A stretch of DNA of 64,000 nt from Azolla caroliniana (taxonomy: Eukaryota > Plantae > Polypodiophyta), in NCBI GenBank assembly GCA_043228905.1, contig JBHGNT010000009.1, forward strand, positions 18,414,001-18,478,000, read 5' to 3'. This document shows positions 1-64,000 of the stretch, piece after piece. Every line of letters starts with the position of its first letter. The first letter of the stretch is position 1. Made by a program: the position numbers and the translations under genes. The notes under the pieces were generated by a model, which worked only from the letters and a program-made list of their open reading frames with translations, made no database searches and was not told the DNA's origin.

Positions 1-66
1 ACGAATGCGCATTATGACTCCGTGAATGATTCTCGGTCGTCGTGCACTAGGGTCACGATTCTAAAC

Positions 67-139
67 CGACCCTACTAGGGGTCGAACCTAGAATCTTTGG
101 TTTCGAAGACCAACGCCTTATCCATTAGGCCATAGGATC
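67..139 (-). tRNA. trnR-UCG: tRNA-Arg(UCG), unit 1
   Basis: Reverse complement GATCCTA TG GCCT AATGGATA AGGC G TTGGT CT TCG AA ACCAA AGATT CTAGG TTCGACC CCTAG TAGGGTC G: full cloverleaf, A and B boxes, no intron, no encoded CCA. Confidence 0.95.
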
Positions 140-915
140 TTCGACCTTTCATCGAAAAGCGAAGGGAATGAAGATCTCACATGTGAACGGATAGGACCTC
201 TTATTTCTCGTCATATTTCTTGATCGTCGTATTTTTCGTAGGATCTCTTGTCTCTTACCTTACCATTATATTACTCGCCACATTACGGAGATGAGCTTAA
301 ATGGGTTTATCGGATAAAGGTATGCGGTGTGACGTATGCAATCCATAGAAAAGCATTCATGACCGTACAAATGACCTTCGAGAAGAGTTTTCGTCTCGAA
401 CTGCCAATCTCTGATGCGCAACGTTACCGTTCTCGTCTCATGATACCAACCGCTAGATTCTTCCACTCGTACGTAAACTTGCATTGTTGAATCTCGAATA
501 CGCTACCTTCTATTAATTCTACCCTAACCAAATGAAGAGTATCGCGCATGCGACGTCTTAGTGGCGGCCTTCGTGTAGGTTGTTTCTAAATCTTAAACGA
601 CGTCATCCTTGTGGACGACTACATTCAAATGCACACCATACAACAACTAGGCGTCATCACATTCTCGCGTCTACTCGCTTGTATTCAAACTAGGAGCACG
701 GCGAGCCTAAGCAAGAAAGGCATTGTTCATATGTTCCCTCGAGCGAGTGCGCATTAAAAATATGTGAACGGCATCGTCGTGATCGATGATTACGTTCAAA
801 TGAGCGACTTTTATCCCTTCCCCAATCCACGCATGTATTGATTGCGCAACGTTACCGAGCACTCTCGTTGTCATCGTCGTATTCCGATTCTCGAGAAGCG
901 GAACCTAATCCTAGT

Positions 916-988
916 CGATCCTACTAGGGATCGAACCTAGAATCTCTGGTTTCGTAGACCAGCGCCTTATCCATTGGGCCATAGGATC
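916..988 (-). tRNA. trnR-ACG: tRNA-Arg(ACG), unit 1
   Basis: Reverse complement GATCCTA TG GCCC AATGGATA AGGC G CTGGT CT ACG AA ACCAG AGATT CTAGG TTCGATC CCTAG TAGGATC G: full cloverleaf, resembles plant cytosolic tRNA-Arg(ACG). Confidence 0.96.
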
Positions 989-1245
989 TTCGGTTTTCCG
1001 TTGGTAATTGTAGTCCCATTGAGGATCGCGATTGACGTGCGGCACACTTTTGACGAGGAATTTGTGCCGGATAAACCATTCCATTTCTTTTACCTGTTAA
1101 ACATCATCATCCTCGTAAATGAATGCAACCATTAAGCCAAAACAGTGGATACAAAGATCACATTTTCTGGACGGTTGAGACGAATGCGCATTATGACTCC
1201 GTGAATGATTCTCGGTCGTCGTGCACTAGGGTCACGATTCTAAAC

Positions 1246-1318
1246 CGACCCTACTAGGGGTCGAACCTAGAATCTTTGGTTTCGAAGACCAACGCCTTAT
1301 CCATTAGGCCATAGGATC
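1246..1318 (-). tRNA. trnR-UCG: tRNA-Arg(UCG), unit 2
   Basis: Same sequence as 67-139. Confidence 0.95.
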
Positions 1319-2094
1319 TTCGACCTTTCATCGAAAAGCGAAGGGAATGAAGATCTCACATGTGAACGGATAGGACCTCTTATTTCTCGTCATATTTCTT
1401 GATCGTCGTATTTTTCGTAGGATCTCTTGTCTCTTACCTTACCATTATATTACTCGCCACATTACGGAGATGAGCTTAAATGGGTTTATCGGATAAAGGT
1501 ATGCGGTGTGACGTATGCAATCCATAGAAAAGCATTCATGACCGTACAAATGACCTTCGAGAAGAGTTTTCGTCTCGAACTGCCAATCTCTGATGCGCAA
1601 CGTTACCGTTCTCGTCTCATGATACCAACCGCTAGATTCTTCCACTCGTACGTAAACTTGCATTGTTGAATCTCGAATACGCTACCTTCTATTAATTCTA
1701 CCCTAACCAAATGAAGAGTATCGCGCATGCGACGTCTTAGTGGCGGCCTTCGTGTAGGTTGTTTCTAAATCTTAAACGACGTCATCCTTGTGGACGACTA
1801 CATTCAAATGCACACCATACAACAACTAGGCGTCATCACATTCTCGCGTCTACTCGCTTGTATTCAAACTAGGAGCACGGCGAGCCTAAGCAAGAAAGGC
1901 ATTGTTCATATGTTCCCTCGAGCGAGTGCGCATTAAAAATATGTGAACGGCATCGTCGTGATCGATGATTACGTTCAAATGAGCGACTTTTATCCCTTCC
2001 CCAATCCACGCATGTATTGATTGCGCAACGTTACCGAGCACTCTCGTTGTCATCGTCGTATTCCGATTCTCGAGAAGCGGAACCTAATCCTAGT

Positions 2095-2167
2095 CGATCC
2101 TACTAGGGATCGAACCTAGAATCTCTGGTTTCGTAGACCAGCGCCTTATCCATTGGGCCATAGGATC
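2095..2167 (-). tRNA. trnR-ACG: tRNA-Arg(ACG), unit 2
   Basis: Same sequence as 916-988. Confidence 0.95.
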
Positions 2168-2424
2168 TTCGGTTTTCCGTTGGTAATTGTAGTCCCATTG
2201 AGGATCGCGATTGACGTGCGGCACACTTTTGACGAGGAATTTGTGCCGGATAAACCATTCCATTTCTTTTACCTGTTAAACATCATCATCCTCGTAAATG
2301 AATGCAACCATTAAGCCAAAACAGTGGATACAAAGATCACATTTTCTGGACGGTTGAGACGAATGCGCATTATGACTCCGTGAATGATTCTCGGTCGTCG
2401 TGCACTAGGGTCACGATTCTAAAC

Positions 2425-2497
2425 CGACCCTACTAGGGGTCGAACCTAGAATCTTTGGTTTCGAAGACCAACGCCTTATCCATTAGGCCATAGGATC
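2425..2497 (-). tRNA. trnR-UCG: tRNA-Arg(UCG), unit 3
   Basis: Same sequence as 67-139. Confidence 0.95.
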
Positions 2498-3273
2498 TTC
2501 GACCTTTCATCGAAAAGCGAAGGGAATGAAGATCTCACATGTGAACGGATAGGACCTCTTATTTCTCGTCATATTTCTTGATCGTCGTATTTTTCGTAGG
2601 ATCTCTTGTCTCTTACCTTACCATTATATTACTCGCCACATTACGGAGATGAGCTTAAATGGGTTTATCGGATAAAGGTATGCGGTGTGACGTATGCAAT
2701 CCATAGAAAAGCATTCATGACCGTACAAATGACCTTCGAGAAGAGTTTTCGTCTCGAACTGCCAATCTCTGATGCGCAACGTTACCGTTCTCGTCTCATG
2801 ATACCAACCGCTAGATTCTTCCACTCGTACGTAAACTTGCATTGTTGAATCTCGAATACGCTACCTTCTATTAATTCTACCCTAACCAAATGAAGAGTAT
2901 CGCGCATGCGACGTCTTAGTGGCGGCCTTCGTGTAGGTTGTTTCTAAATCTTAAACGACGTCATCCTTGTGGACGACTACATTCAAATGCACACCATACA
3001 ACAACTAGGCGTCATCACATTCTCGCGTCTACTCGCTTGTATTCAAACTAGGAGCACGGCGAGCCTAAGCAAGAAAGGCATTGTTCATATGTTCCCTCGA
3101 GCGAGTGCGCATTAAAAATATGTGAACGGCATCGTCGTGATCGATGATTACGTTCAAATGAGCGACTTTTATCCCTTCCCCAATCCACGCATGTATTGAT
3201 TGCGCAACGTTACCGAGCACTCTCGTTGTCATCGTCGTATTCCGATTCTCGAGAAGCGGAACCTAATCCTAAT

Positions 3274-3346
3274 CGATCCTACTAGGGATCGAACCTAGAA
3301 TCTCTGGTTTCGTAGACCAGCGCCTTATCCATTGGGCCATAGGATC
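3274..3346 (-). tRNA. trnR-ACG: tRNA-Arg(ACG), unit 3
   Basis: Same sequence as 916-988. Confidence 0.95.
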
Positions 3347-3603
3347 TTCGGTTTTCCGTTGGTAATTGTAGTCCCATTGAGGATCGCGATTGACGTGCGG
3401 CACACTTTTGACGAGGAATTTGTGCCGGATAAACCATTCCATTTCTTTTACCTGTTAAACATCATCATCCTCGTAAATGAATGCAACCATTAAGCCAAAA
3501 CAGTGGATACAAAGATCACATTTTCTGGACGGTTGAGACGAATGCGCATTATGACTCCGTGAATGATTCTCGGTCGTCGTGCACTAGGGTCACGATTCTA
3601 AAC

Positions 3604-3676
3604 CGACCCTACTAGGGGTCGAACCTAGAATCTTTGGTTTCGAAGACCAACGCCTTATCCATTAGGCCATAGGATC
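3604..3676 (-). tRNA. trnR-UCG: tRNA-Arg(UCG), unit 4
   Basis: Same sequence as 67-139. Confidence 0.95.
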
Positions 3677-4452
3677 TTCGACCTTTCATCGAAAAGCGAA
3701 GGGAATGAAGATCTCACATGTGAACGGATAGGACCTCTTATTTCTCGTCATATTTCTTGATCGTCGTATTTTTCGTAGGATCTCTTGTCTCTTACCTTAC
3801 CATTATATTACTCGCCACATTACGGAGATGAGCTTAAATGGGTTTATCGGATAAAGGTATGCGGTGTGACGTATGCAATCCATAGAAAAGCATTCATGAC
3901 CGTACAAATGACCTTCGAGAAGAGTTTTCGTCTCGAACTGCCAATCTCTGATGCGCAACGTTACCGTTCTCGTCTCATGATACCAACCGCTAGATTCTTC
4001 CACTCGTACGTAAACTTGCATTGTTGAATCTCGAATACGCTACCTTCTATTAATTCTACCCTAACCAAATGAAGAGTATCGCGCATGCGACGTCTTAGTG
4101 GCGGCCTTCGTGTAGGTTGTTTCTAAATCTTAAACGACGTCATCCTTGTGGACGACTACATTCAAATGCACACCATACAACAACTAGGCGTCATCACATT
4201 CTCGCGTCTACTCGCTTGTATTCAAACTAGGAGCACGGCGAGCCTAAGCAAGAAAGGCATTGTTCATATGTTCCCTCGAGCGAGTGCGCATTAAAAATAT
4301 GTGAACGGCATCGTCGTGATCGATGATTACGTTCAAATGAGCGACTTTTATCCCTTCCCCAATCCACGCATGTATTGATTGCGCAACGTTACCGAGCACT
4401 CTCGTTGTCATCGTCGTATTCCGATTCTCGAGAAGCGGAACCTAATCCTAAT

Positions 4453-4525
4453 CGATCCTACTAGGGATCGAACCTAGAATCTCTGGTTTCGTAGACCAGC
4501 GCCTTATCCATTGGGCCATAGGATC
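4453..4525 (-). tRNA. trnR-ACG: tRNA-Arg(ACG), unit 4
   Basis: Same sequence as 916-988. Confidence 0.95.
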
Positions 4526-4782
4526 TTCGGTTTTCCGTTGGTAATTGTAGTCCCATTGAGGATCGCGATTGACGTGCGGCACACTTTTGACGAGGAATTT
4601 GTGCCGGATAAACCATTCCATTTCTTTTACCTGTTAAACATCATCATCCTCGTAAATGAATGCAACCATTAAGCCAAAACAGTGGATACAAAGATCACAT
4701 TTTCTGGACGGTTGAGACGAATGCGCATTATGACTCCGTGAATGATTCTCGGTCGTCGTGCACTAGGGTCACGATTCTAAAC

Positions 4783-4855
4783 CGACCCTACTAGGGGTCG
4801 AACCTAGAATCTTTGGTTTCGAAGACCAACGCCTTATCCATTAGGCCATAGGATC
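4783..4855 (-). tRNA. trnR-UCG: tRNA-Arg(UCG), unit 5
   Basis: Same sequence as 67-139. Confidence 0.95.
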
Positions 4856-5631
4856 TTCGACCTTTCATCGAAAAGCGAAGGGAATGAAGATCTCACATGT
4901 GAACGGATAGGACCTCTTATTTCTCGTCATATTTCTTGATCGTCGTATTTTTCGTAGGATCTCTTGTCTCTTACCTTACCATTATATTACTCGCCACATT
5001 ACGGAGATGAGCTTAAATGGGTTTATCGGATAAAGGTATGCGGTGTGACGTATGCAATCCATAGAAAAGCATTCATGACCGTACAAATGACCTTCGAGAA
5101 GAGTTTTCGTCTCGAACTGCCAATCTCTGATGCGCAACGTTACCGTTCTCGTCTCATGATACCAACCGCTAGATTCTTCCACTCGTACGTAAACTTGCAT
5201 TGTTGAATCTCGAATACGCTACCTTCTATTAATTCTACCCTAACCAAATGAAGAGTATCGCGCATGCGACGTCTTAGTGGCGGCCTTCGTGTAGGTTGTT
5301 TCTAAATCTTAAACGACGTCATCCTTGTGGACGACTACATTCAAATGCACACCATACAACAACTAGGCGTCATCACATTCTCGCGTCTACTCGCTTGTAT
5401 TCAAACTAGGAGCACGGCGAGCCTAAGCAAGAAAGGCATTGTTCATATGTTCCCTCGAGCGAGTGCGCATTAAAAATATGTGAACGGCATCGTCGTGATC
5501 GATGATTACGTTCAAATGAGCGACTTTTATCCCTTCCCCAATCCACGCATGTATTGATTGCGCAACGTTACCGAGCACTCTCGTTGTCATCGTCGTATTC
5601 CGATTCTCGAGAAGCGGAACCTAATCCTAAT

Positions 5632-5704
5632 CGATCCTACTAGGGATCGAACCTAGAATCTCTGGTTTCGTAGACCAGCGCCTTATCCATTGGGCCATAG
5701 GATC
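5632..5704 (-). tRNA. trnR-ACG: tRNA-Arg(ACG), unit 5
   Basis: Same sequence as 916-988. Confidence 0.95.
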
Positions 5705-5961
5705 TTCGGTTTTCCGTTGGTAATTGTAGTCCCATTGAGGATCGCGATTGACGTGCGGCACACTTTTGACGAGGAATTTGTGCCGGATAAACCATTCCAT
5801 TTCTTTTACCTGTTAAACATCATCATCCTCGTAAATGAATGCAACCATTAAGCCAAAACAGTGGATACAAAGATCACATTTTCTGGACGGTTGAGACGAA
5901 TGCGCATTATGACTCCGTGAATGATTCTCGGTCGTCGTGCACTAGGGTCACGATTCTAAAC

Positions 5962-6034
5962 CGACCCTACTAGGGGTCGAACCTAGAATCTTTGGTTTCG
6001 AAGACCAACGCCTTATCCATTAGGCCATAGGATC
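5962..6034 (-). tRNA. trnR-UCG: tRNA-Arg(UCG), unit 6
   Basis: Same sequence as 67-139. Confidence 0.95.
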
Positions 6035-6810
6035 TTCGACCTTTCATCGAAAAGCGAAGGGAATGAAGATCTCACATGTGAACGGATAGGACCTCTTATT
6101 TCTCGTCATATTTCTTGATCGTCGTATTTTTCGTAGGATCTCTTGTCTCTTACCTTACCATTATATTACTCGCCACATTACGGAGATGAGCTTAAATGGG
6201 TTTATCGGATAAAGGTATGCGGTGTGACGTATGCAATCCATAGAAAAGCATTCATGACCGTACAAATGACCTTCGAGAAGAGTTTTCGTCTCGAACTGCC
6301 AATCTCTGATGCGCAACGTTACCGTTCTCGTCTCATGATACCAACCGCTAGATTCTTCCACTCGTACGTAAACTTGCATTGTTGAATCTCGAATACGCTA
6401 CCTTCTATTAATTCTACCCTAACCAAATGAAGAGTATCGCGCATGCGACGTCTTAGTGGCGGCCTTCGTGTAGGTTGTTTCTAAATCTTAAACGACGTCA
6501 TCCTTGTGGACGACTACATTCAAATGCACACCATACAACAACTAGGCGTCATCACATTCTCGCGTCTACTCGCTTGTATTCAAACTAGGAGCACGGCGAG
6601 CCTAAGCAAGAAAGGCATTGTTCATATGTTCCCTCGAGCGAGTGCGCATTAAAAATATGTGAACGGCATCGTCGTGATCGATGATTACGTTCAAATGAGC
6701 GACTTTTATCCCTTCCCCAATCCACGCATGTATTGATTGCGCAACGTTACCGAGCACTCTCGTTGTCATCGTCGTATTCCGATTCTCGAGAAGCGGAACC
6801 TAATCCTAAT

Positions 6811-6883
6811 CGATCCTACTAGGGATCGAACCTAGAATCTCTGGTTTCGTAGACCAGCGCCTTATCCATTGGGCCATAGGATC
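6811..6883 (-). tRNA. trnR-ACG: tRNA-Arg(ACG), unit 6
   Basis: Same sequence as 916-988. Confidence 0.95.
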
Positions 6884-7140
6884 TTCGGTTTTCCGTTGGT
6901 AATTGTAGTCCCATTGAGGATCGCGATTGACGTGCGGCACACTTTTGACGAGGAATTTGTGCCGGATAAACCATTCCATTTCTTTTACCTGTTAAACATC
7001 ATCATCCTCGTAAATGAATGCAACCATTAAGCCAAAACAGTGGATACAAAGATCACATTTTCTGGACGGTTGAGACGAATGCGCATTATGACTCCGTGAA
7101 TGATTCTCGGTCGTCGTGCACTAGGGTCACGATTCTAAAC

Positions 7141-7213
7141 CGACCCTACTAGGGGTCGAACCTAGAATCTTTGGTTTCGAAGACCAACGCCTTATCCATT
7201 AGGCCATAGGATC
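7141..7213 (-). tRNA. trnR-UCG: tRNA-Arg(UCG), unit 7
   Basis: Same sequence as 67-139. Confidence 0.95.
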
Positions 7214-7989
7214 TTCGACCTTTCATCGAAAAGCGAAGGGAATGAAGATCTCACATGTGAACGGATAGGACCTCTTATTTCTCGTCATATTTCTTGATCG
7301 TCGTATTTTTCGTAGGATCTCTTGTCTCTTACCTTACCATTATATTACTCGCCACATTACGGAGATGAGCTTAAATGGGTTTATCGGATAAAGGTATGCG
7401 GTGTGACGTATGCAATCCATAGAAAAGCATTCATGACCGTACAAATGACCTTCGAGAAGAGTTTTCGTCTCGAACTGCCAATCTCTGATGCGCAACGTTA
7501 CCGTTCTCGTCTCATGATACCAACCGCTAGATTCTTCCACTCGTACGTAAACTTGCATTGTTGAATCTCGAATACGCTACCTTCTATTAATTCTACCCTA
7601 ACCAAATGAAGAGTATCGCGCATGCGACGTCTTAGTGGCGGCCTTCGTGTAGGTTGTTTCTAAATCTTAAACGACGTCATCCTTGTGGACGACTACATTC
7701 AAATGCACACCATACAACAACTAGGCGTCATCACATTCTCGCGTCTACTCGCTTGTATTCAAACTAGGAGCACGGCGAGCCTAAGCAAGAAAGGCATTGT
7801 TCATATGTTCCCTCGAGCGAGTGCGCATTAAAAATATGTGAACGGCATCGTCGTGATCGATGATTACGTTCAAATGAGCGACTTTTATCCCTTCCCCAAT
7901 CCACGCATGTATTGATTGCGCAACGTTACCGAGCACTCTCGTTGTCATCGTCGTATTCCGATTCTCGAGAAGCGGAACCTAATCCTAAT

Positions 7990-8062
7990 CGATCCTACTA
8001 GGGATCGAACCTAGAATCTCTGGTTTCGTAGACCAGCGCCTTATCCATTGGGCCATAGGATC
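7990..8062 (-). tRNA. trnR-ACG: tRNA-Arg(ACG), unit 7
   Basis: Same sequence as 916-988. Confidence 0.95.
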
Positions 8063-8319
8063 TTCGGTTTTCCGTTGGTAATTGTAGTCCCATTGAGGAT
8101 CGCGATTGACGTGCGGCACACTTTTGACGAGGAATTTGTGCCGGATAAACCATTCCATTTCTTTTACCTGTTAAACATCATCATCCTCGTAAATGAATGC
8201 AACCATTAAGCCAAAACAGTGGATACAAAGATCACATTTTCTGGACGGTTGAGACGAATGCGCATTATGACTCCGTGAATGATTCTCGGTCGTCGTGCAC
8301 TAGGGTCACGATTCTAAAC

Positions 8320-8392
8320 CGACCCTACTAGGGGTCGAACCTAGAATCTTTGGTTTCGAAGACCAACGCCTTATCCATTAGGCCATAGGATC
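8320..8392 (-). tRNA. trnR-UCG: tRNA-Arg(UCG), unit 8
   Basis: Same sequence as 67-139. Confidence 0.95.
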
Positions 8393-9168
8393 TTCGACCT
8401 TTCATCGAAAAGCGAAGGGAATGAAGATCTCACATGTGAACGGATAGGACCTCTTATTTCTCGTCATATTTCTTGATCGTCGTATTTTTCGTAGGATCTC
8501 TTGTCTCTTACCTTACCATTATATTACTCGCCACATTACGGAGATGAGCTTAAATGGGTTTATCGGATAAAGGTATGCGGTGTGACGTATGCAATCCATA
8601 GAAAAGCATTCATGACCGTACAAATGACCTTCGAGAAGAGTTTTCGTCTCGAACTGCCAATCTCTGATGCGCAACGTTACCGTTCTCGTCTCATGATACC
8701 AACCGCTAGATTCTTCCACTCGTACGTAAACTTGCATTGTTGAATCTCGAATACGCTACCTTCTATTAATTCTACCCTAACCAAATGAAGAGTATCGCGC
8801 ATGCGACGTCTTAGTGGCGGCCTTCGTGTAGGTTGTTTCTAAATCTTAAACGACGTCATCCTTGTGGACGACTACATTCAAATGCACACCATACAACAAC
8901 TAGGCGTCATCACATTCTCGCGTCTACTCGCTTGTATTCAAACTAGGAGCACGGCGAGCCTAAGCAAGAAAGGCATTGTTCATATGTTCCCTCGAGCGAG
9001 TGCGCATTAAAAATATGTGAACGGCATCGTCGTGATCGATGATTACGTTCAAATGAGCGACTTTTATCCCTTCCCCAATCCACGCATGTATTGATTGCGC
9101 AACGTTACCGAGCACTCTCGTTGTCATCGTCGTATTCCGATTCTCGAGAAGCGGAACCTAATCCTAAT

Positions 9169-9241
9169 CGATCCTACTAGGGATCGAACCTAGAATCTCC
9201 GGTTTCGTAGACCAGCGCCTTATCCATTGGGCCATAGGATC
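9169..9241 (-). tRNA. trnR-ACG: tRNA-Arg(ACG), unit 8 (anticodon-stem U-G variant)
   Basis: As 916-988 except anticodon stem 3' strand ACCGG (t>c at 9200). Confidence 0.93.
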
Positions 9242-9498
9242 TTCGGTTTTCCGTTGGTAATTGTAGTCCCATTGAGGATCGCGATTGACGTGCGGCACAC
9301 TTTTGACGAGGAATTTGTGCCGGATAAACCATTCCATTTCTTTTACCTGTTAAACATCATCATCCTCGTAAATGAATGCAACCATTAAGCCAAAACAGTG
9401 GATACAAAGATCACATTTTCTGGACGGTTGAGACGAATGCGCATTATGACTCCGTGAATGATTCTCGGTCGTCGTGCACTAGGGTCACGATTCTAAAC

Positions 9499-9571
9499 CG
9501 ACCCTACTAGGGGTCGAACCTAGAATCTTTGGTTTCGAAGACCAACGCCTTATCCATTAGGCCATAGGATC
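9499..9571 (-). tRNA. trnR-UCG: tRNA-Arg(UCG), unit 9
   Basis: Same sequence as 67-139. Confidence 0.95.
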
Positions 9572-10347
9572 TTCGACCTTTCATCGAAAAGCGAAGGGAA
9601 TGAAGATCTCACATGTGAACGGATAGGACCTCTTATTTCTCGTCATATTTCTTGATCGTCGTATTTTTCGTAGGATCTCTTGTCTCTTACCTTACCATTA
9701 TATTACTCGCCACATTACGGAGATGAGCTTAAATGGGTTTATCGGATAAAGGTATGCGGTGTGACGTATGCAATCCATAGAAAAGCATTCATGACCGTAC
9801 AAATGACCTTCGAGAAGAGTTTTCGTCTCGAACTGCCAATCTCTGATGCGCAACGTTACCGTTCTCGTCTCATGATACCAACCGCTAGATTCTTCCACTC
9901 GTACGTAAACTTGCATTGTTGAATCTCGAATACGCTACCTTCTATTAATTCTACCCTAACCAAATGAAGAGTATCGCGCATGCGACGTCTTAGTGGCGGC
10001 CTTCGTGTAGGTTGTTTCTAAATCTTAAACGACGTCATCCTTGTGGACGACTACATTCAAATGCACACCATACAACAACTAGGCGTCATCACATTCTCGC
10101 GTCTACTCGCTTGTATTCAAACTAGGAGCACGGCGAGCCTAAGCAAGAAAGGCATTGTTCATATGTTCCCTCGAGCGAGTGCGCATTAAAAATATGTGAA
10201 CGGCATCGTCGTGATCGATGATTACGTTCAAATGAGCGACTTTTATCCCTTCCCCAATCCACGCATGTATTGATTGCGCAACGTTACCGAGCACTCTCGT
10301 TGTCATCGTCGTATTCCGATTCTCGAGAAGCGGAACCTAATCCTAAT

Positions 10348-10420
10348 CGATCCTACTAGGGATCGAACCTAGAATCTCCGGTTTCGTAGACCAGCGCCTT
10401 ATCCATTGGGCCATAGGATC
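10348..10420 (-). tRNA. trnR-ACG: tRNA-Arg(ACG), unit 9 (anticodon-stem U-G variant)
   Basis: Same variant as unit 8. Confidence 0.93.
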
Positions 10421-10677
10421 TTCGGTTTTCCGTTGGTAATTGTAGTCCCATTGAGGATCGCGATTGACGTGCGGCACACTTTTGACGAGGAATTTGTGCC
10501 GGATAAACCATTCCATTTCTTTTACCTGTTAAACATCATCATCCTCGTAAATGAATGCAACCATTAAGCCAAAACAGTGGATACAAAGATCACATTTTCT
10601 GGACGGTTGAGACGAATGCGCATTATGACTCCGTGAATGATTCTCGGTCGTCGTGCACTAGGGTCACGATTCTAAAC

Positions 10678-10750
10678 CGACCCTACTAGGGGTCGAACCT
10701 AGAATCTTTGGTTTCGAAGACCAACGCCTTATCCATTAGGCCATAGGATC
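10678..10750 (-). tRNA. trnR-UCG: tRNA-Arg(UCG), unit 10
   Basis: Same sequence as 67-139. Confidence 0.95.
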
Positions 10751-11526
10751 TTCGACCTTTCATCGAAAAGCGAAGGGAATGAAGATCTCACATGTGAACG
10801 GATAGGACCTCTTATTTCTCGTCATATTTCTTGATCGTCGTATTTTTCGTAGGATCTCTTGTCTCTTACCTTACCATTATATTACTCGCCACATTACGGA
10901 GATGAGCTTAAATGGGTTTATCGGATAAAGGTATGCGGTGTGACGTATGCAATCCATAGAAAAGCATTCATGACCGTACAAATGACCTTCGAGAAGAGTT
11001 TTCGTCTCGAACTGCCAATCTCTGATGCGCAACGTTACCGTTCTCGTCTCATGATACCAACCGCTAGATTCTTCCACTCGTACGTAAACTTGCATTGTTG
11101 AATCTCGAATACGCTACCTTCTATTAATTCTACCCTAACCAAATGAAGAGTATCGCGCATGCGACGTCTTAGTGGCGGCCTTCGTGTAGGTTGTTTCTAA
11201 ATCTTAAACGACGTCATCCTTGTGGACGACTACATTCAAATGCACACCATACAACAACTAGGCGTCATCACATTCTCGCGTCTACTCGCTTGTATTCAAA
11301 CTAGGAGCACGGCGAGCCTAAGCAAGAAAGGCATTGTTCATATGTTCCCTCGAGCGAGTGCGCATTAAAAATATGTGAACGGCATCGTCGTGATCGATGA
11401 TTACGTTCAAATGAGCGACTTTTATCCCTTCCCCAATCCACGCATGTATTGATTGCGCAACGTTACCGAGCACTCTCGTTGTCATCGTCGTATTCCGATT
11501 CTCGAGAAGCGGAACCTAATCCTAAT

Positions 11527-11599
11527 CGATCCTACTAGGGATCGAACCTAGAATCTCTGGTTTCGTAGACCAGCGCCTTATCCATTGGGCCATAGGATC
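11527..11599 (-). tRNA. trnR-ACG: tRNA-Arg(ACG), unit 10
   Basis: Same sequence as 916-988. Confidence 0.95.
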
Positions 11600-11856
11600 T
11601 TCGGTTTTCCGTTGGTAATTGTAGTCCCATTGAGGATCGCGATTGACGTGCGGCACACTTTTGACGAGGAATTTGTGCCGGATAAACCATTCCATTTCTT
11701 TTACCTGTTAAACATCATCATCCTCGTAAATGAATGCAACCATTAAGCCAAAACAGTGGATACAAAGATCACATTTTCTGGACGGTTGAGACGAATGCGC
11801 ATTATGACTCCGTGAATGATTCTCGGTCGTCGTGCACTAGGGTCACGATTCTAAAC

Positions 11857-11929
11857 CGACCCTACTAGGGGTCGAACCTAGAATCTTTGGTTTCGAAGAC
11901 CAACGCCTTATCCATTAGGCCATAGGATC
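11857..11929 (-). tRNA. trnR-UCG: tRNA-Arg(UCG), unit 11
   Basis: Same sequence as 67-139. Confidence 0.95.
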
Positions 11930-12705
11930 TTCGACCTTTCATCGAAAAGCGAAGGGAATGAAGATCTCACATGTGAACGGATAGGACCTCTTATTTCTCG
12001 TCATATTTCTTGATCGTCGTATTTTTCGTAGGATCTCTTGTCTCTTACCTTACCATTATATTACTCGCCACATTACGGAGATGAGCTTAAATGGGTTTAT
12101 CGGATAAAGGTATGCGGTGTGACGTATGCAATCCATAGAAAAGCATTCATGACCGTACAAATGACCTTCGAGAAGAGTTTTCGTCTCGAACTGCCAATCT
12201 CTGATGCGCAACGTTACCGTTCTCGTCTCATGATACCAACCGCTAGATTCTTCCACTCGTACGTAAACTTGCATTGTTGAATCTCGAATACGCTACCTTC
12301 TATTAATTCTACCCTAACCAAATGAAGAGTATCGCGCATGCGACGTCTTAGTGGCGGCCTTCGTGTAGGTTGTTTCTAAATCTTAAACGACGTCATCCTT
12401 GTGGACGACTACATTCAAATGCACACCATACAACAACTAGGCGTCATCACATTCTCGCGTCTACTCGCTTGTATTCAAACTAGGAGCACGGCGAGCCTAA
12501 GCAAGAAAGGCATTGTTCATATGTTCCCTCGAGCGAGTGCGCATTAAAAATATGTGAACGGCATCGTCGTGATCGATGATTACGTTCAAATGAGCGACTT
12601 TTATCCCTTCCCCAATCCACGCATGTATTGATTGCGCAACGTTACCGAGCACTCTCGTTGTCATCGTCGTATTCCGATTCTCGAGAAGCGGAACCTAATC
12701 CTAAT

Positions 12706-12778
12706 CGATCCTACTAGGGATCGAACCTAGAATCTCCGGTTTCGTAGACCAGCGCCTTATCCATTGGGCCATAGGATC
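12706..12778 (-). tRNA. trnR-ACG: tRNA-Arg(ACG), unit 11 (anticodon-stem U-G variant)
   Basis: Same variant as unit 8. Confidence 0.93.
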
Positions 12779-13035
12779 TTCGGTTTTCCGTTGGTAATTG
12801 TAGTCCCATTGAGGATCGCGATTGACGTGCGGCACACTTTTGACGAGGAATTTGTGCCGGAGGAACCATTCCATTTCTTTTACCTGTTAAACATCATCAT
12901 CCTCGTAAATGAATGCAACCATTAAGCCAAAACAGTGGATACAAAGATCACATTTTCTGGACGGTTGAGACGAATGCGCATTATGACTCCGTGAATGATT
13001 CTCGGTCGTCGTGCACTAGGGTCACGATTCTAAAC

Positions 13036-13108
13036 CGACCCTACTAGGGGTCGAACCTAGAATCTTTGGTTTCGAAGACCAACGCCTTATCCATTAGGCC
13101 ATAGGATC
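13036..13108 (-). tRNA. trnR-UCG: tRNA-Arg(UCG), unit 12
   Basis: Same sequence as 67-139. Confidence 0.95.
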
Positions 13109-13884
13109 TTCGACCTTTCATCGAAAAGCGAAGGGAATGAAGATCTCACATGTGAACGGATAGGACCTCTTATTTCTCGTCATATTTCTTGATCGTCGTA
13201 TTTTTCGTAGGATCTCTTGTCTCTTACCTTACCATTATATTACTCGCCACATTACGGAGATGAGCTTAAATGGGTTTATCGGATAAAGGTATGCGGTGTG
13301 ACGTATGCAATCCATAGAAAAGCATTCATGACCGTACAAATGACCTTCGAGAAGAGTTTTCGTCTCGAACTGCCAATCTCTGATGCGCAACGTTACCGTT
13401 CTCGTCTCATGATACCAACCGCTAGATTCTTCCACTCGTACGTAAACTTGCATTGTTGAATCTCGAATACGCTACCTTCTATTAATTCTACCCTAACCAA
13501 ATGAAGAGTATCGCGCATGCGACGTCTTAGTGGCGGCCTTCGTGTAGGTTGTTTCTAAATCTTAAACGACGTCATCCTTGTGGACGACTACATTCAAATG
13601 CACACCATACAACAACTAGGCGTCATCACATTCTCGCGTCTACTCGCTTGTATTCAAACTAGGAGCACGGCGAGCCTAAGCAAGAAAGGCATTGTTCATA
13701 TGTTCCCTCGAGCGAGTGCGCATTAAAAATATGTGAACGGCATCGTCGTGATCGATGATTACGTTCAAATGAGCGACTTTTATCCCTTCCCCAATCCACG
13801 CATGTATTGATTGCGCAACGTTACCGAGCACTCTCGTTGTCATCGTCGTATTCCGATTCTCGAGAAGCGGAACCTAATCCTAAT

Positions 13885-13957
13885 CGATCCTACTAGGGAT
13901 CGAACCTAGAATCTCTGGTTTCGTAGACCAGCGCCTTATCCATTGGGCCATAGGATC
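13885..13957 (-). tRNA. trnR-ACG: tRNA-Arg(ACG), unit 12
   Basis: Same sequence as 916-988. Confidence 0.95.
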
Positions 13958-14214
13958 TTCGGTTTTCCGTTGGTAATTGTAGTCCCATTGAGGATCGCGA
14001 TTGACGTGCGGCACACTTTTGACGAGGAATTTGTGCCGGAGGAACCATTCCATTTCTTTTACCTGTTAAACATCATCATCCTCGTAAATGAATGCAACCA
14101 TTAAGCCAAAACAGTGGATACAAAGATCACATTTTCTGGACGGTTGAGACGAATGCGCATTATGACTCCGTGAATGATTCTCGGTCGTCGTGCACTAGGG
14201 TCACGATTCTAAAC

Positions 14215-14287
14215 CGACCCTACTAGGGGTCGAACCTAGAATCTTTGGTTTCGAAGACCAACGCCTTATCCATTAGGCCATAGGATC
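14215..14287 (-). tRNA. trnR-UCG: tRNA-Arg(UCG), unit 13
   Basis: Same sequence as 67-139. Confidence 0.95.
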
Positions 14288-15063
14288 TTCGACCTTTCAT
14301 CGAAAAGCGAAGGGAATGAAGATCTCACATGTGAACGGATAGGACCTCTTATTTCTCGTCATATTTCTTGATCGTCGTATTTTTCGTAGGATCTCTTGTC
14401 TCTTACCTCACCATTATATTACTCGCCACATTACGGAGATGAGCTTAAATGGGTTTATCGGATAAAGGTATGCGGTGTGACGTATGCAATCCATAGAAAA
14501 GCATTCATGACCGTACAAATGACCTTCGAGAAGAGTTTTCGTCTCGAACTGCCAATCTCTGATGCGCAACGTTACCGTTCTCGTCTCATGATACCAACCG
14601 CTAGATTCTTCCACTCGTACGTAAACTTGCATTGTTGAATCTCGAATACGCTACCTTCTATTAATTCTACCCTAACCAAATGAAGAGTATCGCGCATGCG
14701 ACGTCTTAGTGGCGGCCTTCGTGTAGGTTGTTTCTAAATTTTAAACGACGTCATCCTTGCGGACGACTACATTCAAATGCACACCATCCAACAACTAGGC
14801 GTCATCACATTCTCGCGTCTACTCGCTTGTATTCAAACTAGGAGCACGGCGAGCCTAAGCAAGAAAGGCATTGTTCATATGTTCCCTCGAGCGAGTGCGC
14901 ATTAAAAATATGTGAACGGCATCGTCGTGATCGATGATTACGTTCAAACGAGCGACTTTTATCCCTTCCCCAATCCACGCATGTATTGATTGCGCAACGT
15001 TACCGAGCACTCTCGTTGTCATCGTCGTATTCCGATTCTCGAGAAGCGGAACCTAATCCTAGT

Positions 15064-15136
15064 CGATCCTACTAGGGATCGAACCTAGAATCTCTGGTTT
15101 CGTAGACCAGCGCCTTATCCATTGGGCCATAGGATC
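15064..15136 (-). tRNA. trnR-ACG: tRNA-Arg(ACG), unit 13
   Basis: Same sequence as 916-988. Confidence 0.95.
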
Positions 15137-15393
15137 TTCGGTTTTCCGTTGGTAATTGTAGTCCCATTGAGGATCGCGATTGACGTGCGGCACACTTTTG
15201 ACGAGGAATTTGTGCCGGATAAACCATTCCATTTCTTTTACCTGTTAAACATCATCATCCTCGTAAATGAATGCAACCATTAAGCCAAAACAGTGGATAC
15301 AAAGATCACATTTTCTGGACGGTTGAGACGAATGCGCATTATGACTCCGTGAATGATTCTCGGTCGCCGTGCACTAGGGTCACGATTCTAAAC

Positions 15394-15466
15394 CGACCCT
15401 ACTAGGGGTCGAACCTAGAATCTTTGGTTTCGAAGACCAACGCCTTATCCATTAGGCCATAGGATC
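15394..15466 (-). tRNA. trnR-UCG: tRNA-Arg(UCG), unit 14 (this unit lost its ACG gene by a 172-bp deletion)
   Basis: Same sequence as 67-139. Confidence 0.95.
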
Positions 15467-16400
15467 TTCGACCTTTCATCGAAAAGCGAAGGGAATGAAG
15501 ATCTCACATGTGAACGGATAGGACCTCTTATTTCTCGTCATATTTCTTGATCGTCGTATTTTTCGTAGGATCTCTTGTCTCTTACCTGACCATTATATTA
15601 CGCGCCACATTACGGAGATGAGCTTAAATGGGTTTATCGGATAAAGGTATGCGGTGTGACGTATGCAATCCATAGAAAAGCATTGATGACCGTAGAAATG
15701 ACCTTCGAGAAGAGTTTTCGTCTCGAACTGCCAATCTCTGATGCGCAACGTTACCGTTCTCGTCTCATGATACCAACCGCTAGATTCTTCCACTCGTACG
15801 TAAACTTGCATTGTTGAATCTCGAATACGCTACCTTCTATTAATTCTACCCTAACCAAATGAAGAGTATCGCGCATGCGACGTCTTAGTGGCGGCCTTCG
15901 TGTAGGTTGTTTCTAAATTTTAAACGACGTCATCCTTGTGGACGACTACATTCAAATGCACACCATACAACAACTAGGCGTCATCACATTCTCGCGTCTA
16001 CTCGCTTGTATTCAAACTAGGAGCACGGCGAGCCTAAGCAAGAAAGGCATTGTTCATATGTTCCCTCGAGCGAGTGCGCATTAAAAATATGTGAACGGCA
16101 TCGTCGTGATCGATGATTACGTTCAAATGAGCGACTTTTATCCCTTCCCCAATCCACGCATGTATTGATTGCGCAACGTTACCGAGCACTCTCGTTGTCA
16201 TCGTCGTATTCCGATTCTCGAGAAGCGGAACCATTCCATTTCTTTTACCTGTTAAACATCATCATCCTCGTAAATGAATGCAACCATTAAGCCAAAACAG
16301 TGGATACAAAGATCACATTTTCTGGACGGTTGAGACGAATGCGCATTATGACTCCGTGAATGATTCTCGGTCGTCGTGCACTAGGGTCACGATTCTAAAC

Positions 16401-16473
16401 CGACCCTACTAGGGGTCGAACCTAGAATCTTTGGTTTCGAAGACCAACGCCTTATCCATTAGGCCATAGGATC
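16401..16473 (-). tRNA. trnR-UCG: tRNA-Arg(UCG), unit 15
   Basis: Same sequence as 67-139. Confidence 0.95.
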
Positions 16474-17249
16474 TTCGACCTTTCATCGAAAAGCGAAGGG
16501 AATGAAGATCTCACATGTGAACGGATAGGACCTCTTATTTCTCGTCATATTTCTTGATCGTCGTATTTTTCGTAGGATCTCTTGTCTCTTACCTCACCAT
16601 TATATTACTCGCCACATTACGGAGATGAGCTTAAATGGGTTTATCGGATAAAGGTATGCGGTGTGACGTATGCAATCCATAGAAAAGCATTCATGACCGT
16701 ACAAATGACCTTCGAGAAGAGTTTTCGTCTCGAACTGCCAATCTCTGATGCGCAACGTTACCGTTCTCGTCTCATGATACCAACCGCTAGATTCTTCCAC
16801 TCGTACGTAAACTTGCATTGTTGAATCTCGAATACGCTACCTTCTATTAATTCTACCCTAACCAAATGAAGAGTATCGCGCATGCGACGTCTTAGTGGCG
16901 GCCTTCGTGTAGGTTGTTTCTAAATTTTAAACGACGTCATCCTTGCGGACGACTACATTCAAATGCACACCATCCAACAACTAGGCGTCATCACATTCTC
17001 GCGTCTACTCGCTTGTATTCAAACTAGGAGCACGGCGAGCCTAAGCAAGAAAGGCATTGTTCATATGTTCCCTCGAGCGAGTGCGCATTAAAAATATGTG
17101 AACGGCATCGTCGTGATCGATGATTACGTTCAAACGAGCGACTTTTATCCCTTCCCCAATCCACGCATGTATTGATTGCGCAACGTTACCGAGCACTCTC
17201 GTTGTCATCGTCGTATTCCGATTCTCGAGAAGCGGAACCTAATCCTAGT

Positions 17250-17322
17250 CGATCCTACTAGGGATCGAACCTAGAATCTCTGGTTTCGTAGACCAGCGCC
17301 TTATCCATTGGGCCATAGGATC
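17250..17322 (-). tRNA. trnR-ACG: tRNA-Arg(ACG), unit 15
   Basis: Same sequence as 916-988. Confidence 0.95.
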
Positions 17323-17579
17323 TTCGGTTTTCCGTTGGTAATTGTAGTCCCATTGAGGATCGCGATTGACGTGCGGCACACTTTTGACGAGGAATTTGTG
17401 CCGGAGGAACCATTCAAGTTCTTTTACCTGTTAAACATCATCATCCTCGTAAATGAATGCAACCATTAAGCCAAAACAGTGGATACAAAGATCACATTTT
17501 CTGGACGGTTGAGACGAATGCGCATTATGACTCCGTGAATGATTCTCGGTCGCCGTGCACTAGGGTCACGATTCTAAAC

Positions 17580-17652
17580 CGACCCTACTAGGGGTCGAAC
17601 CTAGAATCTTTGGTTTCGAAGACCAACGCCTTATCCATTAGGCCATAGGATC
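17580..17652 (-). tRNA. trnR-UCG: tRNA-Arg(UCG), unit 16
   Basis: Same sequence as 67-139. Confidence 0.95.
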
Positions 17653-18428
17653 TTCGACCTTTCATCGAAAAGCGAAGGGAATGAAGATCTCACATGTGAA
17701 CGGATAGGACCTCTTATTTCTCGTCATATTTCTTGATCGTCGTATTTTTCGTAGGATCTCTTGTCTCTTACCTGACCATTATATTACGCGCCACATTACG
17801 GAGATGAGCTTAAATGGGTTTATCGGATAAAGGTATGCGGTGTGACGTATGCAATCCATAGAAAAGCATTGATGACCGTAGAAATGACCTTCGAGAAGAG
17901 TTTTCGTCTCGAACTGCCAATCTCTGATGCGCAACGTTACCGTTCTCGTCTCATGATACCAACCGCTAGATTCTTCCACTCGTACGTAAACTTGCATTGT
18001 TGAATCTCGAATACGCTACCTTCTATTAATTCTACCCTAACCAAATGAAGAGTATCGCGCATGCGACGTCTTAGTGGCGGCCTTCGTGTAGGTTGTTTCT
18101 AAATTTTAAACGACGTCATCCTTGTGGACGACTACATTCAAATGCACACCATACAACAACTAGGCGTCATCACATTCTCGCGTCTACTCGCTTGTATTCA
18201 AACTAGGAGCACGGCGAGCCTAAGCAAGAAAGGCATTGTTCATATGTTCCCTCGAGCGAGTGCGCATTAAAAATATGTGAACGGCATCGTCGTGATCGAT
18301 GATTACGTTCAAACGAGCGACTTTTATCCCTTCCCCAATCCACGCATGTATTGATTGCGCAACGTTACCGAGCACTCTCGTTGTCATCGTCGTATTCCGA
18401 TTCTCGAGAAGCGGAACCTAATCCTAGT

Positions 18429-18501
18429 CGATCCTACTAGGGATCGAACCTAGAATCTCTGGTTTCGTAGACCAGCGCCTTATCCATTGGGCCATAGGAT
18501 C
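18429..18501 (-). tRNA. trnR-ACG: tRNA-Arg(ACG), unit 16
   Basis: Same sequence as 916-988. Confidence 0.95.
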
Positions 18502-18758
18502 TTCGGTTTTCCGTTGGTAATTGTAGTCCCATTGAGGATCGCGATTGACGTGCGGCACACTTTTGACGAGGAATTTGTGCCGGATAAACCATTCCATTTC
18601 TTTTACCTGTTAAACATCATCATCCTCGTAAATGAATGCAACCATTAAGCCAAAACAGTGGATACAAAGATCACATTTTCTGGACGGTTGAGACGAATGC
18701 GCATTATGACTCCGTGAATGATTCTCGGTCGCCGTGCACTAGGGTCACGATTCTAAAC

Positions 18759-18831
18759 CGACCCTACTAGGGGTCGAACCTAGAATCTTTGGTTTCGAAG
18801 ACCAACGCCTTATCCATTAGGCCATAGGATC
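18759..18831 (-). tRNA. trnR-UCG: tRNA-Arg(UCG), unit 17
   Basis: Same sequence as 67-139. Confidence 0.95.
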
Positions 18832-19607
18832 TTCGACCTTTCATCGAAAAGCGAAGGGAATGAAGATCTCACATGTGAACGGATAGGACCTCTTATTTCT
18901 CGTCATATTTCTTGATCGTCGTATTTTTCGTAGGATCTCTTGTCTCTTACCTGACCATTATATTACGCGCCACATTACGGAGATGAGCTTAAATGGGTTT
19001 ATCGGATAAAGGTATGCGGTGTGACGTATGCAATCCATAGAAAAGCATTGATGACCGTAGAAATGACCTTCGAGAAGAGTTTTCGTCTCGAACTGCCAAT
19101 CTCTGATGCGCAACGTTACCGTTCTCGTCTCATGATACCAACCGCTAGATTCTTCCACTCGTACGTAAACTTGCATTGTTGAATCTCGAATACGCTACCT
19201 TCTATTAATTCTACCCTAACCAAATGAAGAGTATCGCGCATGCGACGTCTTAGTGGCGGCCTTCGTGTAGGTTGTTTCTAAATTTTAAACGACGTCATCC
19301 TTGTGGACGACTACATTCAAATGCACACCATACAACAACTAGGCGTCATCACATTCTCGCCTCTACTCGCTTGTATTCAAACTAGGAGCACGGCGAGCCT
19401 AAGCAAGAAAGGCATTGTTCATATGTTCCCTCGAGCGAGTGCGCATTAAAAATATGTGAACGGCATCGTCGTGATCGATGATTACGTTCAAACGAGCGAC
19501 TTTTATCCCTTCCCCAATCCACGCATGTATTGATTGCGCAACGTTACCGAGCACTCTCGTTGTCATCGTCGTATTCCGATTCTCGAGAAGCGGAACCTAA
19601 TCCTAAT

Positions 19608-19680
19608 CGATCCTACTAGGGATCGAACCTAGAATCTCTGGTTTCGTAGACCAGCGCCTTATCCATTGGGCCATAGGATC
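19608..19680 (-). tRNA. trnR-ACG: tRNA-Arg(ACG), unit 17
   Basis: Same sequence as 916-988. Confidence 0.95.
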
Positions 19681-19937
19681 TTCGGTTTTCCGTTGGTAAT
19701 TGTAGTCCCATTGAGGATCGCGATTGACGTGCGGCACACTTTTGACGAGGAATTTGTGCCGGATAAACCATTCCATTTCTTTTACCTGTTAAACATCATC
19801 ATCCTCGTAAATGAATGCAACCATTAAGCCAAAACAGTGGATACAAAGATCACATTTTCTGGACGGTTGAGACGAATGCGCATTATGACTCCGTGAATGA
19901 TTCTCGGTCGTCGTGCACTAGGGTCACGATTCTAAAC

Positions 19938-20010
19938 CGACCCTACTAGGGGTCGAACCTAGAATCTTTGGTTTCGAAGACCAACGCCTTATCCATTAGG
20001 CCATAGGATC
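19938..20010 (-). tRNA. trnR-UCG: tRNA-Arg(UCG), unit 18
   Basis: Same sequence as 67-139. Confidence 0.95.
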
Positions 20011-20708
20011 TTCGACCTTTCATCGAAAAGCGAAGGGAATGAAGATCTCACATGTGAACGGATAGGACCTCTTATTTCTCGTCATATTTCTTGATCGTCG
20101 TATTTTTCGTAGGATCTCTTGTCTCTTACCTGACCATTATATTACGCGCCACATTACGGAGATGAGCTTAAATGGGTTTATCGGATAAAGGTATGCGGTG
20201 TGACGTATGCAATCCATAGAAAAGCATTGATGACCGTAGAAATGACCTTCGAGAAGAGTTTTCGTCTCGAACTGCCAATCTCTGATGCGCAACGTTACCG
20301 TTCTCGTCTCATGATACCAACCGCTAGATTCTTCCACTCGTACGTAAACTTGCATTGTTGAATCTCGAATACGCTACCTTCTATTAATTCTACCCTAACC
20401 AAATGAAGAGTATCGCGCATGCGACGTCTTAGTGGCGGCCTTCGTGTAGGTTGTTTCTAAATTTTAAACGACGTCATCCTTGTGGACGACTACATTCAAA
20501 TGCACACCATACAACAACTAGGCGTCATCACATTCTCGCCTCTACTCGCTTGTATTCAAACTAGGAGCACGGCGAGCCTAAGCAAGAAAGGCATTGTTCA
20601 TATGTTCCCTCGAGCGAGTGCGCATTAAAAATATGTGAACGGCATCGTCGTGATCGATGATTACGTTCAAATGAGCGACTTTTATCCCTTCCCCACCCTA
20701 ATCCTAAT

Positions 20709-20781
20709 CGATCCTACTAGGGATCGAACCTAGAATCTCTGGTTTCGTAGACCAGCGCCTTATCCATTGGGCCATAGGATC
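20709..20781 (-). tRNA. trnR-ACG: tRNA-Arg(ACG), unit 18
   Basis: Same sequence as 916-988; 78-bp deletion in the 3' flank. Confidence 0.95.
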
Positions 20782-21037
20782 TTCGGTTTTCCGTTGGTAA
20801 TTGTAGTCCCATTGAGGATCGCGATTGACGTGCGGCACACTTTTGACGAGGAATTTGTGCCGGGTAAACCATTCCATTTCTTTTACCTATTAAACATCAT
20901 CATCCTCGTAAATGAATGCAACCATTAAGCCAAAACAGTGGATACAAGATCACATTTTCTGGACGGTTGAGACGAATGCGCATTATGACTCCGTGAATGA
21001 TTCTCGGTCGTCGTGCACTAGGGTCACGATTCTAAAC

Positions 21038-21110
21038 CGACCCTACTAGGGGTTGAACCTAGAATCTTTGGTTTCGAAGACCAACGCCTTATCCATTAGG
21101 CCATAGGATC
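21038..21110 (-). tRNA. trnR-UCG: tRNA-Arg(UCG), unit 19 (T-loop TTCAACC variant)
   Basis: As 67-139 with G57>A; still a purine, so canonical. Confidence 0.93.
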
Positions 21111-21886
21111 TTCGACCTTTCATCGAAAAGCGAAGGGAATGAAGATCTCACATGTGAACGGATAGGACCTCTTATTTCTCGTCATATTTCTTGATCGTCG
21201 TATTTTTCGTAGGATCTCTTGTCTCTTACCTCACCATTATATTACTCGCCACATTACGGAGATGAGCTTAAATGGGTTTATCGGATAAAGGTATGCGGTG
21301 TGACGTATGCAATCCATAGAAAAGCATTCATGACCGTACAAATGACCTTCGAGAAGAGTTTTCGTCTCGAACTGCCAATCTCTGATGCGCAACGTTACTG
21401 TTCTCGTCTCATGATACCAACCGCTAGATTCTTCCACTCGTACGTAAACTTGCATTGTTGAATCTCGAATACGCTACCTTCTATTAATTCTACCCTAACC
21501 AAATGAAGAGTATCGCGCATGCGACGTCTTAGTGGCGGCCTTCGTGTAGGTTGTTTCTAAATTTTAAACGACGTCATCCTTGTGGACGACTACATTCAAA
21601 TGCACACCATACAACAACTAGGCGTCATCACATTCTCGCGTCTACTCGCTTGTATTCAAACTAGGAGCACGGCGAGCCTAAGCAAGAAAGGCATTGTTCA
21701 TATGTTCCCTCGAGCGAGTGCGCATTAAAAATATGTGAACGGCATCGTCGTGATCGATGAGTACGTTCAAATGAGCGACTTTTATCCCTTCCCCAATCCA
21801 CGCATGTATTGATTGCGCAACGTTACCGAGCACTCTCGTTGTCATCGTCGTATTCCGATTCTCGAGAAGCGGAACCTAATCCTAAT

Positions 21887-21959
21887 CGATCCTACTAGGG
21901 ATCGAACCTAGAATCTCTGGTTTCGTAGACCAGCGCCTTATCCATTGGGCCATAGGATC
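21887..21959 (-). tRNA. trnR-ACG: tRNA-Arg(ACG), unit 19
   Basis: Same sequence as 916-988. Confidence 0.95.
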
Positions 21960-22215
21960 TTCGGTTTTCCGTTGGTAATTGTAGTCCCATTGAGGATCGC
22001 GATTGACGTGCGGCACACTTTTGACGAGGAATTTGTGCCGGATAAACCATTCCATTTCTTTTACCTATTTAACATCATCATCCTCGTAAATGAATGCAAC
22101 CATTAAGCCAAAACAGTGGATACAAGATCACATTTTCTGGATGGTTGAGACGAATGCGCATTATGACTCCGTGAATGATTCTCGGTCGTCGTGCACTAGG
22201 GTCACGATTCTAAAC

Positions 22216-22288
22216 CGACCCTACTAGGGGTCGAACCTAGAATCTTTGGTTTCGAAGACCAACGCCTTATCCATTAGGCCATAGGATC
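22216..22288 (-). tRNA. trnR-UCG: tRNA-Arg(UCG), unit 20
   Basis: Same sequence as 67-139. Confidence 0.95.
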
Positions 22289-22986
22289 TTCGACCTTTCA
22301 TTGAAAAGCGAAGGGAATGAAGATCTCACATGTGAACGGATAGGACCTCTTATTTCTCGTCATATTTCTTGATCGTCGTATTTTTCGTAGGATCTCTTGT
22401 CTCTTACCTGACCATTATATTACGCGCCACATTACGGAGATGAGCTTAAATGGGTTTATCGGATAAAGGTATGCGGTGTGACGTATGCAATCCATAGAAA
22501 AGCATTGATGACCGTACAAATGACCTTCGAGAAGAGTTTTCGTCTCGAACTGCCAATCTCTGATGCGCAACGTTACCGTTCTCGTCTCATGATACCAACT
22601 GCTAGATTCTTCCACTCGTACGTAAACTTGCATTGTTGAATCTCGAATACGCTACCTTCTATTAATTCTACCCTAACCAAATGAAGAGTATCGCGCATGC
22701 GACGTCTTAGTGCCGGCCTTCGTGTAGGTTGTTTCTAAATTTTAAACGACGTCATCCTTGTGGACGACTACATTCAAATGCACACCATACAACAACTAGG
22801 CGTCATCACATTCTCGCGTCTACTCGCTTGTATTCAAACTAGGAGCACGGCGAGCCTAAGCAAGAAAGGCATTGTTCATATGTTCCCTCGAGCGAGTGCG
22901 CATTAAAAATATGTGAACGGCATCGTCGTGATCGATGATTACGTTCAAATGAGCGACTTTTATCCCTTCCCCACCCTAATCCTAAT

Positions 22987-23059
22987 CGATCCTACTAGGG
23001 ATCGAACCTAGAATCTCTGGTTTCGTAGACCAGCGCCTTATCCATTGGGCCATAGGATC
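22987..23059 (-). tRNA. trnR-ACG: tRNA-Arg(ACG), unit 20
   Basis: Same sequence as 916-988; 78-bp deletion in the 3' flank. Confidence 0.95.
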
Positions 23060-23315
23060 TTCGGTTTTCCGTTGGTAATTGTAGTCCCATTGAGGATCGC
23101 GATTGACGTGCGGCACACTTTTGACGAGGAATTTGTGCCGGATAAACCATTCCATTTCTTTTACCTATTAAACATCATCATCCTCGTAAATGAATGCAAC
23201 CATTAAGCCAAAACAGTGGATACAAGATCACATTTTCTGGACGGTTGAGACGAATGCGCATTATGACTCCGTGAATGATTCTCGGTCGTCGTGCACTAGG
23301 GTCACGATTCTAAAC

Positions 23316-23388
23316 CGACCCTACTAGGGGTTGAACCTAGAATCTTTGGTTTCGAAGACCAACGCCTTATCCATTAGGCCATAGGATC
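23316..23388 (-). tRNA. trnR-UCG: tRNA-Arg(UCG), unit 21 (T-loop TTCAACC variant)
   Basis: Same variant as unit 19. Confidence 0.93.
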
Positions 23389-24164
23389 TTCGACCTTTCA
23401 TCGAAAAGCGAAGGGAATGAAGAGCTCACATGTGAACGGATAGGACCTCTTATTTCTCGTCATATTTCTTGATCGTCGTATTTTTCGTAGGATCTCTTGT
23501 CTCTTACCTCACCATTATATTACTCGCCACATTACGGAGATGAGCTTAAATGGGTTTATCGGATAAAGGTATGCGGTGTGACGTATGCAATCCATAGAAA
23601 AGCATTCATGACCGTACAAATGACCTTCGAGAAGAGTTTTCGTCTCGAACTGCCAATCTCTGATGCGCAACGTTACTGTTCTCGTCTCATGATACCAACC
23701 GCTAGATTCTTCCACTCGTACGTAAACTTGCATTGTTGAATCTCGAATACGCTACCTTCTATTAATTCTACCCTAACCAAATGAAGAGTATCGCGCATGC
23801 GACGTCTTAGTGGCGGCCTTCGTGTAGGTTGTTTCTAAATTTTAAACGACGTCATCCTTGTGGACGACTACATTCAAATGCACACCATACAACAACTAGG
23901 CGTCATCACATTCTCGCGTCTACTCGCTTGTATTCAAACTAGGAGCACGGCGAGCCTAAGCAAGAAAGGCATTGTTCATATGTTCCCTCGAGCGAGTGCG
24001 CATTAAAAATATGTGAACGGCATCGTCGTGATCGATGAGTACGTTCAAATGAGCGACTTTTATCCCTTCCCCAATCCACGCATGTATTGATTGCGCAACG
24101 TTACCAAGCACTCTCGTTGTCATCGTCGTATTCCGATTCTCGAGAAGCGGAACCTAATCCTAAT

Positions 24165-24237
24165 CGATCCTACTAGGGATCGAACCTAGAATCTCTGGTT
24201 TCGTAGACCAGCGCCTTATCCATTGGGCCATAGGATC
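24165..24237 (-). tRNA. trnR-ACG: tRNA-Arg(ACG), unit 21
   Basis: Same sequence as 916-988. Confidence 0.95.
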
Positions 24238-24493
24238 TTCGGTTTTCCGTTGGTAATTGTAGTCCCATTGAGGATCGCGATTGACGTGCGGCACACTTTT
24301 GACGAGGAATTTGTGCCGGATTAACCATTCCATTTCTTTTACCTATTAAACATCATCATCCTCGTAAATGAATGCAACCATTAAGCCAAAACAGTGGATA
24401 CAAGATCACATTTTATGGACGGTTGAGACGAATGCGCATTATGACTCCGTGAATGATTCTCGGTCGTCGTGCACTAGGGTCACGATTCTAAAC

Positions 24494-24566
24494 CGACCCT
24501 ACTAGGGGTCGAACCTAGAATCTTTGGTTTCGAAGACCAACGCCTTATCCATTAGGCCATAGGATC
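24494..24566 (-). tRNA. trnR-UCG: tRNA-Arg(UCG), unit 22
   Basis: Same sequence as 67-139. Confidence 0.95.
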
Positions 24567-25342
24567 TTCGACCTTTCATTGAAAAGCGAAGGGAATGAAG
24601 ATCTCACATGTGAACGGATAGGACCTCTTATTTCTCGTCATATTTCTTGATCGTCGTATTTTTCGTAGGATCTCTTGTCTCTTACCTTACCATTATATTA
24701 CTCGCCACATTACGGAGATGAGCTTAAATGGGTTTATCGGATAAAGGTATGCGGTGTGACGTATGCAATCCATAGAAAAGCATTCATGACCGTACAAATG
24801 ACCTTCGAGAAGAGTTTTCGTCTCGAACTGCCAATCTCTGAGGCGCAACGTTACCGTTCTCATCTCATGATACCAACCGCTAGATTCTTCCACTCGTACG
24901 TAAACTTGCATTGTTGAATCTCGAATACGCTACCTTCTAGTAATTCTACCCTAACCAAATGAAGAGTATCGCGCATGCGACGTCTTAGTGGCGGCCTTCG
25001 TGTAGGTTGTTTCTAAATTTTAAACGACGTCATCCTTGTGGACGACTACATTCAAATGCACACCATACAACAACTAGGCGTCATCACATTCTCGCGTCTA
25101 CTCGCTTGTATTCAAACTAGGAGCACGGCGAGCCTAAGCAAGAAAGGCATTGTTCATATGTTCCCTCGAGCGAGTGCGCATTAAAAATATGTGAACGGCA
25201 TCGTCGTGATCGATGATTACGTTCAAATGAGCGACTTTTATCCCTTCCCCAATCCACGCATGTATTGATTGCGCAACGTTACCGAGCACTCTCGTTGTCA
25301 TCGTCGTATTCCGATTCTCGAGAAGCGGAACCTAATCCTAAT

Positions 25343-25415
25343 CGATCCTACTAGGGATCGAACCTAGAATCTCTGGTTTCGTAGACCAGCGCCTTATCCA
25401 TTGGGCCATAGGATC
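25343..25415 (-). tRNA. trnR-ACG: tRNA-Arg(ACG), unit 22
   Basis: Same sequence as 916-988. Confidence 0.95.
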
Positions 25416-25671
25416 TTCGGTTTTCCGTTGGTAATTGTAGTCCCATTGAGGATCGCGATTGACGTGCGGCACACTTTTGACGAGGAATTTGTGCCGGATA
25501 AACCATTCCATTTCTTTTACCTATTAAACATCATCATCCTCGTAAATGAATGCAACCATTAAGCCAAAACAGTGGATACAAGATCACATTTTCTGGATGG
25601 TTGAGACGAATGCGCATTATGACTCCGTGAATGATTCTCGGTCGTCGTGCACTAGGGTCACGATTCTAAAC

Positions 25672-25744
25672 CGACCCTACTAGGGGTCGAACCTAGAATC
25701 TTTGGTTTCGAAGACCAACGCCTTATCCATTAGGCCATAGGATC
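25672..25744 (-). tRNA. trnR-UCG: tRNA-Arg(UCG), unit 23
   Basis: Same sequence as 67-139. Confidence 0.95.
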
Positions 25745-26456
25745 TTCGACCTTTCATTGAAAAGCGAAGGGAATGAAGATCTCACATGTGAACGGATAGG
25801 ACCTCTTATTTCTCGTCATATTTCTTGATCGTCGTATTTTTCGTAGGATCTCTTGTCTCTTACCTGACCATTATATTACGCGCCACATTACGGAGATTAG
25901 CTTAAATGGGTTTATCGGATAAAGGTATGCGGTGTGACGTATGCAATCCATAGAAAAGCATTGATGACCGTACAAATGACCTTCGAGAAGAGTTTTCGTC
26001 TCGAACTGCCAATCTCTGATGCGCAACGTTACCGTTCTCGTCTCATGATACCAACCGCTAGATTCTTCCACTCGTACGTAAACTTGCATTGTTGAATCTC
26101 GAATACGCTACCTTCTATTAATTCTACCCTAACCAAATGAAGAGTATCGCGCATGCGACGTCTTAGTGGCGGCCTTCGTGTAGGTTGTTTCTAAATTTTA
26201 AACGACGTCATCCTTGTGGACGACTACATTCAAATGCACACCATACAACAACTAGGCGTCATCACATTCTCGCCTCTACTCGCTTGTATTCAAACTAGGA
26301 GCACGGCGAGCCTAAGCAAGAAAGGCATTGTTCATATGTTCCCTCGAGCGAGTGCGCATTAAAAATATGTGAACGGCATCGTCGTGATCGATGATTACGT
26401 TCAAATGAGCGACTTTTATCCCTTCCCCAATCCACGCATGTATTGATTGCGCAACG

Positions 26457-27593
26457 GCGGGAATACGAGTCGGTAGAGAGAATCTAAAGACGATGAAGCC
26501 GGGAGTTGGGTTTTGGCCAACGGTATTTGAGTGTGAAAAGAAAGGAAAAATAGATTTGGAGGATCTCAAACATGTTGATCGGAATGTGCGATGAATAACC
26601 GGATGGTCGGATCCAGTCAACGATAACACAAGCTTTGCGGAGGTTGTGTGTGACAACTATGAGGCTCTTGTCAAAGAGAAGAGGAAAAGAACCGGTGAAG
26701 AAGATGGCACCTCAAAGCGTCACAATACAAGGAATGCAAGGAAAGAAGGACAAGCCCAACCTACGCCACGAAAAGAGATAGGAGGAACAAGCATGAAGCC
26801 CGGTGGATCGAGCCAACCTTCTCGGATGGAAGTCGATGAATCTGTGAAGAAAGGAAAGGAACGAGTGGCACCGACTTACAAGCTACGGTCGGACATAGAA
26901 CAAACAACCAACTTGCGGAAGGTCCTTGAGGAGAAGGTTTTAGACAGTCATGTCGACCTTACCTTGAGAGAGTTACTTGGGATCGCTAAGAAGGAGTTCC
27001 ACAATACTATCATGGACTTGATTAAGCGGAAGCGGCAATAATCGGATGAAGAAGAGGTGAAAACAAGTGCTATAACCATGGCAAGATCCGAGGAGGAGGA
27101 GGAAGAAGTGATGGCGGACAGCTATTAGTCTCGGCCTCATTGGGCAAGAGCGACAACGGAGACACCGGTGAAGATTGGAGAGAAGAAGGAGTCTGTGGTA
27201 GCCTTGATTGACCATGGTTCGGAGATCAACCTCATGTCGACCGAATTCTAGAAGAAAGGAAGATGGCCGATCAACACAAACCACGAATGGAAGATACAAG
27301 TGGCAATGAAGGCCACGGAAGACTTGTACGGAGCTTGCCCCAATGTTAAAGTCACAATCGGAGATGTGGAGGTGGATCAACACTTCTTCGTGCAAGACTC
27401 GGCTTCACATCCCGTCATCCTAGGACAACCATATATCACATCGTCCCGGATGGCGACTAAGGTGTTCGATAATGGAGCGGCCTTCGTGCGAGTCAAGAGC
27501 CTTGACAATCAAAGGTCTGTTCAATTCCATACGGTGCGGGCTAATCATGAAATGAACCGAGATAGCCTTGGAGACGAATCCTCGGATATTTAG
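26457..27593 (+). pseudogene. gag: gypsy gag C-terminus and aspartic protease, interrupted by stops
   Basis: ORF pieces 26646-27041 and 27300-27593; protease motif near 27,200; in-frame stops. Confidence 0.75.
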
Positions 27594-27688
27594 AGTGGAC
27601 TATTGAAGCGTGGGGCACAAATAGTCCGAGCAATCATAAGTCCCCACAAGGAAGCAAAATAAGTGGATCGCAAGGAGAAGCAACATGT

Positions 27689-29809
27689 GTGACACCTAGT
27701 GGCGCATGTAAACTAACACTACTCAACAAGAAGGACAAGCGCCGGATACAAGACTTCGAGAAGGTGCTGAAAGAAGAAAGCATAATCGAAGAAGAAGAAT
27801 TTGTGTTTCATATTCTGGAGGAAGCCTCATTTAACGACACCATCGGCGAAATCAAGGAAGTCGTGGACTTGAGCTATCCTCACGATAAACATGTGATTTC
27901 GGTTAACTCTATCGACATGTACGCTATCATCGATGAATATCACCGAGGCATCTTGATGGATGAAGCTGAAGTTAACACAAAATATAAAACGGTGGATAAG
28001 AAGATCAAACCAGTTGCGGTTCCGCTACCGGAAGATAGCTGGCAGAAGATGAAGGAAGTTGCTAATGATCCGAGCTTAAGGGATCCAAAGGCAATAGGTC
28101 ATGTCTTCACAAAGGAGACAAAAGGAAAGCGACAAGTTGGAAGGGAAGATTTCCTTCTCCCTGAAGAGGAGAGAATGTTCCGCGGAATGCTTGAGAGACA
28201 TGGGAAAGCCTTTGCCTTCTCTCCACAAGAGATCGGATGTGCCGACCCGAACATAATAGAGCCAATGGTGATTTTTACGGTGTTGCATGTACCTTGGAAC
28301 CTCAAGCCGATACCGGTTCCAAGAGCTCACATTCCGAAGTTGATTGAGCTTCGAAAGGAAAAGGTTAGGATGGGAAAACTTGAGCCATCCAATGCTCCCA
28401 ACTCCAATAGATGGTTTACGGTGCCGAAGAAGAATGGGTCCTTACGCTTTATTCAAGATCTCCAACCCGTCAACAAGGTGACGATCTTAAATGCCGGAAT
28501 TGGTCCAAGTGTGGATGAATTTGCCGAAGCCTTCGCGGGAAGATCGATCTATTCCATTGGTGATCTCTACTCGGGCTATGATCAATTTCAATTGGCCGTC
28601 GATAGTAGAGACATAACAACAATGAGGACGTTGATCGGGTTGGTAAGGATGTGCACCTTACCCCAAGGTGCAACAAATTCCGTAGCCCACATGGTGAATG
28701 CCATGAATAAAGTGTTGAGGGATTGCATCCCCGATATCACAATGCCCTTCTTAGATGATATTCCAATCAAAGGATGCTCGATGGAAGAAAAAGATGAATC
28801 GAAAGATGAAGATGGTTGCCGAAGATTCGTCATCGATCATATAAAGGATAGCGAGAAGGTGTTGCAAAAGCTTGAGGATGCGAATCTCATGTTTTCGGGA
28901 GAGAAGTCTGCATTCAGTCAACCAGAAATATTGGTAGTAGGACACTTATGTGGGTCTTATGGCCGGAAGCCATCTCCATCCAAGGGGAACGCTATTCAAG
29001 AGATAAAAGAAGAATGTGTGTCTCAAATGGAGGTGTGTAGATTCTTGGGAGCATGTGCATTCTATCACATATGGATTCCACATTATGCCCATGTCGTTGA
29101 ACCATTGTATGGACTATTAAAGAAAAGGAAGAAGTTCGAATGGGAAGATGAGCATACCTACGCGATTCAAAAGCTAAAGAAACTATTATTGGAAGCTCTA
29201 GCACTGCGCAAACCCGACTACAGCGATGGAACCCCGATATATGTGACGGTGGATACAAACCCAACCGGAATTGGATGGGTGATAAACCAAGAAGACAAAG
29301 AAAATAATCATTATGCAATCCAATTCGGTGCGAAGGTGTTAACCGAAAGACAAAGGAAGTATGCCCAAGTAAAGAGAGAGCTATGGGGAATAGTATCCGC
29401 ACTTAAAACTGACCGTGACTACCTTATAGGAACAGAGGTCATAATCGAAACCGATTGTCTACCTATTCTTGGAATGATATCCGGTTGTGCTACACTGGAT
29501 ATTGCTATGTTGCGATGGATTGCCTATATCAAGTCCCTCAACCCCGAGATTTGGCATATAAACGGAAAGCATAATGTGGTGGCCGATATGTTGTCAAGGG
29601 CGAGGTATGAGGGTGAAGAAGATTTGCACTCCGACGAAGAGGATGTTGGCCTAAACTTCTTTACGGTTTCTTGTGCTTGGGTGCTAGCAGTGTTCAAAGT
29701 AGAAGATTATGAGGGTGAATTCATCGAAATTGGAAAATACTTAAGCTCTCTTACAAAAGATGAATCATGGTCAAAGGAATACTTCTACCGAATTAGGAAG
29801 AAGGCCTAA
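27689..29809 (+). CDS. pol: gypsy pol fragment: reverse transcriptase + RNase H
   Basis: 706-aa ORF with FTVPKKNGSLRFIQDLQPVN, DLYSGYDQ, LPQG, FLDD, DTNPTGIG, ELWGIV, ADMLSR. Confidence 0.92.
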   Translation: MTPSGACKLTLLNKKDKRRIQDFEKVLKEESIIEEEEFVFHILEEASFNDTIGEIKEVVDLSYPHDKHVISVNSIDMYAIIDEYHRGILMDEAEVNTKYKTVDKKIKPVAVPLPEDSWQKMKEVANDPSLRDPKAIGHVFTKETKGKRQVGREDFLLPEEERMFRGMLERHGKAFAFSPQEIGCADPNIIEPMVIFTVLHVPWNLKPIPVPRAHIPKLIELRKEKVRMGKLEPSNAPNSNRWFTVPKKNGSLRFIQDLQPVNKVTILNAGIGPSVDEFAEAFAGRSIYSIGDLYSGYDQFQLAVDSRDITTMRTLIGLVRMCTLPQGATNSVAHMVNAMNKVLRDCIPDITMPFLDDIPIKGCSMEEKDESKDEDGCRRFVIDHIKDSEKVLQKLEDANLMFSGEKSAFSQPEILVVGHLCGSYGRKPSPSKGNAIQEIKEECVSQMEVCRFLGACAFYHIWIPHYAHVVEPLYGLLKKRKKFEWEDEHTYAIQKLKKLLLEALALRKPDYSDGTPIYVTVDTNPTGIGWVINQEDKENNHYAIQFGAKVLTERQRKYAQVKRELWGIVSALKTDRDYLIGTEVIIETDCLPILGMISGCATLDIAMLRWIAYIKSLNPEIWHINGKHNVVADMLSRARYEGEEDLHSDEEDVGLNFFTVSCAWVLAVFKVEDYEGEFIEIGKYLSSLTKDESWSKEYFYRIRKKA

Positions 29810-29875
29810 AAGTTCTTTCTCAATGAAGGACATCTATGGAAGTTTCCGAAGAAGAAGAATGGAACTCCACTTCGA

Positions 29876-30851
29876 GTGGTGTGCAAGAAACAGGATCAAC
29901 AAACACTAACTGCTGAATTTCATGATAGTGTGTGGGCAGGTCATCATGGTATAAGGGCAACATTTGCAAAGCTCAAGGAGAAGTATTGGTGGCCGGGTGT
30001 TTACAAAGATGTAGCAAGCTATGTTGAAACATGTGAGCAATGTCAATTATACTCGAATATTCAACATAGGGATGAACTTTATCCGACATATCCATTATCA
30101 ATGCACTATAAGTGGTTGGTAGACATAGTGGTTATGTCAAGGATTGGGGCAAATGAAATATCTCGTGCTAGCAAGAGAGGATCTCACCAACCAAGTAGAA
30201 GGACGGGCGCTAAGGAATAAAACAACTTCGGTGGTTTGTAGGTTTCTCCTTGAAGATGTTATTTGTCGATACGGATGTGTCGGCAAAATAGTGGCCGATA
30301 GAGGAGAATTAGATGCGAATGAAGCTAAAGAGTTCTTTTCAAGAATAGGCGTCAAATTATCGCTCACCATGGCATACAACCCGGACGCAAATGGGAAGGT
30401 GGAACGAGGACATAGTCCAATTGTAAAAGCTCTAGCAAAGGCTTGCGACGGCAAGATGGGAAATTGGCCACGATTACTATCTTATGCATTGTGGGCAGAT
30501 AGAACTACACATAGCACGACTACGGGATATATGCCCGCCGAACTCATATTAGGACAAAAACCAATCATGTCGATTGAGCAAAGTGTTGCTTCGTGGACGT
30601 CTTTGCCATGGCAAGAGGAAATGAGTCGAGAAGACTTGCTAGCCACGAGGATTCAACAATTAGAACAAAGGCCCGAAGATGTCGAGTTGGCAATAGAACG
30701 GTTGTGCCAAGCTCGATTGAAGAACAAGGAGAATTTTGATAGAAAGCATCGTCTTCGACAAAGAAAAATTGAAGAAGGAGATTGGGTTCTTGTCTATGAT
30801 AGTAATCTCGATAATCAATATAGCACTACTCGAAAGTTCGCAAAACGATGA
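29876..30851 (+). pseudogene. pol: gypsy integrase, frameshifted
   Basis: HHCC zinc finger in 29876-30220; DDE core in 30144-30851 (IVADRGE ... NGKVER). Confidence 0.88.
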
Positions 30852-31106
30852 TTTGGCCCGTATATGGTCAAGAAAATAGAAAGCAATGCAACCTATTTTT
30901 TAGCGGAGTTAGATGGAACTCAACCTGCTTTGCCAATAGCAGGGCAGAGGATCAAGATCTTTAAGACAAGAGAAGCCCCAAATCTTGAGATCGAAGATCT
31001 AGATGATGTATCCTCGAACATCGAGGTTGAAGAAGAGTAATTAAAAAAGAGGAACCTCACCACAATTGGCACATACCGGTGGATGTGCAGGTTTGGTGGG
31101 GGTGAA

Positions 31107-31576
31107 TGTCGTGTGGTTTATCACACACGATATGAAAACTAATAAAATAATTATTTACAATTAGCTTAATATATGGATATGGAAAGATAGATGTGTTCAA
31201 GAGCTTCATAGCGTATTTTACTACGCATAAAACGGATAAACAAGTATCAACTTATGTGAGTGTGAAGTTTAAAGAAAAGAAAAGAAAAGACAAAATTGTG
31301 AGATATCCCACATATATAGGACAACATTAGAACCCAGAATATATAAGTGAAACCAAAACATATTTATTTTATCAATGTGTGGAGCATAGAATGTTCAAGG
31401 TGACTTGGGCTACACTATGTGGTGTGCATGCTTTGGGCGTATGTGTGTGTGCATGGCTGCGTGGACATAAGTCCCTGCGTCCTACACGCTATGCCAACCT
31501 CCTCTCCCTTGCACCACAATCACCTTGATACCTACCCCGAAAGATTGAGGGTAGGCCGTGTTCCTAACCGGAAACA
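31107..31576 (+). repeat. 3' LTR of the gypsy element
   Basis: Starts TGTCGTG right after the PPT and ends GAAACA, where array-spacer sequence (aaaggcattgttcatatg) resumes. Confidence 0.85.
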
Positions 31577-31797
31577 AAAGGCATTGTTCATATGTTCCCT
31601 CGAACGAATGCGCGTTAAAAACATATAAACGACATCGTCGTGATAAATAGTTACATTCAAACATTGTGATAGATTATTACATTCAAATACCTAATGTTAT
31701 CCCTTCCCCAATACACGCATGTATTGATTGCGCAACATTTCCAAGTACTCTGTCATCATTGTTTTTCGATTCTCAAAATGAGGAACCTAATCCTAAT

Positions 31798-31870
31798 CGA
31801 TCCTACTAGGGATCGAACCGAGAATCTTTGGTTTTGTAGACCAGCGCCTTATCCATTGGGCCATAGGATC
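31798..31870 (-). pseudogene. tRNA-Arg(ACG) pseudogene (anticodon mutated to ACA)
   Basis: ACG-type body with ACG>ACA and mismatches in the anticodon stem and T stem. Confidence 0.85.
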
Positions 31871-32133
31871 TTAGGTTTTCCGTTGGTTGTACTTCCATTG
31901 AGGATTGTGATTTACATACAATACACTTTTGATGAGAAACTTGTGCCAAATAAACCATTCCATTTCTTTTATTTAACCATCATCATCCTCGTAAATGATG
32001 AATGAATGCATCCAACCAAAAAAAAGGATAGAAGATCAAATTTTCTAGACGGCTGAGACGAATGCGCATTATGACTCCATGATTCTTCATCGTCGTGTTC
32101 TTGATGTCCTACACTAAGATCATGATTCTAAAC

Positions 32134-32206
32134 CGATCCTACAAGGGGTCAAGCCTAGAATCTTTGGTTTCGAAGACCAACGCCTTATGCACTAGGCGAT
32201 AGAATC
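32134..32206 (-). pseudogene. tRNA-Arg(UCG) pseudogene
   Basis: Anticodon arm intact; B box and D arm mutated. Confidence 0.85.
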
Positions 32207-32748
32207 ATCGACCTTTTATCAAAAAGAAGATCCCACATGTGAACGTATAGGATCTCTTACATCTCATCATATTTCTTAAGCGTCGTATTTTTCATAGGAC
32301 CTGTTGTCTCTTATCTTACCACTATATTCCTGGCCACGTTATAGAGATGAGCTTAAATATGTTTATCGGATAAAGGTATGCAGTGTGACGTATGTAATCC
32401 ATAGAAAAGCATTCATGAACATACAAATAACCTTAAGGAAGAGTTTTTGTCGCAAACTATCAATCTCTAATGTTTAGATACCATTCTAGTCTCATCATAC
32501 CAACCGCTAGATTCTTCCACTCGTACGTAATTTTGCATTGTTGAATCTTAAATATGCTACCTTCTATTAATTCTACTAAACTAACCAAATGAAAAGTATC
32601 ACACATGCAAGGTCTTAGTGGTGGCCTTTGTGTAGATTGTTTCAAAGTTTTAAACGACGTCATCCTTGTTAACGACTACACTAAATGGTTCACCATGGTT
32701 CTTCATCGTCGTGTTCTTGATGTCTTACACTAGGATCATGACTTAAAC

Positions 32749-32802
32749 CGATCCTACTATGGACCGAACCTAAAATGTTTGGTTATGAAGACCCATACGA
32801 TC
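32749..32802 (-). pseudogene. tRNA-Arg(UCG) pseudogene, D arm deleted
   Basis: Syntenic position; about 19-nt internal deletion and substitutions. Confidence 0.7.
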
Positions 32803-33523
32803 TTCGACTTGTCATTGAAAAGAAGATTTCATATGTGAACGTATAGGATCTCTTATTTCTCATCATATTCTTTAATCATCAAATTTTTCATAGGATCTCT
32901 TGTCTCTTGTCTTACCATTATATTACACACCACATTACGAAGATGAGCTTAAATGGGTTTATCATATAAAGGTATGTGGTGTGACGTATGTAATCCATAG
33001 AAAAGCATTCATGACCATACAAATGACCTTAAAAGACGGTTTCTGTCTAGGTACCGTTCTCTTCTCATTATACCACCCGCTAGATTCTTCCACTCGTAAG
33101 TAATTTTGCATTGTTGAATCTCGAATATGTTATCTTCTATTAATTCTATTAGACTAACCAAATGAAAAGTATCATGCATGTGACGTCTTAGTGGTGGCCT
33201 TCATGTAGATTATTTCTAAATTTTAAACGACGTCACCCTTGTTAACGACTACAATCAAATACAAATTATACAACAACTAGGTGTCATCACATTCTTGCAT
33301 CTACTCGCTTGTATTCAAACTAGCCCAGCGAACAACACGACGAGCATAAGCAAAACAACCATTGTTCATATGTTCCCTCCAGCGAATGCGCATTAAATAT
33401 ATGTAAACGGCATCATCGTGATAGATTATTACATTCAAACACGCATGTATTGATTGCGCAAAATTACCTAGTACTCTGTCATCGTTGTATTTCCATTCTC
33501 GAGAAGAGGAACCTAATCCTAAT

Positions 33524-33596
33524 CGATCCTGCTAGGGATCGAACCTACAATCTTTGTTTTCATTGACCAGCGCCTTATCCATTGGGCCATAGGATC
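33524..33596 (-). pseudogene. tRNA-Arg(ACG) pseudogene
   Basis: D arm intact; anticodon arm disrupted. Confidence 0.85.
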
Positions 33597-33756
33597 TTGA
33601 CTATCCATTGGTTTACTTCCTTTAAGGATCGTGATTGACATGCGATACACTCTTGATGAGGAATTTGTGCCAGAGAAACCATTCTATTTCTTTTAACTAA
33701 ATTTCATCATCGTCGTAAATGAATGCATCCAGCCAAATTAGATCATCATTCTAAAC

Positions 33757-33832
33757 CGTGAATCCTAATAGGGGTGCAACCTAGAATCTTTGGTTTCGAA
33801 GACAAATGCCTTATCCATTAGTCTATAGGATC
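33757..33832 (-). pseudogene. tRNA-Arg(UCG) pseudogene
   Basis: TCG retained; B box mutated; small insertion in the acceptor stem. Confidence 0.8.
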
Positions 33833-34407
33833 TTCGACCTTTCATCGAAAAGATGATTCACATGTGAACGAATAGAATCTCTTATTTCTCATCATATTTC
33901 TTAATCATCCTATTTTTCATAGGGTCTCTTGTCTCTTATCTTACCATTATATTACTCGCCAAATTACAGAGATGAGCTAAAATGGGTTTATCGAAAAAAG
34001 GTATGCGGTGTGACGTATGTAATCCATAGAAAAACATTCATGACCATACAAATGACCTTGAAGAAGAGTTTTTGTTTCAAATTGTCAATATCTAATGTGT
34101 AGATATTGTTCTCGTCTCATCATACTAACCGTTAGATTCTTCCACTCGTACGTAATTCTGCAGTGTTGAATCTTGAATATGCTACCTTGTATTAATTCTA
34201 CTCGACTAACCAAATGAAAATGATCACACATGTGACTTCTTAGTGGTGGCGTTCATTTACATTGTTTCTAGATTTTAAATGAAGTCATCCTTGTTGACGA
34301 CTACATTCAAATACATATCATACAACAACTAGGCGTCATCGCACAACATACCGAGTACTCAATCATCATTGTATTTCGATTCTCGAAAAGAGGAACCTCA
34401 TCCTAAT

Positions 34408-34464
34408 TGAACCTAGAATCTCTGGTTTCATAGACCAGCTCCTTACCTATTGGTCCATAGGATC
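34408..34464 (-). pseudogene. tRNA-Arg(ACG) pseudogene, 3' end deleted
   Basis: Syntenic position; acceptor 3' strand and part of the T arm missing; anticodon ACG>ATG. Confidence 0.75.
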
Positions 34465-34816
34465 TTGAGTTTCCGTTGGTTGTACTTCCATTGAGTTTCC
34501 ATTGGTTGTAATCGTGATTGACATGCGACACACTTTTGATGAGGAATTTGTGCCAAATAAAGCATTCAATTTCTTTTACCTAAACATCATCATCCTCGTA
34601 AATAAATGCATCTTATCGTAATAGTGTATACAAGATCACACTTTCTAGATGGTTGAGACGAATGCGCATTATGACTCCACAATTCTTGATCATCGTGATG
34701 CATCCAGCCAAAACAGAAACAGTGTATACAAGCTTACCTTTTCTAGACGGTTGAGACGAATGTGCATTATGAATCCATGATTCTTGATGCCGTACACTAG
34801 GATCACCATTCTAAAC

Positions 34817-34888
34817 CGATCCTAATAGGGTTGCAACCTAGAATCTTTGGTTTCGAAGACCAATGCCTTATCCATTAGCCTTAGGATC
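34817..34888 (-). pseudogene. tRNA-Arg(UCG) pseudogene
   Basis: TCG retained; B box mutated. Confidence 0.8.
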
Positions 34889-35331
34889 TTCGACCTTTCA
34901 TCGAAAAGATGAATCACATGTGAACGGATAGAATCTCTTATTCTCACCATAGTTTTCATAGGATCACTTGTCTCTAGTCTTACCATTATATTACTTGCCA
35001 CATTACGAAGATGAGCTTAAATGGGTTTATCGGATAAAGGTATGCGGTGTGACGTATATAATCCATAGAAAAGCATTCATGACCATACAAATGACCTTAA
35101 AGAAGAGTTTTTATCTTAAATTGTGAACCTCTAATGTCTAGATATCATTCTCATCTCATCATACCAACCACTAGATTCTTCCACTCGTACATAATTTTGC
35201 ATTGTTGAATCTCGAATATGCTACCTTCTATTGATTCTACTCAAATATGTATTCATTGCGGTGTGCAACATTGCCCAGTACTCTATCATCGGATGTATTT
35301 CAATTCTCGAGAACAGGAACCTAATCCTAAT

Positions 35332-35404
35332 CAATCCTACTTGGGTTCGAACCTAGAATCTCTGGTTTCGTAGACCAGTGCCTTATCCATTGGGCCATAG
35401 GATC
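35332..35404 (-). pseudogene. tRNA-Arg(ACG), degenerate but nearly intact
   Basis: ACG, A box and B box retained; a few stem substitutions (G1-U72, T-stem mismatch). Confidence 0.75.
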
Positions 35405-35751
35405 TTTGATTTCCATTGGTTATACTTCCATTGAGGATCATCATTGACATGCGATACACTTTTGATGAGGAATTTGTGCCAAATAAACCATTCCATTTCT
35501 TTTGCCTAAACATCATCATCCTCGTAAATGAATGCATCCAGCCAAAACAATGTATACAAGATCACATTTTCTAGATGGTTAAGACGAATGCGCATTATGA
35601 CTCCATGATTCTTGATCATCGTGATGCATCCAACCAAAACATTGTATCCAAGATCACATTTTCTAGACGATTGAGACGAATGCGCATTATGACTCCATGA
35701 TTCTTGATCATCATGTTCTTGATGTCGTACTCTAGGATCACAATTCTAAAC

Positions 35752-35823
35752 CGATCCTATTGGGGTCAAACCTAGAATCTTTAGTTTCGAAGACCAATGC
35801 CTTATCCTTTAGGCTATAAGATC
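35752..35823 (-). pseudogene. tRNA-Arg(UCG) pseudogene
   Basis: TCG retained; multiple stem and box mutations. Confidence 0.8.
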
Positions 35824-36139
35824 TTCAACCTTTCATCGAAAAGATGATCACGCATGTGAACGGATAGAATCTCTTATTTCTCATCATAATTCTTAATTAT
35901 CATATTTTTCATAGCATCTCTTGTCTCTTATCTTACCATTCTATTACTCGCCACATTACGAAGATGAGCTTCAATGGGTTTATCAGATAAAGATATGCGA
36001 TGTGACGTATGTAATCCATAGAAAAGCATTCATGACCATACAAATGACCCTAAAGAAGAGTTTTTGTCTCAAATTGTCAATCTCTAATGTGTAGATATCG
36101 TTCTCGTCTCATACTTTAGGAATGTGTAAACCCTAAACC

Positions 36140-36412
36140 CTTCAAACATGGATTTTCCGACACCATACTTTAGGCATACCCCCGAGGTGCCTTTCAAGTA
36201 CCTAAGGATCCACTTCACAGGTGCCTAGTGTTCTCTTCCCGGATTACTCATGTATCAACTTACTGTTCCCACAGAAAATGCTTTGTGTGGTCTTGTGCAA
36301 ACCATACAACTGTCAACGGCTGAGGCATATGGTACTTTTGTCAGCTCAGCCTTTTCTTTCTCCCCTCTCGGGCATTGCTTTGCATTCAACTTGCAGTTGG
36401 TCGGTAATATAG
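36140..36412 (-). mobile_element. Ty1/copia remnant A, RT C-terminal part
   Basis: Minus-strand translation KVPYASAV...MVCTRP...YMSNPGREH...VKWILRYLKGT; continues the RT fragment at 41,754-42,390. Confidence 0.85.
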
Positions 36413-36859
36413 TGTCAGGAATAGTACTAAAGCAGAGATGGAATTAGTACTAAGAAGAGCAGTATTATTAGTACTAAGAGGACGGGACTGCGTAAGATTC
36501 CCGACAGAGGAAGTGAGAAGAGGAAAGAGAGAGAGATACCGAGGATGAGAGAGAGAGAAAGATTATGACAGTAGCTAATATATTATGTGAAAAGATAAGT
36601 ACAAAGCGGCTGAGAGGCTTAAGACTGGCGTTGAACCAATTTGGTTCAACATAATGCCTAGTGCCTTCTTTTATAGTGTTGTCAGGAGTAATCCTGAAAC
36701 TTCTAGAATGTTCCAGAGAAATCTGGAATATACATTACTTTCTTATAATAAAACATAAATGAAAATAATATCCTATGAATTACAATAGATGGTGTGATGG
36801 GTAAGAGCTCGACCCATATACCATAAGGTCATGGGTTCGAGTCTTGCCATATGATGACA
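36413..36859 (-). repeat. 3' LTR, chromovirus copy 1
   Basis: TGTCA...TGACA termini; direct repeat of 41305-41753. Confidence 0.93.
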
Positions 36860-36870
36860 CTATCTCCCCC

Positions 36871-39800
36871 TTAAAGACGACGAGTGGAACGAGTCGGCGC
36901 TGATTGCGAACCGGGTTTGTCCGGATACTTTCGGTGGAAATCAGCAAGCAGATCCTGAGCATTGGCAACATGCTCGACGGGTTCCCAAGTGCATTCGCTC
37001 GGACTATAACCAACCCAATTGACCAAATAATAAAGTTTGTTGCGATACTCCGGGCCGACGTCTAACTCCAACGGGGGCGGCGGTGGTGTAACACGATCGG
37101 GAATGGTGTTTGCTTTATAAGGTTCAAGAAGAGAACAATGGAAAACCGGATGTATCTGAAGCTGCGGAGGGAGATCAAGGCGGAATGTGACATCATTAAC
37201 TTTACCCGTAATACGGAAAGGACCGAGTCGTCGATAATCCAACTTGTCGCACGGTCGAGTAGTCTTGATGGGACGACGTAAGAGCCATACTCGATCTCCG
37301 ATGGCAAAAGATGAGGGAAGCCAATGACGATGCGCGTAAGTCTTCTGTGTCTGTTGAGCATGACGAAGATGAGTCGAGAGATCTGTCTGGATCTTGCGTA
37401 GTCTCTCCAAATGATCCCCGACACGAGGATTGGTAGGTAGCTCCGGGGTGTCGATCACCGACCAGCGAGGATGAGAACCGGTATAAGCGTAGAATGGGGA
37501 GACTCGAGTCGAGGAGTGAACAGCATTATTATACGCAAACTCCGCAAAGTGGAGAATCTCGGCCCAATCGTCCTGTTGATAACTTAGGAAACACCGAAGA
37601 TATTGCTCTAACGTTTGGTTTGTTCGTTCTGCCTGCCCATCGGTCTAAGGATGGTAGCCGGAGGAGAGGTTGCAAGAGACCTTGAGCATCTTGAAGATAT
37701 GCTGCCAAAATTTGGAGACAATTTGCGGTCCTCGGTCACTGATTGATACTGTCTGGGAGGCCATGATGCCGAAATACCTCACGCATGATTAGGGCAGCGG
37801 TTTCCTCGCTAGTGATGGCCTTAGTACACGGAACAAAATGTGCCATCTTCGTATATCGATCGATGATGGTTAAGATAGCATCGAACCCCTGCGAGACCGG
37901 CAGATCTGTAATAAAATCAAGACAAATAGACTGCCACGGCTTACTTGGAATCGGTAAGGGTTCCAACAAGCCATATGGATGGTGTCATGGCATCTTTGCT
38001 CGGCAGCAAGCATCACAGGTCCGAACGTAGTCGTGAACAAAATGGCGCATGTGGGGCCACCAAAAAGATCGTTGCACTAGCTCCAACGTCTTAGTACTAC
38101 CGAAATGTCCCGCCGTATGGGTGTTGTGACAATGCTGGACAATTTGAAGGCGACAGGAGTAATCGGGGACATATACGCACTTTTTAAAGAATAACAAACC
38201 ATCATGATATTCGAATTGTCGGTAGTCAATACCTGGTTGTTGAGACTAAGAACAGGATGCCCGAGAAGTATCAATGTGCGCAAGGATGTCTTGAGCAAAA
38301 CTATCCGTCTTCAAGTTTGCACGTATGTCCTCGGTAATCCGTGAATCCATCGGGGTCTGAAAAATCCGCGTCGTGTGCAATCGTGTTGGTCCCAAGATTA
38401 CTTGCTTTTGATTATCAAATGTTGGATCACCAGGACGAGGTGCAAGATATGAACGCCGTGATAGTGCATCTGCTTTTCCTTGCTGCTTCCCCGGTCGATC
38501 TGTGATTTTGAAGTCGAAACGCGTGAGGAATTGCGCCCACCGAGCTTGTCGTCGATTTAGTATGCGAGCATTCTAGAAATAAGCAAGATTTTTATGATCA
38601 CTAAAGACAAAAACCTAATGTGGAGAGCCCTCTAAGAAATGCCGCCATTGTACAAATGAATCCACGATGGCTAATAACTCCTTGTCATGTATTTCGTAGT
38701 TGATTTCCGCAACATCGAATTTGCGTGAATGGAAAGCCACCAGATGCAACTCTTCTTTATCTCCTTGTTGAGAAAGGATGCTACCAAGGGCGAAATTTGA
38801 AGCATCGGCCTCCATGATGAATGGTTTGCTAGTATCCACATAAGCTAGAATCGGTGCTGATGTAAAGGCTTTCTTAAGATGCCGAAAAGCCATATCTGCT
38901 TCAATGGACCAAAGAAATGCTTGGCCCTTCTTCGTAAGTTGTGTGAGGGGTAAGATAATCTTCAAGTAATCCTGTATAAAATTACGGTAGAAGTTAGCAA
39001 AACCTAGAAAACATTGTACATCTCATACCGACCGTGGAATTTGCCACTCTAGTACAGTTTGGACTTTAGCTGGATCCATGGCGATGCCCTTTGAGGAGAT
39101 GACGTAGCCTAGAAATTCCACTTGCTTGCAGTCAAAGCTACATTTTTCTAGCTTGGCATAAAGACCATTCTCGCGGAGTCGCTTTAGTACTAATAGTACA
39201 TGAGAATCGTTCTCTTGCTGGGTCTTCGAATAAATCAATAGATCATCAAGATAGATGATCAAATAGATATCCAAGAGGTCTCTGAATATATCATTTGTCA
39301 TGTGTTGGAAGACTGCGGGTGCATTGGTTAGGCCGAACGGCATAACAGTATACTCGAAATGCCCATACCGTGTGCAAAAGGCGGTCTTCCATTCATCTCC
39401 CGGTCGGATCCGCACGAGGTTATACGCTCCTCGTAGATCGATTTTGGTAAAAAACTTGGCACCATTAACTCACTCCAAAAGACTTGATATAAGAGGAAGT
39501 GCATACCTATTCCGGATGGTGACCTTATTCAATCCGCAGTAATCAACGATGAGACGAAGTGAGCCATCTTTCTTCTTGACAAGGAAGATGGGTGCACCGG
39601 CCGGAGATTTCGAATGACGGATGAACCCGCTTGCCAAGTTCTCCTCTATGTAGGCTCGAAGGACTTCTAACTTGGTGGGTGACAAGTTGTAAATTGGTCC
39701 CCATGGTGGCTCAGTTCCTGGTTGTAAATCGATGGGACAGTCATAGGGACGGTGATGAGGAAGGGTACCGGCTTTTACCTTGACAAATACATCGGCATAA

Positions 39801-41230
39801 GGATGATATTTTGCCAGAAGTTGTACTGGAGTCCTTCTTAATAGTGCTGGAAGGATGTACTAATATTGCAAATAGGAACATTGCCTCCTTGTGTCCTTCT
39901 TCGCGTAATTGATGGAGTGAAATGGTCGAAACTCGGTGAGTAGATTCTTGGGGTGGTCGATAGCGGACTTCTCTTGTTCCTCAATCTATGGCTGGATTAT
40001 GTAATTCAAACCAAGGTAATCCTAGGACAATGGGATGCTCTGGACTACTAATTATATTAAATGATATTACACACACAAAACTACCTAGGACAACATCAAT
40101 GGGTTCTGATTCTTCTACAATATTCCCGGAAGCAATGGGACGACCATCAATGACCACTACAGATGCGGGACAAGGAAGTTTTCTTAGGGATATCTAAGAA
40201 GCTTGGGCAAAATTTCAAATCCATGAAACAGGAATTAGCTCCAGAATCTAAGAGTGCTAGGACGGGTACTGGGGGAGTACTTTTAGTACTAACAATGACT
40301 TGGGCTAGGAACACATTGCTAACTTGCTGGGAAGGAATGGAACCAGTAATGGGTTGTACAAATCTAGGGCTGCTGTCCAACCAAACGGCTCCTATTTTGG
40401 TTGGACTCAATCGTTTAACTCTTCATCTAATTGACTAAGGATTTCAAATTTGTTTGAGATACTTGGGCTATTAGTACTATGAATACTATCTGACACTCTA
40501 TTAGTACTATTAATACTATCTGACACTCCGAAGGGAAGAATTGACTCGGGTTTAGTAGAGGCGACGATTTGATTTACCTGTCTTCTTGGCCTATGGGGAC
40601 AATTGATGGCGATATGCCCTGGTCCACCGCAATAAAGGCATAATCGATTGGCAACGAGTAGACGGAAATTTGCCGCGTAGGCAGAGGCTGGACGATCGCC
40701 TTGACGCAATCTTCGGATCTTGTTGATCGCCGTCCTGATGTTGTCGGTATCTCCAAAGCATGCTTTAAACTCACCAATAAAATCTTCAAAGTTATTAAGC
40801 AAGGGTGATTGTTTTTCTAGAAGCGGAGCGAACCATGCCAAGGCTGAGCCGCTAAGTAACATGCCTATTAGGCCGACTCGAGATGCATCAGTGGGATATC
40901 AGGAAGGATGCATCTCGATGACTAAGCATACCTGATTAAGGAATCCCCGGAATTGCGATCACCTTCCATCAAATTTCACAGGAAGTCCAATCTTGGGCTC
41001 TTTATGAAATCCTTGGGGACTTGATCCTTGTTGTTGCAACGCTGCTTCAAGTTGTTGTACCTGTAATGCTAACTCCCCATGTTGTTGTTGCGTTTGTTAT
41101 TTTTCGAGAGCGATTTGTTGAAGATCCCCTATCAACCGTTGGTTTTCTTGTTCCAGGGCAACAAACTTTTCTTTTTGGCACTGTAACTCGGAGAAAACGG
41201 ATTGATATTCTTGGGCGCTAACAGTAGCCA
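36871..41230 (-). pseudogene. pol: gag-pol of chromovirus copy 1 (stops, frameshifts, internal deletions)
   Basis: ORF fragments 40407-40862 (gag), 40147-40410 (protease), 39023-39685 (RT), 38615-38965 (RNase H), 36871-38197 (integrase and chromodomain). Confidence 0.9.
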
Positions 41231-41304
41231 TAGTATAGGGAAAAGGGTAGGAAGATGAGGGAGAACGACAAGTAGGCTGGAGGAAAGGGAAAATTGGTTC
41301 AAAC

Positions 41305-41753
41305 TATCAGGAATAGTACTAAGGCAGAGATGGAATTAGTACTAAGAAGAGCAGTACTATTAGTACTAAGAGGACGGGACTGCGTAAGATTCCCGACAGA
41401 GGAAGTGAGAAGAGGAGAGAGAGAGAGAGATAGCGAGGATGAGAGAGAGAGAAAGATTATGACAGCAGCTAATATATTATGTGAAAAGATAAGTACAAAG
41501 CGGCTGAGAGGCTTAAGACTGGCGTTGAACCAATTTGGTTCACCATAATGCCTAGTGCCTTCTTTTATAGCGTTGTCAGGAGTAATCCTGAAACTTCTAG
41601 AATGTTCCAGAGAAATTTGGAATATACATTACTTTCTTATAATAAAATATAAATGAAAATAATATCCTATGAATTAGAATAGATGGTGTGATGGTTAAGA
41701 GCTCGACCCATATACCATAAGGTCATGGGTTCGAGTCTTGCCATCTCATGACA
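41305..41753 (-). repeat. 5' LTR, chromovirus copy 1
   Basis: Direct repeat of 36413-36859. Confidence 0.93.
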
Positions 41754-42390
41754 CACAGAGTCAAATGGCTTTGTTTCCGACATGTTGAATCTTTCTAGGA
41801 TCTTCATCATGTTTTTCTCTTGTCACAACCACGGTACTTTCTTACTTCTATCCTGAACTATGCGCATCCCTAAGATCTGTTTAGCAGGTCCAAGATCTTT
41901 CATGGCAAACGATTTTCCTAGAACTTTCTTCAAGCTTCCAATCTTCCTTGTATCTTGACCAACTATCAACATGTTATCTACATATAATAAGAGAATCAAG
42001 AAGTCACCTTCATCGTGCCTTTTAACGAACACATAGTGATCCGCATGTGTTTTCTAGAACGCATATGCCACCATGAAGGAATCAAACTTCTTGTACCACT
42101 GGCGTGGAGCTTGTTTTTGACCATACAAGCTTTTCTTCAGTCGACACACCTAGTTCTCTTTCCCTTTGTCCTCAAAGCCTTCAAGTTGTTGCATGTAGAT
42201 CTCTTCATCCAACTCCCCATGCAAGAATGTTGTCTTGACATCCAACTATTTGATATCCAGATCCATACTGGCAGCTATGCTCAGAACAATTTGGATGGAT
42301 GTCATCTTCACGACATGCGCGAATATTTTGTCGAAATCGATACCCTTTTTCTATTGGAAACCCTTCACCACAATGCGGGCTTTATACCTA
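41754..42390 (-). mobile_element. Ty1/copia remnant A, RT core
   Basis: LLLYVDNML, MKDLGPAKQILGM; upstream LDVKTTFLHG-like motif. Confidence 0.88.
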
Positions 42391-42391
42391 A

Positions 42392-42724
42392 TGTTGAAAT
42401 CGCCCTCTTCTAATGTGGAACAAGATCAACACTCTTCTTCTATAAGCTCCTATAAGATCATCAGTGGATAATTGATCGTAACATCTATAGCATAAAAGAC
42501 AAACAATACAACTAGTATGCCAAAGAGAGAGAGATAGTTGAGCACAATGTAAAGAATATATTACAACTTAAAGCAACAACCCCTTAACTACGGTTAAGTC
42601 AGTCAATTTATATCTTGACTAACTTAGGGCAACTGCCCTTCTCACTATTTTCATAAATAGCCTAAGCCTAGTGTGTACAAAAGGAGACAATGTGAATACG
42701 TCCATTAGAAGCCCGAATTCAACA
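42392..42724 (-). repeat. 3' LTR of Ty1/copia remnant B
   Basis: TGTTG...CAACA termini; minus-strand PPT GGGGGAG at 42725-42731. Confidence 0.8.
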
Positions 42725-42749
42725 CTCCCCCATAATGGGCGTATACATC

Positions 42750-43580
42750 TGAAATCTGTAGACCGAAATGAATGTACAATACAGATTGATACAAGGTTTA
42801 GGAACAGTCGAGAATTCGTTCGAGCCAGTGAACTCCGAAGATCAAAAGGCCGGATTGGCCGAGTTCGGAGAGACTAAAGCCGAAGTTCGAACTATCCAGG
42901 CCTATTGTCCGAGAAACGTTGTCGTAGTGTAATTCGTACACTACGTGAAAAGTTACATTTTTGGTCTCTCCGGATAGGACATGGAGTACCCGGTGAGAAA
43001 CGGACGAAGAGATCGGTAAGGAGATCCCGGTAAGAACCGGACAAAGAAAACTATCAAGCATCGGATAAAGCAGAACCGGAAAGAACCGGAAAGAGCCGGA
43101 TGAAGAGACGTATTTGTAAATAGAAGAAAGTATAAAAATATATATATTACATGCATAGGGCAAGATTCGAACCTTGCACCTCCATGTTAATAATGTTAAG
43201 CCTTATCATTATAGTAGGGTATTATGAATTGTAAAGTTATACTAAACTTTATTCCATGTAAAATTTCTATACATGCATGGTACAAAAGTTATTCATGCAT
43301 AGACACTCGAGTTAGAAAGAAAAGATGAGATAGAAAACTAATCATGCACATGCAGTGTGCATGAAAACTAAAGATAGAAAAAGCATGATGCTTGCATGTG
43401 ATAAACTTAGACTCTTCCAACACTATATAAGGAAGAGAGAAAGATGTGTAGAGGTTGTTGATTATTTTACAAGGGTTGATTAATATAAGATAATCGTGGG
43501 ATTCACGAATTTGCTAACTATTCTCTCTTAATTTGATTACTCACTAATACACTATACTCGTGGGATTCACGAGGTTTTCA
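42750..43580. mobile_element. Unclassified insertion (possible solo LTR) in the 3' region of copia B
   Basis: Non-coding, with short ACCGG-type repeats, a TATA motif and TGAAA...TTTCA ends; boundaries approximate; no clean TSD. Confidence 0.4.
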
Positions 43581-43729
43581 TATCTTTCTTTCTTACAATA
43601 TATTTCATATTCTTAATTGCCTTAGAATTTTCTTTCCTCCTAGTCCAAAACCCCAGCGGTTCCCACCTGACTCACGCAACGATCCAAAGCCGAAAGGCAC
43701 GACAACGTTCGGAGTGTCTGATTTAATTG

Positions 43730-44212
43730 GACTAATTCTTCATTATGCCCATTCGATGCCAAAGGGATCGAAATCGATCCGCCGAGAGGCACTTGGTTAG
43801 TGTGTCTGCGACATTAACGGTTGTCGATATTTTCTCTAGACCGATTTTCCCTGTAATGATGACATCCCGAACGAAATGATATCGAACGTCGATATGCTTG
43901 GAGGCGTTGTGATGAACGGGATTTTTCGACAGAGCAACAGCACCCTAACAGTCACTATACACAATTGGAGCCGAGCCGATTTCGGCTTGTCGAAACGTGC
44001 AGGTTTTCCGACCGATCCATAAGGCCTCTTTCGCCACATCGGATGCGGCTACGTATTCGGCCTCGGTCGTTGATGTGGCAATACACTCCTAAAGTTTTGA
44101 TTTCCATGAGATGGCTCCATTATTGAATTTGAAACAATATCTGGTTGTCAATTTACGGCTGTCTATGCAGCCCGCAAAGTCAAAGTCGATATATCCAACT
44201 CTACCTAAGATG
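43730..44212 (-). mobile_element. Ty1/copia remnant B, RNase H
   Basis: STTEAEYVA...KNPVHHNASKHIDVRYHFVRD...VADTLTK. Confidence 0.88.
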
Positions 44213-44653
44213 TGTCATGATATGGCAAGACTCGAACCCATGACCTTATGCTACATGGGTCGAGCTCTTACCATTAGACTATGAATTGTAATTTGTAGAA
44301 TATTATTTTAATTTACATTTTATCATAGAAAATTGATGTATATTCCAGATCTCTCTAGAACATTCTAGAAGCTTCAGGATTATTCCTAAAAACACTATAA
44401 AAGGAGGCACAAGGCATTGTTTGGAACCAAATTGGTTCAACGCCAATCTTAAGCCTCTTAGCCGCTTGTACTTATCTTTTCACATATTATATTAGTTGTT
44501 GTCATCATCTTTCTCTCTCTCATCCTCGCTATCTCTCTCTCTCCTCTTCTCACTTCCTCTCTCGGGAATCTTACACAGTCCCGTCCTCTTAGTACTAATA
44601 GTACTGCTCTTCCTAGTACTAATTCCATCTCTACTTTAGTACTATTCCTGACA
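44213..44653 (+). repeat. 5' LTR, chromovirus copy 2
   Basis: TGTCA...TGACA; TATA-like CTATAAAA near 44,395. Confidence 0.95.
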
Positions 44654-44655
44654 GT

Positions 44656-44666
44656 TTGAACCAATT
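44656..44666 (+). promoter_or_regulatory. Self-priming primer-binding site (TTGAACCAATT)
   Basis: Exact complement of LTR 44430-44440 (AATTGGTTCAA); no TGG-type tRNA PBS present. Confidence 0.75.
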
Positions 44667-44725
44667 TTCTCTTTCCTCCAGCCTACATGTCATTCTCCCT
44701 CATCTTCCTACCCTTTTCCCATACT

Positions 44726-45879
44726 ATGGCTACTGTTAGCGCCCAAGAATATCAATCCGTTTTCTCCGAGTTACAGTGCCTAAAAGAAAAGTTTGTTGCC
44801 CTGGAACAAGAAAACCAACGGTTGATAGGGGATCTGCAACAAATCGCTCTCGAAAAACAACAAACGCAACAACAACATGCGGAGTTAGCATTACGAGTAC
44901 AACAACTCGAAGCAGCGTTGCAACAAGGATCAAGTCCCCAAGGATTTCATAAAGAGCCCAAGATTGGACTTCCTGTGAAATTTCATGGAACGCGATCGCA
45001 ATTCCGGGGATTCCTTAATCAGGTATGCTTAGTCATCCAGATGCATCCTTCCCGATATCCCACTGATGCATCTCGAGTCAGCCTAATAGGCACGTTACTT
45101 AGTTGCTCAGCCTTGGCATGGTTCGCTCCGCTTCTAGAAAAACAATCACCCTTGCTTAATAACTTTGAAGATTTTATTGGTGAGTTTAAAGCCTGCTTTG
45201 GAGATACCGATAGCATCAGGACGGCGATCAACAAGATCCGAAGATTGCGTCAAGGCGATCGTCCAGCCTCTGCCTACGCGACGGATTTCTGTCTACTCGC
45301 CTCATATATCCCCTGGGATTATCAAGCCCTCATGGAGCAGTTTCGCTACGGCTTGCGCAATGATGTCAAAGATTTGCTTTTAACCTTCCCCGAAGAACCA
45401 AAGTCTCTTATGGAGGCAATCAGTCGAGCGGTCCGATGCGACAACCGCCTTTTTGAACGGCGTTCGGAACATCAGTTACAAATACCACGCTCTCGGCTGG
45501 AACCCACATACGCCTTAGTCACGGCTAAACCGTTTGCACGGGATGTACCTCAAGCCAATATTCCGACACCGATGGAGATCGACACCATGCGTCGACGCGG
45601 CCCGTTATCCGAAGAAGAAAAGCAACGACGACGTGCCAATCGATTATGTCTTTATTGCGGCTGACCAGGGCATATTGCCATCAATTGTCCCCATAGGCCA
45701 AGAAGACAGGTAAATCAAATCGTCGCCTCTACTAAACCCGAGTCAATTCTTCCCTTCGGAGTGTCTGATAGTATTAATAGTACTAATAGAGTGTCAGATA
45801 GTATTCATAGTACTAATAGCCCAAGTATCTCAAACAAATTTGAAATCCTTAGTCAATTAGATGAAGAGTTAAACGATTG
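44726..45879 (+). pseudogene. gag: gag of chromovirus copy 2 (premature stop at 45,662)
   Basis: Retrotransposon gag (LRQG, FRYGL, PMEID, LCLYCG zinc knuckle). Confidence 0.88.
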
Positions 45880-46414
45880 AGTCCATCCAAAATAGGAGCT
45901 GTTTGGTTGGACAGCAGCCCTAGATCTGTACAGCCCATTACTGGTTCCATTCCTTCCAAGCAAGTTAGCAATGTGTTCCTAGCCCAAGTCATTGTTAGTA
46001 CTAAAAGTACTCCCCCAGTACCCGTCCTAGCACTCTTAGATTCCATAGCTAATTCCTGTTTTATGGATCGAAATTTTGCCCAAGCTTCTTAGATATCCCT
46101 AAGAAAACTTCCTTGTCCCGCATATGTAGTGGTCATTGATGGTCGTCCCATTGCTTCCGGGAATATTGTAGAAGAATCAGAACCCATTCATGTTGTCCTA
46201 GGTAGTTTTGTGTGTGTAATATCATTTAATATAATTAGTAGTCCAGAGCATCCCATTGTCCTAGGATTACCTTGGTTTGAATTACATAATCCAGCCATAG
46301 ATTGGAGAACAAGACAAGTCTGATATCGACCACCCGAAAAATCTACTCACTGAGTTTCGACCATTTCACTCCATCAATTACGCGAAGAAGGACACAAGGA
46401 GGCAATGTTCCTAT

Positions 46415-47254
46415 TTGCAATATCAGTACATCCTTCCAGCACTATTAAGAAGGACTCCAGTACAACTTCTGGCAAAATATCATCCTTCTGCCGATGTATT
46501 TGACAAGGTAAAAGCCGGTACCCTTCCTCATCATCGTCCCTATAACTGTCCCATCGATTTACAACCAGGAACTGAGCCACCATGGGGACCAATTTACAAC
46601 TTGTCACCCACCGAGTTAGAAGTCCTTCGAGCCTACATAGAGGAGAACTTGGCAAGCGGGTTCATCCGTCATTCGAAATCTCCGGCCGGTGCACCCATCT
46701 TCCTTGTCAAGAAGAAAGATGGCTCACTTCGTCTCATCGTTGATTACCGCGGATTGAATAAGGTCACCATCTGGAATAGGTATGCACTTCCTCTTATATC
46801 AAGTCTTTTGGAGCGAGTTAATGGTGCCAAGTTTTTTACCAAAATCGATCTACGAGGAGCGTATAACCTCGTGCGGATCCGACCGGGAGATGAATGGAAG
46901 ACCGCCTTTTGCACACGGTATGGGCATTTCGAGTATACTGTTATGCCGTTCGGCCTAACCAATGCACCCGCAGTCTTCCAACACATGGCAAATGATATAT
47001 TCAAAGACCTCTTGGATATCTGTTTGATCATCTATCTTGATGATCTATATATTTATTCGAAGACCCAGGAAGAGCACGATTCTCATGTACTATTAGTACT
47101 AAAGCGACTCCGCGAGAATGGTCTTTATGCCAAGCTAGAAAAATGTAGCTTTGACTGCAAGCAAGTGGAATTTCTAGGCTACGTCATCTCCTCAAAGGGC
47201 ATCGCCATGGATCCAGCTAAAATCCAAACTGTACTAGAGTGGCAAATTCCATGA
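46415..47254 (+). CDS. pol: Reverse transcriptase fragment, chromovirus copy 2
   Basis: [48 protein letters not shown]. Confidence 0.93.
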   Translation: MQYQYILPALLRRTPVQLLAKYHPSADVFDKVKAGTLPHHRPYNCPIDLQPGTEPPWGPIYNLSPTELEVLRAYIEENLASGFIRHSKSPAGAPIFLVKKKDGSLRLIVDYRGLNKVTIWNRYALPLISSLLERVNGAKFFTKIDLRGAYNLVRIRPGDEWKTAFCTRYGHFEYTVMPFGLTNAPAVFQHMANDIFKDLLDICLIIYLDDLYIYSKTQEEHDSHVLLVLKRLRENGLYAKLEKCSFDCKQVEFLGYVISSKGIAMDPAKIQTVLEWQIP

Positions 47255-47392
47255 TCGGTACGAGATGTACAATGTTTTCTAGGTTTTGCTAACTTCTACC
47301 GTAAGTTTATACAGGATTACTCGAAGATTATTTTACCTCTCACGCAACTTACGAAGAAGGGCCAAGCATTTCTTTGGTCTGTCGAAGCAGAT

Positions 47393-48108
47393 ATGGCTTT
47401 TCGGCATCTTAAGAAAGCCTTTACATCAGCACCGATTCTAGCTCATGTGGATACAAGCAAACCATTCATCATGGAGGCCGACGCATCAGATTTCGCCCTC
47501 GGTAGCATCCTTTCTCAACAAGGAGATAAAGAAGAGTTGCATCCGGTGGCTTTCCATTTGTACAAATTCGATGTCGCAGAAATCAACTACGAAATACATA
47601 ACAAGGAGTTATTAGCCATCGTGGATTCATTTGTGCAATGGCGGCATTTCTTAGAGGGCTCTCCACATCAAGTCTTGTCTTTAGCGATCATAAAAATCTT
47701 GCTTATTTTCAGAACTCTTGCGTACTAAATCGACGGCAAGCTCGGTGGGCGCAATTCCTCACGCGTTTCGACTTCAAAATCACATATCGACCGGGGAAAC
47801 AGCAAGGAAAAGCAGATGCACTATCACGGCGTTCATATCTTGCACCTCGTCCTGGTGATGCAACATTTGATAATCAAAAGCAAGTAATCTTGGGACCAAC
47901 ACGATTGCACATGACACGGATTTTTCACACCCCGATGGATTCACAGATTACCGATGACATACGTGCAACCTTGAAGACGGATAGTTTTGCTCAAGACAGC
48001 CTGACGCACATTGATACTTCTCAGGCATCCTGTTCTCACTCTCAACAACCAGGTATTGACTACCGACAATTCGAATATCATGATGGTTTGTTATTCTTTA
48101 AAAAGTGA
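47393..48108 (+). pseudogene. pol: RNase H region, chromovirus copy 2 (frameshifted)
   Basis: [28 protein letters not shown] across two frames. Confidence 0.88.
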
Positions 48109-48235
48109 GTATATGTCCCCGATTGCTCATGTCGCCTTCAAATCGACTAACATTGTCACAACACCCATACGGCGGGACATTTCGGTAGTACTAAGACGTT
48201 GGAGCTAGTGCAACGATACTTTTTGGTGGCCCCAC

Positions 48236-49447
48236 ATGCGCCATTTTGTCGACGACTACGTTCGGACCTGTGATGCTTGCTGCCGAGCAAAGATGCCACG
48301 ACACCATCCATATGGCTTGTTGGAACCCTTATCGATTCCAAGTAAGCCGTGGCAGTCTATTTGTCTTGATTTTATCACAGATCTGCCGGTCTCAAAGGGG
48401 TTCGATGCTATCCTAACCGTCGTCGATCGATATATAAAGATGGCACATTTTGTGCCATGTACTAAAGCCATTACTAGCGAGGAAACTACTGCCCTAGTCA
48501 TGCGTGAGGTATTTCGGCATCATGGCCTCCCAAATAGTATCATCAGTGACCGAGGACCGCAATTTGTCTCCAAATTTTGGCAGCATCTCTTCAAGATGCT
48601 CAGGGTCTCCTGCAACCTCTCCTTCGGCTACCATCCTCAGACCGACGGGCAGGCGGAACGAACAAACCAAACGTTGGAGCAATATCTCCGGTGTTTCTTG
48701 AGTTATCAACAGGACGATTGGGCCGAGATTCTCCACTTTGCGGAGTTTGCGTATAATAATGCTATTCACTCCTCGACTCGGGTCTCCCCATTTTTCGCTT
48801 ATACCGGTTTTCATCCTCGTTGGTCGGTGATCGATACCCCGGAGCTACCTACCAACCCTCGTGCCGAGGATCATTTGGAGAGGCTACGCAAGATCCAGAT
48901 GGATCTCTCTACTCATCTTCGTCGTGCTCAACACACACATAAGACTTATGCGGATCGTCATCGGATTCCCTCATCTTTTGCCATCGGAGATCGAGTATGG
49001 CTCTTACGTCGTCACATCAAGACTACTCGACCGTGCGACAAGTTGGATTATCGACGACTCGATCCCTTCCGTATTACGGGTAAGATTAATGATGTCACAT
49101 TCCGCCTTGATCTCCCTCCGGAGCTTCAGATACATCCGGTTTTCCATTGTTCTCTTCTTGAACCTTATAAAGCAAACACCATTCCCGATCGTGTGACACC
49201 ACGGCCGCCCCCGCTAGAGTTGGACGTCGGCCCTGAGTATGAAGTTGCTGCCATCCTCAATTCCAAACTTGTTCGCAACAAACTTTATTACTTGGTCTAT
49301 TGGCTCGGTTATAGTCCCAGCGAACGTACTTGGGAACCCGTCGAGCATGTTGCCAATGCACAGGATCTTCTTGCTGATTTCCACCAAAAGTATCCGGACA
49401 AACCCGGTCCGCAATTAGCGCCGACTCGTTCCACTCGTCGTCGATAA
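48236..49447 (+). CDS. pol: Integrase + C-terminal chromodomain, chromovirus copy 2
   Basis: CDAC, DFITDLP, SDRGPQF, HPQTDGQAER, GPY/F-like motif, chromodomain EYEVAAIL...YLVYWLGY...TWEP. Confidence 0.94.
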   Translation: MRHFVDDYVRTCDACCRAKMPRHHPYGLLEPLSIPSKPWQSICLDFITDLPVSKGFDAILTVVDRYIKMAHFVPCTKAITSEETTALVMREVFRHHGLPNSIISDRGPQFVSKFWQHLFKMLRVSCNLSFGYHPQTDGQAERTNQTLEQYLRCFLSYQQDDWAEILHFAEFAYNNAIHSSTRVSPFFAYTGFHPRWSVIDTPELPTNPRAEDHLERLRKIQMDLSTHLRRAQHTHKTYADRHRIPSSFAIGDRVWLLRRHIKTTRPCDKLDYRRLDPFRITGKINDVTFRLDLPPELQIHPVFHCSLLEPYKANTIPDRVTPRPPPLELDVGPEYEVAAILNSKLVRNKLYYLVYWLGYSPSERTWEPVEHVANAQDLLADFHQKYPDKPGPQLAPTRSTRRR

Positions 49448-49458
49448 AGGGGAGATAG

Positions 49459-49901
49459 TGTCATGATATGGCAAGACTTGAACCCATGACCTTATGCTAC
49501 ATGGGTCGAGCTCTTACCATTTGACTATGAATTGTAATTTGTAAGATATTATTTTCATTTATGCTTTATCATAGAAAATTGATGTATATTCCTGATCTCT
49601 CTAGAACATTCTAGAAGCTTCAGGATTATTCCTAAAAACACAATAAAAGGAGGCACAAGGCATTGTTTTGAACCAAATTGGTTCAACGCCAATCTTAAGC
49701 CTCTTAGCCGCTTGTACTTATCTTTTCACATATTATATTAGTTGTTGTCATCATCTTTTTCTCTCTCTAATCCTCACTATCTCTCTCTCTCCTCTTCTCA
49801 CTTCCTCTCTTGGGAATCTTACGCAGTCCCATCCTCTTAGTACTAATAGTACTGCTCTTCTTAGTACTAATTCCATCTCTGCTTTAGTACTATTCCTGAC
49901 A
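49459..49901 (+). repeat. 3' LTR, chromovirus copy 2
   Basis: Direct repeat of 44213-44653. Confidence 0.95.
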
Positions 49902-49906
49902 AGATG

Positions 49907-51686
49907 TCGTTCGAGCTGAATAGAATACCAAGGTCTTTTATGCCCACCAGATATCTGAACACATGCTTGACTACGTTCCAGTGCGATCGGTCGGGATTAT
50001 GCATGAATCTTCTGACGACTCGAACGGCGTGAGCGATATTAGGCCATGTCACGACTATCGCGTACATTAGGGAGCCAACCGCTGGTTCATATGGTACCGA
50101 CTTCATAATTTTCCCCTCCGGACTGGATGTCGGGCAGTCTCGCTGAGATAGCTAAGTATGAGTAGGGAGCGGGGTAGAGGCAGATTTTGCCGATTGCATA
50201 TTGAAGCATTCGAGGACACGTCCAATGTAGTCGAACTGGGATAGGAACAATTGTCGTTGATTACGATTCCGACTTATCTTCATAGCAAGAATGTGTCGTG
50301 CCGGACCGAGATCCTTCATGGCAAACTTCAACCGCAGTTGCCGAACAAGTTCGGCTAGTTCGCCAGCGTCCCGAGATTAGCATGTCGTCTACGTAGATGA
50401 TGAGGAAGATGGGTGATCCATCTCGAGTTGTTTTTGTGAAGAGACAATGGTCCTCATCTCTCTTTGAGAAGCCAATTGATTGGATGAAGTTGTCGAACTT
50501 CTTGTACCACTGTCACAGTGGCTATTTCAGGCCGTAAAGACTCTCCCTGAGTCGGCAGACTAGATGTTCTTGGCCGGATGCCACAAAGCCTTTCAGCTGC
50601 TCCATATAAATTTCCTCCCGAAGATCATCATGGAGGAAAGCCGTTTTGACATCTAGATGAATTAGCTCCAAATTCTCAATTGCCACTACGCTGAGCATAA
50701 AGTGACGGGTGGTCATTTTCACCAATAGCAAAAAAAAATCGTTGAAATCGACGCCGTGTTCCTATCGAAAACTCTTTGCTACCAATCTGGCTTTGAATTT
50801 TGGGTTGGCTGAATTAGACGTCTCCTTAATTCGATAGACCCACTTGCACAGAAGAGCACGTCAATTTTTCAGTAATTCGACCAAATCCCATGTCTTGTTT
50901 GCATGAATGGAGTTCATTTCGGACTCCATTTCCAAATGTCAGGTGGCCGAATCAATAGACATCGATGCTTCTTCGTTGACGTCGGTTCTCCAGCGTCCGT
51001 AAAGAAGATACCATGAGAGTATCTCTCCGGGGTCTCTCATATCTTTGAGGTATGACTGGACTAGTCGCATCGGGTGTCGTGGTCAGATGGTCCAAAGCCG
51101 AATCGTTCGGCTATGTTGAGTCAAAATTCTCTGAGTCGGTGTTTGAAGGTTCAGCTACCTGTAAAGCTCACTGTGTGTTGTGCACTGGGCCTTCGGGAAA
51201 GGTTGGCAGATTGGAAAAGGTTACCCTTCGGACTTCGATCGGCTTTTCGACCGATTAATGCATGACCAACTCATTGAACACGACGTCCAAACTTCGGACA
51301 ATCTATCTGTGTTCGGGGTCCTAGAGTCGGTATCCCATTTTGCCATCTAGTCCATAACCGAAGAAAATACATTTCCGGGATTGTGGTGCAAGTTTGCGGC
51401 GATCATCTTTTGGGATGAGGGCATACGCCTCACATCCGAAAATCCTCAGCTTGTCATAATTTGGCTTACTGTCGGTCCATAATTCTTGAGGTATCTGTAG
51501 TCCTAGAGGCCTACTCGGCGACATATTGATTATGACTGTTGTAAGTAGGGCCTCTGCCCAGAAGCCATCCGACAGTCCGAAGTGTTGGAGCATGGAAACT
51601 ATCCGTTCTTGAATTGTTCGATTCATTTGCTCGGCAATGCCATTCTGCTACGGACTATGAGGTGCCATAAATTCAAGACACGACGT
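49907..51686 (-). mobile_element. Ty1/copia remnant B, integrase and RT (degenerate)
   Basis: MNRTIQERIVSML...FWAEAL...FGC, HLDVKTAFLH, YVDDM, VPYEPAVGSLMY; contiguous with 43,730-44,212 across the TSD. Confidence 0.9.
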
Positions 51687-52330
51687 TGTCGTGAAGAAAA
51701 TCGTCCACGAGCGGAATCGGTGCGCCGGAGCATAGGAACCGGCTCTTCATGCACGTACGCCTTACGTTGTACATAAGAGAGAATTAGGGACATGGAAGAT
51801 CCGAGGTAGGTAGATTCAGTAGGTAGGAAGTTAATAGGAAACGGCTCTCTTCTTGCCTATAAAAGGAGGGAGACGAGGAAGAGGAAGGGATCGCGAAGTA
51901 AGAGGGGACGAAGTGTTGTCGGATTGTGGACCGAAGGCTTCTCTCTCTTTCAAAACTCCATAGCTTCTTTCTGTGCAGGTTTCGGGAGGCTCGCGCTGCT
52001 CTGAGGAAAGCCCGAGTGCTTCCGGCAGCACCTCCAACCTACTCCTTTCTTTCTGTGCGTTTACGAACAGGCATCGGCATCTGTTCGCCGGCCTGTTCGG
52101 TTGTAACGGACTTCGTGTTCTTGTTGTTTGTCTTTGTTAATACATACATACATTCGTGTCTCTCTGTGTCGTTGTCCTACTCGCGTCTTTGTGTCGAAGG
52201 GCCGTGTTCCTGTGGTTCTACGCTCGCACCTAGTGGGTCTCTTCCCTTCTCCTTTCTCTCTTGCTCTTCGGTACAGGACCCCCGAGGTCCCGCCTCATTC
52301 CACGCATCCGCGAGGAATACCTCGACATCT

Positions 52331-52348
52331 TGGTGAACCCGACGTGAA
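52331..52348 (+). promoter_or_regulatory. Primer-binding site complementary to plant cytosolic tRNA-Trp
   Basis: TGGTGAACCCGACGTGAA, 3 nt after the LTR; complement of the tRNA-Trp 3' end ...TTCACGTCGGGTTCACCA (recalled sequence). Confidence 0.8.
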
Positions 52349-52370
52349 GGAGGCGGCAGAAGAGCAGAAG

Positions 52371-53270
52371 ATGCAAGGGTCGGATCTTGCGGAGGCCATG
52401 GCTTCGGCCGTGGATCGGATATTGAGTGCACGCGAGGGCACCGGTGCCCTTGACAGAGCCATTGAGGCGGTCGTCGGTACGATCGGCCGGTTCAACGGAA
52501 AGGATGCCACGAAGTATTTGGCGTCCTACGGGGCAGAAATGCTGATGCGGGACATTCCGGAAGAGAGTCGTCTTGCCGGGTTTCCTCGAGTGGCGATGCC
52601 GAGCATCCATGTGGAGGTGCTCGAGGTGCGGGCGGAGAGCCGTACCTGGGAGGAGTTCGAAGGCCGACTCCTAGAAAAATACGGGCTGGACGACGCGCTC
52701 CGGCTTTCGAAACGAGACTTCATGGAATGGGTGGAGTCCCCCGGCAAGGGAAGAAACGCATCGGCACTCCTCCGGGAGTTCGAAGAACACTTTGCGTGCC
52801 TTTCGGTGCTTGATCGAACCGTTCTGGATACGAGCCGGGTCCTACTGTTCGTCAAGTCGGTGGATGAGCAGGACTGGGATCAAGTCGGCTCCTTGCTGGA
52901 AACCGAAGACGGGCTGACGACCGACTGGGTTGCGGTTAAGAGAGTCTGTGGCCGTTTTGACAAACGGCGGGAATGGGCTGACAACGGGGCGGCCGGTGCG
53001 GGCTCTGTCACAGCAAGGAGGCTTGAACCGGCACCGCAAGGGCGAAGGGAAGAAACCCGGGAATGGCTCGAAACCGGTCCGGCTTCGACCGGCATGGTCA
53101 ATGGCTCGTCCAGAGGAGCAGCGCTAGAGGAGTTGACGCGGGCGATAAAGGATCTCCAGATCGCCCAGACTCGAAGGGAAGGTGGCGAACCGGCTCGTGA
53201 CCGACGGCCGGTAGCAGGGAACAGGTGCATGTGGTGCGACGAGGTCGGCCACATCCGGAAGGACTGCGGC
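52371..53270 (+). pseudogene. gag: Truncated gag
   Basis: Part of the 52128-53375 ORF; GRFNGKDATKYL...CMWCDEVGHIRKDC. Confidence 0.8.
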
Positions 53271-53420
53271 GTAGGGAAGCCATATCTCTCAAAAACCCTA
53301 AAATTCCCTACGGAAGCCATAACACTCAAAAACCCTAATCTTGCCTACGGAAGCCATAATACTCATATAACCTAATCCTAATTTTCCCTACGGAAACCAT
53401 ATCTACCAAAACCCCTAATT
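53271..53420. repeat. About 36-bp minisatellite, 4 degenerate copies (CCTACGGAAGCCATA...AAAACCCTAA)
   Basis: GGAAGCCATA/GGAAACCATA recurs near 53275, 53312, 53349 and 53392. Confidence 0.75.
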
Positions 53421-53589
53421 TTTCTTTTCTATTAATCTTAGTAAATCTAAAACTTCTAAATCCCAATCTTGGGACATATTGTAATTTCTTTTTCCTTTGT
53501 TAATGAAAATTATTAAATTTCTTCTTTTCGTTAATTGTTAAAAATATAAACGCACGAATGTGATTATCCTCTGGTCGGAGGCCCCGGGG

Positions 53590-54414
53590 TCCTGCCTCAA
53601 GTTCGCGTATCCTCGTCGTATTTTCGCGACAACGTGTCCAGTTTGTCGGCTAACAGCACCTTGGTCAGCACATCCGACCCGTTCTCCTTCGTGTGGATCT
53701 TCATGAGCACGGAGTCTTGATCTTCTACCTTCTCCTAGACCCAGTGATATCTTCTCTAGATGTCCTTGGTCCGGGAATGGTAGGCCACGTTCTTAGCAAG
53801 GTGGATGGCCCTTTGACTATCGCAGTAGAGTCGATATTCCTCCTGTTGAATCCCTAGCTCTCCGATGAAGTCATTCATCTAGATTACTTCCTTGTCGGCT
53901 TCCATAACTGCCATGTACTCCGCTTCCGTTGTTGACAATGCAACGGATTTCTGCAACCTCGACTATCACGATACGACTCCCCTGCATATGTCATGATATA
54001 TCCGGATGTGGACCAGTTGGTATCCGCATCTACTGACATATCTGAATCTGTAAAGCCTTCTAGTTGGGATTTACCTGATCCGAACTAGAGTTACATACTC
54101 GAGGTTCCTTTTAAGTACCAGAGTATCCACTTGACCGCGTTCCAGTGTTCTCTTCCCTGATTGCTCATGAATCGGCTGACCACTCCGACTGTGTATCCGA
54201 TATCTGGTCGGGTGCACACCATCGCGTACATCAAGCTTCCAATGATAGAGGCATATGGTATCTTCATCATATTTGACTTCTCTGCCTTTGTCTTCGAGCT
54301 CTACTTTCTAGAAAACTTGCAGTTTGCCAGAAATTTCGACCCGACCGACTTCGCATCCGACATGTTGAACCAGTTAAGTACCTTTGTCACGTACTTCTCC
54401 TGTGACAGCCATAG
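53590..54414 (-). mobile_element. Ty1/copia remnant C, RT end and RNase H
   Basis: LWLSQEKY...GSLMYAMVCTRPDI...STTEAEYMA...KNVAYHSRTK...DVLTK. Confidence 0.88.
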
Positions 54415-57018
<2,604 letters not shown>

Positions 57019-60000
57019 TAGATCTCTTCTTCGAGGTCGTCATGTAGGAATGTTGTCTTGATGTCCAGTTGCTCTACCTCGAGGTCCATGCTTGTCGCTA
57101 TGCTCAACATCGTCCGAATGGATGTCATCTTTACTACCAGGGCAAAGATCTCGTCGAAATCCACTCCTTTCTTCTATTGAAAACCCTTCACCACGATCCG
57201 AGCCTTGTATCTCGGTGGATTTTTGGCGTTTCCAAGTTTCAGCTTGTACACCCACTTGTTTCGGAGTGCCCTCTTTCCTTTCGGCCACTCCGTCATTTCG
57301 TATGTGTGGTTCTCATGCAAGGAATCCATCTCATCCTGCATGGAACTCTACCACTTGCGGATGTGTGTGTCTTTCTTTGCTTCTTCGAAGCTTTTCGGCT
57401 CCCCCTCATCGGTCAACAATACGTGCTCTGCATCCGGAAATCTCTGGGGGGCTCTTCTCTCCCTGAGAGGATATCTTCTTCCTTGGTTCTCGTCCACTGG
57501 TTCCTCTGTCTGTTCTTCATCTGAATCTGATTCGGGGTCTACTCTCGTTCCGGTGTCTTGATCTTCTTCTTCTTCGATCAGTTCGGTCTCTTGTCTAACT
57601 CTGGCTGATTCTTTGTGTTATCCTACTTCCGGCCGGATGGGTCCCGTCGGTCAATCCAGAGTCCGCTATCTTCTTCTTTGACTCCCAATCTGCAATAGTC
57701 TTGTCTTCCATGAAGACTATGTCTCGACTCCGGAACACCTACTTGTCGACCAAGTCCCACATTCGGTATCCAAACTCATCATCGTCGTATCCAAGGAATA
57801 TACATGGTCGGGACTTTGGATCCAACTTTGCACTCTTATCCTTTGCCACATGCACATAAGCGAGACAACTGAATACCTTCAGATGCCGATAAGTCACGTC
57901 TTTACTCTCTGTGGTGTGTCTCCTTCCAATGGTGCTGAGGGTGATCTCTTAATCACGTACGTCGTCGTCATCAACGCCTTAATCCAAAACATCTTGGATA
58001 ACTTTTCATGTGCTAGCATGCTTCGGACTCTCTCCATTATGGTCTGGTTTATCCGTTCAGCCATCTCGTTCAATTCCTACGTCTTCGGCACAGCGAATTC
58101 GAGGGGGATTCCCTTCGACCGGTAGTACTCCTCGAACTACCCCCGATATTCGCTTCTGTAATCTGCTCAAACAGCCTTTAGCTTCCGACCAGTTTCCCTT
58201 TCCACTCTCGCGTGGAGCTCCTTGAAGACGGACAGCACCTGATCCTTCGTCTTCAACGATGAGACCCACAGCTTCCGGTTGTGGTCGTCTCTGAACATCA
58301 CGAAGTACTGCGATCCGGGATGTGACTTCATGTCCATTTGACACACATCGGTATGCACTAGCTCCAGTGGTCCGTTCCGTCTCATCGGTGGTCTTGACCG
58401 GAAGGAGGTTCGCTTTTGCTTGCCGGCCAAGCAATCGGTGCACTTCTCAAGATGCACGTCTTTCACCTCCAGAATGAGGTTATCTACGACAAGTCTTTTC
58501 ATCCCCTTCTGGCTCATATGACACGGTCTCTTGTGCCACAGCTCACCGGCATTGTCGGATGCTACGTTCACTTCTTCCCGGCATATCCGGGCATGCATCA
58601 AGTATAGCGTGTTGATCTTCCGGGCTCGAGCCACGATCAAGCTTCCTTTGCTGAATTTCAGTACTCCGTTCCGGAGGCTACCTATCAAGCCTTCATCATC
58701 TAGCCGACCGGCTGATATCAGGTTCAACCAAACCTCCGAAACGTGTCGGACATCCTTCAGCAGAAACTTGCACCCAGTTGATGTCGTCAACCACACATCT
58801 CCAATGCTAACAATTCAGCATGACCCTTCATTCCCCATCCAGACACAGTCGAGATCTCAGGCTTTGTAGGACGAGAAGCATTTTCATACCGGTGTCAGGT
58901 GGAACGATGCTCAAAAATCGACAACCCACGTTGTCTCGTCACCGACAAGGTTTAACTCATTCTCCTCGGTGATGAGCAATAGATCTTCTTCACTTGTCGC
59001 GATCGCCGATGTTCCTTTCTGAACCAGACCTCTCCAGTCTGGACTCTTCTTCGAATTGATGGTGTCGGCCCCTTTCTCTCTCCGAAAATGCCGACAGTTC
59101 TTCTGGAGGTGCCCCGGTTTCACATAATAGACGCAAGTAGGCCTTCCCCTTGACTTCGATATCGTCCCCGATTTGTCCCGGTTTTGGGGACTCCAATTTC
59201 GGCCTCTTGCCCGATTTTAGTCATCTTCCATAACCAAAGCCTTTAGGTCGATTCCGGATTCCCGATCCTTGCGGCGAGCTTCTTCATCTAGCAAGCTTGA
59301 TTTTACGCTTGCTAGGGACAACTACTTTCCTTCCGACCAAGCGTTGCCCAAAGTGACAATTAGCGTCTCCCAACTGTCCGGGAGGGAACCGAGCAGGAGC
59401 AATGCAAGTACCTCGTCGACCAGAGGTACTTCAAGCGAATTTGTTTGATTTATGAACCCCTGGAATGCGTTCATGTGCTCCGCCATGCTAGATTCGTCCT
59501 GGTACCGGAGTTTCACTAACTTCCAGGATACCAAAACCCGATTTACGATGTTTTTGCTCACTAGTTGGTGCCGATTTTCTCCTAGAGCACATGAGCCTTA
59601 CTTTTGTCATTGAAGTTGTTGTACAGGCTCATGTCGATAAAGCACCATATGTATATCTTCATCTTCATGTGCATCACCTCCCATGTCATGGCATTGATCT
59701 TGTCCGGTTTCGTGTCCCCGAATTGTACCCGCAGCCAGAGATCTTTGACCACGAGCATGTCCCTCATCTTTGACTTCCACACTGGGTAGTTGGAGTCGGT
59801 GAGCTTGAACATACTTCCGAATGACTCTTCCATTTTCTTGTTGGTGCTGATACTAGTTTGTGCGGAATAGCGCTCAGCCACAACCGAGACTCAAACACTT
59901 TATGAAAGAACAAAAAACAGAAATGGGGGTTCATACACTTATACAGAAGAGACGACACGAGATGTTTACGTGAAAAACCCTCACAAGGAAAAAACCAGGG

Positions 60001-60101
60001 GATCCCACAGACCCCAACTATCACTATATGAGAAAGGAGGTACAACGGGAGACTCAGAGGCAACGACCTCGAGCTCTATATCTTCGCCAACCGGAGGCTT
60101 T

Positions 60102-60155
<54 letters not shown>

Positions 60156-60330
60156 ACAACTAACAACCCTTCTCACTCACTAACAAGTGATTGCTATGAC
60201 TTTGCGACTATTTACAAATATAGCCTTTACAAGCACACCAGAAACATATTTACAAATGTGTCCCTAGATCCAGTTAACACCAGATCCATTCGGATACCTT
60301 CCGATCCGGTTACTGCATCCAATCCAGTTA
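57019..60330 (-). mobile_element. Ty1/copia remnant C: 5' LTR, gag, protease, integrase, start of RT
   Basis: gag (LLLGSLPDSWE, zinc knuckle), WVVD protease, LWHKR...CTDC, VHTDVC, QLDIKTTFLH; degenerate tRNA-iMet PBS near 59,844-59,855; LTR from 59,859 (outer end uncertain). Confidence 0.88.
60105..60155. repeat. Compound microsatellite (TC)20(TG)5 within the LTR
   Basis: Direct reading. Confidence 0.95.
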
Positions 60331-60386
60331 CTTGTCATCGAAAAGAAGATTTCATATGTGAATATACAGAATCTCTTATTTCTCGT
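60331..60386. repeat. Isolated relic of the tRNA-Arg array spacer
   Basis: cttgtcatcgaaaagaagatttcatatgtgaatatacagaatctcttatttctcgt matches 32,808-32,862 and the spacer next to each UCG gene. Confidence 0.85.
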
Positions 60387-61289
60387 TGTAAACGAATACG
60401 TTGTGCGGAAGTGTGTGCGTAAACACAGAGTATACAGTTCGAAGGAATAAGACAGTTCGGTAAAACACAGAAAACGCAGAGATGGAGAGGGAGAGGGAGA
60501 GGGAGAGAGAGACTATAGATCAAATTCAAAATAATTCTCTATTCTATTCTGTACATACTTTGTGCTCAGTGAGCACCTTATATACAAGCCCTGACAATCG
60601 GGCTGACACAAGTACTAACAGTACTTGAATGCTCATAAATGAGCCGACTACACAAACTCCCAAAATTATTCCTTTACGAGGAATAGCGCTCTAACGGCCT
60701 CTTCGGTTTGCACACCGATGCGGCCCTGTTGTGCGTACTTTTTCACGCACCCAGTCTACACACTGGGTTACGTTGCATACTTCGCACCGAATGTTGAGCT
60801 TGTCTCTCAACACTCCCCCTCAAGCTCAACTTGAGGTTCCACTTGCTCCGTCGGATCTACACTCTGGTTCCTTCTGGCTTCACACCTCGCTCGTGCTCCT
60901 CGACCCGTTCGATTCCGCGCACTTCGACCCTTCCAGTCAGCTTGTCTGCTCGTTCAGCCCTTCTCAACTCCCTTGTTGTCGCAGTGTCGACGCATCCTTC
61001 GCTGCCCTTTTTCCCGCATGGCCTTTAGTTGATTCGGTGTATCCGAATCAAACATTCTGATTGAATCGAACTCTTCTGATTCAATTTCACTCTCATCTGA
61101 ATTGGTTGTCTCCAATTCGTTCTCAATCTTTAGGCCCCTGACAACATCCGACCATGTCTTAGTCTTGGCCTCATCTCCCCCTGTTTCGGTTGTCCTCGGC
61201 TCCTTCTTATGCTTACAGCCCTTGCCCTTGCTTCCGTCTTCGGCTTCTTCAGCCGGTTCGAAGTCAAATTCTCCATCCGACTCCGCATC

Positions 61290-61964
61290 TCAGTCACTTC
61301 CGCCATGATGCTTACCTCTGCTCCTTTCATGCTTTTGTCCCAGTTCTTCCTTTCTCCCCCTCAAGTTCGGCATGTCGAGGTGACGCAACCCAAGCGCACC
61401 TGAGAAATGTCGTAACTTGTCGAGACTAAGAGGTTTTGTGAAGATGTCAGCAATATGCCAATTAGTCGAAACATGCATTGGTTCGACTACACCTGAAAGG
61501 ACCCGCTCACGGACAAAATGGTAATGCACTTCAATGTGCTTGGTCCAGGCGTGGAACACGGGGTTTTTCACAAGGTGGACATTGCTGAGGTTGTCGCAAT
61601 AGATCGTCATCGGATCAGACACCTCTACTTGCAGATCCCGTAATAGTCGTTTCAGCCAAATGACTTCGCACGTAGCGATAGTCGCCCCTCGATATTCGGC
61701 CTCTGTGCTCAACAGTGCTACTGTCGACTGCTTTTTGCTGCTCCACACGATCACCGCACTTCCGAATGAGAATGCGTATCCAGATGTGGATCGACAATCG
61801 TGGGCGTTTCTGGCCCAATCGGCATCCGTGTAGCCAACTAACTGTTCGGCAACGCTTGCTCGATATAGCAACGCCATGTCTTTCGTGCCGCTTACATATC
61901 GCAATATCCGTTGCGCGCATTGAAAGTGTTCAGCCGTAGGCTGCAACATGAATTGATTGATCAT
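61290..61964 (-). CDS. pol: copia RNase H fragment
   Basis: GYTDADWA, STEAEY, YCDN, KHIEVHYHFVRE, ADIFTK. Confidence 0.9.
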   Translation of the reverse strand: MINQFMLQPTAEHFQCAQRILRYVSGTKDMALLYRASVAEQLVGYTDADWARNAHDCRSTSGYAFSFGSAVIVWSSKKQSTVALLSTEAEYRGATIATCEVIWLKRLLRDLQVEVSDPMTIYCDNLSNVHLVKNPVFHAWTKHIEVHYHFVRERVLSGVVEPMHVSTNWHIADIFTKPLSLDKLRHFSGALGLRHLDMPNLRGRKEELGQKHERSRGKHHGGSD

Positions 61965-62158
61965 GCCAACCGGGTAGTTGAGGTCTGGCCAAGCGAGTAA
62001 TAATCAAATAGATGAGGCTTCCGACAATCTGTCGAAACCGTGTCGGGTTGCATGCCCTTCCCGAGTCTTGACGTTTCTATCCAGAGAGGTCGAGATGGGC
62101 TTACAGTTTGCCATCCCGAACTTGAAGAACATATTCAGCGCATAATGACGCTAGCTGA

Positions 62159-62908
62159 TCAAAATATGCCTTCGAGGGTACGGATCACTTCGATCTCGAG
62201 GAAGTAATGAAGGTCTCCGAGATCCTTCATTTCAAACGATGCCGCAAGCTGAGACTTCACGCGGCGGATTTCATCAAGGTCGGCACCGGCGATGACTAAA
62301 TCATCAACGTACAAGAGCAGGTTGACCGGTCCATATTGCCCTTGCCGAACAAATAGAGAAGAGTCTGATTTCAATGGCGCAAACCCCATCCTACGCAACT
62401 GTTGCGTAATCTTTGCGTTCCAAGCTCGCGGGGCTTGCTTTAGTCCATATAAGGATTTCTTCAATTGGCAAATTGCCGAGGTGTTTTGTTCGGATAGAAA
62501 TCCGAGGGGTTGTACCATGTACACCTGCTCCTCAAGATCACCTTGCAGGAACGCGTTCTTTACATCCATCTGATGTAAATGCCACCCCTTTGCCACAGCT
62601 ACCGCGAGCAAAACACGGACATTCGTCATCTTCGCGACAGGCACGAAGGTCTCGTCATAGTCCACGTTGTGCTTTTGTGCGTAGCCTTTCGCTACTAAAC
62701 GGGCCTTGTATAGGCTAACTGAGCCGTCGGTGTTGTACTTAACCTTGTACACCCACTTACATCCGATCGGCTTCACACCTTTCGGTGCGTCAACCAGGTC
62801 CCAGGTTTCATTTTCCGCCAATGCGCACATCTCTTCCTCCATTGCAGCACGCCAGTTCGCGTCTTTCGCCGCTTCTATGTAGCTCTCCGGCTCACGCACT
62901 TCCGCCAC
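62159..62908 (-). CDS. pol: copia reverse transcriptase fragment
   Basis: KARLVAKG, QMDVKNAFLQG, LYGLKQAPRAW, YVDDL. Confidence 0.92.
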   Translation of the reverse strand: MAEVREPESYIEAAKDANWRAAMEEEMCALAENETWDLVDAPKGVKPIGCKWVYKVKYNTDGSVSLYKARLVAKGYAQKHNVDYDETFVPVAKMTNVRVLLAVAVAKGWHLHQMDVKNAFLQGDLEEQVYMVQPLGFLSEQNTSAICQLKKSLYGLKQAPRAWNAKITQQLRRMGFAPLKSDSSLFVRQGQYGPVNLLLYVDDLVIAGADLDEIRRVKSQLAASFEMKDLGDLHYFLEIEVIRTLEGIF

Positions 62909-63245
62909 TCACGTCATGAATGCGTAATGGTGCGCCATGTACTCATTATACCCGTACCTCTTTACGGGGTTCTTCTGGTGTGTAAATCGGCGTAATTCGT
63001 GATTACCCAATTTTGTGACCTTTTCGGTCGATTTTGACCTCTTCCGTGGAGGTTCCTTCTCGACTGGCTTGAGGTCAGATTCGCTTCAAACTGGCTCGGC
63101 ACTACCGAAATCGTATTCCGGCATCTTCTTATTCCCTTTCTCCTTGCGCGTAAACTGTCTCCGCAGTTCTTTACGCAGGGACATCACAGCCGAGTCTCCA
63201 CTACTCACCGTCTCATTATCTGGTTGGTCATCTTGGTCCAACCCC

Positions 63246-63761
63246 TCATTCAGCCCACTTAGCTGAAATGAGATCGGACTCTCTTAGAGCTCCGATTTCT
63301 TCATCGTGCAGAGGCATTTCGGCCTCGCTAACATCTTCCTCAGAATTTGGAATGGAGTCATGAGGAGTTGGAGGTGAAGGCAAGTACCACGAAGCAGACT
63401 CGTCGAACACGACATCTCGGCTTACGCGTACTTCCTTCATTCGAGGGTTATAACATTTATACCCCTTTTGTTCGTCTGGATAGCCGACTAAGATGCACTT
63501 TTCGGCTTTGGCGTCCAGCTTCCTCCTCTTTTCCTTTGGCACATGCACATATGCAATGCTACTGAAGATCCTCAAGTGTGCCAAGTTCGGCTTCTTCTCG
63601 AAATACATATCATGTGGCGACACTCCTCCATTAGCAGAAGTTTGATTTTGCAAGTAGACAGCCGTCTTCATGGCTTTAGCCCCATAGAATTTTGGCATAT
63701 GCTTCTCTTCAAGCATTGCCCTGGCCACTTCTTCAATCGTCTGATTCTTCCGCTCAGCCAC
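63246..63761 (-). CDS. pol: copia integrase fragment
   Basis: AERKNQTI...KCILVGY...GYKCY...SRDVVFDE. Confidence 0.88.
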   Translation of the reverse strand: MAERKNQTIEEVARAMLEEKHMPKFYGAKAMKTAVYLQNQTSANGGVSPHDMYFEKKPNLAHLRIFSSIAYVHVPKEKRRKLDAKAEKCILVGYPDEQKGYKCYNPRMKEVRVSRDVVFDESASWYLPSPPTPHDSIPNSEEDVSEAEMPLHDEEIGALRESDLISAKWAE

Positions 63762-64000
63762 GCCGTTCTGTTGCAGCGTGTATCTACATGAGAATTCACG
63801 TTGAATTCCCTCCTTCTGTAGATAACTTGTGAACTAGTTGGAGAAGTACTCCTTCCCATAGGCATTTGATCTTACGCCCTGTTTCCCTTTCCGCAAGGCT
63901 CTTCACCTTCAGGAAACATGCGAAGCCTTCGCTCTTCTTCTCAATCATGCATGCCCACATGTGCCGAGTGAAGTCGTCAATGAAGGTTACAAAGTAACGG

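What the first reader, a model, noticed from the sequence alone, without database searches (positions are those of the whole stretch)
1..26456. Satellite-like tandem array of paired tRNA-Arg genes (UCG + ACG), at least 44 intact tRNA genes in 26 kb
Seen: what looks like a 1,179-bp satellite is a tDNA array. Each unit holds one tRNA-Arg(UCG) and one tRNA-Arg(ACG), co-oriented on the minus strand, with intact cloverleaves and A/B boxes, and units 1-12 are almost identical. Known: tandem tRNA arrays exist (Arabidopsis Ser-Tyr-Tyr and Pro clusters, Entamoeba tRNA-STR arrays), and ICG plus modified UCG anticodons together decode the whole CGN box. I do not recall an Arg-ACG/Arg-UCG array of this kind being described. 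Inference: either an rDNA-like amplified 1:1 isoacceptor cassette, or a tDNA-based structural satellite (centromeric, heterochromatin boundary or TFIIIC insulator).
Basis: partly seen in the sequence, partly recalled or inferred. Interest (0 to 1): 0.9.

Follow-up and report, generated by a model that had tools for sequence, protein, structure and literature searches.

The report
Tandem array of arginine tRNA genes
A plant (by earlier notes, fern) chromosome segment repeats a 1.18-kb cassette holding two arginine tRNA genes at least 22 times. It is one more of the tRNA gene clusters known in plants, but here the genes have been kept intact while the spacers drifted one-sidedly towards G and C.

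Summary
Window 1-26456 is a head-to-tail array of a 1,179-bp unit on the minus strand. It holds 23 tRNA-Arg(UCG) and 21 tRNA-Arg(ACG) genes, all with full cloverleaves and A/B boxes, and units are 98.4-100% identical.

The array runs on to 36.15 kb as an older, decayed part (81-87% identity), behind a retrotransposon fragment.

A metagenome scan found the same UCG+ACG cassette in tandem on six contigs. Their spacers are only 66-77% identical to the window's, yet the ACG gene is 73/73 and the UCG gene 72/73 identical.

With these contigs as outgroup, the line leading to the homogeneous array fixed 38 substitutions. Thirty-six are AT>GC and none GC>AT, and only one lies in a tRNA gene.

I read it as a 5S-rDNA-like gene array. 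It evolves in concert, its tRNA genes are under purifying selection, and homogenisation is strongly GC-biased. Nothing supports a structural or centromeric role.

No T4 terminator lies within 100 nt of either gene, and this holds in the outgroup too.

The kind is known: plant tDNA clusters include two-gene units repeated up to 37 times. The scan noted a similar array on another piece of this genome (s1-504173).

The parts
1..26456 (-). Homogeneous ('young') tandem array: 22 full units plus partial units at both ends, with 23 tRNA-Arg(UCG) and 21 tRNA-Arg(ACG) genes. It is cut by the window start.
140..1318 (-). Reference 1,179-bp unit. On the sense strand: tRNA-Arg(UCG) at 1-73, spacer 1 at 74-330, tRNA-Arg(ACG) at 331-403, spacer 2 at 404-1179. 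CpG observed/expected is 1.45 and GC is 44.7%.
1246..1318 (-). tRNA-Arg(UCG) gene (example copy). It carries a U3.G70 wobble that is derived; the outgroup and the old copies have A70.
916..988 (-). tRNA-Arg(ACG) gene (example copy), 73/73 identical to the copies on L001, L002, L004 and L006.
1139..1142 (-). First run of at least four T after the UCG gene, 104 nt downstream. A T run sits at a similar place in the old copies and in the outgroup arrays.
756..760 (-). First run of at least four T (T5) after the ACG gene, 156 nt downstream. It is kept at the homologous place in L005 but not in L001/L003.
15467..16473 (-). Unit 14, 1,007 bp. A 172-bp deletion removed the ACG gene.
20011..21110 (-). 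Unit 18, 1,100 bp, with a 78-bp spacer deletion shared with unit 20 (22289-23388). Together with the alternating variant pattern over units 13-21, this shows exchange in a two-unit register.
26457..31557 (+). Ty3-type retrotransposon fragment (RT, RNase H, integrase) between the young and old parts. No LTR pair was found. The unit phase jumps from 712 to about 558 across it, so it is not a clean insertion.
31558..36150 (-). Old, decayed part of the same array: 4-5 units at 81-87% identity to the young unit, with eight tRNA relics of both types (Rfam 35-53 bits or none). GC is 36.8% and CpG observed/expected 0.95.

Best explanation
This is a Pol III gene array of the 5S-rDNA type. A 1.18-kb cassette carries one tRNA-Arg(UCG) gene and one tRNA-Arg(ACG) gene. 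The two are closely related isoacceptors, 67/73 identical. After A34-to-I editing and U34 modification they could together read all CGN codons; that rests on established wobble rules and was not tested here.

Shown: the cassette is multiplied and kept uniform by unequal exchange or gene conversion. The core is uniform, the right-hand units alternate in a two-unit pattern, and the edge copies have escaped homogenisation and decay.

Shown: the tRNA genes have been under purifying selection, both along the line leading to the present array and across three diverged array families. The spacers are free to change.

Shown: in the homogenised line almost every fixed change is AT>GC, and half of these create a CpG. 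I infer GC-biased gene conversion, as proposed for rDNA.

Inferred: the genes are, or recently were, transcribed by Pol III from their internal A/B boxes. Transcription would end only at T runs 100-160 nt downstream, giving long 3' trailers that RNase Z must remove. Whether the array is active everywhere, only in some cell types like the Arabidopsis Ser-Tyr-Tyr cluster, or now silent, is not known.
For: All 44 genes are intact, with high Rfam scores, and the cloverleaf is the minimum-energy fold for UCG.

Units are 98.4-100% identical. Variants are structured, with types a and b alternating over units 13-21 and a shared 78-bp deletion in units 18 and 20.

The same cassette stands in tandem on six independently assembled contigs. 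There the spacers are 66-77% identical to the window's, but the tRNA genes are 99% identical on L001-L004 and L006.

An ML tree puts all window copies in one clade (support 98/97), with L005 and L001/L003 outside it. The young branch, at 0.063, is as long as the old-copy branches (0.049-0.088).

On the young branch there are 38 substitutions over 743 polarisable sites: 36 AT>GC, 0 GC>AT, and 18 that create a CpG. Under the spectrum of the old copies the probability is 1.7e-16. Only 1 of 142 tRNA sites changed against 37 of 601 spacer sites (Fisher p=0.005).

The ACG and UCG genes differ by a compensated 27:43 pair, C-G against U-A.

A T run lies at a similar distance after the UCG gene in all array families.

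GC-biased gene conversion in rDNA arrays is cited in PMC6562748.
Against: No T4 lies within 25 nt of either gene. The longest T runs there are 3 and 2, against a median of 5-6 in Arabidopsis tDNAs (PMC7544208).

The upstream 50 nt are only 54-56% AT, and no CAA triplet lies at -10 to -3.

The setting is rich in retrotransposons.

The adjacent old copies decay with a cytosine-deamination signature, so arrays of this kind are not protected once homogenisation stops.

Conservation of the tRNA genes could instead come from repeated conversion by dispersed working genes elsewhere in the genome.

The two changes seen in the young array's tRNA genes (A70>G fixed in UCG, A42>G in three ACG copies) both weaken a Watson-Crick pair to G.U.
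Confidence: 0.6

Rival explanations
1. It is a surplus, epigenetically silenced tDNA cluster, in effect a satellite that happens to be built of tRNA genes. On this reading the genes look intact only because the array is young and homogenised, as in the largely silent Arabidopsis Pro and Ser-Tyr-Tyr clusters.
For: The Arabidopsis clusters are methylated and silent under standard conditions (PMC7544208). There are retrotransposons on the right flank, one with a chromodomain integrase. The old flank shows GC>AT decay: 331 against 52, with CpG sites 30.7% changed and A/T sites 4.6%. There is no nearby terminator and the upstream signals are weak. Earlier notes describe several mostly decayed tRNA arrays in this genome (not checked here).
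Against: The line to the young array is as long as the old-copy branches (0.063), yet it fixed only 1 change in 142 tRNA sites against 37 in 601 spacer sites. The tRNA genes are 99% identical across array families whose spacers differ by 23-34%. Youth alone cannot explain that. Silence in most tissues remains compatible with the best explanation.
Confidence: 0.28
2. It is a structural tDNA satellite. The array would serve as a centromere component, a heterochromatin boundary or a TFIIIC-bound insulator rather than as a tRNA source.
For: The many A/B boxes are potential TFIIIC sites. tDNA clusters flank fission-yeast centromeres (PMC6538654, title and abstract only). The array is satellite-like in uniformity.
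Against: The whole 73-nt genes are conserved, anticodon and acceptor stems included, not only the A/B boxes. The assembled size is modest (at least 26 kb). No spacer block is conserved at the level of the tRNA genes. Nothing in the window marks a centromere.
Confidence: 0.05
3. It is an assembly artefact: one or a few units inflated into an array.
For: Units 3-7 and 10 are identical. The array touches the window start. No read evidence was available.
Against: There is ordered variation along the array: 35 variant sites, three deletion types and two-unit patterns. There is a natural decayed continuation. Tandem copies of the same cassette appear in independent assemblies. A second array was noted on another piece of the genome (unchecked).
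Confidence: 0.02

Closest known systems
Arabidopsis thaliana Ser-Tyr-Tyr tDNA cluster (27 tandem units on chromosome 1) and Pro clusters
   Same: Both are head-to-tail repeats of a cassette with more than one co-oriented tRNA gene, with intact internal promoters. Flanks are more uniform within the cluster than among dispersed genes. Both lie near repeats (PMC7544208, PMC13437025).
   Different: Here the two genes are isoacceptors for one amino acid (Arg) and near-copies of each other. There is no T run of 4 or more within 25 nt, whereas Arabidopsis clustered genes have a median of five. The host is a non-seed plant. Silencing is shown in Arabidopsis and untested here. Conservation across diverged array families and the GC-biased substitution pattern are shown here.
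Moss (Ceratodon purpureus) tandem units of two or three tRNA genes repeated up to 37 times
   Same: Both are multi-gene tRNA cassettes repeated tens of times with identical gene copies in a non-seed land plant (PMC12652284).
   Different: The moss units shown combine different amino acids (Ala+Leu; Val+Glu+Phe). An Arg(UCG)+Arg(ACG) unit is not among those described in the text I read.
5S and 45S rDNA arrays (concerted evolution, conserved gene, diverging spacer, GC-biased gene conversion)
   Same: The evolutionary behaviour is the same: a uniform core, decaying edge copies, a conserved gene against a diverging spacer, and an AT>GC fixation bias (PMC6562748 citing Escobar et al. 2011).
   Different: The product is tRNA, not rRNA. 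The assembled copy number is tens, not hundreds or thousands. Pol III transcription is not shown here.
Isoacceptor anticodon shifts in eukaryotic tRNA genes
   Same: The two genes differ at anticodon position 34 and at only five other positions. First-base isoacceptor shifts are the commonest kind reported (PMC3923123).
   Different: The direction of the shift is not resolved. Both gene types already exist in all three array families, so the shift predates them.
Entamoeba tRNA arrays with short tandem repeats
   Same: Both are tandem arrays whose units carry tRNA genes (mentioned in PMC2888827).
   Different: No short tandem repeats were found in the spacers here. The host lineage is different. 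A structural role has been proposed there.

Membership tests
Plant nuclear tDNA tandem cluster (as defined in PMC13437025: at least 5 tDNAs within 5 kb, tandemly repeated) | At least five tRNA genes within 5 kb | tested here: met
   There are 8-9 genes per 5 kb over 26 kb.
Plant nuclear tDNA tandem cluster (as defined in PMC13437025: at least 5 tDNAs within 5 kb, tandemly repeated) | Head-to-tail repetition of one unit with genes co-oriented | tested here: met
   The period is 1,179 bp, all genes are on the minus strand, and units are 98.4-100% identical.
Plant nuclear tDNA tandem cluster (as defined in PMC13437025: at least 5 tDNAs within 5 kb, tandemly repeated) | Genes with intact cloverleaf and internal A and B boxes | tested here: met
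   Rfam scores are 59-66 bits, there are 21 stem pairs, and the A box (TGGCCYAATGG) and B box (GGTTCGAYCCC) are intact.
Plant nuclear tDNA tandem cluster (as defined in PMC13437025: at least 5 tDNAs within 5 kb, tandemly repeated) | Usual flanking signals: AT-rich or CAA upstream, and poly(T) within about 25 nt downstream (typical, not strictly defining) | tested here: not met
   The longest T runs within +25 are 3 (UCG) and 2 (ACG). The first T4+ is at +104 and +156. The upstream 50 nt are 54-56% AT, and the nearest CAA is at -15. The reviews say non-flowering plants have weaker signals (PMC13578239).
Plant nuclear tDNA tandem cluster (as defined in PMC13437025: at least 5 tDNAs within 5 kb, tandemly repeated) | Epigenetic silencing by DNA methylation (shown for the Arabidopsis clusters) | not testable with these tools
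There are only indirect hints: the old flank has a deamination signature, and the young unit has CpG observed/expected of 1.45.
Concertedly evolving Pol III gene array (5S-rDNA type) | High identity within the array, with a conserved gene and a diverged spacer between arrays or lineages | tested here: met
   Identity within the array is at least 98.4%. Between array families the spacer is 66-77% identical and the tRNA genes 99%.
Concertedly evolving Pol III gene array (5S-rDNA type) | Transcription of the arrayed genes by Pol III | not testable with these tools
   No RNA or ChIP data could be reached.
Centromeric or structural satellite | CENH3 or boundary-protein occupancy and a special chromosomal position | not testable with these tools
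   No data. The sequence shows only that whole genes, not just the TFIIIC boxes, are conserved.
tRNA-derived SINE | Dispersed copies with a tRNA-related head, a body, an A-rich or simple-repeat tail and target-site duplications | tested here: not met
   Copies are strictly tandem, with no tails, and the unit matches nothing else in the window beyond 36112.
Dicistronic tRNA-snoRNA gene (plants) | A conserved C/D-box snoRNA between the tRNA and the terminator | tested here: not met
   There is no Rfam hit at E up to 1. The AUGAUGA motif in spacer 1 lies after the T4 and is not kept in L001/L003. No conserved structure was found in the trailer.

The most novel reading that the evidence does not exclude
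These arrays are the main, perhaps the only, genomic source of the CGN-decoding arginine tRNAs in this fern lineage. That would make them a 5S-rDNA-like tRNA gene locus, with conserved distal terminators that yield 100-160-nt 3' trailers. Their homogenisation would be so GC-biased that it remodels the spacers into CpG-rich DNA and has driven a pair-weakening A70>G change through every UCG copy.
Probability: 0.3. Interest if true: 0.6.

Novelty: new member of a known kind. Interest (0 to 1): 0.42.

Why it matters
Recent surveys state that land-plant tRNA genes are mostly dispersed, that clusters are exceptions involving few isotypes (Pro, Ser/Tyr, Gln, Ala, Ile), and that clustered copies are extra and silent. 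Ferns are barely sampled in those surveys.

This locus adds an arginine cassette. More usefully, it gives sequence evidence that arrayed copies can be under long-term purifying selection, because they are conserved across array families whose spacers differ by a quarter to a third.

It also offers a clean natural example of GC-biased concerted evolution outside rDNA: 36 AT>GC changes against 0 GC>AT.

The G70 base gives an array-specific marker. With it, tRNA sequencing can directly ask whether a plant tDNA array is expressed.

Tried and rejected

2. Another gene in the spacer. No other Rfam family matches at E up to 1 apart from a spurious sub-threshold Plastid-ycf2 match on the opposite strand of the ACG gene. 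The only ORFs are short, up to 80 aa, and repeat with the unit.

3. A tRNA-snoRNA dicistron. A C-box-like AUGAUGA in spacer 1 is not conserved in L001/L003 and lies beyond the T4. RNAalifold finds no consensus structure in the UCG trailer.

4. The unit as a multimer of shorter subrepeats. Only weak internal similarities of 67-76% over 25-45 nt appear apart from the two tRNA genes.

5. My first reading of the young/old asymmetry. I took it as deamination on a common stem of the old copies, with a slowly evolving young line. The outgroup rejected this: there are no old-stem changes, the A/T state is ancestral at 29 of 32 such sites, and branch lengths are equal.

6. Literature search for the tRNA sequences as strings: no paper.

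7. Searches for a described fern Arg array: none found.

8. The search of earlier findings by sequence: blank.


Full report
**1. Observation**

ARAGORN finds 44 tRNA genes on the minus strand between 67 and 25744. There are 23 tRNA-Arg(UCG) and 21 tRNA-Arg(ACG). Rfam's tRNA model scores them at 66.3-66.4 and 62.7 bits (three ACG copies at 59.4), against a gathering score of 29.

There are two UCG sequence variants (21+2 copies) and two ACG variants (18+3 copies). All keep the 21 stem pairs of the cloverleaf. UCG has only standard pairs, with U3.G70 as a wobble. ACG has the common C13.A22 at the end of the D stem. The cloverleaf is the minimum-energy fold of the UCG sequence. The A box (TGGCCYAATGG) and B box (GGTTCGAYCCC) are perfect, and the anticodon loops read CUUCGAA and CUACGAA.

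The period is 1,179 bp. Units are 98.4-100% identical, and units 1-12 are at least 99.7% identical.

There are three exceptions. Unit 14 lost the ACG gene through a 172-bp deletion. Units 18 and 20 share a 78-bp spacer deletion. Units 18-22 lack one base.

The array is cut by the window start, so its length is a lower bound.

**2. Anatomy of the unit and the locus**

On the sense (minus) strand the unit reads as follows:
- tRNA-Arg(UCG), positions 1-73
- spacer 1, positions 74-330
- tRNA-Arg(ACG), positions 331-403
- spacer 2, positions 404-1179

The two genes are 67/73 identical, and one of their differences is a compensated pair (C27-G43 against U27-A43). Their flanks share only the four bases CGAA just upstream.

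The spacers hold no other Rfam family and no meaningful ORF.

Neither gene has a run of four or more T within 25 nt. The first lies 104 nt after UCG and 156 nt after ACG. In Arabidopsis the median longest T run in that space is five for clustered tDNAs and six for dispersed ones (PMC7544208).

The upstream 50 nt are only 54-56% AT.

The unit is unusually CpG-rich. CpG observed/expected is 1.45 for the unit and 1.39-1.61 in the spacers, against 0.64-1.08 in the rest of the window.

The uniform array ends at 26456, at plus-strand unit position 712. A 5.1-kb Ty3-type fragment (RT, RNase H, integrase) without LTRs follows.

From 31558 to 36150 the same array continues as 4-5 decayed units, 81-87% identical to the young unit. 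They carry eight relics of both gene types.

Further right lie LTR elements, a chromodomain-bearing Ty3 element and a Copia fragment.

**3. How the copies have changed**

Against the young consensus, the old copies differ at 466 aligned sites. GC>AT changes number 331 and AT>GC changes 52. CpG sites are 30.7% changed, other C/G sites 17.9% and A/T sites 4.6%. This is the pattern expected from deamination of methylated cytosine in a plant repeat.

The tRNA parts of the old copies are only slightly better kept than the spacers (8.3% against 12.7% changed). The edge copies are therefore pseudogenes.

At sites where all old copies differ from the young consensus, the young base is G or C in 30 of 32 cases. 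From the window alone the direction could not be settled.

**4. Related arrays elsewhere**

One scan of public metagenome contigs with a 39-nt stretch of the ACG gene returned six contigs, L001-L006, from ENA assemblies ERZ10344xx.

All six carry the same genes in the same order and orientation, in tandem wherever the contig is long enough. L002 and L004 are array edges followed by 8-9 kb of AT-rich DNA, which on L002 holds a Copia RT fragment. This is plant-like host DNA.

None of the six carries the window's own spacer version, so they probably come from a different species. That is an inference.

The whole unit can be aligned and falls into three families:
- the window type
- the L005 type, with spacers 77% identical to the window's
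- the L001/L003 type, with spacers 69% identical to the window's

The ACG gene is nevertheless 73/73 identical on L001, L002, L004 and L006. The UCG gene is 72/73 identical on L001-L004. Over the alignment the spacers average 73.8% identity, ACG 99% and UCG 92%. UCG is decayed on L005.

No spacer block reaches the conservation of the tRNA genes.

The absence of a nearby terminator is shared. The first T4+ lies 93-120 nt after UCG. After ACG it lies 135-165 nt downstream in most copies; one L005 copy has it at +19, and one L001 copy has none within 200 nt. After UCG, a T run lies at a similar distance in every array family; it sits at the homologous position in the window and L005 types, but within an inserted segment in L001/L003.

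**5. Polarised history**

An ML tree places all window copies, young and old, in one clade (support 98/97), with L005 and L001/L003 outside it. Within that clade the tree is a star. The young consensus branch is 0.063 long and the old copies are 0.049-0.088. The young line has therefore changed as much as each old copy.

With the outside arrays as outgroup, 743 sites can be polarised:
- **Young line:** 38 substitutions. Thirty-six are AT>GC (20 T>C, 14 A>G, 2 transversions), none is GC>AT, and 18 create a CpG.
- **Old copies, shared stem:** no changes.
- **Old copies, private changes:** 61 GC>AT, 35 AT>GC and 41 other.

Under the old-copy spectrum, 36 out of 36 has probability 1.7e-16.

Parallel decay cannot explain this. 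There is not one site where the old copies all changed while the outgroup kept the young base.

Variants still segregating among the young units lean the same way: 19 AT>GC against 4 GC>AT, with 4 more unpolarised.

Only 1 of the 38 fixed changes lies in the 142 tRNA sites, against 37 in 601 spacer sites (Fisher p=0.005). That one change is A70>G in UCG. It turns U3-A70 into a wobble pair and lowers the Rfam score from 69.4 to 66.4 bits.

**6. Interpretation**

Shown:
- The array evolves in concert. Its core is uniform, two-unit patterns point to unequal exchange, and its edge has escaped homogenisation and decays.
- The tRNA genes were under purifying selection along a branch about 6% long, and across array families whose spacers differ by 23-34%.
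- Fixation in the homogenised line is almost purely AT>GC.

Inferred:
- The bias comes from GC-biased gene conversion, as proposed for rDNA (PMC6562748). Its strength at TG/CA sites may reflect repair of T:G mismatches towards C:G.
- The selection implies that arrayed copies are, or recently were, expressed.
- Transcripts end at the distal T runs.

The alternative that dispersed working genes keep converting the arrayed genes cannot be excluded without the whole genome.

A silent, surplus cluster, as in Arabidopsis under standard conditions, fits the repeat-rich setting and the weak flanking signals. It does not fit the depletion of substitutions in the genes. Silence in most tissues with use in some, as for the Ser-Tyr-Tyr cluster (PMC13437025), would fit both.

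A structural role has no support. Whole genes are conserved, not just the TFIIIC boxes.

**7. Comparison with what is known**

Plant tDNA clusters are well described:
- the Arabidopsis Ser-Tyr-Tyr and Pro clusters
- maize Ala and Ile clusters
- barley Gln clusters
- moss cassettes of two or three genes repeated up to 37 times
- 220 tandem pairs of isoacceptors for one amino acid

These are covered in PMC7544208, PMC13437025, PMC13578239 and PMC12652284.

First-base isoacceptor shifts are the commonest kind of anticodon shift in eukaryotes (PMC3923123).

I found no description of an Arg(UCG)+Arg(ACG) array or of fern tDNA arrays. Earlier notes of this scan report Asp, Trp, Lys, Val and Tyr arrays, and a second paired-Arg array, in the same genome. 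I did not check those notes. They are also my only source for calling the organism a fern.

The finding is therefore a new member of a known kind. Two aspects are not part of the published picture: evidence of selection on arrayed copies, and an extreme GC-biased substitution pattern.

**8. Limits**

The organism behind L001-L006 is not identified.

Any ages implied by the branch lengths would rest on an assumed mutation rate, so I do not give them.

Noticed in passing
window 26457-31557: A Ty3-type fragment (RT, RNase H, weak integrase match) without LTRs separates the young and old parts of the array. The unit phase jumps from 712 to about 558 across it, so this is a rearranged junction rather than a simple insertion.
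   Followed up: partly
window 36415-36822 and 41307-41716; inverted copies at 44270-44926: A direct repeat pair, 92-97% identical and 4.9 kb apart, looks like the LTRs of a small element next to the old array. Copies of the same sequence lie inverted at the start of the chromodomain Ty3 element.
   Followed up: no
window 44687-49447 (+) and 62159-62908 (-): There is a Ty3 element with gag, RT and an integrase carrying SH3 and chromodomain, and a Copia RT fragment. A canonical chromodomain is usually linked with insertion into heterochromatin (from general knowledge, not tested).
   Followed up: no
window 1179-1210 (-), repeated in every unit: A block of about 30 nt in the UCG trailer, containing the palindrome ATGCGCAT, is much better conserved across the old copies and all outgroup arrays than its surroundings. 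No structure or known motif was found for it.
   Followed up: partly
L005:318-2793: In this related array the UCG copies are decayed (8 or more differences, 31-44 bits), while the ACG copies have one difference each. The two genes of the cassette can therefore be retained unequally.
   Followed up: partly
window 1-25744, variant sites of the young array: Among segregating AT>GC variants, changes from A (14) outnumber changes from T (5) on the tRNA sense strand, including eight A>C transversions. The numbers are too small for significance. The cause could be a strand-asymmetric mutation process or assembly error.
   Followed up: no
window 1201-1212 (-) against old copies and L001-L005: The young unit lacks 10-13 nt of the UCG trailer that most old copies and all outgroup arrays have. 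This deletion was fixed through the whole young array.
   Followed up: no
window 31798-31870 and 34376-34465: ARAGORN calls these tRNA-Cys(ACA) and tRNA-His(AUG). They are decayed copies of the Arg(ACG) gene with G>A or C>T changes in the anticodon, not genes for other amino acids.
   Followed up: yes
L001:141-560 and L003:614-1040: In the L001/L003 array family the UCG-to-ACG distance is about 500 nt instead of 330. The inserted segment includes a second copy of the region just upstream of the ACG gene.
   Followed up: no
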